Assembly: GCA_038496445.1 (NCBI GenBank)
Contig: JALMLS010000404.1
Location: forward strand, 1-64,000
Direction of reading: 5' to 3'
Length of the DNA: 64,000 nucleotides
From: Trichosphaerium sp. ATCC 40318
Lineage: Eukaryota; Protista; Tubulinea
Both the position numbers and the translations under genes were made by a program. The notes under the pieces are model-generated. The model had not been told where the DNA came from. It saw nothing but the letters and a program-made list of their open reading frames with translations, and made no database searches. Positions 1-64,000 of the stretch are shown here, piece after piece. Numbering within the stretch: the stretch's first letter is position 1; the number at the start of each line of letters is the position of its first letter.

Positions 1-2181
1 CTATTTACTTTTGAACAGTTTAATTCTAACATATATTTAGCGCTATTGACGCTGCTAACATGCTCAAACCCCAACTAGCACGTGGAGAATTACATTGCGT
101 TGGTGCTACAACTATCAATGAATACAGAAAGGTACCGTGATTGACCAAGAATGCAACATCATTGACTTTTTGCATTAGTACATTGAAAAGGATGCTGCTC
201 TAGCTCGTCGGTTTCAACCTGTACTGGTTTCGGAACCATCAGTAGAAGATACCGTCACCATGCTTCGTGGTCTCAAAGACAAATACGAGGTGCACCACGG
301 TGTGCGCATTGCTGATGACGCTATTGTTTCTGCAGCAGTCAACTCAAACAGATACATCACCGATAGATTCTTACCTGACAAGGCCATTGATCTCATTGAT
401 GAGGCCGCATCTCGTTTGCGTCTACAACAAGAAAGTAAACCAGAGCCAATAGAAAACCTTGACCGCCAAATTATTCGCAAGAAAATCGAGATTGAGGCTT
501 TGAGAAAAGAGGACGATGCACACTCCAAACAACGGCTAAAGAAACGAGAAGGAGAAGTTGCTGAGCTTCTAGTCGAGAGTAATGAATTGACAGCAAAGTG
601 GAGAGAAGAGCGACAACTAGTTGAGAAGGGAAAGACAGCGAAAAAGAACCTAGAACGTGCAAGACTTGATCTAGAAACCGCGCAAAGAAAGGGTGATTGG
701 GCTTCAGCCTCAGAGCTCCAATATGGCTTGATTCCAAGACTGGAAAAAGAAATAGCTGACCAGTACGTATAGCATGTTTGTAGAGCCTGTTAAAAGCCAA
801 ACTCTTCAAAACACTATTTGACAGTTTCTTACTTTGCTTTGTTTTCATATTATTAAATGTATGCTCTAGCATGGACGCCAAGGGATTGACTATGCTTGGT
901 GATGTTGTCACTGCAAAGGATGTTGCCGAAGTGGTTGCTAGAACAACTGGTATCCCAATTCAAAATCTTTTGATGGGAGAAAGAGAGCGTCTTCTCAACA
1001 TGGAGGAGGTTCTTGGAGAACATGTTGTTGGTCAAGAGCCAGCGTTAACAGCTATAAGTAACGCAGTTCGCATCAGTCGTGCTGGTTTACACGGTCACGA
1101 TAGACCACTAGGATCATTTTTGATACGTGCCTTTTTCCTAATTTTTTTTCTGCTTTTTTTTTGGCGCTTTATTTGTCTATTAGTAATCTTGTGCTGACCC
1201 ATACTACTTCTTAGGACCTACTGGTGTCGGTAAAACCGAACTTTGCAAACAATTAGCATCATTCCTGTTCGACACACAATCAGCCTTGATCCGCATTGAT
1301 ATGTCAGAATTTATGGAGAAATTTTCAGTTTCGAGGCTTATTGGTGCTCCTCCAGGTTATGTAGGTTACGATGAAGGTGGTGTATTGACAGAAGGTATAT
1401 AATGAATATGCCCATTAGCGTGCTAACAACAACTGTAGCTGTTCGAAGGAGACCATACTCAGTCATTCTCTTTGATGAATTCGAAAAAGCACATAGAGAA
1501 GTCTCTAACCTTTTACTCCAAGTGCTTGATGAGGGTTGGCTCACTGATAGCCAAGGTCACAAAGTAGACTTTAGGTACGCTCAAGAAATATTATGTAACC
1601 GTGTTGGCTAACAATGACATCACCTCAGAAACACAATGATTATCATGACATCCAATTTGGGTGCAAATGTTCTTGCCAGCCTTCCTGAAGGAACAAACAG
1701 CCAAGATGGCAAAGCGGGCGTCATGCAAGTTGTGAGACAGCATCTAGCACCAGAGTTTATCAATCGCATCGACGACCTTGTACTCTTTAACAGGCTATCA
1801 CACGAAAATATGGACAAGATTGTAGAGATCCAGCTTGGTGGTATGCAACCTTTTTTATGATTTTGTTTTGTGCAAAAAAAACCACCCACTCATCACTTTT
1901 TAGCTGTTTCTGCACGCCTTGCAGAGAAGAAAATCGAGCTTTCAATCACTCCAGAAAGTAAAGAGTACCTTGGCAGACGCGGTTACGATCCAGTATACGG
2001 TGCTCGACCATTGCAACGTGTCATCCAGAAAGAAATTTTGAACCCAATTGCCAAACTACTTATCAAGGGCGATATTAAAGAAGGCGATTTGTGCACTATT
2101 ACAACGAATGGAGAGGGTCTCAAATTCGATATCAAAAAGAACCCTAACTTTCCAGCAACGGCAGGAGATGGCGCCAAGTGA
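1..2181 (+). CDS. clpB: ClpB/Hsp78-Hsp104 family AAA+ disaggregase (5' truncated by window, multi-exon)
   Basis: Spliced translation gives [49 protein letters not shown], a coiled-coil M-domain, GPTGVGKTE (NBD2 Walker A), [32 protein letters not shown] and [10 protein letters not shown]; stop at 2179-2181. Confidence 0.97.
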
Positions 2182-2737
2182 GAACCGCCTCAAAACAATA
2201 TCAAAAAAATAAAATCAGTCTCCGTTGATTCTGATTAAACTCAAAGCAAACAAAAATGCACAACGAGGCTTGTTAATAATGTACACAAATAAAAAATCAA
2301 ATACTAAAAACAAACTTAACCTAATTGACCAATGCGGTCGAGCTAGTACAAAAAAGTTTATATTCCAAGTCATTCAATCACGTGTCACAATTACTTCATG
2401 TGGACTCCACTAACCTTGATTGACTTAATGTGCTCTGTAAGTAGCGAACTACAGAATATGTTTCTGTTTACTCCTGTTGTATATATCAAAAAACAAGACA
2501 GAAAGTTGCATAGCAAGATTGTTTATAATGTACATAAATATTACAACTGACCTTCAAAACCGCTTTTTTACGGTTCAAAATTAAAAACAGAAGATGATTT
2601 CCTTGCCATCACGTTGGGAGTTGCAATGGAACAGAGGCAGAAACTTTTTACAAAAAAAAAACAAGAAGACAGATGGTCCCAATCAAAGCAAAGTTTCTTG
2701 TTTGGCGACGGTGATTCTCTTGTATTTCGACTAAAGT

Positions 2738-3387
2738 CTAAGCTGTCTCTTCCTTTTCTTGACTTTGTTGGCTCTCAATCCCTTTCTGTTTGTACTCAGC
2801 TGATAGAGCGGATAGTATTGACACAGAGACGAGAGGTCTTTTCTCTTTTTCCGAACGTGGGTTCAATACTTTTTTAAAGCCCGGCAATAGATTAACGAGG
2901 TGCTTTTGATTGCCTACCATCGTTTTTGATTGTCCGAAGGCAGATCGTCGTATAATTACATATCCTTTGCTACAATGATATCAGTGATGCGCTGTAGGTT
3001 GCTTGATTTCTGTTTTCTGTTCTCAAAAGCGATTTTGTACCTGCTTGAAGGGTGGAACTTCAGATTACCCTTACCAGTGACTCTTTGTAACATTTAGAGC
3101 GATCGTTAGTGTATTAGACGTACCTAAATCGTTTCTTTGCTGATTTCTTCTGCCCTACTGTAGGCTTCTTTTTATGCCTGTAGCGCTCAAATGAAGCAAG
3201 CTTAAAGAGTTAATTCGTGGTGTTAGTGTATAAGCCAACATACCGACTGAGGCTTCGTTGAGCAAGCAGTACTATGCCCACCCATGTTAATAGAGCTACT
3301 CGACCTAGAATGACGCCTTTAACTCACAATAACTAGCTGTGGCATTTAGTGTGATCTATCGTACCTCGAGGAGAATGCGCGCAACAT
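2738..3387 (-). CDS. Mitochondrial ribosomal protein bL35-like (multi-exon)
   Basis: Starts MLRAFSSR (presequence-like); spliced core KKSAKKRFRVTGKGNLKFHPS matches the bL35 K..AKRF..TG.G motif; later VNLLP; GT-AG introns. Confidence 0.7.
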
Positions 3388-4284
3388 TACAGGCGGTGGG
3401 TGCTTAGTTGTTGGTTTTATCTCTAAACTTACTTTGACTTTTTGAAGGTCCAAGCGAATAAAAACATCGAAGCAAAGCTAGTTAGTTACTACATAGGCAT
3501 CACTCTTACGCTCCATTGCTGCCAACCCATTATGCAAACTGTCAGCGTTGTGACATCTGCGTTTGTCCTAACATATACGATACCTCACAGTTGCACAATA
3601 TACGCTGTATTGTTTCACCCATACTAAGTGAAATTGAGCTGTGACAGATGAACGGCTAGAACATACTTCCCGCCGTATTTGCCTTATTGACGCGTATAGT
3701 GTTAACACTAACAATCTTACGCTATTACACGCGACACAACGAACAATGTGCTCATTGCACCACTCACTTTGCCCCTAGCGCTCTGAGTACGAGCTACAAG
3801 AAAGCTAATGCAGTATTTCATAATACTACCAATAAACTGCTGCAGCTTTCGAGTATATCACACAATACTTTATCTGTTGCACATGTGGCTAGTCTAGAAA
3901 GCCAGTAAACTGTCACAATACCTGATTTTCTAACAACCACTACAAAAAACTGACGCGTGCAGTAACCACTAAAAATAAACACGCCAGTAAATATATAAAA
4001 CAAGGGGTTAGTCAAGAACAACAAGAACAACAAAAAAGTAAAACAAAACGTTGTTACGAGCATAATATATCTTTACTCATACACTTTATACATCCATTAC
4101 TGACCACCACTTTGGTTCTTTTTTTTTTTTTTTGAATCTTTTTGGGGTTATATTCCAAAAACTGACGCTGGGTAAGTGAAAAATCGCGACAGCTACCACT
4201 CGGACTTCCAAGGGCAAAAAAGCTCCCCAAAATTTTTGTTTGTCCAAGATTGGACCGCAAAAAAGTTTGTTGAGCGTTTTTAGC

Positions 4285-5647
4285 TCACACCACCAATTTC
4301 GCGTTCTCTTTTGTTGTATCCGATTTGTTTCCCTCGTAGAGTTCTTCCTCTGTTATTTCTTTGGGCTTCTTTGTGAGGGAAAGCTCTCGTTTAAGAGCTC
4401 TTGCAGAAACAACGCCAACAAGTATAACAACGAATACGGATAGTATCATGCTCAAGCAAAAAATCCATCCTCTGACTTGTTGTTGAGATGCATCGGCATC
4501 AACAGACCCACTGAATATATCTGCAATACCCTTTGTAGATGTTCCAAGCCAGTTGTACATGACTGTACCAGGCATAACGCCAATCGCTGTAGATAGTGTG
4601 TATGGCCAAAATTCTAACGCTTTGTTAGCATTCGAACAAAACAAACCCAAAAATATGAGTTCAAGCGCGTAGTGACGAAAACAATTTTTTTTTTTGCACG
4701 ACGTTAGCTTTTTTTAATTGAAAAAAAACCTTTAATATAGTATGCACGTACGTATTTTAGTGGTTGACAACATGTAATTAAGCACGCCGTAAGGTGTGAT
4801 AGGAGATAGTCGAAGCAAAAGAATCAATTTAAAACCATCTTTACGCTCCAAGATGTTGTTTACTGCCTGCAAGATTGGGTATTTGGACACCCAAGACATT
4901 ACGGATGAGTGTAACACTAAAGAACGGCGTCAATAGTCGATTACAATAAAATTTGACAAAAAACAAAGAAGCCGGGATAACGTAAGCTATTTGCCAAAAC
5001 GAGTAAGCGACGGTACTGAAAACCAAAAAAAAATTAAACAAGGCCTTGTTTTGGAGTAACGGCAAGGAGAGTAACGTTGGAAGGAGTTTTTTTTTTTTTT
5101 TCGGCTGGTTAAAAAAGGTTTTTCGTCAGGTTTTTTTTGTTTTAGGATGTTCTGAGAGTGATAGGAGTGATAAATAAATATACGTACGACTTCTACCAAC
5201 CCAATAGGAAAGAATAGCACCGGTAATACTCCCCGCCCAACTCACAACGCTGCCCCACACAATGCCATAATAGTATCCAGCGAATATCGTCAAGATAACA
5301 CCAGGTACGAGTAAACTGGTCGTTACAGTGTAAATGGCTATGAACACCAAAGCGCCGGTAATAGGACCCAAAGACTCCACCCATAGGAGTACTGTCTCGA
5401 AATACTGTTTTGTAGGGAACAATATGAAGAATAGCAAAAGAGCGCCAGCGGCAGCGATTTTAGGTCCCCAAGCTTGCAGGAAGGCCCATGCTGATTGTAG
5501 CGCTTCCTCATAGCGTTTTATCACCGAGGAAATTCTTAGGAGCCACGTTCCCTCTGATGGGCAAACCGACTCAGCAGGTGACACCCCACTGATTATATCT
5601 AGAACTTGGTTGTTCTCGGTTTGCTTTAACGTCTTCAGACTGGTCAT
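4285..5647 (-). CDS. TVP38/TMEM64 (VTT, SNARE-associated) membrane protein, 3 exons
   Basis: LLVPGVILTIFAGYYYG..GAILSYWVGR; GFKLILLLRLSPITPYGVLNY; TAIGVMPGTVMY are VTT-domain motifs. Confidence 0.9.
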
Positions 5648-6579
5648 GATAGGATTATATTCTTTTTTGAGTTCGTCGGGTAATCGATCCGAGCACCTTA
5701 TGCCTGAAAACAAAAAGAATTTTACCACTCAAATTCCTCCTCAGAGTTTTTGCCCCAAACGCGTTTCCAAAATACTCACCCCAAAACCCGGGGGATCTTT
5801 TTGGCGCTATACGACACACTCAATTTACGCTAACAGACATGTAACGCACCAACAAAAAATTTTACTTTCTAAACGGTTCTCGCAAAAATACCGGACGGAC
5901 ATATAAACTCTAATTTTGCCCAGGTTCAAGGAACACGAATTACCAGGCTCTATTTCGTAAAGTGACATGCTTCTGGTTCTTAATGGGCAAGCAGGTTCGC
6001 TGTGATGATGTCAGCGGTGCTGTCGTTAGCCCATTATTGCCCATTACCGCCTTTTCTGAACGAACGTAGCGTTGGGTGCCACGCAGCTTTATAGACGCTA
6101 TCATATTTTTTTCATGAAGCCTCGCCAACCTTCCAAAATACTTAGTCATACACCTTTCGTCTTACGCTGACTCTAATGTAACAACAGTTTAGCCTCGCTA
6201 AAACCTATACTGGAATTCGACAGTAGACCTTTAGTGGCTCAAAAGCATAACTTCTACAACATCTCATCAACGCTGGACGGAAACAACGCGTTTTTGTATG
6301 CGCTTTGTTGAAATTTGTTGTACCTCAGTCAATCCTAGTTTACAACCTATTGCGGCAGTAATACCACCCATATGACGCGATTTGTAAAGGTTATGGGCAA
6401 ACTACACCTGTTGCTGCGTTTGAGAACATAAGGAGATAGTAATTTGTATTTTTAAAATGTGAGCGCTTTTACTTCTGGAAACAACGTACAACAAAACGCC
6501 TTTACCAAACGGCCAACCAACAAGGAAAAAAAAAAACAAAACCAAAACCTCATCACACAGGTTTAAAAGTGTCGGTACA

Positions 6580-8751
6580 ATGGCAACGAATACTGATAGT
6601 GCGTATTGGGACTGGATGAACGAAGTTGCGTATGCAGGTCACGCTGCAGATGTTACACTGCCCCCACCAGCGTATATGGTTGATTACGAGCATCATTACG
6701 CCCACCAATCAGATGGTGCGCTACCACCGCAAGCTGGTGCTCCAAACGCAATGACACCTGGTCTAATACCTTATGCGCATTCAACCGACTTCGGTGACCC
6801 GTATTCATTATACGCGATGCGCAGGGGAGGTTCTGAAGGTACTACAAAAGATTTTCAATTTGTTAATTAACCAGGGAACGCTTTAATGCCCGTATTTGAT
6901 TAAACTAATCCGTCTGTCTTCGTTTGAATGCTTTACAAGGCGACTGACCTTGTGCACGAAATTAAAAAACCCACAAATTAAATTCATTTTAAATCGCGCA
7001 GTTTAATTAAACTGCTCTGCCTTACAAATTAGAAAAACTATTTTAATCGTGCACTGTTTTTTTTTGTTTTTTTGTACCATAAACTGTTTCTCTCTCTCTC
7101 TTCTTCTTACCTCAGTCCAAACCACGTGGTTTTTTTTAAATACGCGATGGATATGAGCACACGTGGAGGTGCCGTTTGGCGTATTTTTTTTGTATGGACA
7201 GTTATTGTTTTTTTTTTTTTTCCTTTGTTTGTTCATTTAGTTCTCTGTCTACTCCATTGCTTTTGTTTGTTTATTCTAACCTACAAATAGATTGGTGTAC
7301 AGTGCCAAATTCTTTTTGGCTTAAACCTTCCCATGCACCTCCTGTGCGTCCACAACCTTACCCAGAATCTCTGCGTTGTCCCACATATCCTACACACCCT
7401 CACATGGCGAGGTACCATCCTTCAAACGCAGGGTTCTACCCAACGAAAATGCCCGCAGCCAGGCAAATGCGTGGTACGTTTTAACCAACATTTCAGTTTG
7501 TGGTGAGTTAAAACTGCCACCGAGTTTTCGTTTATTTTTTTTTCGCGACTGTAACTAAAAACCACAAGATCAAGAGTGTGCTACTGAAGCTCTTGTATTT
7601 GTATATTTGATCGTGTGCTTTAGAGGTTTTCGGATCTTCTCTCCGATATTTTTCTCGTTTAATACTGATACTATCTCCAACAGGGTACTATGATCCAAGT
7701 CGTAGACGTGTTCGTGAGCCATATGAGGCTAGACCTTTCCCAGCCCAACAATTCACTGCGTATGACCAAAAAGAGAAGGAGGATACTCCAACGCGTTTGC
7801 GGCGACGTAAGAGAAATGAAAAGGATAGGTGAGAGACCATTGATAACCTCTATTTTCATTTTTTTTTTTGTTTTTTTGCAAACGATGTTGGCTCAGTTAT
7901 AATGCTGTGATTGTTTTCTTAGTTAATCTATAGGGTTAAACGGCCAATGAATAGCTTCTTGATATTCTCGAACGAGGTGAGGCCTCACCTTCAAGCCAAA
8001 TATAAAGGTACACTTGTAGTTTTCTTTTCGTTTTTTTATTTTTTCACAACTTGCCTTTTTTTTTTCTTTTGGTTCATTGTCGCCACGTGAAAATTATTTT
8101 GTCGTTAGAAAGGATTTTTGAGAAAGGTTATAATTTCTAACTATGGCTTTTTAAACTAGACAGATCAAATGCTCAGATTTCAAAGTTGATTGGCGAGCAA
8201 TGGCACAATATGGACCCAGAGCGAAAGAAAAAATATATTATTGAAGCTGAAAAAATTAAAGAAGACTTCTCTAAAAAGCATCCGGACTATGTTTATACTA
8301 AGCGCAAACGAAAAAAGCGAAGGAGGAATAAGACTGGTATGTATCACAACGGTAAATTCAACACATTTCTTTTTTTTTGTAATTTTTTTTGTTTTCCTTT
8401 AACTTTCTTGTTTTAACCAATCTTCTCACTCTTCGTTAGTAAACAATATTACATCATCGCCGGATTCAGGAAATGCTCAATCTCCCTTACTTTCTCTAGC
8501 AAGCGCTGTAGCGCCCTTGACGTACGTTGAAAATTATGAATTTGTGTAATTAATTTGTGAAAAGAAATGAATGCAGTTCTCAGCCGCTAATGGCACGTGC
8601 AGTGATTCCTGAAGCATCTGCAGCAAATGTTGAGAGGAGAGAGATAGTTAAGGATGAACCTATACTCGCTACGCCTGTGGTAGAGGCTAAACTACTAAAG
8701 ATGGAAGGCAATACGTCTAAACCACGTGAAATTGATGAAGAAGAGAGTTAG
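6580..8751 (+). CDS. HMG-box transcription factor (Sox/TCF/MATA-type), multi-exon
   Basis: Exons at ~7933-8008 and ~8160-8337 give VKRPMNSFLIFSNEVRPHLQAK..SNAQISKLIGEQWHNMDPERKKKYIIEAEKIKEDFSKKHPDYVY followed by a basic tail; N-terminal exon boundaries approximate. Confidence 0.85.
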
Positions 8752-8949
8752 TATTCATAGTTTTTAACCACACCTGACATTTGTCAGGGTGTTTTTTTTT
8801 TTTATACAATACTTACGTGATTTCACCGCTGTAAGAATAAGTTAATGTACAATAGAAATTAGAAAGTAATTTACAAAAAATAACCGTTATTTAATTGCTA
8901 AATTGATTTGGTGTGCCCTTCTAGATGCACCGATGTGCTTCTCATTATA

Positions 8950-9633
8950 TAGTTAGTGTCAAATGAGTGTACTTAATTCAATTGCACAAAAGTGAGCACC
9001 CTTTAGTGCTTTAACAACTTCAGCAGTTATTAATTTGCGATTGAGGTAAATAGTATGAACGCCCACAAGCGCTTTGATACCTTTAAATGTTACTGCATTG
9101 CCGCTGAGGGTTATAGTATGAACACCAGCAAGTGTGATAACACCTTCATCTGTTATATTATTACAGTTATACAGTCTATCTTATGAATACCAGCAGGTGC
9201 TTTAAGACCTTCATCTGTTACATTCTTACACTGATACAGCTGTATCTCATGAACACCCTTTAGTGCTTTAACACCTTCATCAGCTACTGAAGTTTCACTA
9301 ATGTTAGCAGTATGAACACCAGCAAGTGCTTTAAGACCTTCATCTGATATTAAAGAATACCCAACATCAATCGTTTGAACACCTGCAAATTGTTTGATGC
9401 AGTTGTCATCAGAACAACATGCACCGTTAACATTGATATATGTGTTTTTTAGAATACCAGCGTGTTTTACGACTTGTACAAGAGCTACTTTTGTAATATA
9501 AATAGCGTCGTATCCAATTACGTCGTGAACAATAAAAGCAAGGAAACGGCAAGTTTGACAAGCGGAAAATCGCGATTTGTGTCAGGCGTAAGATATGCGC
9601 TACTATCTCTGTAAGTAGCTGTAATAAACTCAT
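8950..9633 (-). pseudogene. Disrupted F-box-like + 'AGVH' LRR gene
   Basis: MSLLQLLTEIVAHIL (F-box-like) then, after frameshifts, FAGVQTIDVGYSLISDEGLKALAGVHTANISETSVADEGVKALKGVHEIQL; same repeat as 33060-34343; intronless. Confidence 0.75.
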
Positions 9634-9991
9634 GATGTCGATATTACAACGTCTTGGGGTGGAAAGCGCAAAAGGTATTTGTGGTATGTTGTAAGATGAA
9701 GTACCTTTCGAATGCACGTGGTCTCTCGAGCAAAACGTTTGAAAGTGAGAAGGAACTTGACTAGGATGAAGGTATTTTTAGCAAAGAATCTTTCCCAGTT
9801 AGTTAACCATCTAGCGAAGCAAATGGTCTTGCGTCAGTTTACAACGTAAAGACAAATTTACGCCTACATGGAGCTGCACCCTAGGATCTTACAGTCCAAC
9901 ACATTCAAGAAAAAAATTGTGAGTTTTTATTTCCGTTGTGCCAACCGTTAAAAAGCGTCATTATTACTTCCAATTGGCTAAATAGGTTCAC

Positions 9992-10879
9992 ATGATACAT
10001 GCTATTCTATTCTTTAACGAAGAGCGCCAAGTGCGTTTAACAAAGTTCTATTCTCTTCTTGTACGCCAAATTATGAGCTCTTACGCTGTTTTGTGTTACA
10101 ACAAACGTGAATTAATCAACTACAACCAAAGGACGACGAGAAAAAAAAAGAATACCTCCACGATGTTATATCTCTACTGAGTAAGCGTAAAATACTATCT
10201 AGTTTCATAGATGGCGAATTGACAAAATGTAAGTACAAATCCCTTTTATATTGGTTTATATTACTTTCTCACGCGCAAGAGAAGGGGGAAAAGGGACGAA
10301 ACTCATATATAAAAAGGTTACCAACGTTTAAAGTTAAAACCGGCTCTACATCCATAACGATAGCTGTCAGGGATGTCATACATCTAACAATACTTTTTAG
10401 TACGCTAGACTGTTTATTGTATTCGTTGTTGATGATAGCGAGCCAGAATTGGGGATTCTAGAAATTATTGACACTTTGGTACTAACATCAGAAATTTTCT
10501 TCATTTTCCTTCTCCTAGAGATGACCTAATATTTTTTATTAGATGCAATGCCTTGATAAACAATTCAAAGATGTATGCGAGCTGGATATAGAACTCAACG
10601 TAGAGAAGGTAACTTTCCAAACCACGTGTCATCAAAAACTCATTTTTTTTTTTTCAATATTTTTTTTTTTTCCAAAATTTCTTTCACCAATGAGCTCTAA
10701 CGATTTTAAAGGTACATTTTGTTATTGATGAGATGATTCAAGGTGGTTTACTATTTGAATCAAATGTGGATGTTGTTATACGTAACTTAGAAGCCCAGAA
10801 AAAAGTAGACCAAACAGAAAACCCATTACGGTATAAATTAAGACGTGTCAAAGAATCAAAGGTTAAGATGTTTGGTTGA
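9992..10879 (+). CDS. Clathrin adaptor small chain, AP-3 sigma-like (multi-exon)
   Basis: MIHAILFFNEERQVRLTKFY; KLIYKKYARLFIVFVVDDSEPELGILEII; LDKQFKDVCELDI; VIDEMIQGG. Confidence 0.88.
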
Positions 10880-11197
10880 ACAACAACGTTGGATAGACAA
10901 TACACCTAGTGCAGTTTAGTGCACGCAAATGCGATGGCAGGAGGGGGTGAGGTTGAACTAGCTTTCAGTGTTTGGATGCAATAGTACAAAACCAAAACAG
11001 GAAACTTTTTGTGCAAGCTCTGCTCCATTTCTTTAGTTGTAACAAATACAAATTTTTACAAGCTATCTGATAGCGCTAATTTAGATTATTTTATTATCTG
11101 GATATTTTTTGATCTATTTTCTCCTTTGCGGATAGTTAAATGTAAAAACTTTGCGTTTTTCTTTTTATTTATTTTTTTTTTTACAAAAAAGTGTATT

Positions 11198-13959
11198 TTA
11201 ACGTCTTGTTTTACGTCTTTTATTGAATCGAGCACCACCAGCACCTTTTGGCATATTTTTGTATGTATCAAGGAATGCAGGGTAATCTTGTCCTATACAA
11301 CATATGTCAAACAAACAACACAAAACCAAGAAAAAAACAAAAAGACAGTGAAACCAATAACATTTTTTTACGTACCTGCATCAGTCATCAATTTAATTAA
11401 ATCTCCTGCTAGCCTGCGATCCCTGGCTGGGTTGAAAAAAGCCACAGCGGCACCTTTATGTCCTGCGCGTCCTACAAAAACCTGTGAGGACGAAGAAAAA
11501 AAGAAGCAAAGCAGGAAAAGATGGAAAAAAAGAAGAAAAATGTTTTGTACCTGTTCTACCAATTCGATGAACATAATCATCAATAGCATTTGGCATATCA
11601 TAGTTTATTACTTTAGATACTTTTGGTACATCAATACCTCTAGCTACTACAGAAGTCGCAACAAGAATCTTCAATCGATGTTCCTTAAAAAAATACAGTT
11701 AGTTGTTTTGATTTTATCCTTGTTATCATCTACCTTGAATGCATTGATAGCAGCTTCTCTTTCACACTGTATATGATCACCATGTAATGATGCTGATTTG
11801 TATCCCATATCATATAACTTATCTGAGAGCAATTGACATTGTCGTTTTGTTTCAACGAAAACTATAAAAAAAAATGAGGTTAAGACATGTCAAGTTTTAA
11901 TTTTTAACTCCGATTGTACGTACTTATAATATGTCCTTGTGTTGCCTTTAATTCATTTACAAGTGTTTCAACCTTATCACGTGGTGTTTTAATTAATTTA
12001 ACTTCTTGTGTAACATTTGACGCTGTTTCTCCAACACGTCCAATCTGAATAAAAAAGTAAGTACAATTTTTTTTGTCTTCATCAAGGGAATGCTCTATCG
12101 AGTTTTACAATTGCCAAACTCCGTGATATAACAAAAGTATATGTGTACATGATAAAAACTTAAAAGATTTTTGATAGAAGTAACGTAACGCCAACTTAAA
12201 GTGCGTTGTTTGAACAGCAATATTTGTTTAGAAAAATATACGTTCTAGCAAATAACGTACTTTTAGTAGACATCTGTGATCCCTTAGAAAATCGAGAGCA
12301 AGTCCTCTGATACCTTGTGGAAATGTAGCACTGAATAATACTGTTTGTCTTTTATCACCGGCTGATTAAGAGTTATAAAGTGGAAAAAACAAACATGTGT
12401 TTTGACACATTAGAACGTACAAGGCATTCCACTCTTTTCGACGATTTCACGAATTTGTGGCTCGAAACCCATATCCAACATACGATCTGCCTCATCCAAG
12501 CAAAGGTACTGTATATTAGCAACAGATACCACGCGCATATTTATCAAATCACCAAGTCTTCCAGGGGTTGCAACAATCATATCAACACCTCTTTTTAATT
12601 CATTGATTTGACCTTTCTTTGGGACACCACCATAAACAACACAACATTTCAATGGTGTTCCATTAGTGAACTAACAATATAGTTAATAATTATCACTATA
12701 GGAAAGGGTAGTCGATGACTTAATGACCAAAGAAAAGTTACGTCCAAAAAATTTGTTTTGAATATATTTTTTTTTTCGTTTACCTTTGCAGCTTCTTCGT
12801 AAATTTGGATTGCGAGTTCTCTAGACGGAGCAATGACAAGTGAAGTAGGATAAGCTGTTGCTCTATATTAAACTTTTTAGATATCATGTTCAAACTAGAT
12901 CGTAATAACATACTGTCTATTGAATCCTTTATGGAATGTATTTTCAACATTTTTTTGTAAATGCCTTGTCTTCTTTGCAATATAAGGGAACAAAAATGCA
13001 GCAGTTTTACCACTTCCTATATAAAAAAAAATACGTATTAATACATTATCACATACAAAAACCGAAAACTAAATGACATCCTGTGACGCCAAAGTGACAC
13101 ATGATTTTCAAAAAAAAAAAAGAAGAAATGTACCTGTTTGAGCACATGCCATAACATCGTATCCCTTTAATATGAGAGGTACGGCATACTGTTGTACAGG
13201 TGTAGGTTTTGTGTAATTTGCGCGCATGATGTTATGAAGTAAAAGCGGACCAAGAATCTCATTGGACTAGGTAAAAAAACAGTTAGCCGAATGAGTCAGT
13301 TAAGAAGAAAAGTTGCAAAAATGCTGACAGTTTTTTAGCGAATGCTTAGATAATTCGCTTTGTAGTTAAGAAATAATTCGTACGTCTTCTCCAAATGTAT
13401 CAACAGGCACTATTTTACCATCATCCGAAGTTTTAAAGCTGACAGGAATATCTGCGTATTTGTCAAAGTTAATGCCTGCGCCTTTTTGCTCGTATACGTG
13501 ATCATCGCCTTTCTCCTATACATGCGTTAAAATTCAGATTGGCTAAAGTGTAACAGTGTAATAATTTTTTGTAATAAATAGCAGAAAAAGGCGTATTTAT
13601 GCGATGGTATACGCATTTTAACGCGAATTATGCTTTTACTTGTTTTTTCTCACCTCTAGAATTTGTTGGCGTTTCTCACGGTGAGATCTTCCTGTAAACT
13701 GTATAGGACAGTTTTTTTGGCATTTGAATGGTTCAGCATGGCAGCTGGGGCAATTTGGGTCTGTACGTTTCCATTGTGGCTTATCTGATGACATTCTCGT
13801 CTTATTATACATCTCACGCTCATTATCATCTCGTTTACGTTTGGGTTGCAACTTTGTATTATTGTAGTGATGTTGAAACTTATTTCTATTGCCTGAAAAG
13901 CCCCCTCTACGTCCTCCGCGACCACCACGGCCACCACGGCCTCTTCCTCCTCGTCTCAT
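11198..13959 (-). CDS. DEAD-box RNA helicase, Ded1/DDX3/Vasa subfamily (multi-exon)
   Basis: RGG N-terminus, [71 protein letters not shown]. Confidence 0.95.
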
Positions 13960-14500
13960 CAGTGCTGTTTTGTGAAAACCAAAGAAATAAAACGACTTTG
14001 TGCAAAAAGCCGAAAAAAGTTCCCTGAACGGACTGTAAGTTCTGCTTATTTTTAAACGCTCCGCATGGGTGACAACGCAGCATTAAAACGTTCTAACGAC
14101 TATCAGACTCCATCGGTAAGTGATTAATTCAGTATCATCAAATAGCTTAGTTATACATAAAGGGACGTCGGTTTTCGTTAGTGAAGCGAACAGAGATAGC
14201 ACGACATAATATTAGCCGGGCTGGAGGAGTCCCAACAATAGAGCATCCTACGGAATACCTAGTTGATGCCTGTCTACTTGTAGCAATCGCTGTTCTTTTC
14301 TACTTCGATTTTGTATTTATAATTAAGACTGCGTTTCTGTTCGGCGCGGCAGGTATCTGGTGTTTCGCTCACTTTGATCGGTACGCACAATCTAGTAACA
14401 AAACACATTTGTGCTTCAGTTAAAGCTAAAACACTTCAGGATAGTATTCTACTGCTATAAAGTAGGTAAATTCGTTCACCATAAAAGCAAGTTACAACGT

Positions 14501-15270
14501 ATGCCAAGGCGAATCTTCTTAATACGACACGGACAATCAGAGGTACATTTTTATTTTGTTTGTAGCTTATTTTTGTTCAATCTATTTTAAGAAATCAATT
14601 TCGCTAAGTTTTGTGTTAGGGTAATGTTGACCACAATATATACGCTAAAAAACCTGATAATAAGATTGAGCTTACAACCAAGGGTGTTTCCCAAGCAAAG
14701 AATGCAGGCAAGGTTCTTAGAGAGATGATAGGAGATGAGACTGTAAGATTTTTCGTTTCACCATATCGTCGGGCTCAACAGACTTATCACAATATTGCCG
14801 AATCTTTTGATGATAACCAATGCACAGTACTACAAATATAACTTCATAGCCACATCAATAACATTATAATTTAGTACAGAGAAGAACCAAGACTAAGAGA
14901 GCAAGATTGGGGTAATTTTCAAGATCCTGATCAAGTTCTTAAATGTCGGGAAGAAAGAAGAAAATTTGGAAGCTTCTACTACAGGTTACCAAATGGAGAA
15001 TCAGGTTCTGATGTATATGATCGTGTTACAAGCTTCTGGTCTACAATTATAAGAGAGTTTAAGTACAAAAACTGCTTAGAGAACTTTGTAATGGTATCAC
15101 ATGGTATCACTCTTCGTCTTTTTTTGATGAGGTATTTCAAATGGACTGTAGATGAAATGCAGGCAACTTGGAACTTGGAAAATTGTCAAATACTTGTAAT
15201 GAGGTTACAAGACGGGAAGTATGTTCTGGAGACACCGCTCAAGCGTGATCCTGTACATAAAAATCTTTAA
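14501..15270 (+). CDS. Histidine phosphatase / phosphoglycerate-mutase-like (Det1-like), 3 exons
   Basis: MPRRIFLIRHGQSEGN (RHG motif), VSPYRRAQQT, EPRLREQDWGNFQ, RLPNGESGSDVYDRV, VSHGITLRLFLMRYFKW; missed by the ORF track. Confidence 0.93.
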
Positions 15271-15593
15271 ACAAAAAGTCTCTTTTGTTTTCTTACATTG
15301 CGCTATCGGTGATTGGTAAGTATGTTATGCAGATGCTTAGTATCATGTGTCAATGAGTATCGATGAATCACAGATACATTGGAAAGTTGAATCGCGTACA
15401 ATTTGATTATCGATTGGCCAACACGTACCCTAAGAAAGGTTAAGACCAAAAAAGTAAAAACGTCCTAGTGTTAGATATGGTATTTAAAAATAATTGTTTT
15501 AATAAGCGTAATCACGTGCCTTATAAAAAGCACGGACTGTTGTTGACAGGTTCTTTGTAGAATGCTAGTTGTTCTAAATAAACTCCTTTACTT

Positions 15594-15830
15594 TTATTTA
15601 GTAGACTTTGACAGAGTATTAGAATAAGCGGCAGTATTAAATCCCACCTGCTCTCGCCTTTGCCCAGCATTGTACCATGACTTAGAGCGCGCATGTTCAT
15701 CACCAATGTATACAATGATGAGCAAGTTGGCTATTGCTAAACCATGCATTACACAGTCTCTCATCGTGTTTACATTTAATAATACTCTTCCGCTAATTAC
15801 CATTGCTTGTATTCTCCTTTTGGCCATGCT
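15594..15830 (-). pseudogene. Degenerate MORN-variant repeat remnant
   Basis: Fragments GEYKQW, WFSNSQL and EHARSKSWYNAGQ in broken frames, directly downstream of the intact MORN gene. Confidence 0.45.
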
Positions 15831-15938
15831 TATTTTAATTAAGACGCTTGTTAAAACACGACTCTAGATCAACCTATTTTTATTTATTTGACAGTATTAT
15901 GGCTGCACCACATTCTTTTATTGTTGCGTATACTAAAA

Positions 15939-16991
15939 TTATTGAGGTATTTCTTCATCATCTTTGTATGTTGTACATATTAAAAGTTGTCCATTATCAT
16001 CCCACTCTTTGTACTCACCGTTTAATTTATCATCAACATATGTTGATTGTACAACGATTTGTCCATTATGATGCCACTTTTTGTACCCACCGTTTTTCAT
16101 ACCATTACTTATTGTAGTTTCTAGAGAGAGTTGTCCATTGGCATGCCAATGCTTAGTCTCACCATTTGGCTTGCCATCAACAAGTGTAAAGTGCATTGAA
16201 AGTTGTCCATTGTCATGCCATATCTTACAGTCACCATTTGGCTTGCCATCAACCAGTAGAGTATAACTTTCAAGCTGTCCATTCTCATGCCACTTTTTTA
16301 CACTAACATTTTCACCCTTAACAAACTCAACACTTATTTGTAGTATCCCATTTTCATCCCACCGTTTCACTTCTCCATGTTCTTTACCATCAGAATATGG
16401 AGTACAACTATGAAGTTGTCCATTCTCATACCACTTTTTAGCATCAATTTGGTCGCCATTAACAAATAAAGCAGTTAACAACAGAGTCCCATTTTCGTCC
16501 CACTGCTTCACTTCTCCATCTTCCTTACCGTTAACATATGTGATGGTTGAAGATAATTGTCCATTCTCATGAAACTGCCTCACTTCTCCGTCTTTCTTTC
16601 CATCAACAAAGGTCATGACTGTAGATAATTGTCCATTCTCATGCCATTGTTTGTACTCTCCTTTACACTTACCACCAGAGAACACTGTATAAATATGAAG
16701 TTGTCCATTTTCATGCCACTGCTTCGTTTCTCCGTGTCTTTCACCATCTTTCATCATGGTAGTGCGGCATATCCTGCCGCTATTATACCAATACATCCAC
16801 ATACCTTTTTTTTCAAGGTTGGCATTGTAATGCGTGTTCTTTGCAGCTCTTTTTGAGAGTATATGGAACTTTGCGAACGTTTCCTCGTTAAAAGAGCATA
16901 AATACCGTTGAATATCAAAGGGAAGGTCTAGTAGGTTAGGAGGGGTATCGTTTGTGGAATGTAAACCACGCTTTGACGATTTATGATCCAT
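15939..16991 (-). CDS. F-box-like + MORN-variant (YwqK-like) repeat protein, intronless
   Basis: N-terminal LLDLPFDIQRYLCSF; about 12 repeats of ~24 aa, consensus GE.KQWHENGQL...T..DG. Confidence 0.88.
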   Translation of the reverse strand: MDHKSSKRGLHSTNDTPPNLLDLPFDIQRYLCSFNEETFAKFHILSKRAAKNTHYNANLEKKGMWMYWYNSGRICRTTMMKDGERHGETKQWHENGQLHIYTVFSGGKCKGEYKQWHENGQLSTVMTFVDGKKDGEVRQFHENGQLSSTITYVNGKEDGEVKQWDENGTLLLTALFVNGDQIDAKKWYENGQLHSCTPYSDGKEHGEVKRWDENGILQISVEFVKGENVSVKKWHENGQLESYTLLVDGKPNGDCKIWHDNGQLSMHFTLVDGKPNGETKHWHANGQLSLETTISNGMKNGGYKKWHHNGQIVVQSTYVDDKLNGEYKEWDDNGQLLICTTYKDDEEIPQ

Positions 16992-17349
16992 TGGAGGCTA
17001 AAATGTCTTAGAGAGCGTTAATTGCCATTGAAACCAATGGTTTGGGTTTATTTCTGAGAAAACGTACCGGAGGGTCACGTGGTAGATCTTTGGGACAATA
17101 AACACCAGATGCAGGCACAAACGACAAAACGCGAAACGTTTTATTTGCTGTAAGAAGTAAATTGACTTGAAAAAAAACCAATTAAAGTTGTTCGCACACT
17201 ATGTACACTTTTACGAAACGTGAGTTCGATGGAGCGTATCACCGTTAGCGTCACTCCGGATTCCTCAACGAAATTTCGCGCTCTGCTATCGAAACTTAAC
17301 GTAATCAAGAAATTAAGCCAGCTGGCACAATAAACACTCAATTGAACAA

Positions 17350-19277
17350 ACAGAATAATATAAGATAAATCAAGCGTTTGAGGCTATTACGCTTTTTATG
17401 TTACTATTGTACACTTGTTCGGAGTATGCACTAACTAGAAGCTAGATACTACTTATGTTTACGGTTGATTGCGTTGGGCTATCGAGTGAATGAGTACTTT
17501 TCGCAATTCCATCAGAGCTCCCTTTTGATTTCTCTCTTTTCAACATTTTGCTTAATGTCTTGAACATTTGCCAAGGTGGAGCGTAGTAAGAGTAGATGGC
17601 ACATATCATCAATACCTCAAAAGAGCGCAAACAGAAAAGCCAACCTACTGTAGTGTCATATACTCTATCTCTTAGAGCCTGTGCGATAATAATGAGAGCT
17701 CCGAGTAAGGCAACGCCAATAGTGCAACGTGTTATCTAGAATATATGAGCACGTGATATTACTGCACTGATTTATTTACTTACACGCATTAGTGCTCTTC
17801 TAGAGGTCTTGTTTTTTTCGTATCTCATTGTCTTGCAGTAAACTACCGAAGCACTTACCTTTGTTATAATTGTTAAAACATACATGAAGGTGAGACAGTA
17901 ACGTACAAATATAAAAATCAACATTAACAAAGTGTTGGATATCACGAGAACGTTTACTATGACGCTATGAAAGTTTGTTAGAAGTGTGGCAAAAAACCTT
18001 AGGACGTACTCAAGGTGAGTTGAAGTGATTACTCTATACAATATGGTTACCATACAACTGATGGTAGTATATACCATAGCAACAATTGCAATACGTTTGT
18101 GTGTAAATGTTGGGTGTCCCGAAAGCGCAGCTTGGAGCCTAAATATTACGTCACAATTGTTGTTGTCTAAACTTTAAAAAGTACTGTTCTTTGGTTTGGT
18201 GGATAGATAATAAAATATCGATTGAGAAAGCACTTACCAATATGCACTTGTCGATACTACCATAGCAAACAAACCTGAAACAGCAAGCGTTGAGACAAAC
18301 AAAACAGATTGATTGCTATTGATTCCGTTGTATCCATACAAATCAATAATGGGTTGAAGAGTACGTACTGTACAATAATAAGATTCAAAAATATACTTGC
18401 CCAATACGTACCAAATGTTGTTCCAATTATTGATACTAAGGCTACATCAAGCAATATGCCAGCCCAAAGTTCTTGACCAGGTACCACAGGTATGTTAGCT
18501 TTTGGTGATTTAGCGCTACATCGCTTATGTTGCCTTAGAGTAAAGACTGTAATAGCATAGCAGAGTAAAAGAAAAAACACAATTGGCACTGTCACTTCAT
18601 AAAATCTCCACGTGATAATGAATAGGTTGTAGCCATCCATAACTGTCAATAATTAATCAAATGAAATACGCACAATTTAAAATAAGAAAATAGTAGGACA
18701 AACCTCGGTTAGAAGCCGGAATCAATGTAGTGATTGAGTTGTCAACGAAACTGTCAGTAAAGTTTGTACTTAATCCCTGTGCGAGTATGAATGGTATTCG
18801 TAAATTGCGTGTCGGCTGGAGAATATTTATTGGCAAATCACCTAAAATGAGTGAGTTTGAAGGAGTATTAGTTTCTCCGACCAACAAATAGTATAAAGGC
18901 AATGGCTCCTTGCGATTGAACTGCTTTTGCAAGTCTAGGATGAAACATCTCCCCATTTGACGTCTCACAATTACTCTCATTTTGAAGAGTGTATGCTATG
19001 TACCCTAAATACTGTTTGTTAGTAAAACGGCATGTGCGGAGTTTGTGCCTGAGAGCTCGAAATTATTTTTCAAGTTACATCCTTCAAACTTTACTCTGCG
19101 CAATGGCGCTGTGATAAGCTTAGTGTTGGGCGTACTGAACCATGAATACACTGACTTTGTTGTATTACAAGTGTATTTACAAGCAATTACTGGCGTGTCA
19201 TCGTATATGAACCCCTGACATACAACAAGGTATGGCAGAAAAACAAGAACAATAGCGAGACATATTGCGCTTGACAT
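17350..19277 (-). pseudogene. Signal-peptide + multi-pass membrane protein, apparently frameshifted
   Basis: Signal peptide MSSAICLAIVLVFLPYLVVCQG, Cys-containing ectodomain, then several hydrophobic segments (ORFs 18257-18649, 17772-18077, 17442-17630); frames break, e.g. at a G4 run near 18951; 3' end uncertain. Confidence 0.5.
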
Positions 19278-19568
19278 TGAGAACAGAAAAGTATGGTAAC
19301 ACGTGCCACAATATTGTGTACGCCACGTATTAAAACAAAGGCTTTTTGTCGTGATACGTTATCATAATGAATGCCGTCATTACAAATCTTTGACGAACAT
19401 TCAGGTAACGTGCGTTTGACCTAGATCACATCATGTAAGAGAAAGAAAACCATGAGATTAAGGCTGGTGGCAAGTCACGTTGATGTTATTCTTAGCTTTC
19501 TTGAATAAATCACGAGTATTAATATGCCTATAATACCGGGGTTGAACAATCTTTAGACAAGGGAATGA

Positions 19569-19816
19569 GTAAAATAGTAAAATCTGGGAGTTTGGAAAAT
19601 CTGGAAATGTAAAAAGGAAGTATGATGGAGGTGCTTTTTCTCCCCACACCATAAATAAATATACCACATAATCTTCCGCCCTTTAGGGCCGGGGTGTTAT
19701 ACCCCATATTCGGCGACTGATGACTCAATTTGTTGGTGGTATGGGGAGAAAAAGCACTTCCACATACTTCCTTTTTACATTTCCAGATTTTCCAAACTAC
19801 CAGATTTTACTTTTAC
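19569..19816. repeat. Long inverted repeat (MITE-like foldback)
   Basis: Arm 19569-19651 is the reverse complement of arm 19737-19816 with only a few mismatches or indels; ~85-bp spacer. Confidence 0.9.
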
Positions 19817-20206
19817 AATAGACATGACGTCTCCGTGTAAGATTATTGTTTCGGAATACCTGAAGTTAAAATCAAACAAAGGGACCAAAAGGGTTATTTT
19901 CCTATTTGAGATTCACCAAAAGCCAAACACTGTAACTCTAAGAGCATGAATACAATATAGGAAATAACCAGGACTGCTACACTAATAGTGCATCGTGTTA
20001 TCTATGAGCACGTGATCATACTAGGTCAAGAATATGTGGTTTGAGTAAAGTGCAAATCAGGTTTGCTTCCATGTAATTGAGCGTTAAAAAGTAATTTGAT
20101 GCCAGTGCCATTTCGTTCGTGCACTTTGTTGGACATGGTGATAACAACTGTTGTGTAAAAAGTCAAAGTGTTCACTTAAATGTAGCTGTACAACTTAGCC
20201 GTAAAC

Positions 20207-21190
20207 ATGAAGCGTCAAGTATTAATAGCGGACAGTAATAAATATCAAATGACGACTAAACACTGTGGTGATACATCAATCATGCTAATAGACTTATTTT
20301 CACTACCGACGGAGATCTTGTTAAATATTATCACAAACAACCTTGACTGGCTTGATTTATCGTCACTACAACAATCAAACCATTATCTATGCGAAATGAT
20401 ACGAAACGACTCAGATTACATTTATCGGCATTTATACCACCAAAAATGGGGTCACAATGCCGACAAACTTGAGCGTGCTGTCCACGAACGAATCGCCAAG
20501 GATCTCAGTGCTCAACAAGCAATAGTAGTACAGTACAGAAAGGAAACACTTCAAGTACCGATAACAAAGTATAATTTGGATGCAGTCACGTGGAAAGAGA
20601 AGTATCGAAACAGATTGCGTTCAAATATCATCTCAGAGTTGAGTTGTGACAAGACCCATGTTCACCAAGGCGAGACAGTAACATTCGCACTCACACTTCA
20701 AAATATTGGTAAAACAACTGAGAGAATTTATCTCGGCTTTGGCTCCCATCTTAAAAACTGTCATATCATTGAATGTGGCCATGCTATTCATATCTGGAAG
20801 CCTGAAATCAAAGATCCTAATGGTTTTCTCGACAATTACAAGTTATATCATTCACCTCCTCCCGATTTATCAAATATGCGTTACTTTCATCTTGCAATGA
20901 CTCCAGGAGACAGACGTACATTTGAACTACCACTAATTTTCGACAAGTTAGAACTGCTGCCATCGTATACAAGCATACAATCTGTGCCTCCTGATACCTT
21001 ATCTCTTAAAGGCACATGTATGGAAGTATGTGTTGCCTGTTCCGAAACACCAAACGTATTCCCTCTTCAAGTATTTGCTAACATCAACACTAGTAAGGAA
21101 TCATGTAATGGTGTTTTTGGAACTGTTTTTGGACATTGCTCAGTTGTTACAAGCAATATTGTAAATCTAATAATGCAAAAGACATCGTAA
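20207..21190 (+). CDS. F-box protein with unnamed beta-rich C-terminal domain (family A, intact, intronless)
   Basis: DLFSLPTEILLNIITNNLDWLDLSSLQQSNHYL (F-box); C-terminal SELSCDKTHVHQGETVTFALTLQNIG..PNVFPLQVF..GHCSVVTSNIVNL; four further copies in window. Confidence 0.85.
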   Translation: MKRQVLIADSNKYQMTTKHCGDTSIMLIDLFSLPTEILLNIITNNLDWLDLSSLQQSNHYLCEMIRNDSDYIYRHLYHQKWGHNADKLERAVHERIAKDLSAQQAIVVQYRKETLQVPITKYNLDAVTWKEKYRNRLRSNIISELSCDKTHVHQGETVTFALTLQNIGKTTERIYLGFGSHLKNCHIIECGHAIHIWKPEIKDPNGFLDNYKLYHSPPPDLSNMRYFHLAMTPGDRRTFELPLIFDKLELLPSYTSIQSVPPDTLSLKGTCMEVCVACSETPNVFPLQVFANINTSKESCNGVFGTVFGHCSVVTSNIVNLIMQKTS

Positions 21191-21306
21191 TTCACCTTCA
21201 ATGTAACTGAAATAAAATTATTCTTCAAACACCATCTTGTATTTCACATATGTATTATTAACTCGAAAAAGGACTACTAATATCACAACAAGTGAAGGGA
21301 AACATT

Positions 21307-21745
21307 ATGAATTGTCCACCTGAGATCATTTCAGCTATTTTAGAACACGTGGGTGACAAAGATTTATTTCCTGTTGCTCAATCATGTTGGAACATGGCTG
21401 ATATTATTCATGATATTATTGGATACAGACATGTTTATCTCAAGCGATACACAGATATTCTAAAGATAAATCAGCACAAGGGTATGGATAACACCATAGT
21501 TCACCTAGACCGTATGGGGGATAGTACACTATTCTCAAAACTTGCTGGCTGTCGCACATTCAAAACTTCATCAAAAAATAAGATCTGAAAGCAATAGACA
21601 ACCTAACCACATTGATATTGCTGAGTACTATAAAATTAGAGATAACCATATGAAAGCACTTACAGGCGTTCATACTATCAATCTGCGCAGCTGTAAACAT
21701 GTGACAGATGAAGGCATTAAAGCACAGGTTTTCACTTGTATTTAA
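21307..21745 (+). pseudogene. F-box + LRR remnant
   Basis: MNCPPEIISAILEHVGDKDLFPVAQSC (F-box), frameshift, then a single LRR MKALTGVHTINLRSCKHVTDEGIKA. Confidence 0.7.
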
Positions 21746-22157
21746 TTCATTGAATAGTTAAGGGTTCTGACGTGCTCAGAGAGACTCCGTGTTATCTAGG
21801 TATGGAATACACGTTGGTTGAATGTGAAGATAGAACATCACAACTCATGGCTAGGCTTTCATGTTCATTGATATTGAGACAACAAAAGTTGTTTACACAC
21901 TAAACCATATGTCACCTCACGTGATAAAACAACCCTGATTATGACCCTGGCACTTCTTTTTCAGATAATTAGCTTATTGAAATACATAGTTTGTCCGATG
22001 AATACCCGATCTCGTATTTATGACATATCCAACCATTCTAAACGTAAAATTTAATAGACAAAAGCGAGAAGATACGTGGTATGGTTGATGTCAACAGTGC
22101 TTAAATACTTAAGCTAGAACGTTTAAAAACATTCAATACATAAACAACACTACAACA

Positions 22158-24451
22158 ATGTGGAAGCTTTGTGTATTTGGTAATGCGTCTATGGTAATGT
22201 GGTAGTACTTACTTCAAACAGTATTTATGGTTACAGCTGTTTTATGCCATGATAAGCAATTTTGGGATAACGTAGAGGACTTTGAAGTGGTTACATCAAG
22301 TACTATTCAAGTTTTCTTGAAACCAACTAATGCTGATTGTTTGTAGTTGATTTATCAGTGTCTCCAAAACGAACCGCTGAAGGAGTTTACGTATTACAAA
22401 TGCATAAACATAATGGTTCGATGACGATCGAATGCATCAAAGCGTCGCCATTCACATTCGATTCTAGAGTGAGTGGGTTTTTTGTTCCAACTTTTTTTTA
22501 TTCCACATTTTGTTATTTAACCTGAGATTGTAGATTATCTTAAGCTCAGGAAACAGTTCAAATTACCTTCCTATTCCAGCAAATACCTTCAAGTCTATCA
22601 ACGACAACTATCGCTTCCGGTTTATGACTCATAAAGATGGAACGATAGAAGGTATTCTGTTTGTAAATGATGAGATGCTTGTAATTGAACCTGCTTCAAA
22701 GTAAGCCGAGATAGCTGACTGCTAGGGCTAACAGAAGGACTCTTTTTTAGGCACATAGACTTCATGCAACCACACCATTTGGAAAAACTTGGATCAGGCA
22801 CACACGTGATTCTGAGGTAATGTTTCACTGTAGAAGGTTCCTTAGCTTATTTATTTAAAGGCGCAACAATCTACAACACGAAGAATCACTTGGCTGTGGA
22901 CTTTGTAATGACATGATTAAGTCAAAGAGACAAAACCGTACTCGCTCAAAGCGGTCAAGAAGGTTTGTAGTTTCTTTTTGTTGTACTTAAGACAGACTTT
23001 TATTTAAGAGCATACCCCATGGGAGATAAACGACCGTTAGTTCCTCCACCTAGCGGTTGTCCTTCATCGTTAAAAGTTCTCCACGTGGTATAAGAACTGC
23101 ATTATTATTGTGTTGCACTAAACAGTTAACAGGCAGTGGTTGTTGATCAGAGTCTATACGACAATCGAGGAGTTGACGGTTCAGTAGACTACGTCACTAA
23201 CAGTTGCGACAGTTTTCCCAAGTCTTTACTAACCACTATTTGCGTAGACATTCACAATGTGAATGCCATATATAACAAAGAACTGGTAAGTATTTCTCTG
23301 AAATACAAGTACTAAACTGTTTACTGATTCTTTTTTTTTTGAAACAAGAACGTGGAACTTATTGTATCAGAGTTGCTTATAATAAAGAATCGGGATGATT
23401 ATTGTACAACAAAAGTAAAAAAAAACCACAAAGTCCGTTGACAGCTTTTTTTTAGCCGCCGGTTGGCAGTGTTCGAGAAGAGGTGATGTACATAGTGATT
23501 TTACTACATGGACATGGAGGCATTATTCAAATTCGCCGCCAGTGGCTTTACTATATCATGACTGCAGCGGTGGTAACTTATTAGGAAGAGCGCATATGGA
23601 TGGTGTTTGTGGCTTTCAATCGTATCAAGCTGAAGTGAAGGAACTGAGCAACTCTCGCAAACGAACCATCCTCACTGCACATGAAATCGGACATCTTTTA
23701 AATATGGATCATGACCCTGACAACTCAGGTATAATGAAAGAAGAAATACCAGAGAACAAGTGCGTATTTGTTAGTATCTAAACGTCACAGCTTGCTCATA
23801 TTGTTTTTTGTAGCTTGAATAAATGGCAACAGTTTTCGAGGAATAGTCAAGCAGAGGGATGTACAAAACTTGGAAGAAGTTATTGCCTTACCTCCATTAA
23901 TGACGAACACTTATACGCTCTTCGAAAGAACAATGAACAGGGATATGCTTTAACAACACAACAGCAACCTAATGCCAACAACGACAATGTGTATCTCTAC
24001 AGCTATAATGATGACAACGAAAATCAACATTGGGTCGAAACAAAACACAGTAGCGGATATTATATCTACCGTAAACGTTATACAAACTTTTGCATGGATG
24101 GCAACAGCGGTGGCAGCAATAGACAGTGCGTAATTTCTTTTCAAAAGAAGTAAACAGACTCTTCTCTAATTTTTTCTTAATCAGGAACGTGAAGCTTCAC
24201 AGTTGTAGTCAAGATAATGTTAATCAACATTGGGAGAAGTTGCATGTATCTGGTAATACATATAGATTAAAAAAGCGTAATGTTGCTTTCTCTATTGATG
24301 GTAATGCTGGAGGATCAAACAACCAGTATGTTTCATTTCAATTGTGTCAGCATGTTTTTTAATTCTTTTTGAAATTAGGAATGTGTATTTGTGGCCTTCC
24401 AGCTCAAGTAATCAGAATCAGCAATGGGTCTTTGTAACACCATCAAAGTAG
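22158..24451 (+). CDS. Secreted M12B (reprolysin/ADAM-like) zinc metalloprotease with C-terminal ricin-B lectin domain, multi-exon
   Basis: Signal peptide, prodomain with LGCG cysteine-switch-like motif and RSKRSR cleavage site, HEIGHLLNMDHD zinc motif with GIM Met-turn, three QxW repeats (NQHW, NQHW, NQQW). Confidence 0.88.
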
Positions 24452-24759
24452 ATTGGCACATTTATGCCTTGCATGTAATAGGTTTACTTTTGTATTGTGC
24501 ACAGCGCAAATAAACCCTTTTGGTTCTTTTTTGAATTGTATCCATTATTTTGCGCAAAGTTTTAAAGTCTTGTAGTAAGTATTTGGACTGTATGTCTTGT
24601 ACACGTGACCCAGCATGTGATTCGAATATAGAAGATACTTACATATATAGAAAGTTCAATCACAACAAACCTAAATAGTTTTAAAAACGTTTAACGTTAC
24701 TTTGACGAAGTCTCCTAAAAACTGAATCAGACTGTTTTTGACTTCTTGGCATACTAAAT

Positions 24760-25517
24760 GACTCAGATTACATTTATCGTCATTTATACCACCGGAAATG
24801 GGGTCGTGACGCTGAAGAAATTGAGTCTGCTATCCACCAAAGCATTGCTATTAGTTTACAAAATGAATATCCCCTAATGCCAATGCCAAAGACTTTGTAT
24901 AATTTCAATGCAGTAACGTGGAAAGAAAAGTATCGAAACAGACTGCGTTCAAATATCATCTCAGAGTTGAGTTGTGACAAGAACCATGTTCACCAAGGCG
25001 AGACACTCACATTCACACTTACACTCGAGAATATTGGTAAGACACCCAAGACACTCTACCTCGGCCAGGGAGCAAGCCTTGATGAATGTCATGTTATTAA
25101 AGGTGGTAGTGCAATATATATTTGGAAGCCTGAAGTCAAGGATCCTGAAGGATTTCTCAACAATCATAGGTGCCCTAATATAATATCATCTTATATAAAC
25201 TGGCAGGGTTTTAAGGTCATAATGAATCCAGGAGATACACTTACATACAAGATTCCGTTAAATTTTCAAAAGGTGAATAGGACACGTTTTCGGGTAATGA
25301 AGGAACGGATTCCACATGTTGATACACTTTCTCTCAAAGGCTTACTCATCAAGTATGTGTTGCTGGCCCTAAAACGCCGGATGTGTTTCCTCTTCAGGTA
25401 TTTGTCAAAGTTAATACTTTAAAAGAAAAATATAAAGGGGTTTATACTACTGTTGGACATTGTTTAGTTGTTACAAGCAATGTTGTAAATCTTACAATGT
25501 ACAAGACACAACAATAA
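24760..25517 (+). pseudogene. Family-A F-box gene copy, 5' truncated and frameshifted
   Basis: Nucleotide match to 20408-21190 begins abruptly at GACTCAGATTACATTTATCG (F-box lost); frameshift near 25345 precedes the VFPLQVF segment. Confidence 0.85.
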
Positions 25518-25939
25518 AGCATTACACAATTGTTTTTTTACAAAATATTAACCTTGTTCAACTAAGTGGAGCTCTTGCTAAACTCTCATTGGCTGCCATT
25601 GAAGCACTCTTCTAATTTGGAGGAATCTATGTAGTTTTCACTGTGTTGTGCCTGACAACTATTAATTCTAACATAGGAGTTCTGCCAACGCCCAACAATA
25701 GTGTAATAAGTGTATAAAGCTGTATTATCATGAAGGTTTATTGAGTAGATTGTGGTCAAGTACTGACATTTTGGAAGAACCTTCTTTTCTTCTGTACCAG
25801 TGACGTATAGGTTGATTAATGCTGCTCGCAGGTACAAGGGTGATCACATCCTTCAAACACTCATGTAGACCGTATTCTTTAATGAGATTCCATAGAGGTC
25901 ATTGTTCTTATTCTACAGTTTGTTCCCGTATTAGCTATG

Positions 25940-26200
25940 CCTGCAAGGCGCTTATGCAATAGCACTGCACAAAGCAGTTAATAACAATGTTGATTTCACA
26001 GACTTAAAGTATAGAATTTGCTTGTGATTGCAGAGTAACTGATGATCATCTTCAACAACTTGCTGGGATACATAAAATAAGTTGTCGTAGATCACATATC
26101 AGATGATGGGATTAAAGCATTATCTGGTGTTCATACGATTGATTAATGTCATTACCAAGCTATTACGTGCAAAGCATTGGCTAGTGTTCGCGCAATTAAT
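25940..26200 (+). pseudogene. Fragment of the 33060-34343 LRR gene
   Basis: Near-identical to the reverse complement of ~33850-34065 (CAAGGCGCTTATGCAATAGCACTGCACAAAGCAG...), with deletions and stops. Confidence 0.85.
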
Positions 26201-26690
26201 TGGCATTAATCTTTAACTTGTTACGGTTTCACAGTAAGAAAATTCAAAAAAATTGTGACCTATTTGAAACCCGCATATGTTGTGAAGGCTACTTTTTAAG
26301 AGGCTACTCTTCGGAAATATGCCTTGAAAGAATTGTATAGCTGTCAGCGATTTTCCTACGACTAGACCATTGTGAGGTGACGTATGTGGACTCTTGGTTG
26401 TTGATTACAACTTGACATGCCTATTGTATTAGCGAAGGTTCACTGACGTATCCATCGTTGCTTAAAACGTACCAAACGTAGCTGATAAAATACATGGCAC
26501 TCGTTTCTTGATTCACTACTTTCTCAGTAATATAAACTACCGAAGTTCAATGCCTAGAGAAGCCATCATAGGCAGGCATTCAGGTAAACGCTTTTTCGTG
26601 TAGATTTACTGGTTAGGAACGCTATGACTTAAACAAGTTTGCACTCAAGTCAGTTTGTAACCGGTTTTGAAAAGTTTAACAAACTAAATC

Positions 26691-27648
26691 ATGGCCATAA
26701 ACACAGCTGGTGATATAGCCTTCACAAGTTCATGGGAGATTAGAGTGTCTACAGGTATTTTACCTGGTACAGATGTTTCAATATTGTATGATAGGTACGT
26801 GTACCCTTTTGTTTCATTTTCAGCGTCTATTTTCGCGATAAAAACAATCAGTTGTCAATCTGTGGTTTGATTTAAAAACACTTCTCTCAAAAGAGTACCA
26901 GAAGTACTTACAATAATGCCCTTATTCTCTTTTAGGCGTCGGTTACCTAATATCGCAAGCGGTGGAACGAAAATAACGGCCCACATTAAATTTAATTTGT
27001 CGAATAATACTGCGTTTTTTCAAGATTATGATCTTCTATCGTTCAAAGGAGACGTTTCGAAACCGCCACCGTTTATATGTGAGTGCGTAGTACCTCTTCC
27101 AAAGAAAGTCGCATCTCTAGACGTATGTTTTGGCGTATAGTTTAATGTTTTTTACCTAATCGATAATTTAGGTTTGGTTCAGCAACAACACAAGCGGCAT
27201 GGATACAGCTTGGGACTCTAACTTTGGATCTAACCATTCTATTTCAATTGAGCAGTACGCCAATTTAAATACGATTTTTATTTTATTATTCTAACCACGT
27301 GCTCACAGGTCATACAAACCCGCCTTTTCGCCAAAAGAAGAAACAAAAAAACCTGAAGAAAAAGTTGACAAAAAAGAAGAACAACCACCACAACCACGTG
27401 AAGATCCGGAACAGAATTGGATTGAAGTTAAAGATCCAGCTGAGGAGTACAAGGTGCCTGTAGGATATGAGGAGAAAGAAACTGTTGAAGAAGAAGAGGA
27501 AGAGCAAGATATGGAAGCACATCACTTCAACACAAGCAGGTTTTGGGTACACAAAAAGTTACTGTACTACAGTACAACTTATAGTTGCTTTAGGACCAAG
27601 CTGATCATTCAAACTTGTACCACGTTGATGATTTGGCTGATTTCATAG
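26691..27648 (+). CDS. DUF6209-like (CBM-like) domain protein with acidic tail, multi-exon
   Basis: Spliced MAINTAGDIAFTSSWEIRVSTGILPGTDVSILYDRRRLP..LDVWFSNNTSGMDTAWDSNFGSNH; the YD..RLP, WF.N and WDSN.G.N motifs recall bacterial DUF6209. Confidence 0.55.
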
Positions 27649-28018
27649 CGTAGATATACGAGAAACACTTGGCACTGCGTAGACAGCCACAAAAGAACTC
27701 AAAATTGCAACTAAACGCTTGTGGAATAATTACAAACTTAAAATACATCAGCTTTACTCCCTTGAGACAAAGACTACGTTACGTTGAAGACACCGAGCGT
27801 GTTAGTGCACTTATTATAATTAAAGTTAGTTACTACGAACAGCACAAAAGTGGGGTGAGGTGTAGAAATTTCTACTTTTGTCGATCTAAATGGAGAAATA
27901 GTCACCTTGTTCAGAAAAGCTAGTTTTGGTGCACACAGGCAGTACAACATTGGCGTGTACGAAAAAAAAAGTGTAGCGCACTTAACCAAAAACGACCGAA
28001 ACCTTCTGTAATTAGACA

Positions 28019-28603
28019 ATGACAATGACTGCGGACCTCACGACCCATTGTAAATGTGTATTAGATTCGCTCATGAGACACAAATTCTCGTTTGTCTTTA
28101 AAGGGCCAATTGAGCCTCAACTCCACACGAAACCTGAAAAAATAATAGCTTTAAAGAGTCACATGGATCTCGGGCAGATTCAAGTACGTTGATAAAAACG
28201 TTACCCCAAAAACACCCCTAACAAAGCCACAATACCACCACGCGTCGACTAAAATATACATACGACACCTATTGCTTTTTTGTAGACGGGCGGTTTGGCT
28301 GGCTTTTTGCTGTTTTTTTGATTCAATCTACATTACACGAGCACAACGTATTAGTTTTCTTAGCCCTTAACCTCTTTGGAACATTTTTACTGATAGCAAA
28401 ACTAGGCCAAGTTGGAAAATTGCCGCTACTCTACACTTGATGAATTCTATACAGATTGCGAGCTCGTATGGAACAATACTCGCGTATGCAATAACCCTTA
28501 CGACGATTTACACATTATGGCCGACGAGTTACAGCAAGTTTTTCATACTCAATGGGAAAGCAGGCTTTCTCAATGGCAAACAACCGATTGCGCAACGACG
28601 TAA
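28019..28603 (+). CDS. Small bromodomain protein (2 exons visible)
   Basis: CKCVLDSLMRHKFSFVFKGPI..MDLGQIQ|AKLENCRYSTLDEFYTDCELVWNNTRVCN..IMADELQQVF follows the bromodomain helix pattern. Confidence 0.8.
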
Positions 28604-28789
28604 CCCAAAAAGGGCTTGTTACGATGTACAGTAGACAGATTTTTGTACTTTACAAAAAAAATTCAAACGGTAAATACAATAAAACCATTATGATACCACT
28701 GAACGTACCGAAGAATGAATGAATGAACGTATGATTAAAATACTATTTTATAGAAAGCACGAGATTAAAATTTTTCCTCTCTTGAAGGA

Positions 28790-29856
28790 CTACAATACAA
28801 CACAGAGTTTATCAGCTTTTTTAAACAACGAATTCTTTTTCTTTGACTTTGGTTTGTCGTTATCCTCGTCCTACACGTAAAAAAATCAGTACTACGCGCG
28901 TAGACAAAAAAAAAACCGACTTGTTCCAATTACGTACATCTTCTACAGGACATGCTTGGCGACGGATTTCACGGACAATTTCAAAAAATGCTTCCTCTAC
29001 GTTAGTACGTTTTTTGGCAGATGTTTCCATGAAAGGGCAGCCAAAATCTATCAAAGCGTTGGTAAGAAAATGAGTTAACAAAAAAAATAAAACGGTTTTT
29101 TTTTTCTTTCATCACAGACGCCGTACTCTTTGCTAGATCAATGCCTTCTTGTGTTGTTACTTCACGATCTGCCTCTAGATCGCATTTGTTGCCAAGAACA
29201 ATCATTGGGTAAGTATCCTAAAGCGGCGGTTAGCTCGTTTTGGTTTTCCTTGTGCAGCAAATGGCTATGCTTCTCGCAGTTCTGCTAAGTACTTACCTCG
29301 TCCTTTACTCTAAGGATATGTTCTCTGTACCCTGATACAGCCTCGAAACTTGAATGTGTTACAACACTGTAAACGATCAAAAATCCTTTGCCGCTGCGTA
29401 TATATTGATCTCTCATAGCTGAGTACTCTTCTTGTCCAGCTAAATTAAAACGAGTTAATATCGCTGCTGTAAAACGCACACAACGCATATACGCCAGTGG
29501 GTATAGTACCTGTGTCTAAAATATCAAGTAAACAAGGCTCTTCGTCTATCTCTACTTGTTTGCGATAAGAGTTCTCAATAGTCTAAAAACACGTCAGTAC
29601 ACATTTATTAGTACACTACAAATATTGTAGAGTGTTTTAAACACCTACGGAATTGCAAAAAGCCAAAATAAAGATTTTGTTAACAAGTTGCACGTACAGG
29701 ATCATATTCTGATACAAAGTGTGATTGAGTGAGCTAGTTATTAAAAAATGTAAGCTGAAACGAAAGGTAAAGCGTTTATATTACCTGGATAGTTATTGCG
29801 CTCTTTCCTACACCACCATCTCCTACAATGACAAGTCTGAAAAGTTGCTGAGACAT
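28790..29856 (-). CDS. ras: Ras-family small GTPase (Ras subfamily), multi-exon
   Basis: [42 protein letters not shown]-terminal CaaX CVVL. Confidence 0.96.
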
Positions 29857-30184
29857 GTTTGTTGTGTTTGGTTTACGAGTTTTTGAGTCAATTCATCAAA
29901 TTTGGTTGCACGTTGGCTGAATGTTAAAAATAATCTCGTTGTTTGACGCTAGCTACGCTTAGCTTTCTTGAATATCCCTCACATGCTTTATGAGATCATT
30001 GACGCTTCGTTTTCTAATGTATTAAAGTGACAGGCGTGTTAATAATTGTTTTAATAGCATTAGATACGCCCATGTTGCTTGATATTAAACGTATAATTGT
30101 AACGCGTTGTTTTGGGTGTAAAAAGTAAGGAAACAGTTTTGATTGTCAAAAAATGAGTTTATAATTTTCGCTATCCATCTAAAC

Positions 30185-32621
30185 ATGCTCTCTCGTACTT
30201 TTATAGCCCGTGGACAACGTTCTTACTCACTTTCAAACGCCAGAACGCAGCAGAAGGCGAAATACGTATCTGTTCGTCAGTTTGGCTCTGAAGGCAAAAA
30301 ATGTCCAGGTACTACCTCATAAACGTCGTTATTTCGCAATTTACTTCCAAATCGTTTTCGCAATTTCATACGAATTGTAGTGGCGTCTCATCTGAGCAGT
30401 GAGGAGCTTATTAAAATGGAAGAAACCTACGCTGCGCACAAGTACGTACTAATAACTAGTTTCTACCATGCTGAATTCGCGTTGGAATGTACCATGCGTA
30501 GTAAAGCGTGCGAGCGATACTGTCGGTAAAATTGTCCCTATTGTCAGTTCAAACAACTTTTTTTCTTTTTTAGGCCCAAAAACACCCCTCATAGTAATTC
30601 TCTTGTTATAGTTACCATCCGCTACCAGTTGTGTTTGCCGAAGCCAGAGGTATTGAAGTTTGGGATCCGGAAGGCAAAAAATACTTTGACTTTTTGTCCG
30701 CCTATGGTGCTGTAAATCAGGTTCGCTCATCCGACTGAAACGGAGTGGTTTTAAAGCTCACAAAACGAGCATTCTTTACTTCTTGGCGTGTCAACTAAAT
30801 CCAAAAAAATAGGGACACTGTCATCCAAAGATTTTGGCTGCAATGGTTCATCAAGCATCACGTTGTTCTCTTAGTTCTCGTGCATTTTATAATGATATCT
30901 TTCCACGTTTTGCTGCTTATTGCACAAAAATATTTGGTTATGAGATGGTATTACCAATGAATACAGGAGCAGAGGCAGTAGAAACTGCTTTGAAGTTAGC
31001 CAGAAAATGGGGTTATCAAAAAGTAAGAAAAAAAAAAGAAAGAAGAAAGAAGGACTGAGTCCTCTTTTGCTCTCTTCCCTGTGTAGGTTTTTACCTAACG
31101 TCTTTTGTTCTTTGTATAGAAAGGTGTTCCAGAGAACGAAGCAATTATTGTTGCAGCAACTGGTTGCTTTCATGGTCGTACAACTACTATTATTTCAATG
31201 TCTGATGATGAAGAAGCTACACATGTACGTATTTCTTTGACAACAAACTACATTTTGTAATAGCATCATCGTTTCTAACTTGATTACTTTCTTTAGAACT
31301 TTGGACCGTTCACACCTGGTATGATGAAGGTGTGTATTCTTTTTGATCAACTGCAAGTTCAAATCATTCAAATTCTTCGAGAATAGAATCTAGATATTTT
31401 TTTTTCTTGAACACGTGACTGGTTGTTTAGTTATTAATTTCTTTTATAGGTTGAATACAATAATATTGAGGCATTAAAGAAGCTTTTTGAAAAACATGGA
31501 AAGAATATTGTTGGTTTCTTGGTAGAACCAGTACAAGGTGAAGCTGGGTAGGCATAAAAAATCACAAAGGTGAAAAACAATTTATTAACAATAACATGTT
31601 ACTAGTGTTGTTATTCCGTCAGAGACCTACTTGAAGGAGTGCTACGAGTTATGTCAAAAACATAATATACTTCTACTTTCTGATGAGGTACAAGCTGGTA
31701 TTGGACGTACAGGCAAAATGCTTTGCAGTGATCACTCTGGTAAGTGTTCTTTTTCTTGAGATGAATTTGTTTTTTGTAAAAACCGTTTCGTCAAGTTCTG
31801 TACTCATTGATTTTTTTAGGTATCAAGCCTGACGTTATCATCCTTGGTAAAGCTATTTCTGGAGGTCTTATACCACTTTCATGTGTTTTATCTTCTCGCG
31901 AAGTTATGCTCAACATTCAGTGCGTAAAAACTAACCCTTTATTGTTTCATTGCTTCTAACATGTCTATAGACCTGGAGAGCACGGTTCTACTTATGGAGG
32001 ATCTCCTCTAGCATCTGCAGTTGGTATTGCTGCATTGAATGTTGTAGTGCAAGAAGGACTAGTTGAAAACGTATGTCAATCAGTTAACAAAGAAATTCAC
32101 CTTTTGCTATTTATTTTATATTTAACTTTCACCTTAAATCTTGGTTGGAGAGTGCTCTTGCATCGTTTTTTAATTATGATTTTATAGTCAGCTGCTATGG
32201 GAAGTGTTATGCTCGCTTTCTTAACTGATATGAAGAGCCAGTATTCGTGGATTGATGACGTAAGTTTTTTTCTTACCTTACATAAAATAAGAGTTTAATG
32301 TGTCGTTTAGGTCCGTGGTAAAGGATTGTTTTGTGCCGTAGAGATTAAAAAAGACTTTAAAATGCGTGCTTGGGATATATGTATGCTATTAAAGGAACAC
32401 GGTCTCCTTGCAAAGCCAACACACGAAAATATCATTCGATTTGTAAGTGATTGATTGTTTGAGTTTTTTTGCTCTTTGTCGGTTCTCTTTTTTTTCCCTT
32501 TTTGTGTTTCTCAGTTCACTTACCTCCCTATTAGACACCACCTCTTACTATTAATGAAGCGCAGTTACGTCAATGTACTGATATAATGAAAGATGTTTTT
32601 GCCAAAGTAGATGCACAATAA
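30185..32621 (+). CDS. OAT: Ornithine aminotransferase, mitochondrial (multi-exon)
   Basis: Presequence MLSRTFIAR; [92 protein letters not shown]. Confidence 0.97.
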
Positions 32622-33059
32622 ACGATACTAACGTTGTACTTTCAAAAATTACTTGAAGTTTAAGATGGTTCTGAGGCGAGTAAAAACTTCTTCAAAGATA
32701 CTTGAAATCCCATGCTATACAAATACTTTTATTATTATCTGTAAGAGGTGTGGACGTCCGAGTATAGTAGGTAAGGTTGTTTATTAAGTATCATTACATG
32801 ACTTAACCATTTTGCATTGTATTGTGTTCTTTGTCAAAACTTTCATAACTCAATTTCGGTTGGATGATGAGGCCACTCCCTTGAATACTGGCCAGGTCGA
32901 TGCGCTCCTAACTTTAAAACAGCTACCCAAAATTATGGGTCTTAAATGTAGCCATAGACTTAATAAACAACACATTCATTTATCCATTTTGCAATTTATT
33001 TATGCTGTGCCGAGGAAAAGTACCGACAGTCAAAGCAACTTTTTTACAAAAACAGTTTT

Positions 33060-34343
33060 TCATGTATGCCTAATTGTATGAACACCAGCCAAGGCTTTAA
33101 TACCTGTATCTGTAACTGGTGTATGTGAAATATTAATTGTATGAACACCAGCTAAAGCCTTAATACCTTCATCTGTAATATATTGACAAAACCTTAAATC
33201 AATTGTGTGAACACGAGCTAAAGCCTTAATGCCTTCATCTGAAATTTCTTGACAATGGCCTAAATCAATTGTATGAACACTACCCAGGGATTTAATACCT
33301 TCATCTGTAATACCTGTACAATGCTGTAACCTTATTTCATGAACACGAGCTAAAGCCTTAATTCCTTCATCTCTAATTTCTGTCCATGAGAGATCAATTG
33401 TATGAACACCAGATAATGATTTTACACCTTCATCAGTTACACCTTTGCATGCACGTAACTTTATGTTGTGAACGCCAGCTAATGCTCTAACACCTTTATC
33501 AGTAATCTGACATCTACTTAAAGCAATTGTATGAACACCAGCCAGGGCTTTAAAACCTTCATCTGTAATACTTTTACAACCACTTAAATCAATTGTATGA
33601 ACACCAGCCAGGGCTTTAATACCTTCATCTGTGATACCCTCACACTGCTTTAAACTTATTTCATGAACACCTGCTATAGCCTTGACACTTTCATCTGTAA
33701 TACTTTTACAACCGCTTAAATCAATTGTATGAACACCAGCCAGGGCTTTAATACCTTCATCTGTAATACCTTCGCACTGTTCTAAACTTATTTCATGAAC
33801 ACCTGCCAGAGCCTTGACACCTTCATCTGTAATACCTTTACAACCACTTAAATCAATCGTATGAACACCAGATAATGCTTTAATCCCATCATCTGATATT
33901 TGTGCTTTACGGCAACTTATTTTATGTATCCCAGCAAGTTGTTTAAGATGATCATCAGTCACTCTGCAATCACAAGCAAATTCTATACTATCAATGACCT
34001 TTAAGTCTGTGAAATCAACATTGTTATCAACTGCTTTGTGCAGTGCTATTGCATAAGCGCCTTGAAGGTACCATAAAATTGATGTCTTGCTGATTTCGAA
34101 ATAAATAGAAGTTGTCTTTGTCATTATCAAACATCGAGCTTCCTTATACAGCCTTTTGAGCTCCATCATATTGTTTATCACAATGAATTCCTTTTGCTTG
34201 TATCCCAAGTGGTGTTTGGCGATATTAGATAATAATTTTGATGTACACACGACTGAATGCATAGTTAATACGGGAACAAACTGTAGAATAAGAACAATGG
34301 CCTCTATGGGGATCTCATTAAAGAATGCGCTGTTTGACTCCAT
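33060..34343 (-). CDS. F-box-like + tandem LRR protein (intact, intronless)
   Basis: FNEIPIEAIVLILQF..VVCTSKLL (F-box-like) then ~12 LRRs of 24-25 aa, consensus LAGVHTIDLSGC..ITDEGIKA. Confidence 0.9.
   Translation of the reverse strand: MESNSAFFNEIPIEAIVLILQFVPVLTMHSVVCTSKLLSNIAKHHLGYKQKEFIVINNMMELKRLYKEARCLIMTKTTSIYFEISKTSILWYLQGAYAIALHKAVDNNVDFTDLKVIDSIEFACDCRVTDDHLKQLAGIHKISCRKAQISDDGIKALSGVHTIDLSGCKGITDEGVKALAGVHEISLEQCEGITDEGIKALAGVHTIDLSGCKSITDESVKAIAGVHEISLKQCEGITDEGIKALAGVHTIDLSGCKSITDEGFKALAGVHTIALSRCQITDKGVRALAGVHNIKLRACKGVTDEGVKSLSGVHTIDLSWTEIRDEGIKALARVHEIRLQHCTGITDEGIKSLGSVHTIDLGHCQEISDEGIKALARVHTIDLRFCQYITDEGIKALAGVHTINISHTPVTDTGIKALAGVHTIRHT
33070..33890 (-). repeat. 72-75 bp coding tandem repeat (LRR units)
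   Basis: Recurrent AATTGTATGAACACCAGCCAGGGCTTTAATACCTTCATCTGT; a 150-bp two-LRR block is near-exactly duplicated between ~33525 and ~33860. Confidence 0.9.
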
Positions 34344-35229
34344 TTTTTAGCTGTGTGGCTAGGTACTGTATGCTTAAGAAGATGTATGATAGATTTTTAG
34401 CGCCCGCTGATGTTTATCCAAGGAGTACGGAAGAGGAGAGGCTATCTTGTTTATGCCCGTGAGATAGTGATCTCCGGCGTACAAAAATGATCACATTCCG
34501 TGCACCGGAGATGTTACATTTTTCACTCTTACAAACTACATGTAGGTACTTGGACATGATCCACACTATATTAAGAAGCGTTTAATAACATCGCGTTTTC
34601 TGTTTCCAATTTATAAATAACTTCGTTCAGAAAAAGCTTAAAAATAAAATTTCTTCTATGAATGGCTGTTTTTAAACTATAGTTATAATTTTAAACTCAT
34701 AAAATTATTGTGCGTAAGGGTAGTACGCACAATAACACAAACAAAAATCTTGTGTATGAGACTCGAGACTTTGCGTTACCACATAATTAATCCAGGAATA
34801 GATAAGCTATTTCCGATAAATACATTCGTTAAAAATCTAAAACCTGTACACGTTCAACATCTACTTTTTTCCCAACCGCTTTGTGTTTTATTTAGTTTAT
34901 AAAAACTGCATATTAAAGGAGGAAAAAGTAGGATTTGAATGCATGGAACTGAACACAAAGATAACACATCGTGGTATATTCATGCCATAGAAGTCATCAG
35001 ATAGCTTAAAGCGAAATAAGAAAGGTATGATGGCTACAAGCAATGTCTAATGCTAAGCTTGGTATGAATAGACTCAAACACTGTTTTATGTGATAAAAAT
35101 CTGTATTGTACAGGTACGTGTAAACTTTACTAGCGCTAAAAATAGCGCCTACCTATGCTGGTAGTAGCTCTCATGCTATCAACAGGGCCATAGCTTGCAA
35201 AATTCAGACAGCAATTCAGTACGTGCGTT

Positions 35230-35525
35230 CTTTGCATATTTTGGGCGAAACGTCTTCTCATCTTTTGAAAATTTAACGGAATCTTGTATGTACGTGTATC
35301 TCCTGGATTAATTATGTAGGTGAAATCCTCATTGGGTTCCATAGACTTTGGGATACTTGGAATGTAAGTGTTCTTCGAATTGTTGAGAAATCAATAAGGA
35401 TCTTTGACTTCAGGCTTCCAAATATATATTGCACTACCACCTTTAATAACATGACATTCATCAAGGCTTGATCCATAACCAAGGTAGATTGTCTATGGTG
35501 TTTTACCAATATTCTCGAGTGTGAG
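35230..35525 (-). pseudogene. Internal fragment of family-A F-box gene
   Basis: Reverse complement matches 25021-25280 (CTCGAGAATATTGGTAA..GAATGTCATGTTATTAAAGGTGGTAGTGCAATATATATTTGGAAGCCTGAAGTCAA); contains an in-frame stop. Confidence 0.85.
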
Positions 35526-35899
35526 TGAATGTAGTATTCGTATCATACAAGTTAGGCAAAAGTAACAAAGTGGTTTTCTTATTCTTTTCAGTAATTTCGC
35601 TTGTTTTTAAATTGTTATGTCTGCACAGAAATTTAACTTTGTACTGAGCTGGTTTTAGCTACAAAAAAAATAAACTACTGCTGCTGTAGCGACTAAACGC
35701 TCGCCACTAGTGTACATTTGTGCTACATTAACAAAGCTTGGCAAGTTTCAGTTAATGCTATCTTTGTGATTTATTATTGTATTGGGCCTTCATCTAGTAC
35801 ACTAGAATACGCGTGTTTCTTACTTTTAAAGCAACAAAACCATATTACACATACTAGAAAACATAAGTTACATCTCAACAGCAACAGGCTAGGCTTCTA

Positions 35900-36800
35900 A
35901 ACTGCAAAACTAACGTACCAAGGATTGACAACACTACCAAACCACCAGCACAACCAACGGCAATAAAAAACCACAAGCCACCAGCTACAAGTGTTAGTTA
36001 ATACTGTCTCAAGTTTTGTAGCTTCAATGAGCACATACGTTTACGGCAGGATGGTGCTCCAGCGTTTGAAGTCATAAATAGTAGAAAACCCTAATGTTGT
36101 AAGAATTGGTACTAGATAGTGACAGGTCCTCGAAAAAATAATGCAAGTGAACAAACAAAGTGAAAAAGTTGAAAGCTGTTTGCTTCCCAAAAAAGAAATC
36201 AACGCGTGTTAATGCTACAAGCAAAGCTTGGTTCTAAATGTTGTAGGAATTAATTTAAAAAACACCATCAAATGACTTTTTCTTGTCGCGTGATTTGAGT
36301 TTACGCGTTTTTGAGTGAGAAAACGTATGTACTTCTACCTCTATTGAGCCACTAGCGGAAAATAGCCACGTTTGAGAACCTTTGGCCATTGACGCGTTTT
36401 CTGTTGGTATACAACGGAAAACAGCTAAACCGCTTGTATTCAGTTTAATTAACCACTCCGTAATGTTATATGTGCCACCTAAAAGGCGAAGAGAGAAACA
36501 TTAGTCTCGAACTTTCAGGTAAAAAAGATTGTTCTTTAGTGTACCTTCAATGCAAACCACATACGTGTTATTTACCCCGTCTACTGTCGAAACAGCTTTT
36601 GCCAAACTGTAGAAGGGAGAAACGGGTACCATTTCCAGTTACATCATCTACGTGGGTGCTGACATATGTAGTAACCGGCATGGCATTGGAGAAGCACCAA
36701 AAAAACACTGTAGAGTAGGTCAATGTTGGTAAATGGAAAACCAGTGGTGGGTCGCTGTACGTACAGAAAACGAATATAACCTGAAGCATACTGTTAGAGG
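35900..36800 (-). pseudogene. Putative secreted protein, DUF1565/beta-helix-type N-terminus, frameshifted
   Basis: TYVSTHVDDVTGNGTRFS / PFYSLAKAVSTVDG..VCIEGGTYNI needs a one-base correction in a C run; GT-AG introns visible; boundaries uncertain. Confidence 0.35.
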
Positions 36801-37141
36801 CGTGACTTCGTAGATATGAAGAAACTGTAAAAAGCACCATTCACAAGCCATTACTTACTTAATTGACACGTGCTACTTAACTTGCAGATTAATGGTATGC
36901 TCGTGCCTTAACCTAGTCATTTCATATCGTTTTTAATTGTAGTATTGACCCTAAATCTAGCAATGTCATGTTGTTGCAGACATCTCAATAGGCGGAAATA
37001 TGTGTAGAACTGTTTGATTGTACTATTGACTAACATAATTAACTTCTATGAGGAAATAGTGGGTACATTTTGTTGCCATCATGTACATAACAAATGAGTA
37101 GTTTAATAAACAATGAACAATATGTTAAAACCAAACTTGAA

Positions 37142-39257
37142 TTATTTCTTTGGCCGTTTATTGTTCAACAATTTACCATTTCCAGCAGCTATAACAACTC
37201 CATTATCGTATGTTACCTTACCACTAACAATCACGTATTTGATACCCTAAATTCAAAAAAACGTTAACACAATGAGTAACTTGCACTTCAAACAAGCAAC
37301 TTTGTACCTTTGCTTTTTGTTTTGGGTTAACAAAAGTTGCTCTTTCTGCAATCTCAGTAGGCGAGAAGACAACTAAATCGGCAATGGCTCTCTGTAATAA
37401 GCGTTATACAATTATGGTAAGAGGTTATGGAAGAAATAAAGTACCTCTCTGATTACACCACGGTCATCAAGTTGGAAGAACTGTGCAGGTTTGAGTGTAA
37501 TTTTATTGATCGCTTGTGGCAGCGAAAACAACTTTTCATCTCGGGCATAGTGTCCTATTACTCTTGGGAAGGTTCCCCACTGTACACAATAAGTATAACA
37601 AGTAAGGAACTAGTATCATGACGTACAAGTCGAGGATGTGGATGAGTATCAAAAGGTAATCCATCAGAACCTGTTTAGTTGTTAGTCGTTCGGAAAAAAA
37701 CGAGAAAAAGTCAAATAATTATGAGATTTCTTATATCACGTGCCAATAACGGAAATGTCATCTTTAAGAACAGATCTTACATTTTCTTCAGACATTGTCC
37801 AATAGATGGCAGTACCAGGTTGTAAAGCAGTGATGGCTTGTTTTTGAGTTAGGTTTTTTGACTTTGCATAATCTGCCAAATACTGACCTGCAAAAAAAGT
37901 TATTGGTATGAAACGTACTGAACTACAAACCAACGGCACTGGCATCTTTTTCAGAGCCGGTTATAAGAATTTTCTCAGCGTCATTAACGTAGTGCTCAAA
38001 AAGTCTTGTTGAACTCGCATTGAAAGGATAAACATCACTGATTGCATCTTGTCCTTGAGCTTTAGCTTCACGTATGACTTCCATTGCTTTTGGTAGCAAG
38101 TGGTGACTTGATTTACCAGATGCCTTCAAGTGTGAAATCATCACAGGAGCACCAGACTATTATTACGTTAGGACTACAGAAGAAAGGTACAAGAACAAAG
38201 TTCGTACTTGTTTTCCAATGTTCAATGCCTCCTCAACCGATTCAACAAGGTGATGTCCTTCGTCCCTACGGACATTAATTAGCGTATTTAGTAACCAGCA
38301 ACGTTTACCGGGTGTGAGTTGCGTATATACCACCCATGGAATGAGAAACGGACGCTAAAGCGATGATTTCTGATGTTGGTGCGTTTTTAGCTGAAGGGTA
38401 GGCCAAGCCAGTACTAAGTCCAAATGATCCAGCAAGCAGCGCTTCCTGTAGATTTTTTTTCATATCATCCAGTTCCTGAGTATTGGCAGCTCTAGTGTTA
38501 ACTGCCTTCAAGCTCGCTTTCAAAAGAAATTAGACAAAGTAATGTACTAATGGGTCAAATAGGAGCGCTTACCCATTGATTGCTCACGGAGGGTACTGTG
38601 GCCTGTGAGTATCTTATAGTTTGTGTTGGGTCCTATCTTATTACAAGCAGCAACGTATTCAGCGACAGTACCATACAGGAACTGGTCTCTAGATGCTAAA
38701 CAAACACAGTTTGTTAGGAAAAACCTGAAACAGCTAAGAAAAAACTAAAAGTGCACTCACCTAACAAAGGAAGTGGTTCTGCCAAAGGTACGCCTTCACT
38801 TAGCTTTAGGGGCGATAGACTAATACCGCAGTTACCAACTACAACAGACGTAACCTAACAAATAGATCAACCACAGCTTTTATAAGAAAAAAACCAGGAA
38901 CCAAAGTCCCAAACCGGCTCACAACGTACACCTTGACTAATTTTGGGTGTCATAGCCCCACCTTCGAATAAGAGCAAGAAGTCATCATGTGTATGAGTGT
39001 CAATAAAACCAGGGCAAACTATTGAATCTGTTCCGTCTATTTCAACGTCTGCATGCCACTAAAACGCATAAGAAAGGCTTGAACCGTTTTCTTGGTGTAA
39101 AGCAGCGTAATTGTACCGTTTTGTCTTTATCAAGTCCAACACGTGCTATTTTACCGTCTATAACGCCTATATCACCTCGAAACGCTTCAGAACCAGTACC
39201 ATCTATTATTAATCCTCCTTGTATCAATAGATCGAAGCTACACGTATCTGTTGACAT
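37142..39257 (-). CDS. N-acyl-D-amino-acid deacylase (D-aminoacylase, amidohydrolase), multi-exon
   Basis: DLLIQGGLIIDGTG, PGFIDTHTHDD, QGVTSVVVGNCG, GLSTGLAY, YATHTRDE, ISHLK, DVYPF, IGSDG, HPHPR. Confidence 0.93.
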
Positions 39258-40276
39258 GTGATGACAGTTTGTTGTTAACGCTTCGTTGTTGTTTAAATTA
39301 TAGCACTGAACGCAACTTAAACAAGGTGGCCTTAGATTTTGAGTTCATGATTGCTATGGCCTAGGTTTTGATTTCATGAACCCCATAGTGGCCTTTTGGC
39401 ATTGCTTTCAGAAACTAAGCCTAAAAGGTGAAGACTGTCTTAGTTCTATGCCAACTGGAGCATCTTGGGTTTCCTATATTTTTCTTTTTTGTCAACGTGG
39501 CTTTGTTAACACTACACAAAAATGTGAGTGTGCTGTGGCGTTAGGTGTAGTAGATATTAACTTTCTAAGGGCGGCTCCTGACGTGTCATAGTGTAGATAT
39601 GTTTTGTAGAAGAAGCAAAGCATGAGCTGGCTCTTGTTTTGACATATCAACAACTCGTAAATAGAATCAATTTAATGTCAAACCTATAAAGCCAAGGACT
39701 ACAAAAGCACCTTCCCATCTCCAATTGACTCACCTTGTAATGATTGAACCAACTATGAGCCGTCCTGGGGCGGTGTATATCTTCTTAGAAGGTAATACCT
39801 ACCTATTACTGCCTTTTGTCGTGTTCCACAAACCATTCTTTTACTTATAGCAGCCCTGGCATAATAACGTGTGGTACCTATTCAGCATAACACGACTTTC
39901 TCTCTTTAAAAACGCAACTCTCGTAGTTACTACATTAAATTGTACTTTGAAATACAACAGTATTTTTTTTGGGTTTGGATTTTTGGATGGATTTTGTAGA
40001 ACAACCAATGTATCTACGTTTGTCAGCCACTAGAAAAAGTTTAAGGGTGTATGTGAGCAGCTGTGGAGAACTACTTCATTTGATATCTAGAGCTATTCGT
40101 TTCTTTTTTATCAGCGTGGCCAAAAGAAAATTGTAGATCCAAGTTAAAGGTTTTTTCAAAACAAGCTGGCTCACTGAAGTATCGTGCATAAACGGCCAAT
40201 TTCAGTCGTTCCTGCCGTGGAATTCAAATCAGAAAAAATTAGGAAAGCTCCATTTAAAACGCCGATGCTGCCATTC

Positions 40277-40451
40277 TGTTGCCGTTGCTTGTGATGAAAC
40301 GCCAGATGTGTTTCCTCTTCAGGTATTCGTCAAAGTCTGTTACAGTCAATACAGAAAAGGAAAAACAACTAGCCAGTTTAGTTGTGTTTTTGGACATTGC
40401 TCAGTTGCTACAAGCAATGTTGTAAACCTTACAATGTACAAGACATCTTAA
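40277..40451 (+). pseudogene. 3' fragment of family-A F-box gene
   Basis: VAVACDETPDVFPLQVF..FGHCSVATSNVVNLTMYKTS* matches the C-terminus of 20207-21190. Confidence 0.8.
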
Positions 40452-40681
40452 TTAAAAAAATGTGTTAACAAGCCATCAATTTGCTGTGTTATCTCCGTCA
40501 GAAATGACCTCTTGGGAAAGGTGGCAGCCTGTCTTATCAATAAAAGACTTAGCTTGTATGACACCTTCAAATCTCCAACAAACGAGTCTTGAGAAGTATA
40601 TGTAGTATTCTATCAATGTGTTTGACCAATGCACGTGAATATTTCAGAGAACCGAGATTCCATAGAATGTAACTATGTTTT

Positions 40682-42957
40682 TTATTTATTAACTTGAATT
40701 ACTCCCTTTTTAGTTTTGGATACGTTGCCCCATGAGTAAGGGAAAAGTTGTTCTGGTCGTAAAACTATGAGTACAATTGTTACAACAATCACAATCACTA
40801 AAAATAGAGCAACAAAGCCACCAATATAATATCCAATGTTGCTTTTAGAGCAAGTTGTATCGAATATTGTGATAAGTAAAGTGTTTGAGGCTAAAACAAA
40901 CTTCCATTAGCATAAACAATAAAAAAAGAAGTTGTTGTGGTACTTTTTGTAACTGTTGCTTCATGAAGGCAGTCGTCATTGAACGAGGGAATATCAAAAA
41001 CACAACTGTTAGTATTGATATTTACCAGCAGAGTTATTGGAGGCATAGCGCTCTTACCAATATCTAGCAAGCCTCCTACAAGATGAAAAATTAGGTTAGC
41101 GTGAGTGACAATAAAGTCAAGGTGGTACATACCCTTAAAGTCTATGCATCCAGAGACAGTAATATTGAAATCTCCATTTATTCTAATTGTACTTCCATTT
41201 GTCCATGTCAAGTCACCTTAAAAATCTTGTTAGTATAACAACGCACATGCATCATCTAATCATTCATTTTCGCACCTGTGATAAATATTTCTCCCATGGC
41301 AAGCGTAAGAATTTCCGGAACGTTGAAATCACCGTCTATTATCCATGTATCGTTGATGCAAACTTCATTGCTCAGAACAGATTCTTTACCTCCACATAAG
41401 CACCTTGTACCATCTTCAAAAGCCCCTTTTGCAGCACAATTTCTTTGAACTTCTGAGGGAGCATTGTTTGTGAGATTAAGAGGTATGTTAAACTCTTCCA
41501 CAATTGTATACTCATCAGATATTAAAAGCGTAGTGGTATTTGGAATAAATATGGCGCTCTGAGACTCGTTGAGCTGAGTGAAGTTTTGGATTATTTCGCC
41601 TTAAAACAAGACTGTATAAGGTAAAGTTGAATATTCAAAAAGAACATACCATTTATGTTGAGAATAGCAATGAAGTGTTTATCAGCTGCTATGATTAGCC
41701 CATGTCCCTGTACCTCATTATATGTTATACGTTGGATTCTGGCAGCATTGCGGATTGGAGATAGATCTGCTAGGAATGCTTGTTCTTTAGATAAATCATC
41801 TTAATTGATTAAGTCGTAGCCTGTCATGTATTGGTGTACGTACTAATGTGGTATTTAAGAATGTAACCACCATTCGGAATAATCAATTCACTGTCTGAAA
41901 CGAAACTACATCCCTGAGCGAGTGTAAGCAATGGCCTTTTAAGTCATTTATACATCATACTTGTGGTGTAAAACCTTTCCAATCGTCTCGCTGTATTGAG
42001 CCAAAATATTCGGGTACTATAGCGTTTGTACCAAACTTATAAATTTGCACACCAAACTCGGGGTCTGCAATACACATGGATTGCTTACTAGGACTAAAAC
42101 TTATTTGTCTAATATTATTAGGGTGCTCTATATCAATGGAAAACCCAGCTTTGTAGGAATAATCAGTAGCGTTAAATATCACCTATGAAACCAAACAATT
42201 AATAGAAAAATCATATGATACTTTTTGTAGTGAGCAGAAAAGTATGTGTCTCGTTCATTTTTGTAAATAACAAAAAACACGTGACATTTGACAAAATTTC
42301 GACATAGAAAACTCTTGGTAATACTCGTTTTCGGAGAAGGTTGAGTTGACAAAAGTTCGATAGTGTGTTCTAGGGAGTACTAACGCTTTTTCTGCTTTTG
42401 TAGGCAAAATATAAATCAACAAAACAGTATTTGCTTACTATGTTATCCTCTTTAGAACCAGTAAGATAAATTAAGTTGTTACGAAACGCAATGGCTGGTT
42501 TAATTGTTATTTAGTAAAACGGTTTACGGAACGTTTACCTTGAGGGTGAGAGTTTGCGAACTCGTCTTGATTCCATTTATCAATTGTCGCATTCTCAATA
42601 AGGGCTCCTACGCAATACTAAGAATTACAATACCACAAGTTATCTTTACCAGTGGAGTTAAAGGTAATAAGCTGTCCAGGACCCCTGTCGGCGTAAGCAA
42701 CTACTAGATTTCCATTCGGTAACCATAACATATCTTGAACAATAGCGCTTCGGTCCAAGTCGAAGGATACTAGCGCTGTGCCTGTAACAAAAGGTGTTAT
42801 TTATTGGCATAATAACACAAGCAATAATTAATTGGCTATAGCCCTTGTGTGGACGCAGCAATAAAGTAGCGTCGTAACATTAGTAATTCTAGTAGTCACC
42901 TTTAAATAATAGTATCATAAGTACACTGAATATTCCGCAAAGCCACAATGATGCCAT
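40682..42957 (-). CDS. Type I membrane protein, tandem copy 1 (multi-exon)
   Basis: Signal peptide MASLWLCGIFSVLMILLF; beta-rich ectodomain (NIRQISFSP..GVQIYKF); CLCGG..EVCINDTW; TM YYIGGFVALFLVIVIVVTIVLIVL; short tail. Confidence 0.7.
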
Positions 42958-43238
42958 GTTTGTACTATTACAAGAAACTCGAACAAGATAGTCAACGAAA
43001 GTCGATGTTTTACATTCCGATAAATCACGTGGTTGTCACTCTATCACGTCTGACTTTGAGGCCAATACAATATAATTGTTGTTTGCACAGCTTTTTGCAA
43101 AGTTTGCTCACATTTGTTGCTTCATTCTCATATTCCATTTCAGTAAGCACAACCGCCTGACAAAAAAGTACATTGTCGCTAGAATGTACTCCATATTTTA
43201 TTGTAGTGAGGGAGTATAAAATCATGATTTTTGTTGCT

Positions 43239-45421
43239 TCACTGTATGACTCCCTGTTTATTTCTGGATACATTACTCCACGAGTAAGGGAAAAGTTGTT
43301 CTGGTCGTAAAACTATGAGTACAATTGTTACAACAATCACAATCACTAAAAGTAGAGCAACAAAGCCACCAATATAATATCCAATGTTGCTTTTGGAGCA
43401 AGTTGTATCGAATATTGTGATAAGTAAAGTGTTTGAGGCTAAAACAAACTTGCATTAACAAAACAATAAAAAAGAAGATGCTCTGATACTTTTAGTAACT
43501 GTTGCTTCATGAAGGCAGTCGTTATCGAATGAGGGAATGTCAAAAACACAACTGTTAGTTTGGACGTTGATTAGAATTCGTATTGGAGGCGTAGCACGGT
43601 TTCCAACAGCCAATACAGCCCCTAAGTGGAGTACGTTTACAAGAGGTTAGCAAGCGGGGTACTTGCCTTTAATATCTACACATCCAGAGACAGTAATATT
43701 AAAATCTCCATTTATTATGATTGTACTTCCATTTGTCCATGTCAAGTCACCTTAAAAATCGTGTTAGCACCCCCTTGGTCATATTGAAACCAGTACCTGT
43801 GATAATTATATCTCCCAAATCCAGTTCAAGGATATCTGGAACATTGAAATCACCGTCTATTATCCATGTATCGTTGATGCAAACTTCATTGTTCAGAACA
43901 GATTCTTTACCACCACATAAGCACATTGTGTTTTCTTCAACACCTCCTCTTGATATGCAATCGCTTTGAGTTTGAGGCGGAGGATTGTTGTCAGTAGGAT
44001 TAGTTAGATTAATAGGTATATTTATCTCCTCTTTTATCGTATTGCTGTCAGCTATCCAAAGCGTTGTGGTATTTGGAACAAATATGGCACTCTGAGATTC
44101 ATTAAGCTGAGTGAAGCTTCGAAGTATTTCTCCTATTGCAATATTACGGAGAGTAAAACTGTGCGAACCGACTGTACCGGCACCATTAAGAACTATAATA
44201 TTGAAAGCATTAGCCGCTATTATAGTGCCATGTACATAGTCTTCGCTGTATGTTACACGTTGAATATTTAAGTGTGAATTAATCGAAGATACGTCTGCCA
44301 ATACTGATTGTTCTGTTGACAAGTCGTCTTTTTATTGTTTAGTATTAGCTTATTAGTGCCAACGTACTAATATCGTATTCATAAATAAACGTTTTGTCAG
44401 GGACTATAACGGTAGTATCCGAAAGGAAGTCACAACCCTTAAAACATATATATCAACAAGGTTGGAAATGGAATATTGTAACCACTGCTCGCACCTGAGG
44501 AGAAAAACCAGTCCAAGTTCGTGATATAGTATCAGTCAAAGCAGGTTTGATATCACCAGCGTTGAACTTATAAATCTGCACACCAAGTTTGGGAACGGCA
44601 ACGCACATGAATTGCTTATCAGGGCTGAAACTTATCTGTCTAATATTTTGTGGGTTTGGTATCAGTCTTGATGAGAACCCGTCTTTATAAGAATAATCAA
44701 TAGCGTCAAATATCACCTGTGAAAATAAAAAACTATTAATAGAAAAATCACGTGATAAAAATCGAGTTCCAAAAAAATTCAAAAACAAGACAGGCTATCC
44801 AACACCTTTCACTGGGTTAGAAATTAACTAAAACAAGGGTGTAGGTACTGAACAAAACTCAAATGAAGTTGTAATGTAAGAAAAACCGAAAAATAAATTA
44901 ATTGAAACGCACAATTTCGTTCTGTTTAGCGCCTGTGGCGTAGATTAAATTATTACGGATAGCAATACCTTGTAAAAACTAATTAACATCAATCTAAATA
45001 GCACGTGTATGTACCTTGAGGATGTGCGTCTCTGAACTCGTCATTATTCCACGTTGTTATGGTCTTATTTTCAATAGATTGCCCTTTAACTATTTAAATC
45101 GCCCAGAGACATTGTACTCAGTAAGAATATCTTACCGTCTTTGGTTAAGGTTAAAATCTTTCCAGAAGTTTCCTTTTCAGCGTAGGCAACTAGTAGGTTC
45201 CCATCTGGTAACCATACCATATCTTGTACAACAGCATCTCCATCCAACTCAAAGGAAGCGGCTTTAATAAAAATAAATAAAGTGATTTTAATTAAAGCTT
45301 TAGCTACAGCCATGCTGTTATTGTAAGGTTTATTATTGCTACTGGTTAGCGTCAACGAACCTTTACAAATGGTTATAATAACCACTAAGTTTAATAACCC
45401 ACTAAGCCATGGTGACACCAT
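43239..45421 (-). CDS. Type I membrane protein, tandem copy 2 (multi-exon)
   Basis: Paralog of 40682-42957 with the same exon layout; signal peptide MVSPWLSGLLNLVVIITIC; near-identical TM exon. Confidence 0.7.
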
Positions 45422-45530
45422 TTGTCTTTCGTGTACAATCCAAATACCAAGGAAAACAAACCATGGTCAATACAGGTCTATAAATCAGATCTGAAGTGTT
45501 TGGCTCAGCTTCTTTGAAATCCATGCGCCA

Positions 45531-46389
45531 ATGACATCTAAACGCATCATACGTTTTGATAGCTGTTCACAAGATACTACTGACTTGTTTTCGCTACCTG
45601 TTGAGATACTTTTGAGTATTATCATTACTAACGACATGACATGGCAAGATTTAGCTTCATTACAACAATCAAACCATTATCTATGCGAAATTATACGAAA
45701 CTCGTCAGATTACATTTATCGACATTTATATCAACAGAAATGGGGTCGCGACGCTGAAGATATCGAGGTGTTCACACAAACAAGTTGAAAGAGATTTACA
45801 ACGCTTCCGTAAACAAATCGTTGATATGCCATTGACGAATTTGTACAAGCTTGATGCAGTCACATGGAAGGATAAGTATCGAAATAAACTACTTCCAAAC
45901 ATCATCTCAGAGTTGAGTTGTGATAAGAGACATGTTCACAAAGGCGATACAATAACATTCAAGCTTACTCTACACAATGTTGGTACAACAGAAGAGGTAT
46001 CCCGAACAGTTTGTATTACAGATAGCCGTGTTATCTATATTTGGATGCCTCAAGTACAAGATCCTACAGCATACTTTAACAACATGAAGCTTCACAAGTT
46101 CTTTCGATATCATGGCTCATCAACAATTACAATTAATCCAGGAGCTTCGAGCACCTACAAAATACAATTTCAGTTTGAAACATCGGGAGATACTGGTACA
46201 TTCTATCTTCAAGGTAACACATGTGACATTTATGTTGCTAACAATGCCACACCAAACGTGTTTCCTCTTCAAGTATTTGCTAGAATCGTTACATCAAAAG
46301 CACAATATCACAATTATTCAAGCGGGGAGTATGGACATTGTTCACATGTTATTAGTAATGTTGTAAACCTCACATTGCACAAAACATAA
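45531..46389 (+). pseudogene. Family-A F-box gene, full length with one frameshift
   Basis: ORF 45531-45788 (F-box DLFSLPVEILL) and ORF 45826-46389 join via a single frameshift at ~45773 (..EVF/HKQVERDL vs ERAVHERIAKDL in the intact copy). Confidence 0.8.
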
Positions 46390-47334
46390 AAAAAAACCTG
46401 TGCCAACACAATAGTCGTAATTTTTTTATTAATGCAACAACTTAAGGGTTTGTTTACCCATATCCATATGTTTGCGTGTCACTCTGAGGTAACCATTTAT
46501 TAACTACTCGTTTACAAGGGTTGACTTTATACAAGAGGTTTTTCCTCCTTACAGTACAGGCTTGGCTACTTTGAAGCAAGCTTTTTCGGTATATAAACAA
46601 GTTTATTTAAGGTACCACAAATGCACTCCCATCTTCCGCACTATATGTTTTATGTGGTACACATGAGGGAAAAGAAGATCGAAAAGAGATGATGGACATT
46701 TGCATAGTCAAATAAGTAAGCTATGAATTGGTGAGGGTTTGTCAGGCTCCATATTACAGTCGTATTTTGCCAATCTCTCTTCAACAACTTTGTGCAGCTA
46801 AGAATTGAAAATAAGACTGCTTTACTTCTCACGGAGTGCCTGTAATACACTTCTAGCAATTCAAAGTTACGCAGTACTATTTAAACCGTATTCCGGCATC
46901 TTCATTCGAACAGTGTGATATCTCCGTAGCTACAAATTTTACCATGTGAGTTATTGTAGAGAGAATGTTCATGTACGCTTCAAACTACTGCGCAGGTCCA
47001 TCTGCCAGAAGTACATTAAATAATGGAGCTGTCCTGACTTTTAACCCAAATACTACTAAAATAGTTAATTTCTGCTTTCACAAAGCACGTGACCTTAGAT
47101 AGCGTACTACTTATCTTGTTCACATGGAAAACAGGTTGTGATATAATTATTGCAGGCTTTGCTGTATTGATGATCATTCAGGTAACAAAAAGACCTTTCT
47201 GCTTTTCTACAATACCTCGAGTGTATGTGGGCGTATTTAGCGCAATTTCTTTGTTTGCAGTTTTTTTGTGTTATTGACGTCACAGGTTCCAGATACACTT
47301 AAGCACTGGTAGATACAACAACACATCCTCAACT

Positions 47335-49021
47335 ATGAAGCACTGCTCTTTGATATATGCCCTGGCAGTAATGCTTACGATTTTTGGTACAGTCTTGTAA
47401 AAGCTTTTACGAAATGCCTTTTTGTTACCTCGGCTGTTTTTTGAATCAAACCATTCTCATTGATTTTTTTAGCCATCTCAGACGCTCATGGTGATGAGCC
47501 CGAGCCCCCTTGCCCATCTTGCGTAATTGGAGATTATGCGCCCTCTGAACTAAGCTGTTGGGCGCGCTTTGTAAACAGAGGACCGAATTGTCTCATAATA
47601 CGAAAGAATCACGTGGATAGAAACAGTACGTTCTCTTATTTTTTTTTTCTTCCAAAACTCCGGAACGCAAAAAAGCAACATCACCTCACAAAACACAATG
47701 TGATTTGTAGTATCCTAGTCATCTCTCACCCTTTTAATATAGTTGAGCTTAATGCTGCTACGAATTGTATTATATTCAATAGAGGAGTTAGATTCTATGG
47801 TACAATTACTGGAAGCAACGGGAACGATTGTATCTTTTTAAGAAGAAATGCAAAGGCATACTCAAGAATGAATCTTGGACGCGGAAATGATTACATACAT
47901 ATGGCAAAAGGGAGTAAAATCCTTAATGATATTGACATGGGTACGTCATAATATTGTGTATACGAGACAGTTATTTTAAGTGTGATGATACAAATCTCCC
48001 CGAAAATGATCAAACTGATCTTTTGTTTTCTAAAGGAGATGGTGATGATTGTATAAAAGGCGAGTTAGCTTTCATTGAAAGGGACCTGGAACTTGGGAAA
48101 GGCAATGATCAAGCATACTTTTATACCATTGCTTCGAGGTAAGTTTACTTAGGCTTCAGCAGTTTATTTATAGAAGTTGATTTTTTTTGTGAACCCTTTT
48201 TTATTGACTTTTTGTTTTGTAGCGCTGGTAGCATCTACGGCGGTGACGGGGATGATCTAATAATTATTGATAACTTTTATTTTTTCAACGGAAACGATGA
48301 ATTGATAGAAGCGGCTACAGGAGGAACAACAAAGAGGGAAGCGCTCAGAAAACCAAAAAGGAGAGAAATAACAATTGAAGATAAAAATAGTAAGCATCCT
48401 TTGACCATTTCTTAGTTTTGTTCTTACAGAGTTTATTAAGAGACAAAGTTTGCTATGAACACCAAAAGGGGTTTCTATCCTAGTTTCATACACGGATCTA
48501 TAGATGGAGGTCGCGGAAACGATTGCATAGATGTGTATGAAGGCTATGTAGCTAATGTTATTGGTAAGGATTTTTTATTTTTTGTTCCGTGTTTTTTCTA
48601 TTCCTTCCACGTGCTTCCCGACAACGTTCTACGAAAATATAGAACTTTTACCAACAGTCTATCTTTGTTGTCCAACATCAGCTTAGATGATTACTAAACC
48701 AAACTAGGAGGTAGAAACGATGATTGTATAACTATGATCGATGTTTTAATTCATGACATCAATGCAAATGCTGGTGATGATTGGATATATGCCGCTCATT
48801 GGGCTATAGAACCAGAATATATTCGTAGTGGCGGTCTTAAAGGAGGTTCAGGAAACGACTACATTTTATCAGACGATTATGAACGATACGACTCAGAACT
48901 TGGTGTTTTAGATGGCGGTAGTGGCGTTGATACATGTTGCCATGAGAGATTTGAAACCAGTCGAAGATGCGAGAATGATCCATCTGTGTGTCCTCCGCCT
49001 ACGACTAATGATGGCCCTTGA
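47335..49021 (+). CDS. Secreted protein with RTX/hemolysin-type GGxGxD beta-roll repeats (multi-exon)
   Basis: Signal peptide; repeats GSNGND, GRGND, GDGDD, GKGND, GGDGDD, GGRGND, GGSGND, GGSGVD; C-terminal CC..CE..C. Confidence 0.75.
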
Positions 49022-49180
49022 GCTTATTGTAGTGTCACATGACACAAATAAATAATAAACTATTTTTATTGTTAAAGTGATCTTGTTTATTGCACACTGC
49101 TAGGTGAATGTCTGAAAATAACATAAAGACAAAACACTACCAATAACGGCTTGGACAAATACGCATTTGTATTGTTAATA

Positions 49181-50485
49181 CTAAACTCTGCGAACACAAC
49201 ATGGAGAAATTCGTGACTCACAATTGATAGTTTCAAGGACAGTCCCTGATACGCAACACCTGTAATATAATTTGTTAGAGCATTTTCATTTGAATGTTGT
49301 TGTCTTTGTATCTTACAGGTCATTGCCTTCCCCTCCATCAATATTTGGTAGATCACTACGCCCTCCTCGAAAGCCTCTCAGAATGATCACATCATCGCCT
49401 CCTCTACCATCTATACCTTGTGTAGATCCGTCAACTACAGAAAAAATTATTACACCATAAAAACAATCAAAAAAAAAACAAACACACTTATGGTAAAGTC
49501 TGTAATCTTTATAATATCATCATTTGATGTAGTGAATAGAGACGAAAATGATACATTTTCAAGTTCAATGTGTCTACATCCTACAATATGAATGAACCTA
49601 GTTTGAGAAAAAATGTGACTGTACCAAAAAAGGACACTGCTATAGTTGACTTTGCAAATATTTTTGAATCAACATGACTGCTAGAAACTACATTCAAAGT
49701 TAACAATGTAAAATCCCATTGATGAGTACCAACTGCATTATCACTTAATATAGAGTCTTCAATTTCTAAACAATCTGCTCCACCTCGTATATTCACACCA
49801 GTTAACGTTGATTTTCGTCCATTATAAGGAAGAATCTGAACACAATCTGTTGCTGATGTCCTAGGACTAAATGTTCTAACTTGACTAAAGTAAAGATTAA
49901 CAATAATTTGATAAAAGGTCTCTATTACCCAGAAGATGTTCCTTCAAGTATAATTGTATTTTGCGCGGGTGACTCAAAGTTATCAAGCGAGATATCTCCT
50001 TCAACCACTGAATCTATTGCGTGGACACAGTGGGAACCACCAACAATTCTGATGTCACCTTCGACTGTAGCGTTCACAACTTGAACACAATAATTACCTG
50101 CTGTGCTAGTTCTTACATCTCCTATTGTGCTACCAGGCATCACCTTTAAACAAGCACCGCCACGTGGTAGAAGAATATCTCCAATAGGCGTTGGTGTATC
50201 AATGATCAAACAATCATCACCTTGCAAAATCTCTGTAAAACGGTATCAATACAAACAGTCTTGTACTCTTTTTTAAATACACGCACGTGATGGATCTGTT
50301 ATTGTTTTACATGGCGGAGACGCGAAATCGCATTCATTAATACATACAGTACACTCGCAGTCGCATTTCTGACATAGAGACTGTGTTGTAAGCACTAAAC
50401 ACAGTTAACTACTATTGAACCATCTGTATGATTACGCACATAGCCACAGCACTACTGTAGACAACAAATTAAGATATGTAAGCAT
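49181..50485 (-). CDS. Secreted beta-helix/RTX-like paralog (multi-exon)
   Basis: Signal MLTYLNLLSTVVLWL; GDDCL, GGACL, GGADCL, DGRGGDD, DGGEGNDL|CCVSGTVLETINCESRISPCC; shares C-terminal architecture with 47335-49021. Confidence 0.7.
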
Positions 50486-51464
50486 CTTTGAGTAACTTTA
50501 GTGATAAAGAAAGTACAAGCACTTAATTGCGTCATCTTTTAGCCTGGTCTAGTCGTTGATAATTTTAGAACTTCTCCAAATAGCTAGTCCTAGTAGTGTA
50601 GCCGCAAAGAGCAGGTTGTGATATGGCGCTTTATTCAGCTAATGATTCGAGATTGCTCGTGTATTTTGAGAGATTGGCGTGACCGCGAGAGAACGAGAAA
50701 ATAACAACTAATATGGCGATGCCTGAATCACAAGCGCCGCAGCTTGAGGTACAAACGTCAGCTAACGATAAACTGTTTCGCAGCCTCCAATGGCATTTAC
50801 AATTTTCAGAGCTGCAAAATGATCTACAACGCTTCCTATTTTGGTTCGTCATTACTCATAGCCAGTGCATTTTCATGCATGTTATTTAGTGTTAGGTAAA
50901 TAAAACAATGGTTGCTCGTTAGGCATGCTCACAGTGGTTAACAAAAACAAGGTCAAAACTAATCGCGCTAAGAATACTGACTGCATTCATATTCACATGC
51001 CAAAACGGCATGTTCACTCCTAGGAATATTCACAGATTACGTTTGCAGGAGCTTGTACTGATACCATTGGATAACACTTGCGCTGTATTGTCCCATGACA
51101 CCAGAGTACAGTTTTTTTTAGCAACGGCAACAGACCTGGCTTCATTAGTTATGCATAGTACTTTGTATTGTGACCATTATCTATTCCAAGCCCGTCATGC
51201 GCCTCAAAACGGTTTGTTTTGCGCGGTAGAATGAAACCAGTCAATCACAAACTTGACGTTATGTCACGCGATTTAAAACACCAAAACAGTGCACTGTTTT
51301 TTTATAGATATTCAGCTTACAACGGAAAAACTGTAAGTTTGGAAAATCTGCATACGTCCAGATTTTCGGTACTTACAGTTTTTTTCCGTCCCAAAAAAGT
51401 AGTAGTCGTTTAGTTGCACGTTTTAATGGTTTTATTTTACATAGTTATACAAGGTCTGACCGTT

Positions 51465-52016
51465 TTATGCACAGTATGAGTACCCTCCGCCTTGTTAAAA
51501 AGTAAAAACGTGTTGAAGATATGTTAAGATACTTACGTAGATGTATTCCTGTGCTAGTATTGTTTGAATAGCGTAAGTGCCTTTTGACGTTTTGTTTATT
51601 AAAAAGTGTTTCAGTTTTTATCTCGTTATTAATGATACCATCTTCTTCTGTTTTTGTTGGCTTAGTCATGTCGTATAGCCATTTACCATCCTCTATAAAT
51701 TTGTACTGGTATACACGAGGAAGTTGTAGTCTAAGAACAAGCTCAAAACCCCCAGCAGTCTAAGCAATTGCGTTAACTTGCACACTTGGCTAAAAAGTCA
51801 GTTTATCATTTTTGGTTTTTTTTCCTTTCAGTAGCTGCTACGCACTCTCTTCATTATCCGTTTGCTTTGCCAGTTATCCCATGAGCCAGCAAGAAAAACG
51901 TTACAGGCGTATTGGTTATGCCAAGTAAATTTGACTGTTATGCTTGAATTCAAATCTTCGCATGTTGTGCTTGAGAGAGGCTGCCAAAAGAAGTCAAGTT
52001 GCGATGCAGAATTCAT
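51465..52016 (-). CDS. AMPK-beta-type CBM48 glycogen-binding protein (3 exons)
   Basis: VKFTW..NVFLAGSWDNWQ..FELVLRL..YQYKFIEDGKW..DGIINN. Confidence 0.85.
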
Positions 52017-52399
52017 TTTGTTTGTGTCTCAAATAGTCCGGAAGGTACGAAAAAGGAAACTTAAAGTTAAAATTTAAAATTTTATACAGCTTAGGCAATA
52101 TTTATCACACCGTCCTGCGTGCAAATGGTTTGTGAAAAAACAATTAAAACGTACTATCGTCTGTCTCATTCAAGTTTTACTAATTTTCTCTGGAAAGTGA
52201 GTTTCTAGAACTTTCAGCAGACTAGCAAGATCTGACACTTCTGTCAAACGTTGTATATCTACCACACTGTGAATTACTTGCGTTACAATGGCCGCTTTCA
52301 TTTGTTAAATCACGTGTTTTGAAACGGTGAGTCACTGGACAGGCGTGAAACTGGCCAGAATTATCTGTGGCATGAACAAATTGTTTAAACCATTTATTG

Positions 52400-52950
52400 G
52401 ACAAACTGCTAAGTGAATGTCTGAAAATAGCATAAACTATTTTTATTGTTAAAGTGAGCTTGTTTATGTGTAAACTGCTAGGTAAATGCCTGAAAAGACA
52501 AAACACTACCAATAACAGCTTGGACAAATACGCATTTGTATTGTTAATACTAAACTCTGCGAACACAACATGGAGTAATACGTGACTCACAATTGATACT
52601 TTCAAAGACAGTCCCTGATACGCAACACCTGTAATATAATTGGTTAGGTTAACACCCTTTTTACTTGTTGATCTCACATGTCATTGCCCAGCCCTCCATC
52701 AACAGTTGGTTGATCACTACGATCTCCTCTATAGCCTCTTATAATAATTGTATCATCACCTGCTCTGCCATTTATAAATGCTGGAGGTGCGAGCCCATCA
52801 ACTACAGAAAATGAATACAAAACAATAGAAAAGAAAAAAAAAAACTGACTCAGAGCGAAGTCTGTAATATGTATAACATCATCCCCACTTGTGCCGATTA
52901 GAAACTGAAAAGCTACATTTTCGAGTTCAATGTGTCTACATCCTACAACA
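52400..52950 (-). pseudogene. Orphan duplicate of the last three exons + 3' flank of the 49181-50485 gene
   Basis: High nucleotide similarity to 49055-49590 including intron positions; encodes ..DGGLGNDM|CCVSGTVFESINCESRITPCCVRRV*; no matching upstream exons. Confidence 0.8.
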
Positions 52951-52964
52951 TGAATGCATTTTAT

Positions 52965-53590
52965 TTATTTCGCTACAACGGTTTCAGATGCAACAGGGTA
53001 GCTTGCTGGCTCATATGGTATTGGTGAGCTTTTAGGAGCGTATGTTATTGGAGAGGCTGGTTCATATGGTATTGGTGAGCCTTCTGGAGCGTACGCATTT
53101 GGAGATATTGGTTCGTATGGTATTGGTGAGCTTTCAGGAGTGTATGGGTATGGTGAGCTTGTTGGTTCGTGCGGCTTTGGAGCTTCAGCTGGCGCAGTAG
53201 CATTGCTAAGCTCAAAGTTCCAGCAAGGCCTCTGCTTACAGACACTTGTACAATCTTTTATCCACGAGTTACTAGGAGCAACAACGATATAGTTTGTACG
53301 GTTTGCTTTCCCATTAAAGAAGTATAATCCTTGTACTTCCTTGCAATTCGTAGCCTGCAAACCGAAGGAAAAGGAAAAGTACTTTTCTCCTTGTCCGTTG
53401 TAGTAGCTTACTTCAAATTCGCCATACGATCATGATTCAAAGGCGTAATTGACCGTTTGTACGTAGCTTGTTTTGTTTACTTTCAAAACAACGCCTAAAT
53501 CATCGTATCGGTTGCATGGAGTAGTACAGTATGCAACAGTGATCAATGCGAACACTGTAGCGAGTAGTGGCAACGTTCTTGAGAAATCCA
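52965..53590 (-). CDS. Secreted Cys-containing protein with Pro/Ser/Tyr-rich repeat tail; in-frame TGA at 53430-53432
   Basis: Signal MDFSRTLPLLATVFALITVAYC; frame continues through one TGA; tail repeats (S/G)SPIPYEP.SP..YAP. Confidence 0.6.
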
Positions 53591-54268
53591 TTTTAAGCCA
53601 AAATGGAAAATCACGAACTGTCCCGTATATCATTCATTGATTGTCTTGTAGATTAGGTGAACTACTTACTAGTAGCATATGTAAGAACTACAGTGACCAT
53701 AGCGAGTAGTGGTACTTGTTTTTTTAACAAAGTGGGATTGATAAAGGAGTAGTTGACGCTTCTCAGCTACAGTTTTGTTACCGATGTTCCAAACGAATAA
53801 ATACACATATTTGTATTCGGATGTTACACAAAAGTGTTTGAACGTGGATTTTTTGAGCTTTTTGTACAGTTAAATGCCTTTTCCACATGATTCTTGTGCA
53901 ACAATAGAATTGTCATACCATGAAAACTCAAGCAAAATCTGCTATTTGTTTTGCAGTACTAGAAAGGCATTAATGGTATTCAATAGTATATGGCATGAAC
54001 ACTGTAGTGTAAGCAACACTTGCACTGAATTACTTTCATAGTTTTGTTTGCAGCCACAGAACAGTCTGTGCATTGTTACTATAAGGAGGGCTATGAAAGG
54101 TAGCTCTGAGAAGATTTTAGTCACATAGCATACCTCACATCTCAAACTCGAAACCTTGTGCGGAAGGAGTTGGAAATATGATACAGCACACTATTATTGT
54201 TGTTTCAATAATGAACAAAAACCAGCAACGCCTCTTTCGTCAAAAAAATATGTATTTCTTTTTTTAAT

Positions 54269-55814
54269 TTACTTTTCGTGCAACTTCTTCATAGCCTCTG
54301 ACATGAGGTTTGTATCAGCTTCTAAGTTTTTCATCTTCATTTGTCTTAGTACAATAGCAGCTTCTTCTTTTTTGTCATTCTTTGCGCAGATAGCCAACTA
54401 TTAAAGAGAGCGTCAATACACAAAAAGAAAGATGAAAAGAAAAACTTGTTTTGATATTCTGACACTGCTCAAAGTTCTTAAAAATAAGCTAGTTAGTACG
54501 CACCATTAAAGCGTATGTGTATGGGGATGGCTTATAGTCATCACGTTGCATGTCAATGTAATAATCCATAGCACGTCTAATCTTGCCGTGTTTACCAAGA
54601 ATCATAATCACTGTGTTGTAATCTTCAAGCTAAACGAAACAAAATGAGTTTAAAGAGAGAACGAAACATGTAAAGTCCACGTAGTGCCCATTGCACTACG
54701 CACTCACAAAAATGAAAGATACAATATTACGTACTCTAGGTTGTAGACCGTTAGTTTCCATCTCATTGAGCAAAGTTGCTACCTCTACAACTTTTTTACC
54801 GCGATTGCAAAGGTCAAACAACATCTCGTAAGTCTCATATGTTGGTTTTAAGTCACGTCTCATTTCGTCTTGTCTGATCTTCATAAAGTCTGAGAAGAGT
54901 TTATTTGCAGAATCAAAACGTGGTGCGAGTTTGATCAAGATATTGTAAGCTTTTGTAGTAACTTTATATTCGCCCTTCTTTGTCATAGTTAAAAGCTCCT
55001 TTCTTGCAAAAGTGAAATCAGCAAGCCCTTCAGCGCTTTCAAGCCATAACTTCATTTTATCATCAGCTGACTCCTTTGCTTCAAGGTACTTTGCTTTAGC
55101 TTCCTCTAAAACTAAGTGTAAGCATCCAAAGAGGCCAAAGTAACCGGTTTGATAAAAACGATGCGATTCTACAAAAAAACACGTTTACGTGCAAGAAAAA
55201 ATAAACGCGACGAGGGAAATGCCAAGGAGTACCTTTTCTCTTCTTCTCTTCTGCTTCTTTCTTTTTTTTTGCGGCAGCAGCAACTTTTTTCTTTTCAGCT
55301 GCTGACAATCCGTCATCTTCACCATCTTCGCCGCCTTCTTCGCCATCGCCGGATGCTTTTTGTTTCTTTTTGGCAGCAACTTTACGTTTAATCTTATCCG
55401 TTACGCTCATTGCCTTTTTCTTTGGTTTTTCCTCCTCCTCAGTTGGTTTTGCGTCCTTCTCTGTTGTATTGGCTACATCTTTAGTTTCATCTTTCTTCTC
55501 TTCCTTTTTTTCAGTTTCTGGGTAGATTAGTGAGCGCCTGAGCGTTTAAGAAGCGGGAGGGATAAATTGACAATTTTTTAAAACCTACCTTCTTTTTTAT
55601 CTTCGAAAAGGCGTGGAGTCACTTGGTACTGGCGAATTTGAATCTTTTTACATGCGAAAGCGCGCAAATACGCTGATTGTTGGTTTGTCTGATTAGATGC
55701 GACAATAGAGTGTACAGATCGCCTGTGTGTAGGAATAGTGTTCTTTTGTGCTACTTGAACTTTGCGAACATTTGTTCGAGACAAATACGCTCCACGGCAT
55801 GTTAGACGCTGCAT
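54269..55814 (-). CDS. Mitochondrial PPR-repeat protein (multi-exon)
   Basis: Presequence-like N-terminus, Lys/Glu-rich linker, PPR-like units PTYETYEMLFDLCNRGKKVVEVATLLNEMETNGLQP, YNTVIMILGKHG..MQRDDYKPSPYTYALM. Confidence 0.8.
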
Positions 55815-56374
55815 TATGTTGTGTTACGCAAATTGCTAGTGTTTTTTCGTTAGTCAGTTGAAAATTGAGAATAATACACTGAGCGTTTGTGAGCTCACGT
55901 AAGACCGCCTAGGCACTTCAAAAAAGAAGCTTTTATTGCAAAATAATTGTTTCAAAAGACACGCGTACCAAGTCGAAGATAATGGCTTATTTATTATCGC
56001 TGGCAAGCTACAAAGCTCAGGCAGTAATTAAAAAGCTTGACTTGATTTCTGTTCCGTATTTCAACGCAAAAAAACGCTAATCGTAAAACAGCAACAGGTA
56101 CAACAAAGTTGAACATACAACCCTGTACGCTGTACCGTAGTACGTCATAAAAAAATTTGAAACGGTTTCAGCAACACTAACCGATAATAAGCAGGACTTC
56201 TTGAATTCATGGTGCGGTACAATAAGCAAACGTCACGTGATAAAAATGCACGTATACGCCTGTTAACGCTGTACAACTTCACTGAAGCTTTTGTTGCCAC
56301 ATTACAAAAACACCAAACACCACCAATTTAAAAGCAAGCGGAACATATGATATTTGAGGAATAAATCCTGGCGA

Positions 56375-56421
56375 GATGCATCATGCATTTTGGACTTTGC
56401 AGAAAAAATGCACGATGCATC
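56375..56421. repeat. Hairpin-forming inverted repeat
   Basis: GATGCATCATGCATTTT (56375-56391) pairs with AAAATGCACGATGCATC (56405-56421), 16/17 matches. Confidence 0.7.
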
Positions 56422-56641
56422 GATTCATGTGAATCTCCAAGTCGTGAACGCGTTCTACTATATCGCTCTTAGATGTCTCAACACCAGAGTCGTTTTACAC
56501 AGGGTATAGTGCATCGAGGAGTGTCGAGTTTTTTCTGAACATTCAGCTCCAAATATAACTTTATAAGAATAGAACATCACGTGAACAAAGATACTGCATC
56601 ACTCGAACATAATCAAACAACAATCATACCAACAACAACAA

Positions 56642-58050
56642 ATGCAATCTGAACAATTTACGGAGAGAGTACTTGGAGAACTAACTGGAACTCTTGGAGT
56701 GTATCAACTTTACATTGGCCATAAACTAGAGCTATGGACAAAGGTAAAAGGAAGTAATATCCAGTAATGCTGACACACTTAAGCTCCGAGATGCTGGCTC
56801 AGTTACCGCCAAGGAATTTGCGTCAATAGCAAACTGTAACAAAAGATACATTAAAGAATGGCTCCGTGCTTGCGCCACTTTTGGATATATTACTTATGAT
56901 GCATCTACCAAGTCGTTCAAGCTTCCTGAAGGTCATGCGATATCTCTTTGCGATAAGCTAAATCCAAGTTACGTTGGTTCTTTCACGTGCTGGTACTGGA
57001 CTACATTTGCTTATTGATTTAACTCCTTCAAAGGATGGCTGCGCTCAATGTACTACCTAAACTTCTCAACGCTTTTAAAAATGGTGGTGGTGTTCCTTAT
57101 GAAGACTATGGAGCCGATTGCATTGAAGCAGTAAGTCAAATATAACTCAGTCACACACTCATCTTTAATAGATTGGGGGAGCAAACTTGCCAATGTACAC
57201 CAATGAACTTAGTGATTGGCTTACCAAACTGCCGGATATTCACACCAAGCTAGAAAAAGGTAAAAAAAATAAAAAACGTATTGAATCTAACCAGTATTGT
57301 AGGCGGTAAGATTCTAGATGTTGGATGTGGGACAGCTGTATCTACCATAGCAATGGCAAAAGGTTTGCGTTACATAGCCCTTCCAGCTTAAATTGATATA
57401 ACTTTAGCGTATCCAAAGTCCTCTATTGACTGTCTAGACTGCGATGAACCTTCCATTGCCCAAGCAAAGATCAACATTGAAAAGGAGGGACTCAAGGTAG
57501 CGTTAAAACCCTTGTATTTCGACAATTAAAAATAATTTTGATAGGAGCGTATTAAAATACACACGTGTTTTGCTGAACAAGCAACTATTAATAAAGAGTC
57601 AGTGGATCTTATTACTTTCTTTGAATGCGTTCATGACATGCATAATCCAGTTGAAGTGCTGAAGAGCGTTAAGCAATTCTTAAGCCCAGGAGGTAACGTT
57701 TTTTTTTTTCTCAAAATATTCTTCTTCTTGTCATTAACGTTATTTTGATAGGCGTGGTTCTCATAGCAGATCAACGTGTTGAAGATAAACTTGAGAAAAT
57801 GTTGCCTAAATCACCTGACGGCGCTGTGACTTCTTTTTCGGAGGACGACAAGAACTTCATGGGAAGACTATGCTATGGTATTAGCGTGATGCACTGCTTA
57901 CCACAATCTATGGTATTTGAAAATTCTGCTGCTATTGGAACATGCTTCCACGCTTGCACTGTCAAGAAGCTTGCAAAGAAAGCAGGGTTCAGTGGTGTTA
58001 AAGTAGTACATGAAAACGCGTTCTGGAGGTTTTACCGCTTAGAACAATAA
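56642..58050 (+). CDS. Class I SAM methyltransferase with N-terminal winged helix (Rv2258c-like), multi-exon
   Basis: YIGHKLELW..RYIKEWL..FKLPEGHA; AFKNGGGVPY; ILDVGCGT; FECVHDMHNPVEVL..LSPGG; SVMHCLPQSM..SAAIGT; AGF. Confidence 0.9.
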
Positions 58051-58622
58051 ATAGCTTGTTTTACGTTCAAACAGTGTTAGTTGAAGCGAGTTTCAGCGAA
58101 GAGAATTGTTAAAACGACTCTATATGCGTCAGTTCGTCTGTATGGTCTTAGATTTGTTTCCCAACGATAACGAATAAGAGATTTAGAACGATTAACACTC
58201 GATTTTAGCGTGAAGTGCGTTTTGGCTTAGTTTCAAGCGCGTGGCATGCCACGCGGCAGAAGAACCCGTGAGACTTCAACAGCAGTCAACATTCAAAAAA
58301 CATCCTGTTTTCGCCCTGAACTGTTTTATTAACTCAAGGAGTAGTCTGAAAAAAGCGCCTATGAAATGGGTTACTGTAACAAGCGCTTTTTCGCTTAAAA
58401 AATCAACTTGCAGTTCAGATAAAGAGCAGTTTTTATCTATGAATTTTACGCTAAAATAAATTTAATAATAGCTCTTTTCACACGAGTTCACTCTCGACAA
58501 CAACAACTCTCTTAGTCTTATTTAGACTAGTTTATGGACGAAGGTGGTGATACAGATAGTTCTTCTTCTTCTTACCTACTAAACTACGCGCGAAAGAAAA
58601 AACAAAAACAAACACTAAAAAC

Positions 58623-61600
58623 ATGGTAAGACGATACTATCTAATACTTTCATGCGTTCTAAGTTAATTATAGAAAAACGTAAACAAACTCCTCTCAAAC
58701 CAAACCAACATTAGAAATTTGTCCGTCATCGGTACGTACTACTCTGTTTAAATCGTGTCGCATTGTTTTAACATTAAAAATAGCCCATGTCGATCACGGC
58801 AAAACTACTCTCGTAGATAACTTCCTGTACCGTGCCGGTATGGTGCGCAAGCAGGATGTAGGTGAGAAGCGTGGCATGGACACCACGAAAGAAGAACAAG
58901 ATCGCATCATTACGATTAAATCGACTGGTGTGTCTTTAGTATTTACTAAAGACAAAGAAGACTACTTGATCAATCTTGTCGATTCTCCCGGGCACGTGGA
59001 CTTTTCATCGGAAGTCACTGCTGCTCTACGAATAACGTACGTATACTTGGCTTTGTTTGGGGGATAAATCAGCGGAGATACTTTTTGTTCATGAAACTTC
59101 TTTTTTTGTGGTTTTTTTGTGGAAATTTTTTCTGTTCTCTGTTTTTTTTCTTCTCTTGGTTGTAACTTCTTTATTCTAGTGACGGCGCACTTGTCGTCGT
59201 AGATGTCATTAAGGGCGCATCGGTACAAACCGAAACGGTAACGCGCCAAGCTCTAGGAGAGCGTATCCGCCCTGTTCTGCATGTTAATAAAGTAGACCTC
59301 TGCATTATTAAGAACTGGGATCTGGAAGACATTTACATCCAACTTGAAAGCATTGCAGCGCAGATGAACAACTTATTTAGTACTTACGAAGATGAGCTTC
59401 TCGGAGACGTATCAGTACATCCCTTAAAGGGAACCATGTCTTTTGGTATGACCTCAAGCTCAAAACTTCTTATTTTTTCTACTTTTTTTTTCTTCAACTT
59501 AGTACTCCTTGTCTGCCTCTTAAATTTTCTCGTCTTTTGACTCATGTGAATGCTTAGGATCTGGTAAAATGGGTTGGGCTTTTACTCTTCCTTCTTACGC
59601 AAAGATGCTTGCAAAGAAAATGGGCTCTGACCCTCAAAAGGTTCTTCGCCGATTGTGGGGTAACAAATACTATGATCCTGAAACCAAAAAGTTCAATAGT
59701 ACTGGTGTTAGTAAATCCGGTAAACCTCTTCAACGTTATTTCGTAAAGGTATGTACAGACCGTCCTAGCGCTTTTTGAAGATTTTTTTCATTTCGTCTTT
59801 TTTTCTCAGTGTCGAGTAGTGGTACTTATTTTTTTAACTTTAGATGGTCTTGAAGCCTATACAGAATGTATACAAATGGGCTGAGGCTAACGAAACGGAA
59901 AAACTGTTTAAGTTCTGTGATAGTTGGGGTATTAAACTCAAACAGTTCGAAAAGGAATTCCGTGGATCTAGTCTTGCGAAAGCCATTCTTATGGAATGGT
60001 TACCAGCTGGAGAAAACATTGGTAGTAAGTAGAAGTTCAAGATTGTTGAACGAACTTTTTTAATTTGTTTGGTTTTTTTTTTTATCACTTTTTTGCTAAT
60101 CTCCTTTGTTAATAGATATGATGATTGAGCACTTGCCTTCACCTATCGTAGCACAGAAATACCGTGTAATGAACCTTTACACTGGTCCTCAAGACGACGA
60201 ATACGCAAAAGCTATCCGTGACGCCGATCCTAATGGCCCTCTTATGGTTTTTGTTTCGAAGCAAGTTCCAACTCAAAACTACAGAAACTTTGTACGTTTT
60301 TTAACTCGCTTGACATTGCTTTTATTGTTTACTTGTTGTGCCCTCTCTGACCTTATTATGTCTAGATTTGCTATGGCAGAGTCTTCTCTGGTACAGTAAA
60401 AACAGGAGCGAAAGTCTTTGTTCTTGGTAAAGATGTTTCTGAGCCTGGTTCTAAGAGTATTCGAAAGTCTACAATTAGTAACTCTTTCCTTCTCAAAGGT
60501 AAAGATTATGAGGCTTGTAGTTCGTTACCTTGTGGTAATATTGTCGGTCTCGCTGGTATTGATAAGTCCCTACTCAAATCAGGTACGAGAAATGCTTTGA
60601 AGCACTTTTTTTTTCACTTTGTTCTCGTTTTTTGAAGTTGGATTTTGTTCTAAATTTCTACCCCGTAGGAACTGTTACCGATGGTAAATTGGCTTTCCCT
60701 ATCGCTCCTATGAAGTTCAGTGTCAGTCCTATTGTTCAAGTGGCTGTAGAACCAAAAGATCAAGGCCAGAGAAAGAAATTTACTGATTGCTTGAAACTCC
60801 TAATTAAGTCAGATCCTTGCTTAAAAACTTTCATCGATCCTTCAACTGGTACGCCTCGTCACATTGAAACAAACTTTATACATGTACATGTACTGACAGT
60901 ATTTTAATAGGTCAATTCATTATTGCAGGTGCTGGAGAACTCCACATCGAAACCAGTTTGAACGACCTCAGAAAGTTCCTTGGAGATGGTGTTGAAATCA
61001 AGACATCCACACCTCTGGTCAGTTTCTCTGAAACTGTAACTACAGAATCATCCCAAGTCTGCCTTGCCAAGTCTGCTAATAACCATAACCGTCTTTACTT
61101 CACTGCTGAACCTATGGATGAAAAGACCATCAAGGCTATCGATGAGTACGTTGAACAAAAAAAGAAAAAGACTTTTCCAAAATTTTCTTTCGAACAAATG
61201 AACAAACTCTGACTCTCTTCTTTAGTGGTACTATAGCAAACGAAGGCACTGACAAAGCTCGTGCATCTTTACTCGTACGTGAGTACGGTTGGGATAAAGG
61301 AGAAGCTCAGCGTATCTGGTGCTACGGTCCTGAAAATACCGGTCCAAATGTCGTCGTTAACAAAACGGCTGGTATCTCATACTTGAACGAAATCCAATCT
61401 CATGTTGCTATGGGTTTCAATTCAGCTGTTGCACCTACAGGAATCCTCTGTGGTGAACCTCTCCGTGGAGTTAGGTTTAACCTTACTGATGCTAAGTTAC
61501 ACCCTGATTCTATTCATCGTGGACCTGGTCAAATCATTCAACCTACTCGTAGAGCCATGCATGGTGCACAACTCTGTGCTCGTCCTAGAATAATGGAACC

Positions 61601-62061
61601 TTGGTATCTAGTCGAAATAGAATGTCCTTTCAAGTCACTAGCTCAAGCACGTTCTATTATTCAAAAGAGACGTGGATACGAAGAGGAAGCACGTACGTAC
61701 AATTTTTTGTAAATTCGGAAAAAAAAAAAGAAAAAAAAACAACCAATGCTTCTTGCTTTTCTCCATCTTCTTTTATCACGTGATACTCATGTTTTTTATA
61801 GTTCCTAAAGAAGGTACTCCATTGTACGTTCTCCGTGGTTTCGTACCTGTCATTGAGAGCTTTGGATTCACTGCTGCTTTGCGTGAAGCAACACATGGTG
61901 AAGGTTTCCCTACTATGATTTTCTCACACTGGGCTATCATTGATAAAGATCCTTTCGACCCTGAAGGAAACCTTGCTAGTAAAATAGTAGCTGAAGTTCG
62001 CAAACGTAAGGGTATGCCTGAAGAAATACCTGTACTTGGAAAGATAGTTGACAAGCTATAA
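58623..62061 (+). CDS. Divergent eukaryotic elongation factor 2 (eEF2) homolog, multi-exon
   Basis: [97 protein letters not shown]. Confidence 0.93.
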
Positions 62062-62409
62062 TTCCTCTGACGAGCACTCACAATCATTATAAAATCCCAA
62101 TCGAAAAAAAGTTCGGAAATCTGAAGACCCATTTAACAAGGTTCTCTGTGGCTTTTTTTAATGTAATTGGCTGCAGAAACCTCGCTCAAATCACTCAAGT
62201 TGCAATAAAATAACTTTTTAGTTTAATCTAAACACGACTTTGTTTATTCCCTAGTACTCGTACTTCAGATCATTGTGTATACCACAAGCCAATTGCAATA
62301 TGAACACTTGATAATTGTAACATAGGCAAAGTTGTTAAAAGAGACTAAAATTTAGCTAACTGGTTTTTTTTTTATGTCAAACTACAATTTAGAGGCCTAT
62401 TTTCTTTTT

Positions 62410-62778
62410 TCAGTTATTTGGTCCAATGGCGTAAATGATGATTTTGAAAGATACAATAAGAAAACCCCAAAAGGCAAAGAAAATCCCAAAGCTTCTTGCT
62501 AGAACACCCATCATACTTAATTTCTTATCAGGCTCTTCATCTCCAAAAAACATGCTCTCAATGATTGCCGAGCCCCACGTTACACTACAATCTACCTTAT
62601 AAGCCAATATTAATATTAAAACATTTTATAATGTACATAAGGCGATTCCAAAGCTTCCCAAGATTGTTCCAGTCATCACAACCGCGCAAAATGTAATCCA
62701 TAATAAATTAAAACTCTGTTTTCGTGGTGCTCTTTGTTGCTGAAAACGGATATTTACGGTTGTTTTTCGTACAAACAT
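62410..62778 (-). CDS. Small membrane protein of unknown function
   Basis: Two hydrophobic segments (LLWITFCAVVMTGTILGSFGIAL; SFGIFFAFWGFLIVSFKIII) separated by a probable intron. Confidence 0.4.
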
Positions 62779-63170
62779 TGTCCGTTGCTGAATAAAACTT
62801 GGCAAATTTGTGGGAGGTTAAGCAATCTGTAATTTTCAAAACAAATCCGTATTACTTAATCAGGCTATGAAAGGCCTAGTATGCTTCTAAACAGTCAACT
62901 GCACATTCTGACCCTGTCATTTTTCATCACAAGAACATTGTTTGACGGACACATTCTCAGTATTGTGGTCATGATAATGCTTCCGTAATACGGCCATGAC
63001 ATTTCTACTCTGTGAATTGAACTAATCAATAGTACCCTCTATGAGTGATGTTCAAGTTTGTGACGTTCAAAGTGTAATTCCACCCAAAAAACATTGTTGC
63101 AAAGTGATGTTCAATGTGTTACATAAGCGGTTCTAAATTTTACTTGTAACAACTTCATCTAAGTGTTGCA

Positions 63171-64000
63171 ATGCTTCCCGTCAGTAAAAGAAACTTCATC
63201 GATTGTACACCATCAACCAATTTCCAACATCTACCCTCTGATGTATTTTTTACTATTGTATTTGATATGTCAAGTAACCCTATCATTATACCTATCCACA
63301 TGAAACGTGTATGCCATCTATTCTACAAGTTTGTATGTAGTGTATCAAACAATATAATAACTCGTCAAATGAAGCGTATTGGATGCCTTGACTTAAAGTG
63401 TTTGAAAGATCCTTCACAAACACTTCAACAGTTTTGGGAAAGAACAATTCCAGCATTGTATGATTATCCCGCTGTGCCTTTAAACAACCTTGCCAATACA
63501 CCCAATGAATTCTATAGGAGTATTGGTGACTTCAGGTTCAGTGCCAATGCCGTTCATTTGATACAACACTGCCTCGAATCCACGATTGTTGAGTACTTTG
63601 CAAATGGCTACTTTAACAAATACGAAGAAGCTAAACATGTTGAAGCTTTATCTACAAAACCCGCCAACAGTAAACTAGATATATCATTTAAAGGAGAGGC
63701 AGTTGAGTCTTTTGCAAACCTTTTTGGAGTTGAATACGATCCTGAAGACGATGACGAGTATAAAAGAAAAAATGATGACAAATTGAGCCAAGATGAAGAT
63801 GTTAGTGATGAAGAAGAGGACGATATGCTTGATACCGATAACAGTACTGACAATACTTTCTTAATTCTACTTTGTCTCATGCTGTTACTTAGCCAAGGAT
63901 ATGTTCAAGAACAAGAACATGCTTGAAGATGTGCCAAAGGAAGAACATACAAAAAGGTTTTCTATAAAACTGTTCTGGTATTGGATTTCTCAAGGCGACA
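63171..64000 (+). CDS. F-box protein with histone-H3-like fold segment and acidic patch (likely continues beyond window)
   Basis: FQHLPSDVFFTIV..MKRVCHLF (F-box); DFRFSANAVHLIQHCLESTIVEYF resembles H3 [24 protein letters not shown]; probable intron 63845-63892 extends the frame. Confidence 0.6.

Follow-up and report, generated by a model that had tools for sequence, protein, structure and literature searches.

How did a set of F-box genes without introns come to lie among the intron-dense genes of a chromosome that probably belongs to the marine amoeba Trichosphaerium, and are these genes a product of the host lineage or a legacy of the giant viruses that carry similar proteins? The question arises from a 64-kb stretch of DNA (the window, i.e., the whole of the stretch analysed), in which an initial annotation had recognized about 12 F-box members. 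Searches within the window by tblastn and self-blastn found real members at nine of the 12 loci, and the other three, a MORN gene, a MORN relic and an ORF at 63171, had to be removed from the list. The nine loci form two paralogous F-box families. Family A, of the FBXL type, associates an F-box with cysteine-type LRRs and comprises one intact gene and three decayed copies, whereas family B associates an F-box with a near-orphan C-terminal domain and comprises one intact gene, a second copy interrupted by one frameshift, and three fragments. The reading favoured here, with a probability of roughly 0.68, is that of an ordinary chromosomal region in which two lineage-specific F-box families without introns form a local group, having been duplicated as pairs and then mostly decayed. 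The nine copies are distributed as follows:

8899-9824, minus strand: family-A pseudogene with a decayed F-box, about 7 LRR units, at least four in-frame stops and one frameshift (tblastn and three-frame reading)
20207-21190, plus strand: intact family-B gene, 327 aa, uninterrupted, with a probable F-box at about residues 28-80 and the near-orphan C-terminal domain
21292-21745, plus strand: family-A remnant with an intact 98-aa F-box ORF, about 2 LRR units (LRR likeness by tblastn), one frameshift and a 3' truncation
24751-25508, plus strand: family-B copy, 5'-truncated with most of the F-box gone, one frameshift, no in-frame stop
25812-26254, plus strand: family-A copy downstream of the preceding family-B copy, lacking its 3' end and, through one deletion, an internal segment, with at least two frameshifts and at least one in-frame stop
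33060-34343, minus strand: intact family-A gene, 427 aa, uninterrupted, with an F-box followed by about 14 cysteine-type LRRs
35229-35555, minus strand: internal fragment of family B, truncated on both sides, with two in-frame stops; the 33060 gene follows downstream on this strand
40242-40453, plus strand: 3' fragment of family B, the final 60 or so codons, without internal break
45531-46389, plus strand: nearly complete family-B copy, with a start codon, an intact F-box piece, one frameshift and no in-frame stop

The four loci at 8950, 21307, 25940 and 33060, which had been read as F-box plus LRR, all correspond to family A according to tblastn and self-blastn. The repeats of the 33060-34343 gene are recognized by the Pfam LRR_6 model with an E-value of 1e-51 over about 14 units. 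An F-box was scored where about 45 N-terminal residues matched the Pfam models PF00646 and PF12937 at or above their curated cut-offs. The 21292 ORF, with 26.9 bits for F-box-like and 21.6 bits for F-box (cut-offs of 24.3 and 20.5, respectively), exceeds these values, as do the family-A relatives P0133, P0139 and P0172; the F-box of the intact 33060 gene taken alone reaches 18.1 bits, which is below the cut-off. The N-terminus of the family-A profile aligns to the F-boxes of FBXL2, FBXL5, FBXW7, TIR1 and AnkB, and the top PDB match of the profile is FBXL2 (E 7e-29), with the F-box included in the alignment. The AF2 model of the 33060 gene product (pLDDT 85 overall) contains three N-terminal helices (residues 13-21, 25-34 and 36-45; pLDDT 80-89), and its top PDB match in Foldseek is the FBXL2-SKP1 complex 6o60_C (E 3e-18, 366 columns). 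A local F-box HMM still detects the decayed F-box of the 8899-9824 pseudogene (E 1e-6) and an F-box remnant in the 25812-26254 copy (E 0.004). The F-box assignment of family A is therefore solid, and its homology to known proteins makes family A a predicted canonical FBXL-type SCF substrate receptor, in which the F-box would dock on Skp1 and the cysteine-type LRR solenoid would bind the substrate. With respect to transcripts, the product of the 21292-21745 remnant, which starts 100 bp 3' of the family-B gene 20207-21190, shares 47-53% identity with P0126 and P0133, and the 8899-9824 pseudogene shares 40% identity with P0126 along residues 97-284. No protein identical to those of the window is on record, but their relatives include MMETSP transcripts, e.g., P0189 (MMETSP0405).

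The second family, proposed to combine an F-box with an unnamed domain at 20207, 24760, 35230, 40277 and 45531, was recovered as a family, with an F-box that is probable and scores below the Pfam cut-off. The N-terminal 100 aa of the 20207 gene reach 21.7 bits (E 1.7e-4) with F-box-like, the 45531 copy reaches 20.5 bits (E 4e-4) at the same position, the cut-off being 24.3 bits, and the family-B relative P0001 yields no Pfam match at E 0.01. Taking the Pfam scans together, F-box-like matches under the cut-off recur at one position in three members. Compared by hhalign, the N-terminus of family B and the F-box of family A align over 41 columns with an E-value of 8e-5 and a probability of 62%. 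The C-terminal domain is close to an orphan, as only two relatives of family B, P0001 and the DUF11-repeat protein P0002, occur among 1.84 billion representatives, neither of them viral. P0002 matches the family-B domain across 10 repeats in phmmer (E 1e-7), and Pfam DUF11 (PF01345), aligned over positions 8-109 of 114, matches the 45531 copy with an E-value of 0.006 and 17.4 bits (cut-off 24.6). Aligned by hhalign with the units of P0002, the domain gives a probability of 78% over only 32 columns, on which its DUF11-like fold depends, since the AF2 model has a pLDDT of 34; a PDB search gave no match for the domain. Its first third thus bears a weak likeness to DUF11/CARDB-like domains, and the whole domain presumably acts as a further, putative substrate-binding module. 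Skp1 binding is predicted from homology for family A only, and SCF function and a role in substrate recognition are likewise putative.

The three loci removed from the list consist of the following features:

15939-16991, minus strand: intact MORN_2 (YwqK-type) gene, 350 aa; 12 repeats, each of about 24 aa (23-24-residue spacing)
15594-15938, minus strand: supposed remnant of a MORN gene, in frame with the 15939 gene and on its downstream side, with a marginal signal
63171-63926, plus strand: orphan ORF, 251 aa, uninterrupted, with an acidic tail

The gene at 15939, annotated as F-box plus MORN, retains the second half of this description, with a MORN_2 (PF07661) score of 144 bits (E 3e-44; cut-off 29.6), and loses the first. 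With E-values allowed up to 10, neither Pfam nor the local HMM detects an F-box in its 60-aa N-terminus, which reaches a probability of 1.7% over 9 columns when aligned to the F-box by hhalign and finds a single PDB match, to an unrelated enzyme (E 0.3). Its best relatives are bacterial YwqK-type and DUF5758-MORN proteins, one of them encoded on a giant-virus-like contig. Bacterial YwqK-type proteins and the DUF5758-MORN and DUF7666-MORN proteins of giant-virus-like contigs share 33-45% identity with the gene across the repeats, but their N-terminal domains do not match its 60-residue N-terminus. The relic is marginal at best: its best tblastn score, 20.8 bits, is attained by 4 of 150 shuffles (shuffle mean 15.7), and neither the MORN unit HMM nor Pfam detects anything there. 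As for the supposed association of an F-box with an H3-like domain at 63171, both halves failed, with no F-box according to Pfam, the local HMM and hhalign (probability 0.4%), and no Pfam histone family, in the whole ORF or its middle part, or PDB match at E up to 10.

The nine verified copies include a recurrent arrangement. A family-B member followed by a family-A member, on one strand and less than 1 kb apart, occurs three times in the window:

20207 + 21292, plus strand
24751 + 25812, plus strand
35229 + 33060, minus strand

Only 56 of 100,000 random placements reached three such pairs (P about 6e-4), and this recurrence of ordered, same-strand pairs points to a cassette of two genes that spread by segmental duplication and then decayed; this cassette did not figure in the initial annotation and is added here. 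It is deduced from the arrangement only, as the intergenic DNA is without homology detectable by self-blastn between cassettes, the youngest pair included. The two halves of this youngest pair diverge unequally, with nucleotide identities of 81% for family B (35229-35555 against 25009-25276) and of 88-93% for family A (25812-26254 against the 33060-34343 gene, of which it is, to judge from this resemblance, a recent partial copy); such a discrepancy could result from separate events or from gene conversion. Elsewhere self-blastn aligns 24751-25508 with 20399-21184 at 69% and 40242-40453 with 21124-21192 at 88% nucleotide identity, and reveals a DNA-level duplication that extends over non-ORF DNA (40675-42767 against 43224-45256).

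The F-box copies in the window are old, with dS of 1.0-1.4 and dN/dS of 0.27-0.39 over whole ORF pieces. Seven of the nine are broken or fragmentary, which fits the birth-and-death process initially suggested, and they do lie on both strands amid unrelated multi-exon genes. Rapid diversification is not borne out by such dN/dS values together with dS of at least 1, and recent swapping of recognition modules finds no support in F-boxes that are 53-77% identical inside a family and 13-26% identical between families A and B. The cluster probably grew by DNA-level segmental duplication of the B-A pair, in direct and inverted orientation, in a region that has also duplicated unrelated multi-exon genes; most copies would then have decayed, so that each family retains a single intact member.

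The intact members are uninterrupted and rank 1, 2, 3 and 5 among all ORFs of the window, whereas the ClpB, EF-G-like, DEAD-box helicase, VTT-domain and metalloprotease/ricin genes are split into short exons, so that the reported contrast between intron-free F-box genes and intron-dense neighbours holds for the intact members. Retroposition had been put forward in this context, the copies being processed retrogenes scattered by reverse transcription and the fragments resulting from 5' truncation. The lack of introns in the intact members agrees with this scheme, as do the 5'-truncated copies at 24751 and 40242 with their preserved 3' ends, but the copy ends themselves do not: the richest 20-nt windows downstream of eight 3' ends contain 10-14 A's, within the background (mean 11, 95th percentile 15), self-blastn finds no direct repeats flanking the copies, and in an alignment of four 3' ends the homology stops at the stop codon, without a common 3' UTR. 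In addition, no reverse-transcriptase ORF occurs among the scanned ORFs of the window, no intron-bearing parent gene was seen among relatives that are transcripts or viral genes, and the ordered recurrence of two different genes is unlike the retroposition of single mRNAs, all of which renders this origin highly improbable. Slightly less remote, although still improbable, is the view that long-read indel errors have made intact genes look like pseudogenes, without any birth-and-death. The published Trichosphaerium assembly was built, according to the genome study (PMC10521059), from Nanopore and PacBio reads, and the copies at 45531-46389 and 24751-25508 each carry a single frameshift and no stop. 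The 45531 copy may be a pseudogene of very recent date or owe its break to a mistake of the assembly, and has no room for an intron, since the homologous stretches on both frames overlap in tblastn. However, the frame changes do not coincide with long homopolymers (no run exceeds 4, typical of the background), the 5' part of the 24751 copy is missing as well, and the several in-frame stops, truncations and internal deletion of the other copies cannot be produced by indel errors.

The giant-virus link claimed for these genes is real as far as the kinship of family A is concerned. Outside its own lineage, family A is closest to F-box and LRR proteins of Hyperionvirus, Harvfovirus, Catovirus, Tupanvirus soda lake and Pithovirus LCPAC101/102 (UniProt A0A3G5A5V3, A0A6N1NWW2, A0A481Z518 and others), which possess the same repeat type, align over 320-470 columns and are in some cases annotated as F-box proteins, e.g., that of Tupanvirus soda lake. 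The top BFVD fold matches of the 33060 gene, from Hyperionvirus, Tupanvirus and Pithovirus, are 34-40% identical to it, and the top match of family A in the protein search, the metagenomic P0123, is located on a giant-virus-like contig, AT-rich and dense, with RNA_pol_N and thymidylate synthase genes; Pfam recognizes no F-box in P0123. Family A probably descends from a common ancestor with the F-box/LRR proteins of giant viruses, both Mimiviridae-like and pithovirus-like. An integrated giant-virus region was considered and rejected: a Pfam scan of window ORFs and pieces of at least 75 aa found no capsid, polymerase B, packaging ATPase or transcription-factor hallmark families, the GC content of the window (37.66%) and of the F-box genes (36-38%) is host-like compared with the 25-29% of giant-virus-like contigs, and the copies are separated from each other by host genes with several exons. 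The viral proteins differ in this respect from the window genes, which sit in a host chromosome amid intron-bearing genes. A transfer from Mimiviridae-like or pithovirus-like viruses to the host, concerning at least family A and the MORN_2 gene and followed by amplification in the host, is a less probable alternative. The viral fold matches are closer than cellular FBXL2, at 23% identity, the F-box/LRR protein P0138 adjoins DUF723 and TnpB genes, the MORN relative of highest identity, P0008, is encoded on a contig of 349 kb that also carries HSP70, RFC and mRNA-capping methyltransferase genes, the F-box genes are intron-free inside an intron-rich genome, and the alien-index tables of PMC10521059 include many such genes. 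Yet the combination of F-box and LRR has ancient roots in cells, and the capture of repeat-protein genes from hosts is a known habit of viruses, so that similarity alone does not give the direction of transfer; moreover, family B is devoid of viral relatives among the 1.84 billion representatives, the F-box genes are host-like in composition, the duplicates are old, viral hallmark genes are missing from the scanned ORFs and pieces of the 64 kb, and the lowest E-values of the MORN gene are those of bacterial YwqK-type proteins.

The general phenomenon, enrichment in F-box and MORN genes together with giant-virus likeness, is already published for Trichosphaerium. The 2023 genome study (PMC10521059) gives a GC content of 37.69% and 8.7 introns per gene, counts 1,581 gene models with giant-virus likeness, in which F-box and MORN are the most frequent domains, names as top matches the same viruses as those of family A, and assumes a virus-to-host transfer of such genes, so that GC, intron richness, domain types and best-matching viruses agree with the window. 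The sections of the study consulted say nothing of the local cluster or its two-gene cassette, of the share of pseudogenes, or of the orphan C-terminal domain.

Among known systems, the FBXL proteins (human FBXL2, Skp2 and FBXL17, plant TIR1), which serve as SCF substrate receptors, display the same succession of a three-helix F-box and cysteine-type LRRs (LRR_6 / LRR_FBXL15) as family A, although family A is only about 23% identical to cellular FBXL2 and its repeat is an unusually regular 22-residue unit. The beginning of the family-B domain resembles that of the DUF11, DUF7507 and CARDB Ig-like domains found in prokaryotic surface proteins such as P0002. It is conceivable, although unlikely, that the B and A genes form a co-inherited module of the Trichosphaerium lineage, whose two SCF receptors stay adjacent because they act or are regulated together in a conflict with giant viruses bearing the FBXL-like half; in that event, the orphan Ig-like domain would represent a new class of F-box recognition modules without viral or cellular counterpart. 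The F-box expansions of plants and nematodes are lineage-specific and proceed by birth-and-death through local tandem or segmental duplication; pseudogenes are numerous in them, orthologues are seldom conserved, and the C-terminal recognition domains vary. Unlike these expansions, the cluster, considered here in a single 64-kb window, displayed no positive selection at the dN/dS calculated over whole ORF pieces; it nevertheless shares with them local duplication, pseudogenes, a scarcity of orthologues and a variety of recognition domains.

Nine of the twelve loci listed as F-box genes in the initial annotation are members of two paralogous families, as judged from tblastn searches with the intact ORFs and from self-blastn, whereas the three remaining ones are not. 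Family A associates an F-box with cysteine-type leucine-rich repeats (LRRs) of the FBXL type, and family B consists of a probable F-box followed by a near-orphan C-terminal domain. The copies, with break counts and outer bounds taken from frameshift-aware alignment complemented by three-frame readings, are as follows:

33060-34343, minus strand: family A, intact, 427 aa
8899-9824, minus strand: family A, at least four in-frame stops and one frameshift
21292-21745, plus strand: family A, intact 98-aa F-box ORF and ~2 LRR units, one frameshift, 3' truncation
25812-26254, plus strand: family A, partial, at least two frameshifts, at least one stop, one internal deletion, 3' truncation
20207-21190, plus strand: family B, intact, 327 aa
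45531-46389, plus strand: family B, one frameshift, no stop
24751-25508, plus strand: family B, 5'-truncated, one frameshift
35229-35555, minus strand: family B, internal fragment, two stops
40242-40453, plus strand: family B, 3' fragment

Only two of the nine copies are intact, the rest being broken or fragmentary, which fits the birth-and-death turnover proposed for these genes. The copy at 25812-26254, which shares 88-93% nucleotide identity with the intact family-A gene, is a recent partial copy of it. Reading the frame change of the 45531-46389 copy as a short intron was rejected, since the homologous stretches of both frames overlap. The frame changes of the two single-frameshift copies lie outside long homopolymers, and among the other broken copies there are stops, a deletion and truncations; no more than one or two of the breaks can be put down to assembly error. 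The nearest relatives of the F-box genes, numbered here as retrieved in protein searches, are transcripts of a single MMETSP assembly (P0001, P0126, P0133, P0137 and P0172), and P0189, also related to them, bears the label MMETSP0405 'Tricho...'. Two of these transcripts, P0126 and P0133, related to the subfamily of the 21292 and 8899 copies, possess before the F-box an extra N-terminal region of ~100 residues that is absent throughout the window.

The occurrence of an F-box in family A is confirmed by Pfam, by the family profile and by structure prediction. The 21292 ORF scores above both Pfam F-box cut-offs, and the relatives P0133, P0139 and P0172 also exceed the Pfam F-box cut-off. The top PDB match of the family-A profile is FBXL2 (E 7e-29), the N-terminal positions being aligned to the FBXL2 F-box, and the profile also retrieves the F-boxes of FBXL5, FBXW7, TIR1, DIA2 and Legionella AnkB. 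The AlphaFold model of the 33060 gene (mean pLDDT 85, 37-row alignment) has three helices spanning residues 13-45 ahead of ~14 LRRs, and finds its top fold match in the PDB with FBXL2 of the GGTase3-FBXL2-SKP1 complex. The C-terminus consists of FBXL-type cysteine LRRs (LRR_6, E 1e-51). By every applicable test, Skp1 binding aside, family A is a predicted FBXL-type SCF substrate receptor.

In family B, an F-box is probable: two members show a positionally equivalent, sub-threshold Pfam F-box-like match (E 2e-4 and 4e-4), and hhalign with the family-A F-boxes alone gives E 8e-5; a single-sequence PDB search with the N-terminus yielded nothing. The C-terminal domain is close to an orphan. A HMMER pass over 1.84 billion representatives retrieved only P0001, an MMETSP transcript with 48% identity to family B and without any Pfam match at E 0.01, and P0002, a prokaryotic surface protein made of DUF7507/DUF11/CARDB repeats, which matches family B at E 1e-7 in ten stretches. 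Pfam DUF11 matches at a sub-threshold E of 0.006, with its positions 8-109 of 114 covered, and hhalign against the P0002 units gives a probability of 78%, over only 32 columns (reversed-sequence control, 0.1%). Of the two family-B alignments used for PDB profile searches, A1 returned nothing and A5 only spurious matches. Because the predicted structure, built from a 5-row alignment, reached a pLDDT of only 34, an Ig-like sandwich stays a reasonable guess for this domain. Family B most likely represents an F-box receptor whose recognition domain is new, and the association of a probable F-box with a near-orphan, putatively Ig-like domain, with one relative among 1.84 billion proteins, is an architecture not described before.

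The gene with MORN repeats and the ORF at 63171 should not be labelled F-box proteins. For both, a local F-box HMM, the PDB and Pfam at E up to 10 were negative, hhalign gave 1.7% and 0.4%, respectively, and nothing past an LPxD-like tetrapeptide was found; the supposed H3-like part of the 63171 ORF is also devoid of support in PDB and Pfam searches. For the relic assumed 3' of the MORN gene, the score is 20.8 bits, a value reached by 4 of 150 shuffles, and the repeat-unit HMM misses it. The MORN gene itself contains 12 MORN_2 units (E 3e-44) and is most closely related to bacterial YwqK-type proteins and to proteins with MORN_2 fused to DUF5758 or DUF7666. One relative, P0008, is encoded on a contig that is giant-virus-like owing to its size (349 kb), its 26% GC and its genes for HSP70, RFC and an mRNA-capping methyltransferase. 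At the DNA level, an internal periodicity occurs both in the intact MORN gene (15985-16643, 72-bp units) and in the intact LRR gene (33072-33895, 66/132-bp units), with units 70-82% identical, which shows growth in repeat number inside these genes.

With respect to their age, the family-B ORF pieces as they stand show a dS of 1.0-1.4 and a dN/dS of 0.27-0.39, and the family-B copies are accordingly old duplicates kept under purifying selection over most of their history; rapid adaptive diversification finds no support in these values. Within family B, F-box segments share 53-77% identity, against only 13-26% between families, so that each F-box has evolved jointly with its own C-terminal domain, and the idea of interchangeable modules is not sustained by any sign of recent exchange.

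Retroposition, another proposal of the initial annotation, is marked by target-site duplications and poly(A) tails, and the copies have neither: the A-content 3' of eight copy ends is at the background level, and at four family-B 3' ends the alignment stops at the stop codon. Three times, a family-B copy is followed on the same strand and within 1 kb by a family-A copy, three such pairs being obtained in 56 of 100,000 random placements:

20207 then 21292, plus strand: family B then family A
24751 then 25812, plus strand: family B then family A
35555 then 34343, minus strand: family B then family A

Self-blastn further reveals that DNA-level duplicates of unrelated genes share the region with the F-box copies. 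The segments 40675-42767 and 43224-45256 are direct duplicates with 79% nucleotide identity over ~2 kb, non-ORF DNA included, and 49050-49594 and 52425-52956 are direct duplicates with 78% identity, whose ORFs are without family assignment. The former correspond to a duplicated multi-exon minus-strand gene with a signal-peptide-like first exon (45086-45421), for which no Pfam family was found. Taking together the missing retroposition marks, the paired arrangement and the regional duplicates, the best account of the copies is segmental duplication of a two-gene cassette: the gene pair would have been duplicated as a DNA segment, in direct and inverted orientation, and most of the duplicated copies would then have decayed. 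As a caveat, the cassettes have no surviving intergenic homology in common, and in the youngest pair the two halves have diverged unequally (81% versus 88-93% identity), separate events or gene conversion being less likely alternatives. Transposon cargo was rejected because terminal or flanking repeats are absent around the copies.

The conserved genes of the window, whose GC content is 37.66%, are split into short exons, as seen in exon-by-exon searches by reference; broken copies were searched as separate pieces ending at stops and frameshifts. For comparison, the genome paper reports 37.69% GC, 8.7 introns per gene and exons averaging 154 bp for the genome of Trichosphaerium sp. in draft form (PMC10521059). 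By these values, by the domains shared with that genome's virus-like genes and by the MMETSP relatives, the window probably derives from Trichosphaerium or close kin; exact matching of the two intact proteins to known records gave none, and a ClpB exon scanned against metagenomes met only ClpB of bacterial type, at no more than 62% identity. The genes recognized are:

260-2181: ClpB/Hsp104 pieces, short exons
4285-5728: VTT-domain gene, short exons
12410-12652, minus strand: DEAD-box helicase exon
23542-24153, plus strand: reprolysin/M12 metalloprotease exon, then ricin-B lectin exon
near 54.7 kb: PPR gene
60.1-62.1 kb: EF-G-family gene

The helicase, whose exon has an RGG-rich ORF upstream (region 12410-13959, minus strand), is a host housekeeping gene in the interval that separates the MORN gene from the 8899 pseudogene. 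The metalloprotease and lectin exons probably belong to one secreted multi-exon gene located between two F-box cassettes. ORFs with GGxGxD-type repeats occur at 47460-49021 (plus strand; RTX-type HemolysinCabind match weak and below cut-off, E 8e-4), and a proline-rich ORF at 52965-53360 (minus strand) contains tandem repeats of 27/51 bp (TRF 53005-53165). A 255-aa ORF at 11009-11776 was rejected as a gene, being of low complexity with a TTG start. Neither tRNA genes nor Rfam matches were detected by the respective scans of the window, and no viral hallmark family was found among the ORFs and ORF pieces that were run against Pfam.

The kinship with giant viruses is real for family A. In BFVD, the best matches of its model are from Hyperionvirus (39-40% identity), together with an F-box protein of Tupanvirus soda lake (34% over 467 columns) and Pithovirus LCPAC101/102 LRR proteins (36-40%), followed by Catovirus, Mimivirus LCMiAC01 and Harvfovirus; two insect-poxvirus LRR proteins, weaker fold matches, occupy ranks 41-42. 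The matched viruses are also named in the genome paper, which counts 1,581 gene models with a best match in giant viruses, F-box and MORN being the commonest domains among them (PMC10521059). P0123, the top match in a word-index protein search, is located on a dense 29%-GC contig with RNA_pol_N and thymidylate synthase; a second LRR_6 gene directly follows it (8001-11042 of this contig, L003), indicating tandem paralogues on the viral side too. P0138, with F-box and LRRs, adjoins DUF723 and TnpB genes. Single-protein IMG/VR scans with the LRR gene and the MORN gene gave no close relative. A recent viral insertion is argued against by the host-like GC of the F-box copies (36-38%), their multi-exon host flanking genes, their age, the lack of hallmark neighbours and the lack of any viral relative for family B. 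The direction of the family-A transfer cannot be read either way from similarity; once settled, it would tell whether giant viruses took ubiquitin adaptors from their host or gave them.

Locally, the picture is one of genes that sit in normal host chromatin and have probably spread through segmental duplication of a pair, not through retroposition, with most copies dead, and it cautions against taking all such gene models for working, virus-derived genes. It is already established that F-box genes undergo lineage-specific expansion with birth-and-death evolution and that amoebae and giant viruses have genes in common, and the overall phenomenon belongs to these two known kinds, a lineage-specific birth-and-death F-box repertoire and giant-virus-shared genes. 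It has been published genome-wide for Trichosphaerium, the probable source organism (PMC10521059). Compared with these known kinds, the new elements are the arrangement as a cassette, the large proportion of dead copies, the unsupported retroposition and the orphan-domain architecture.
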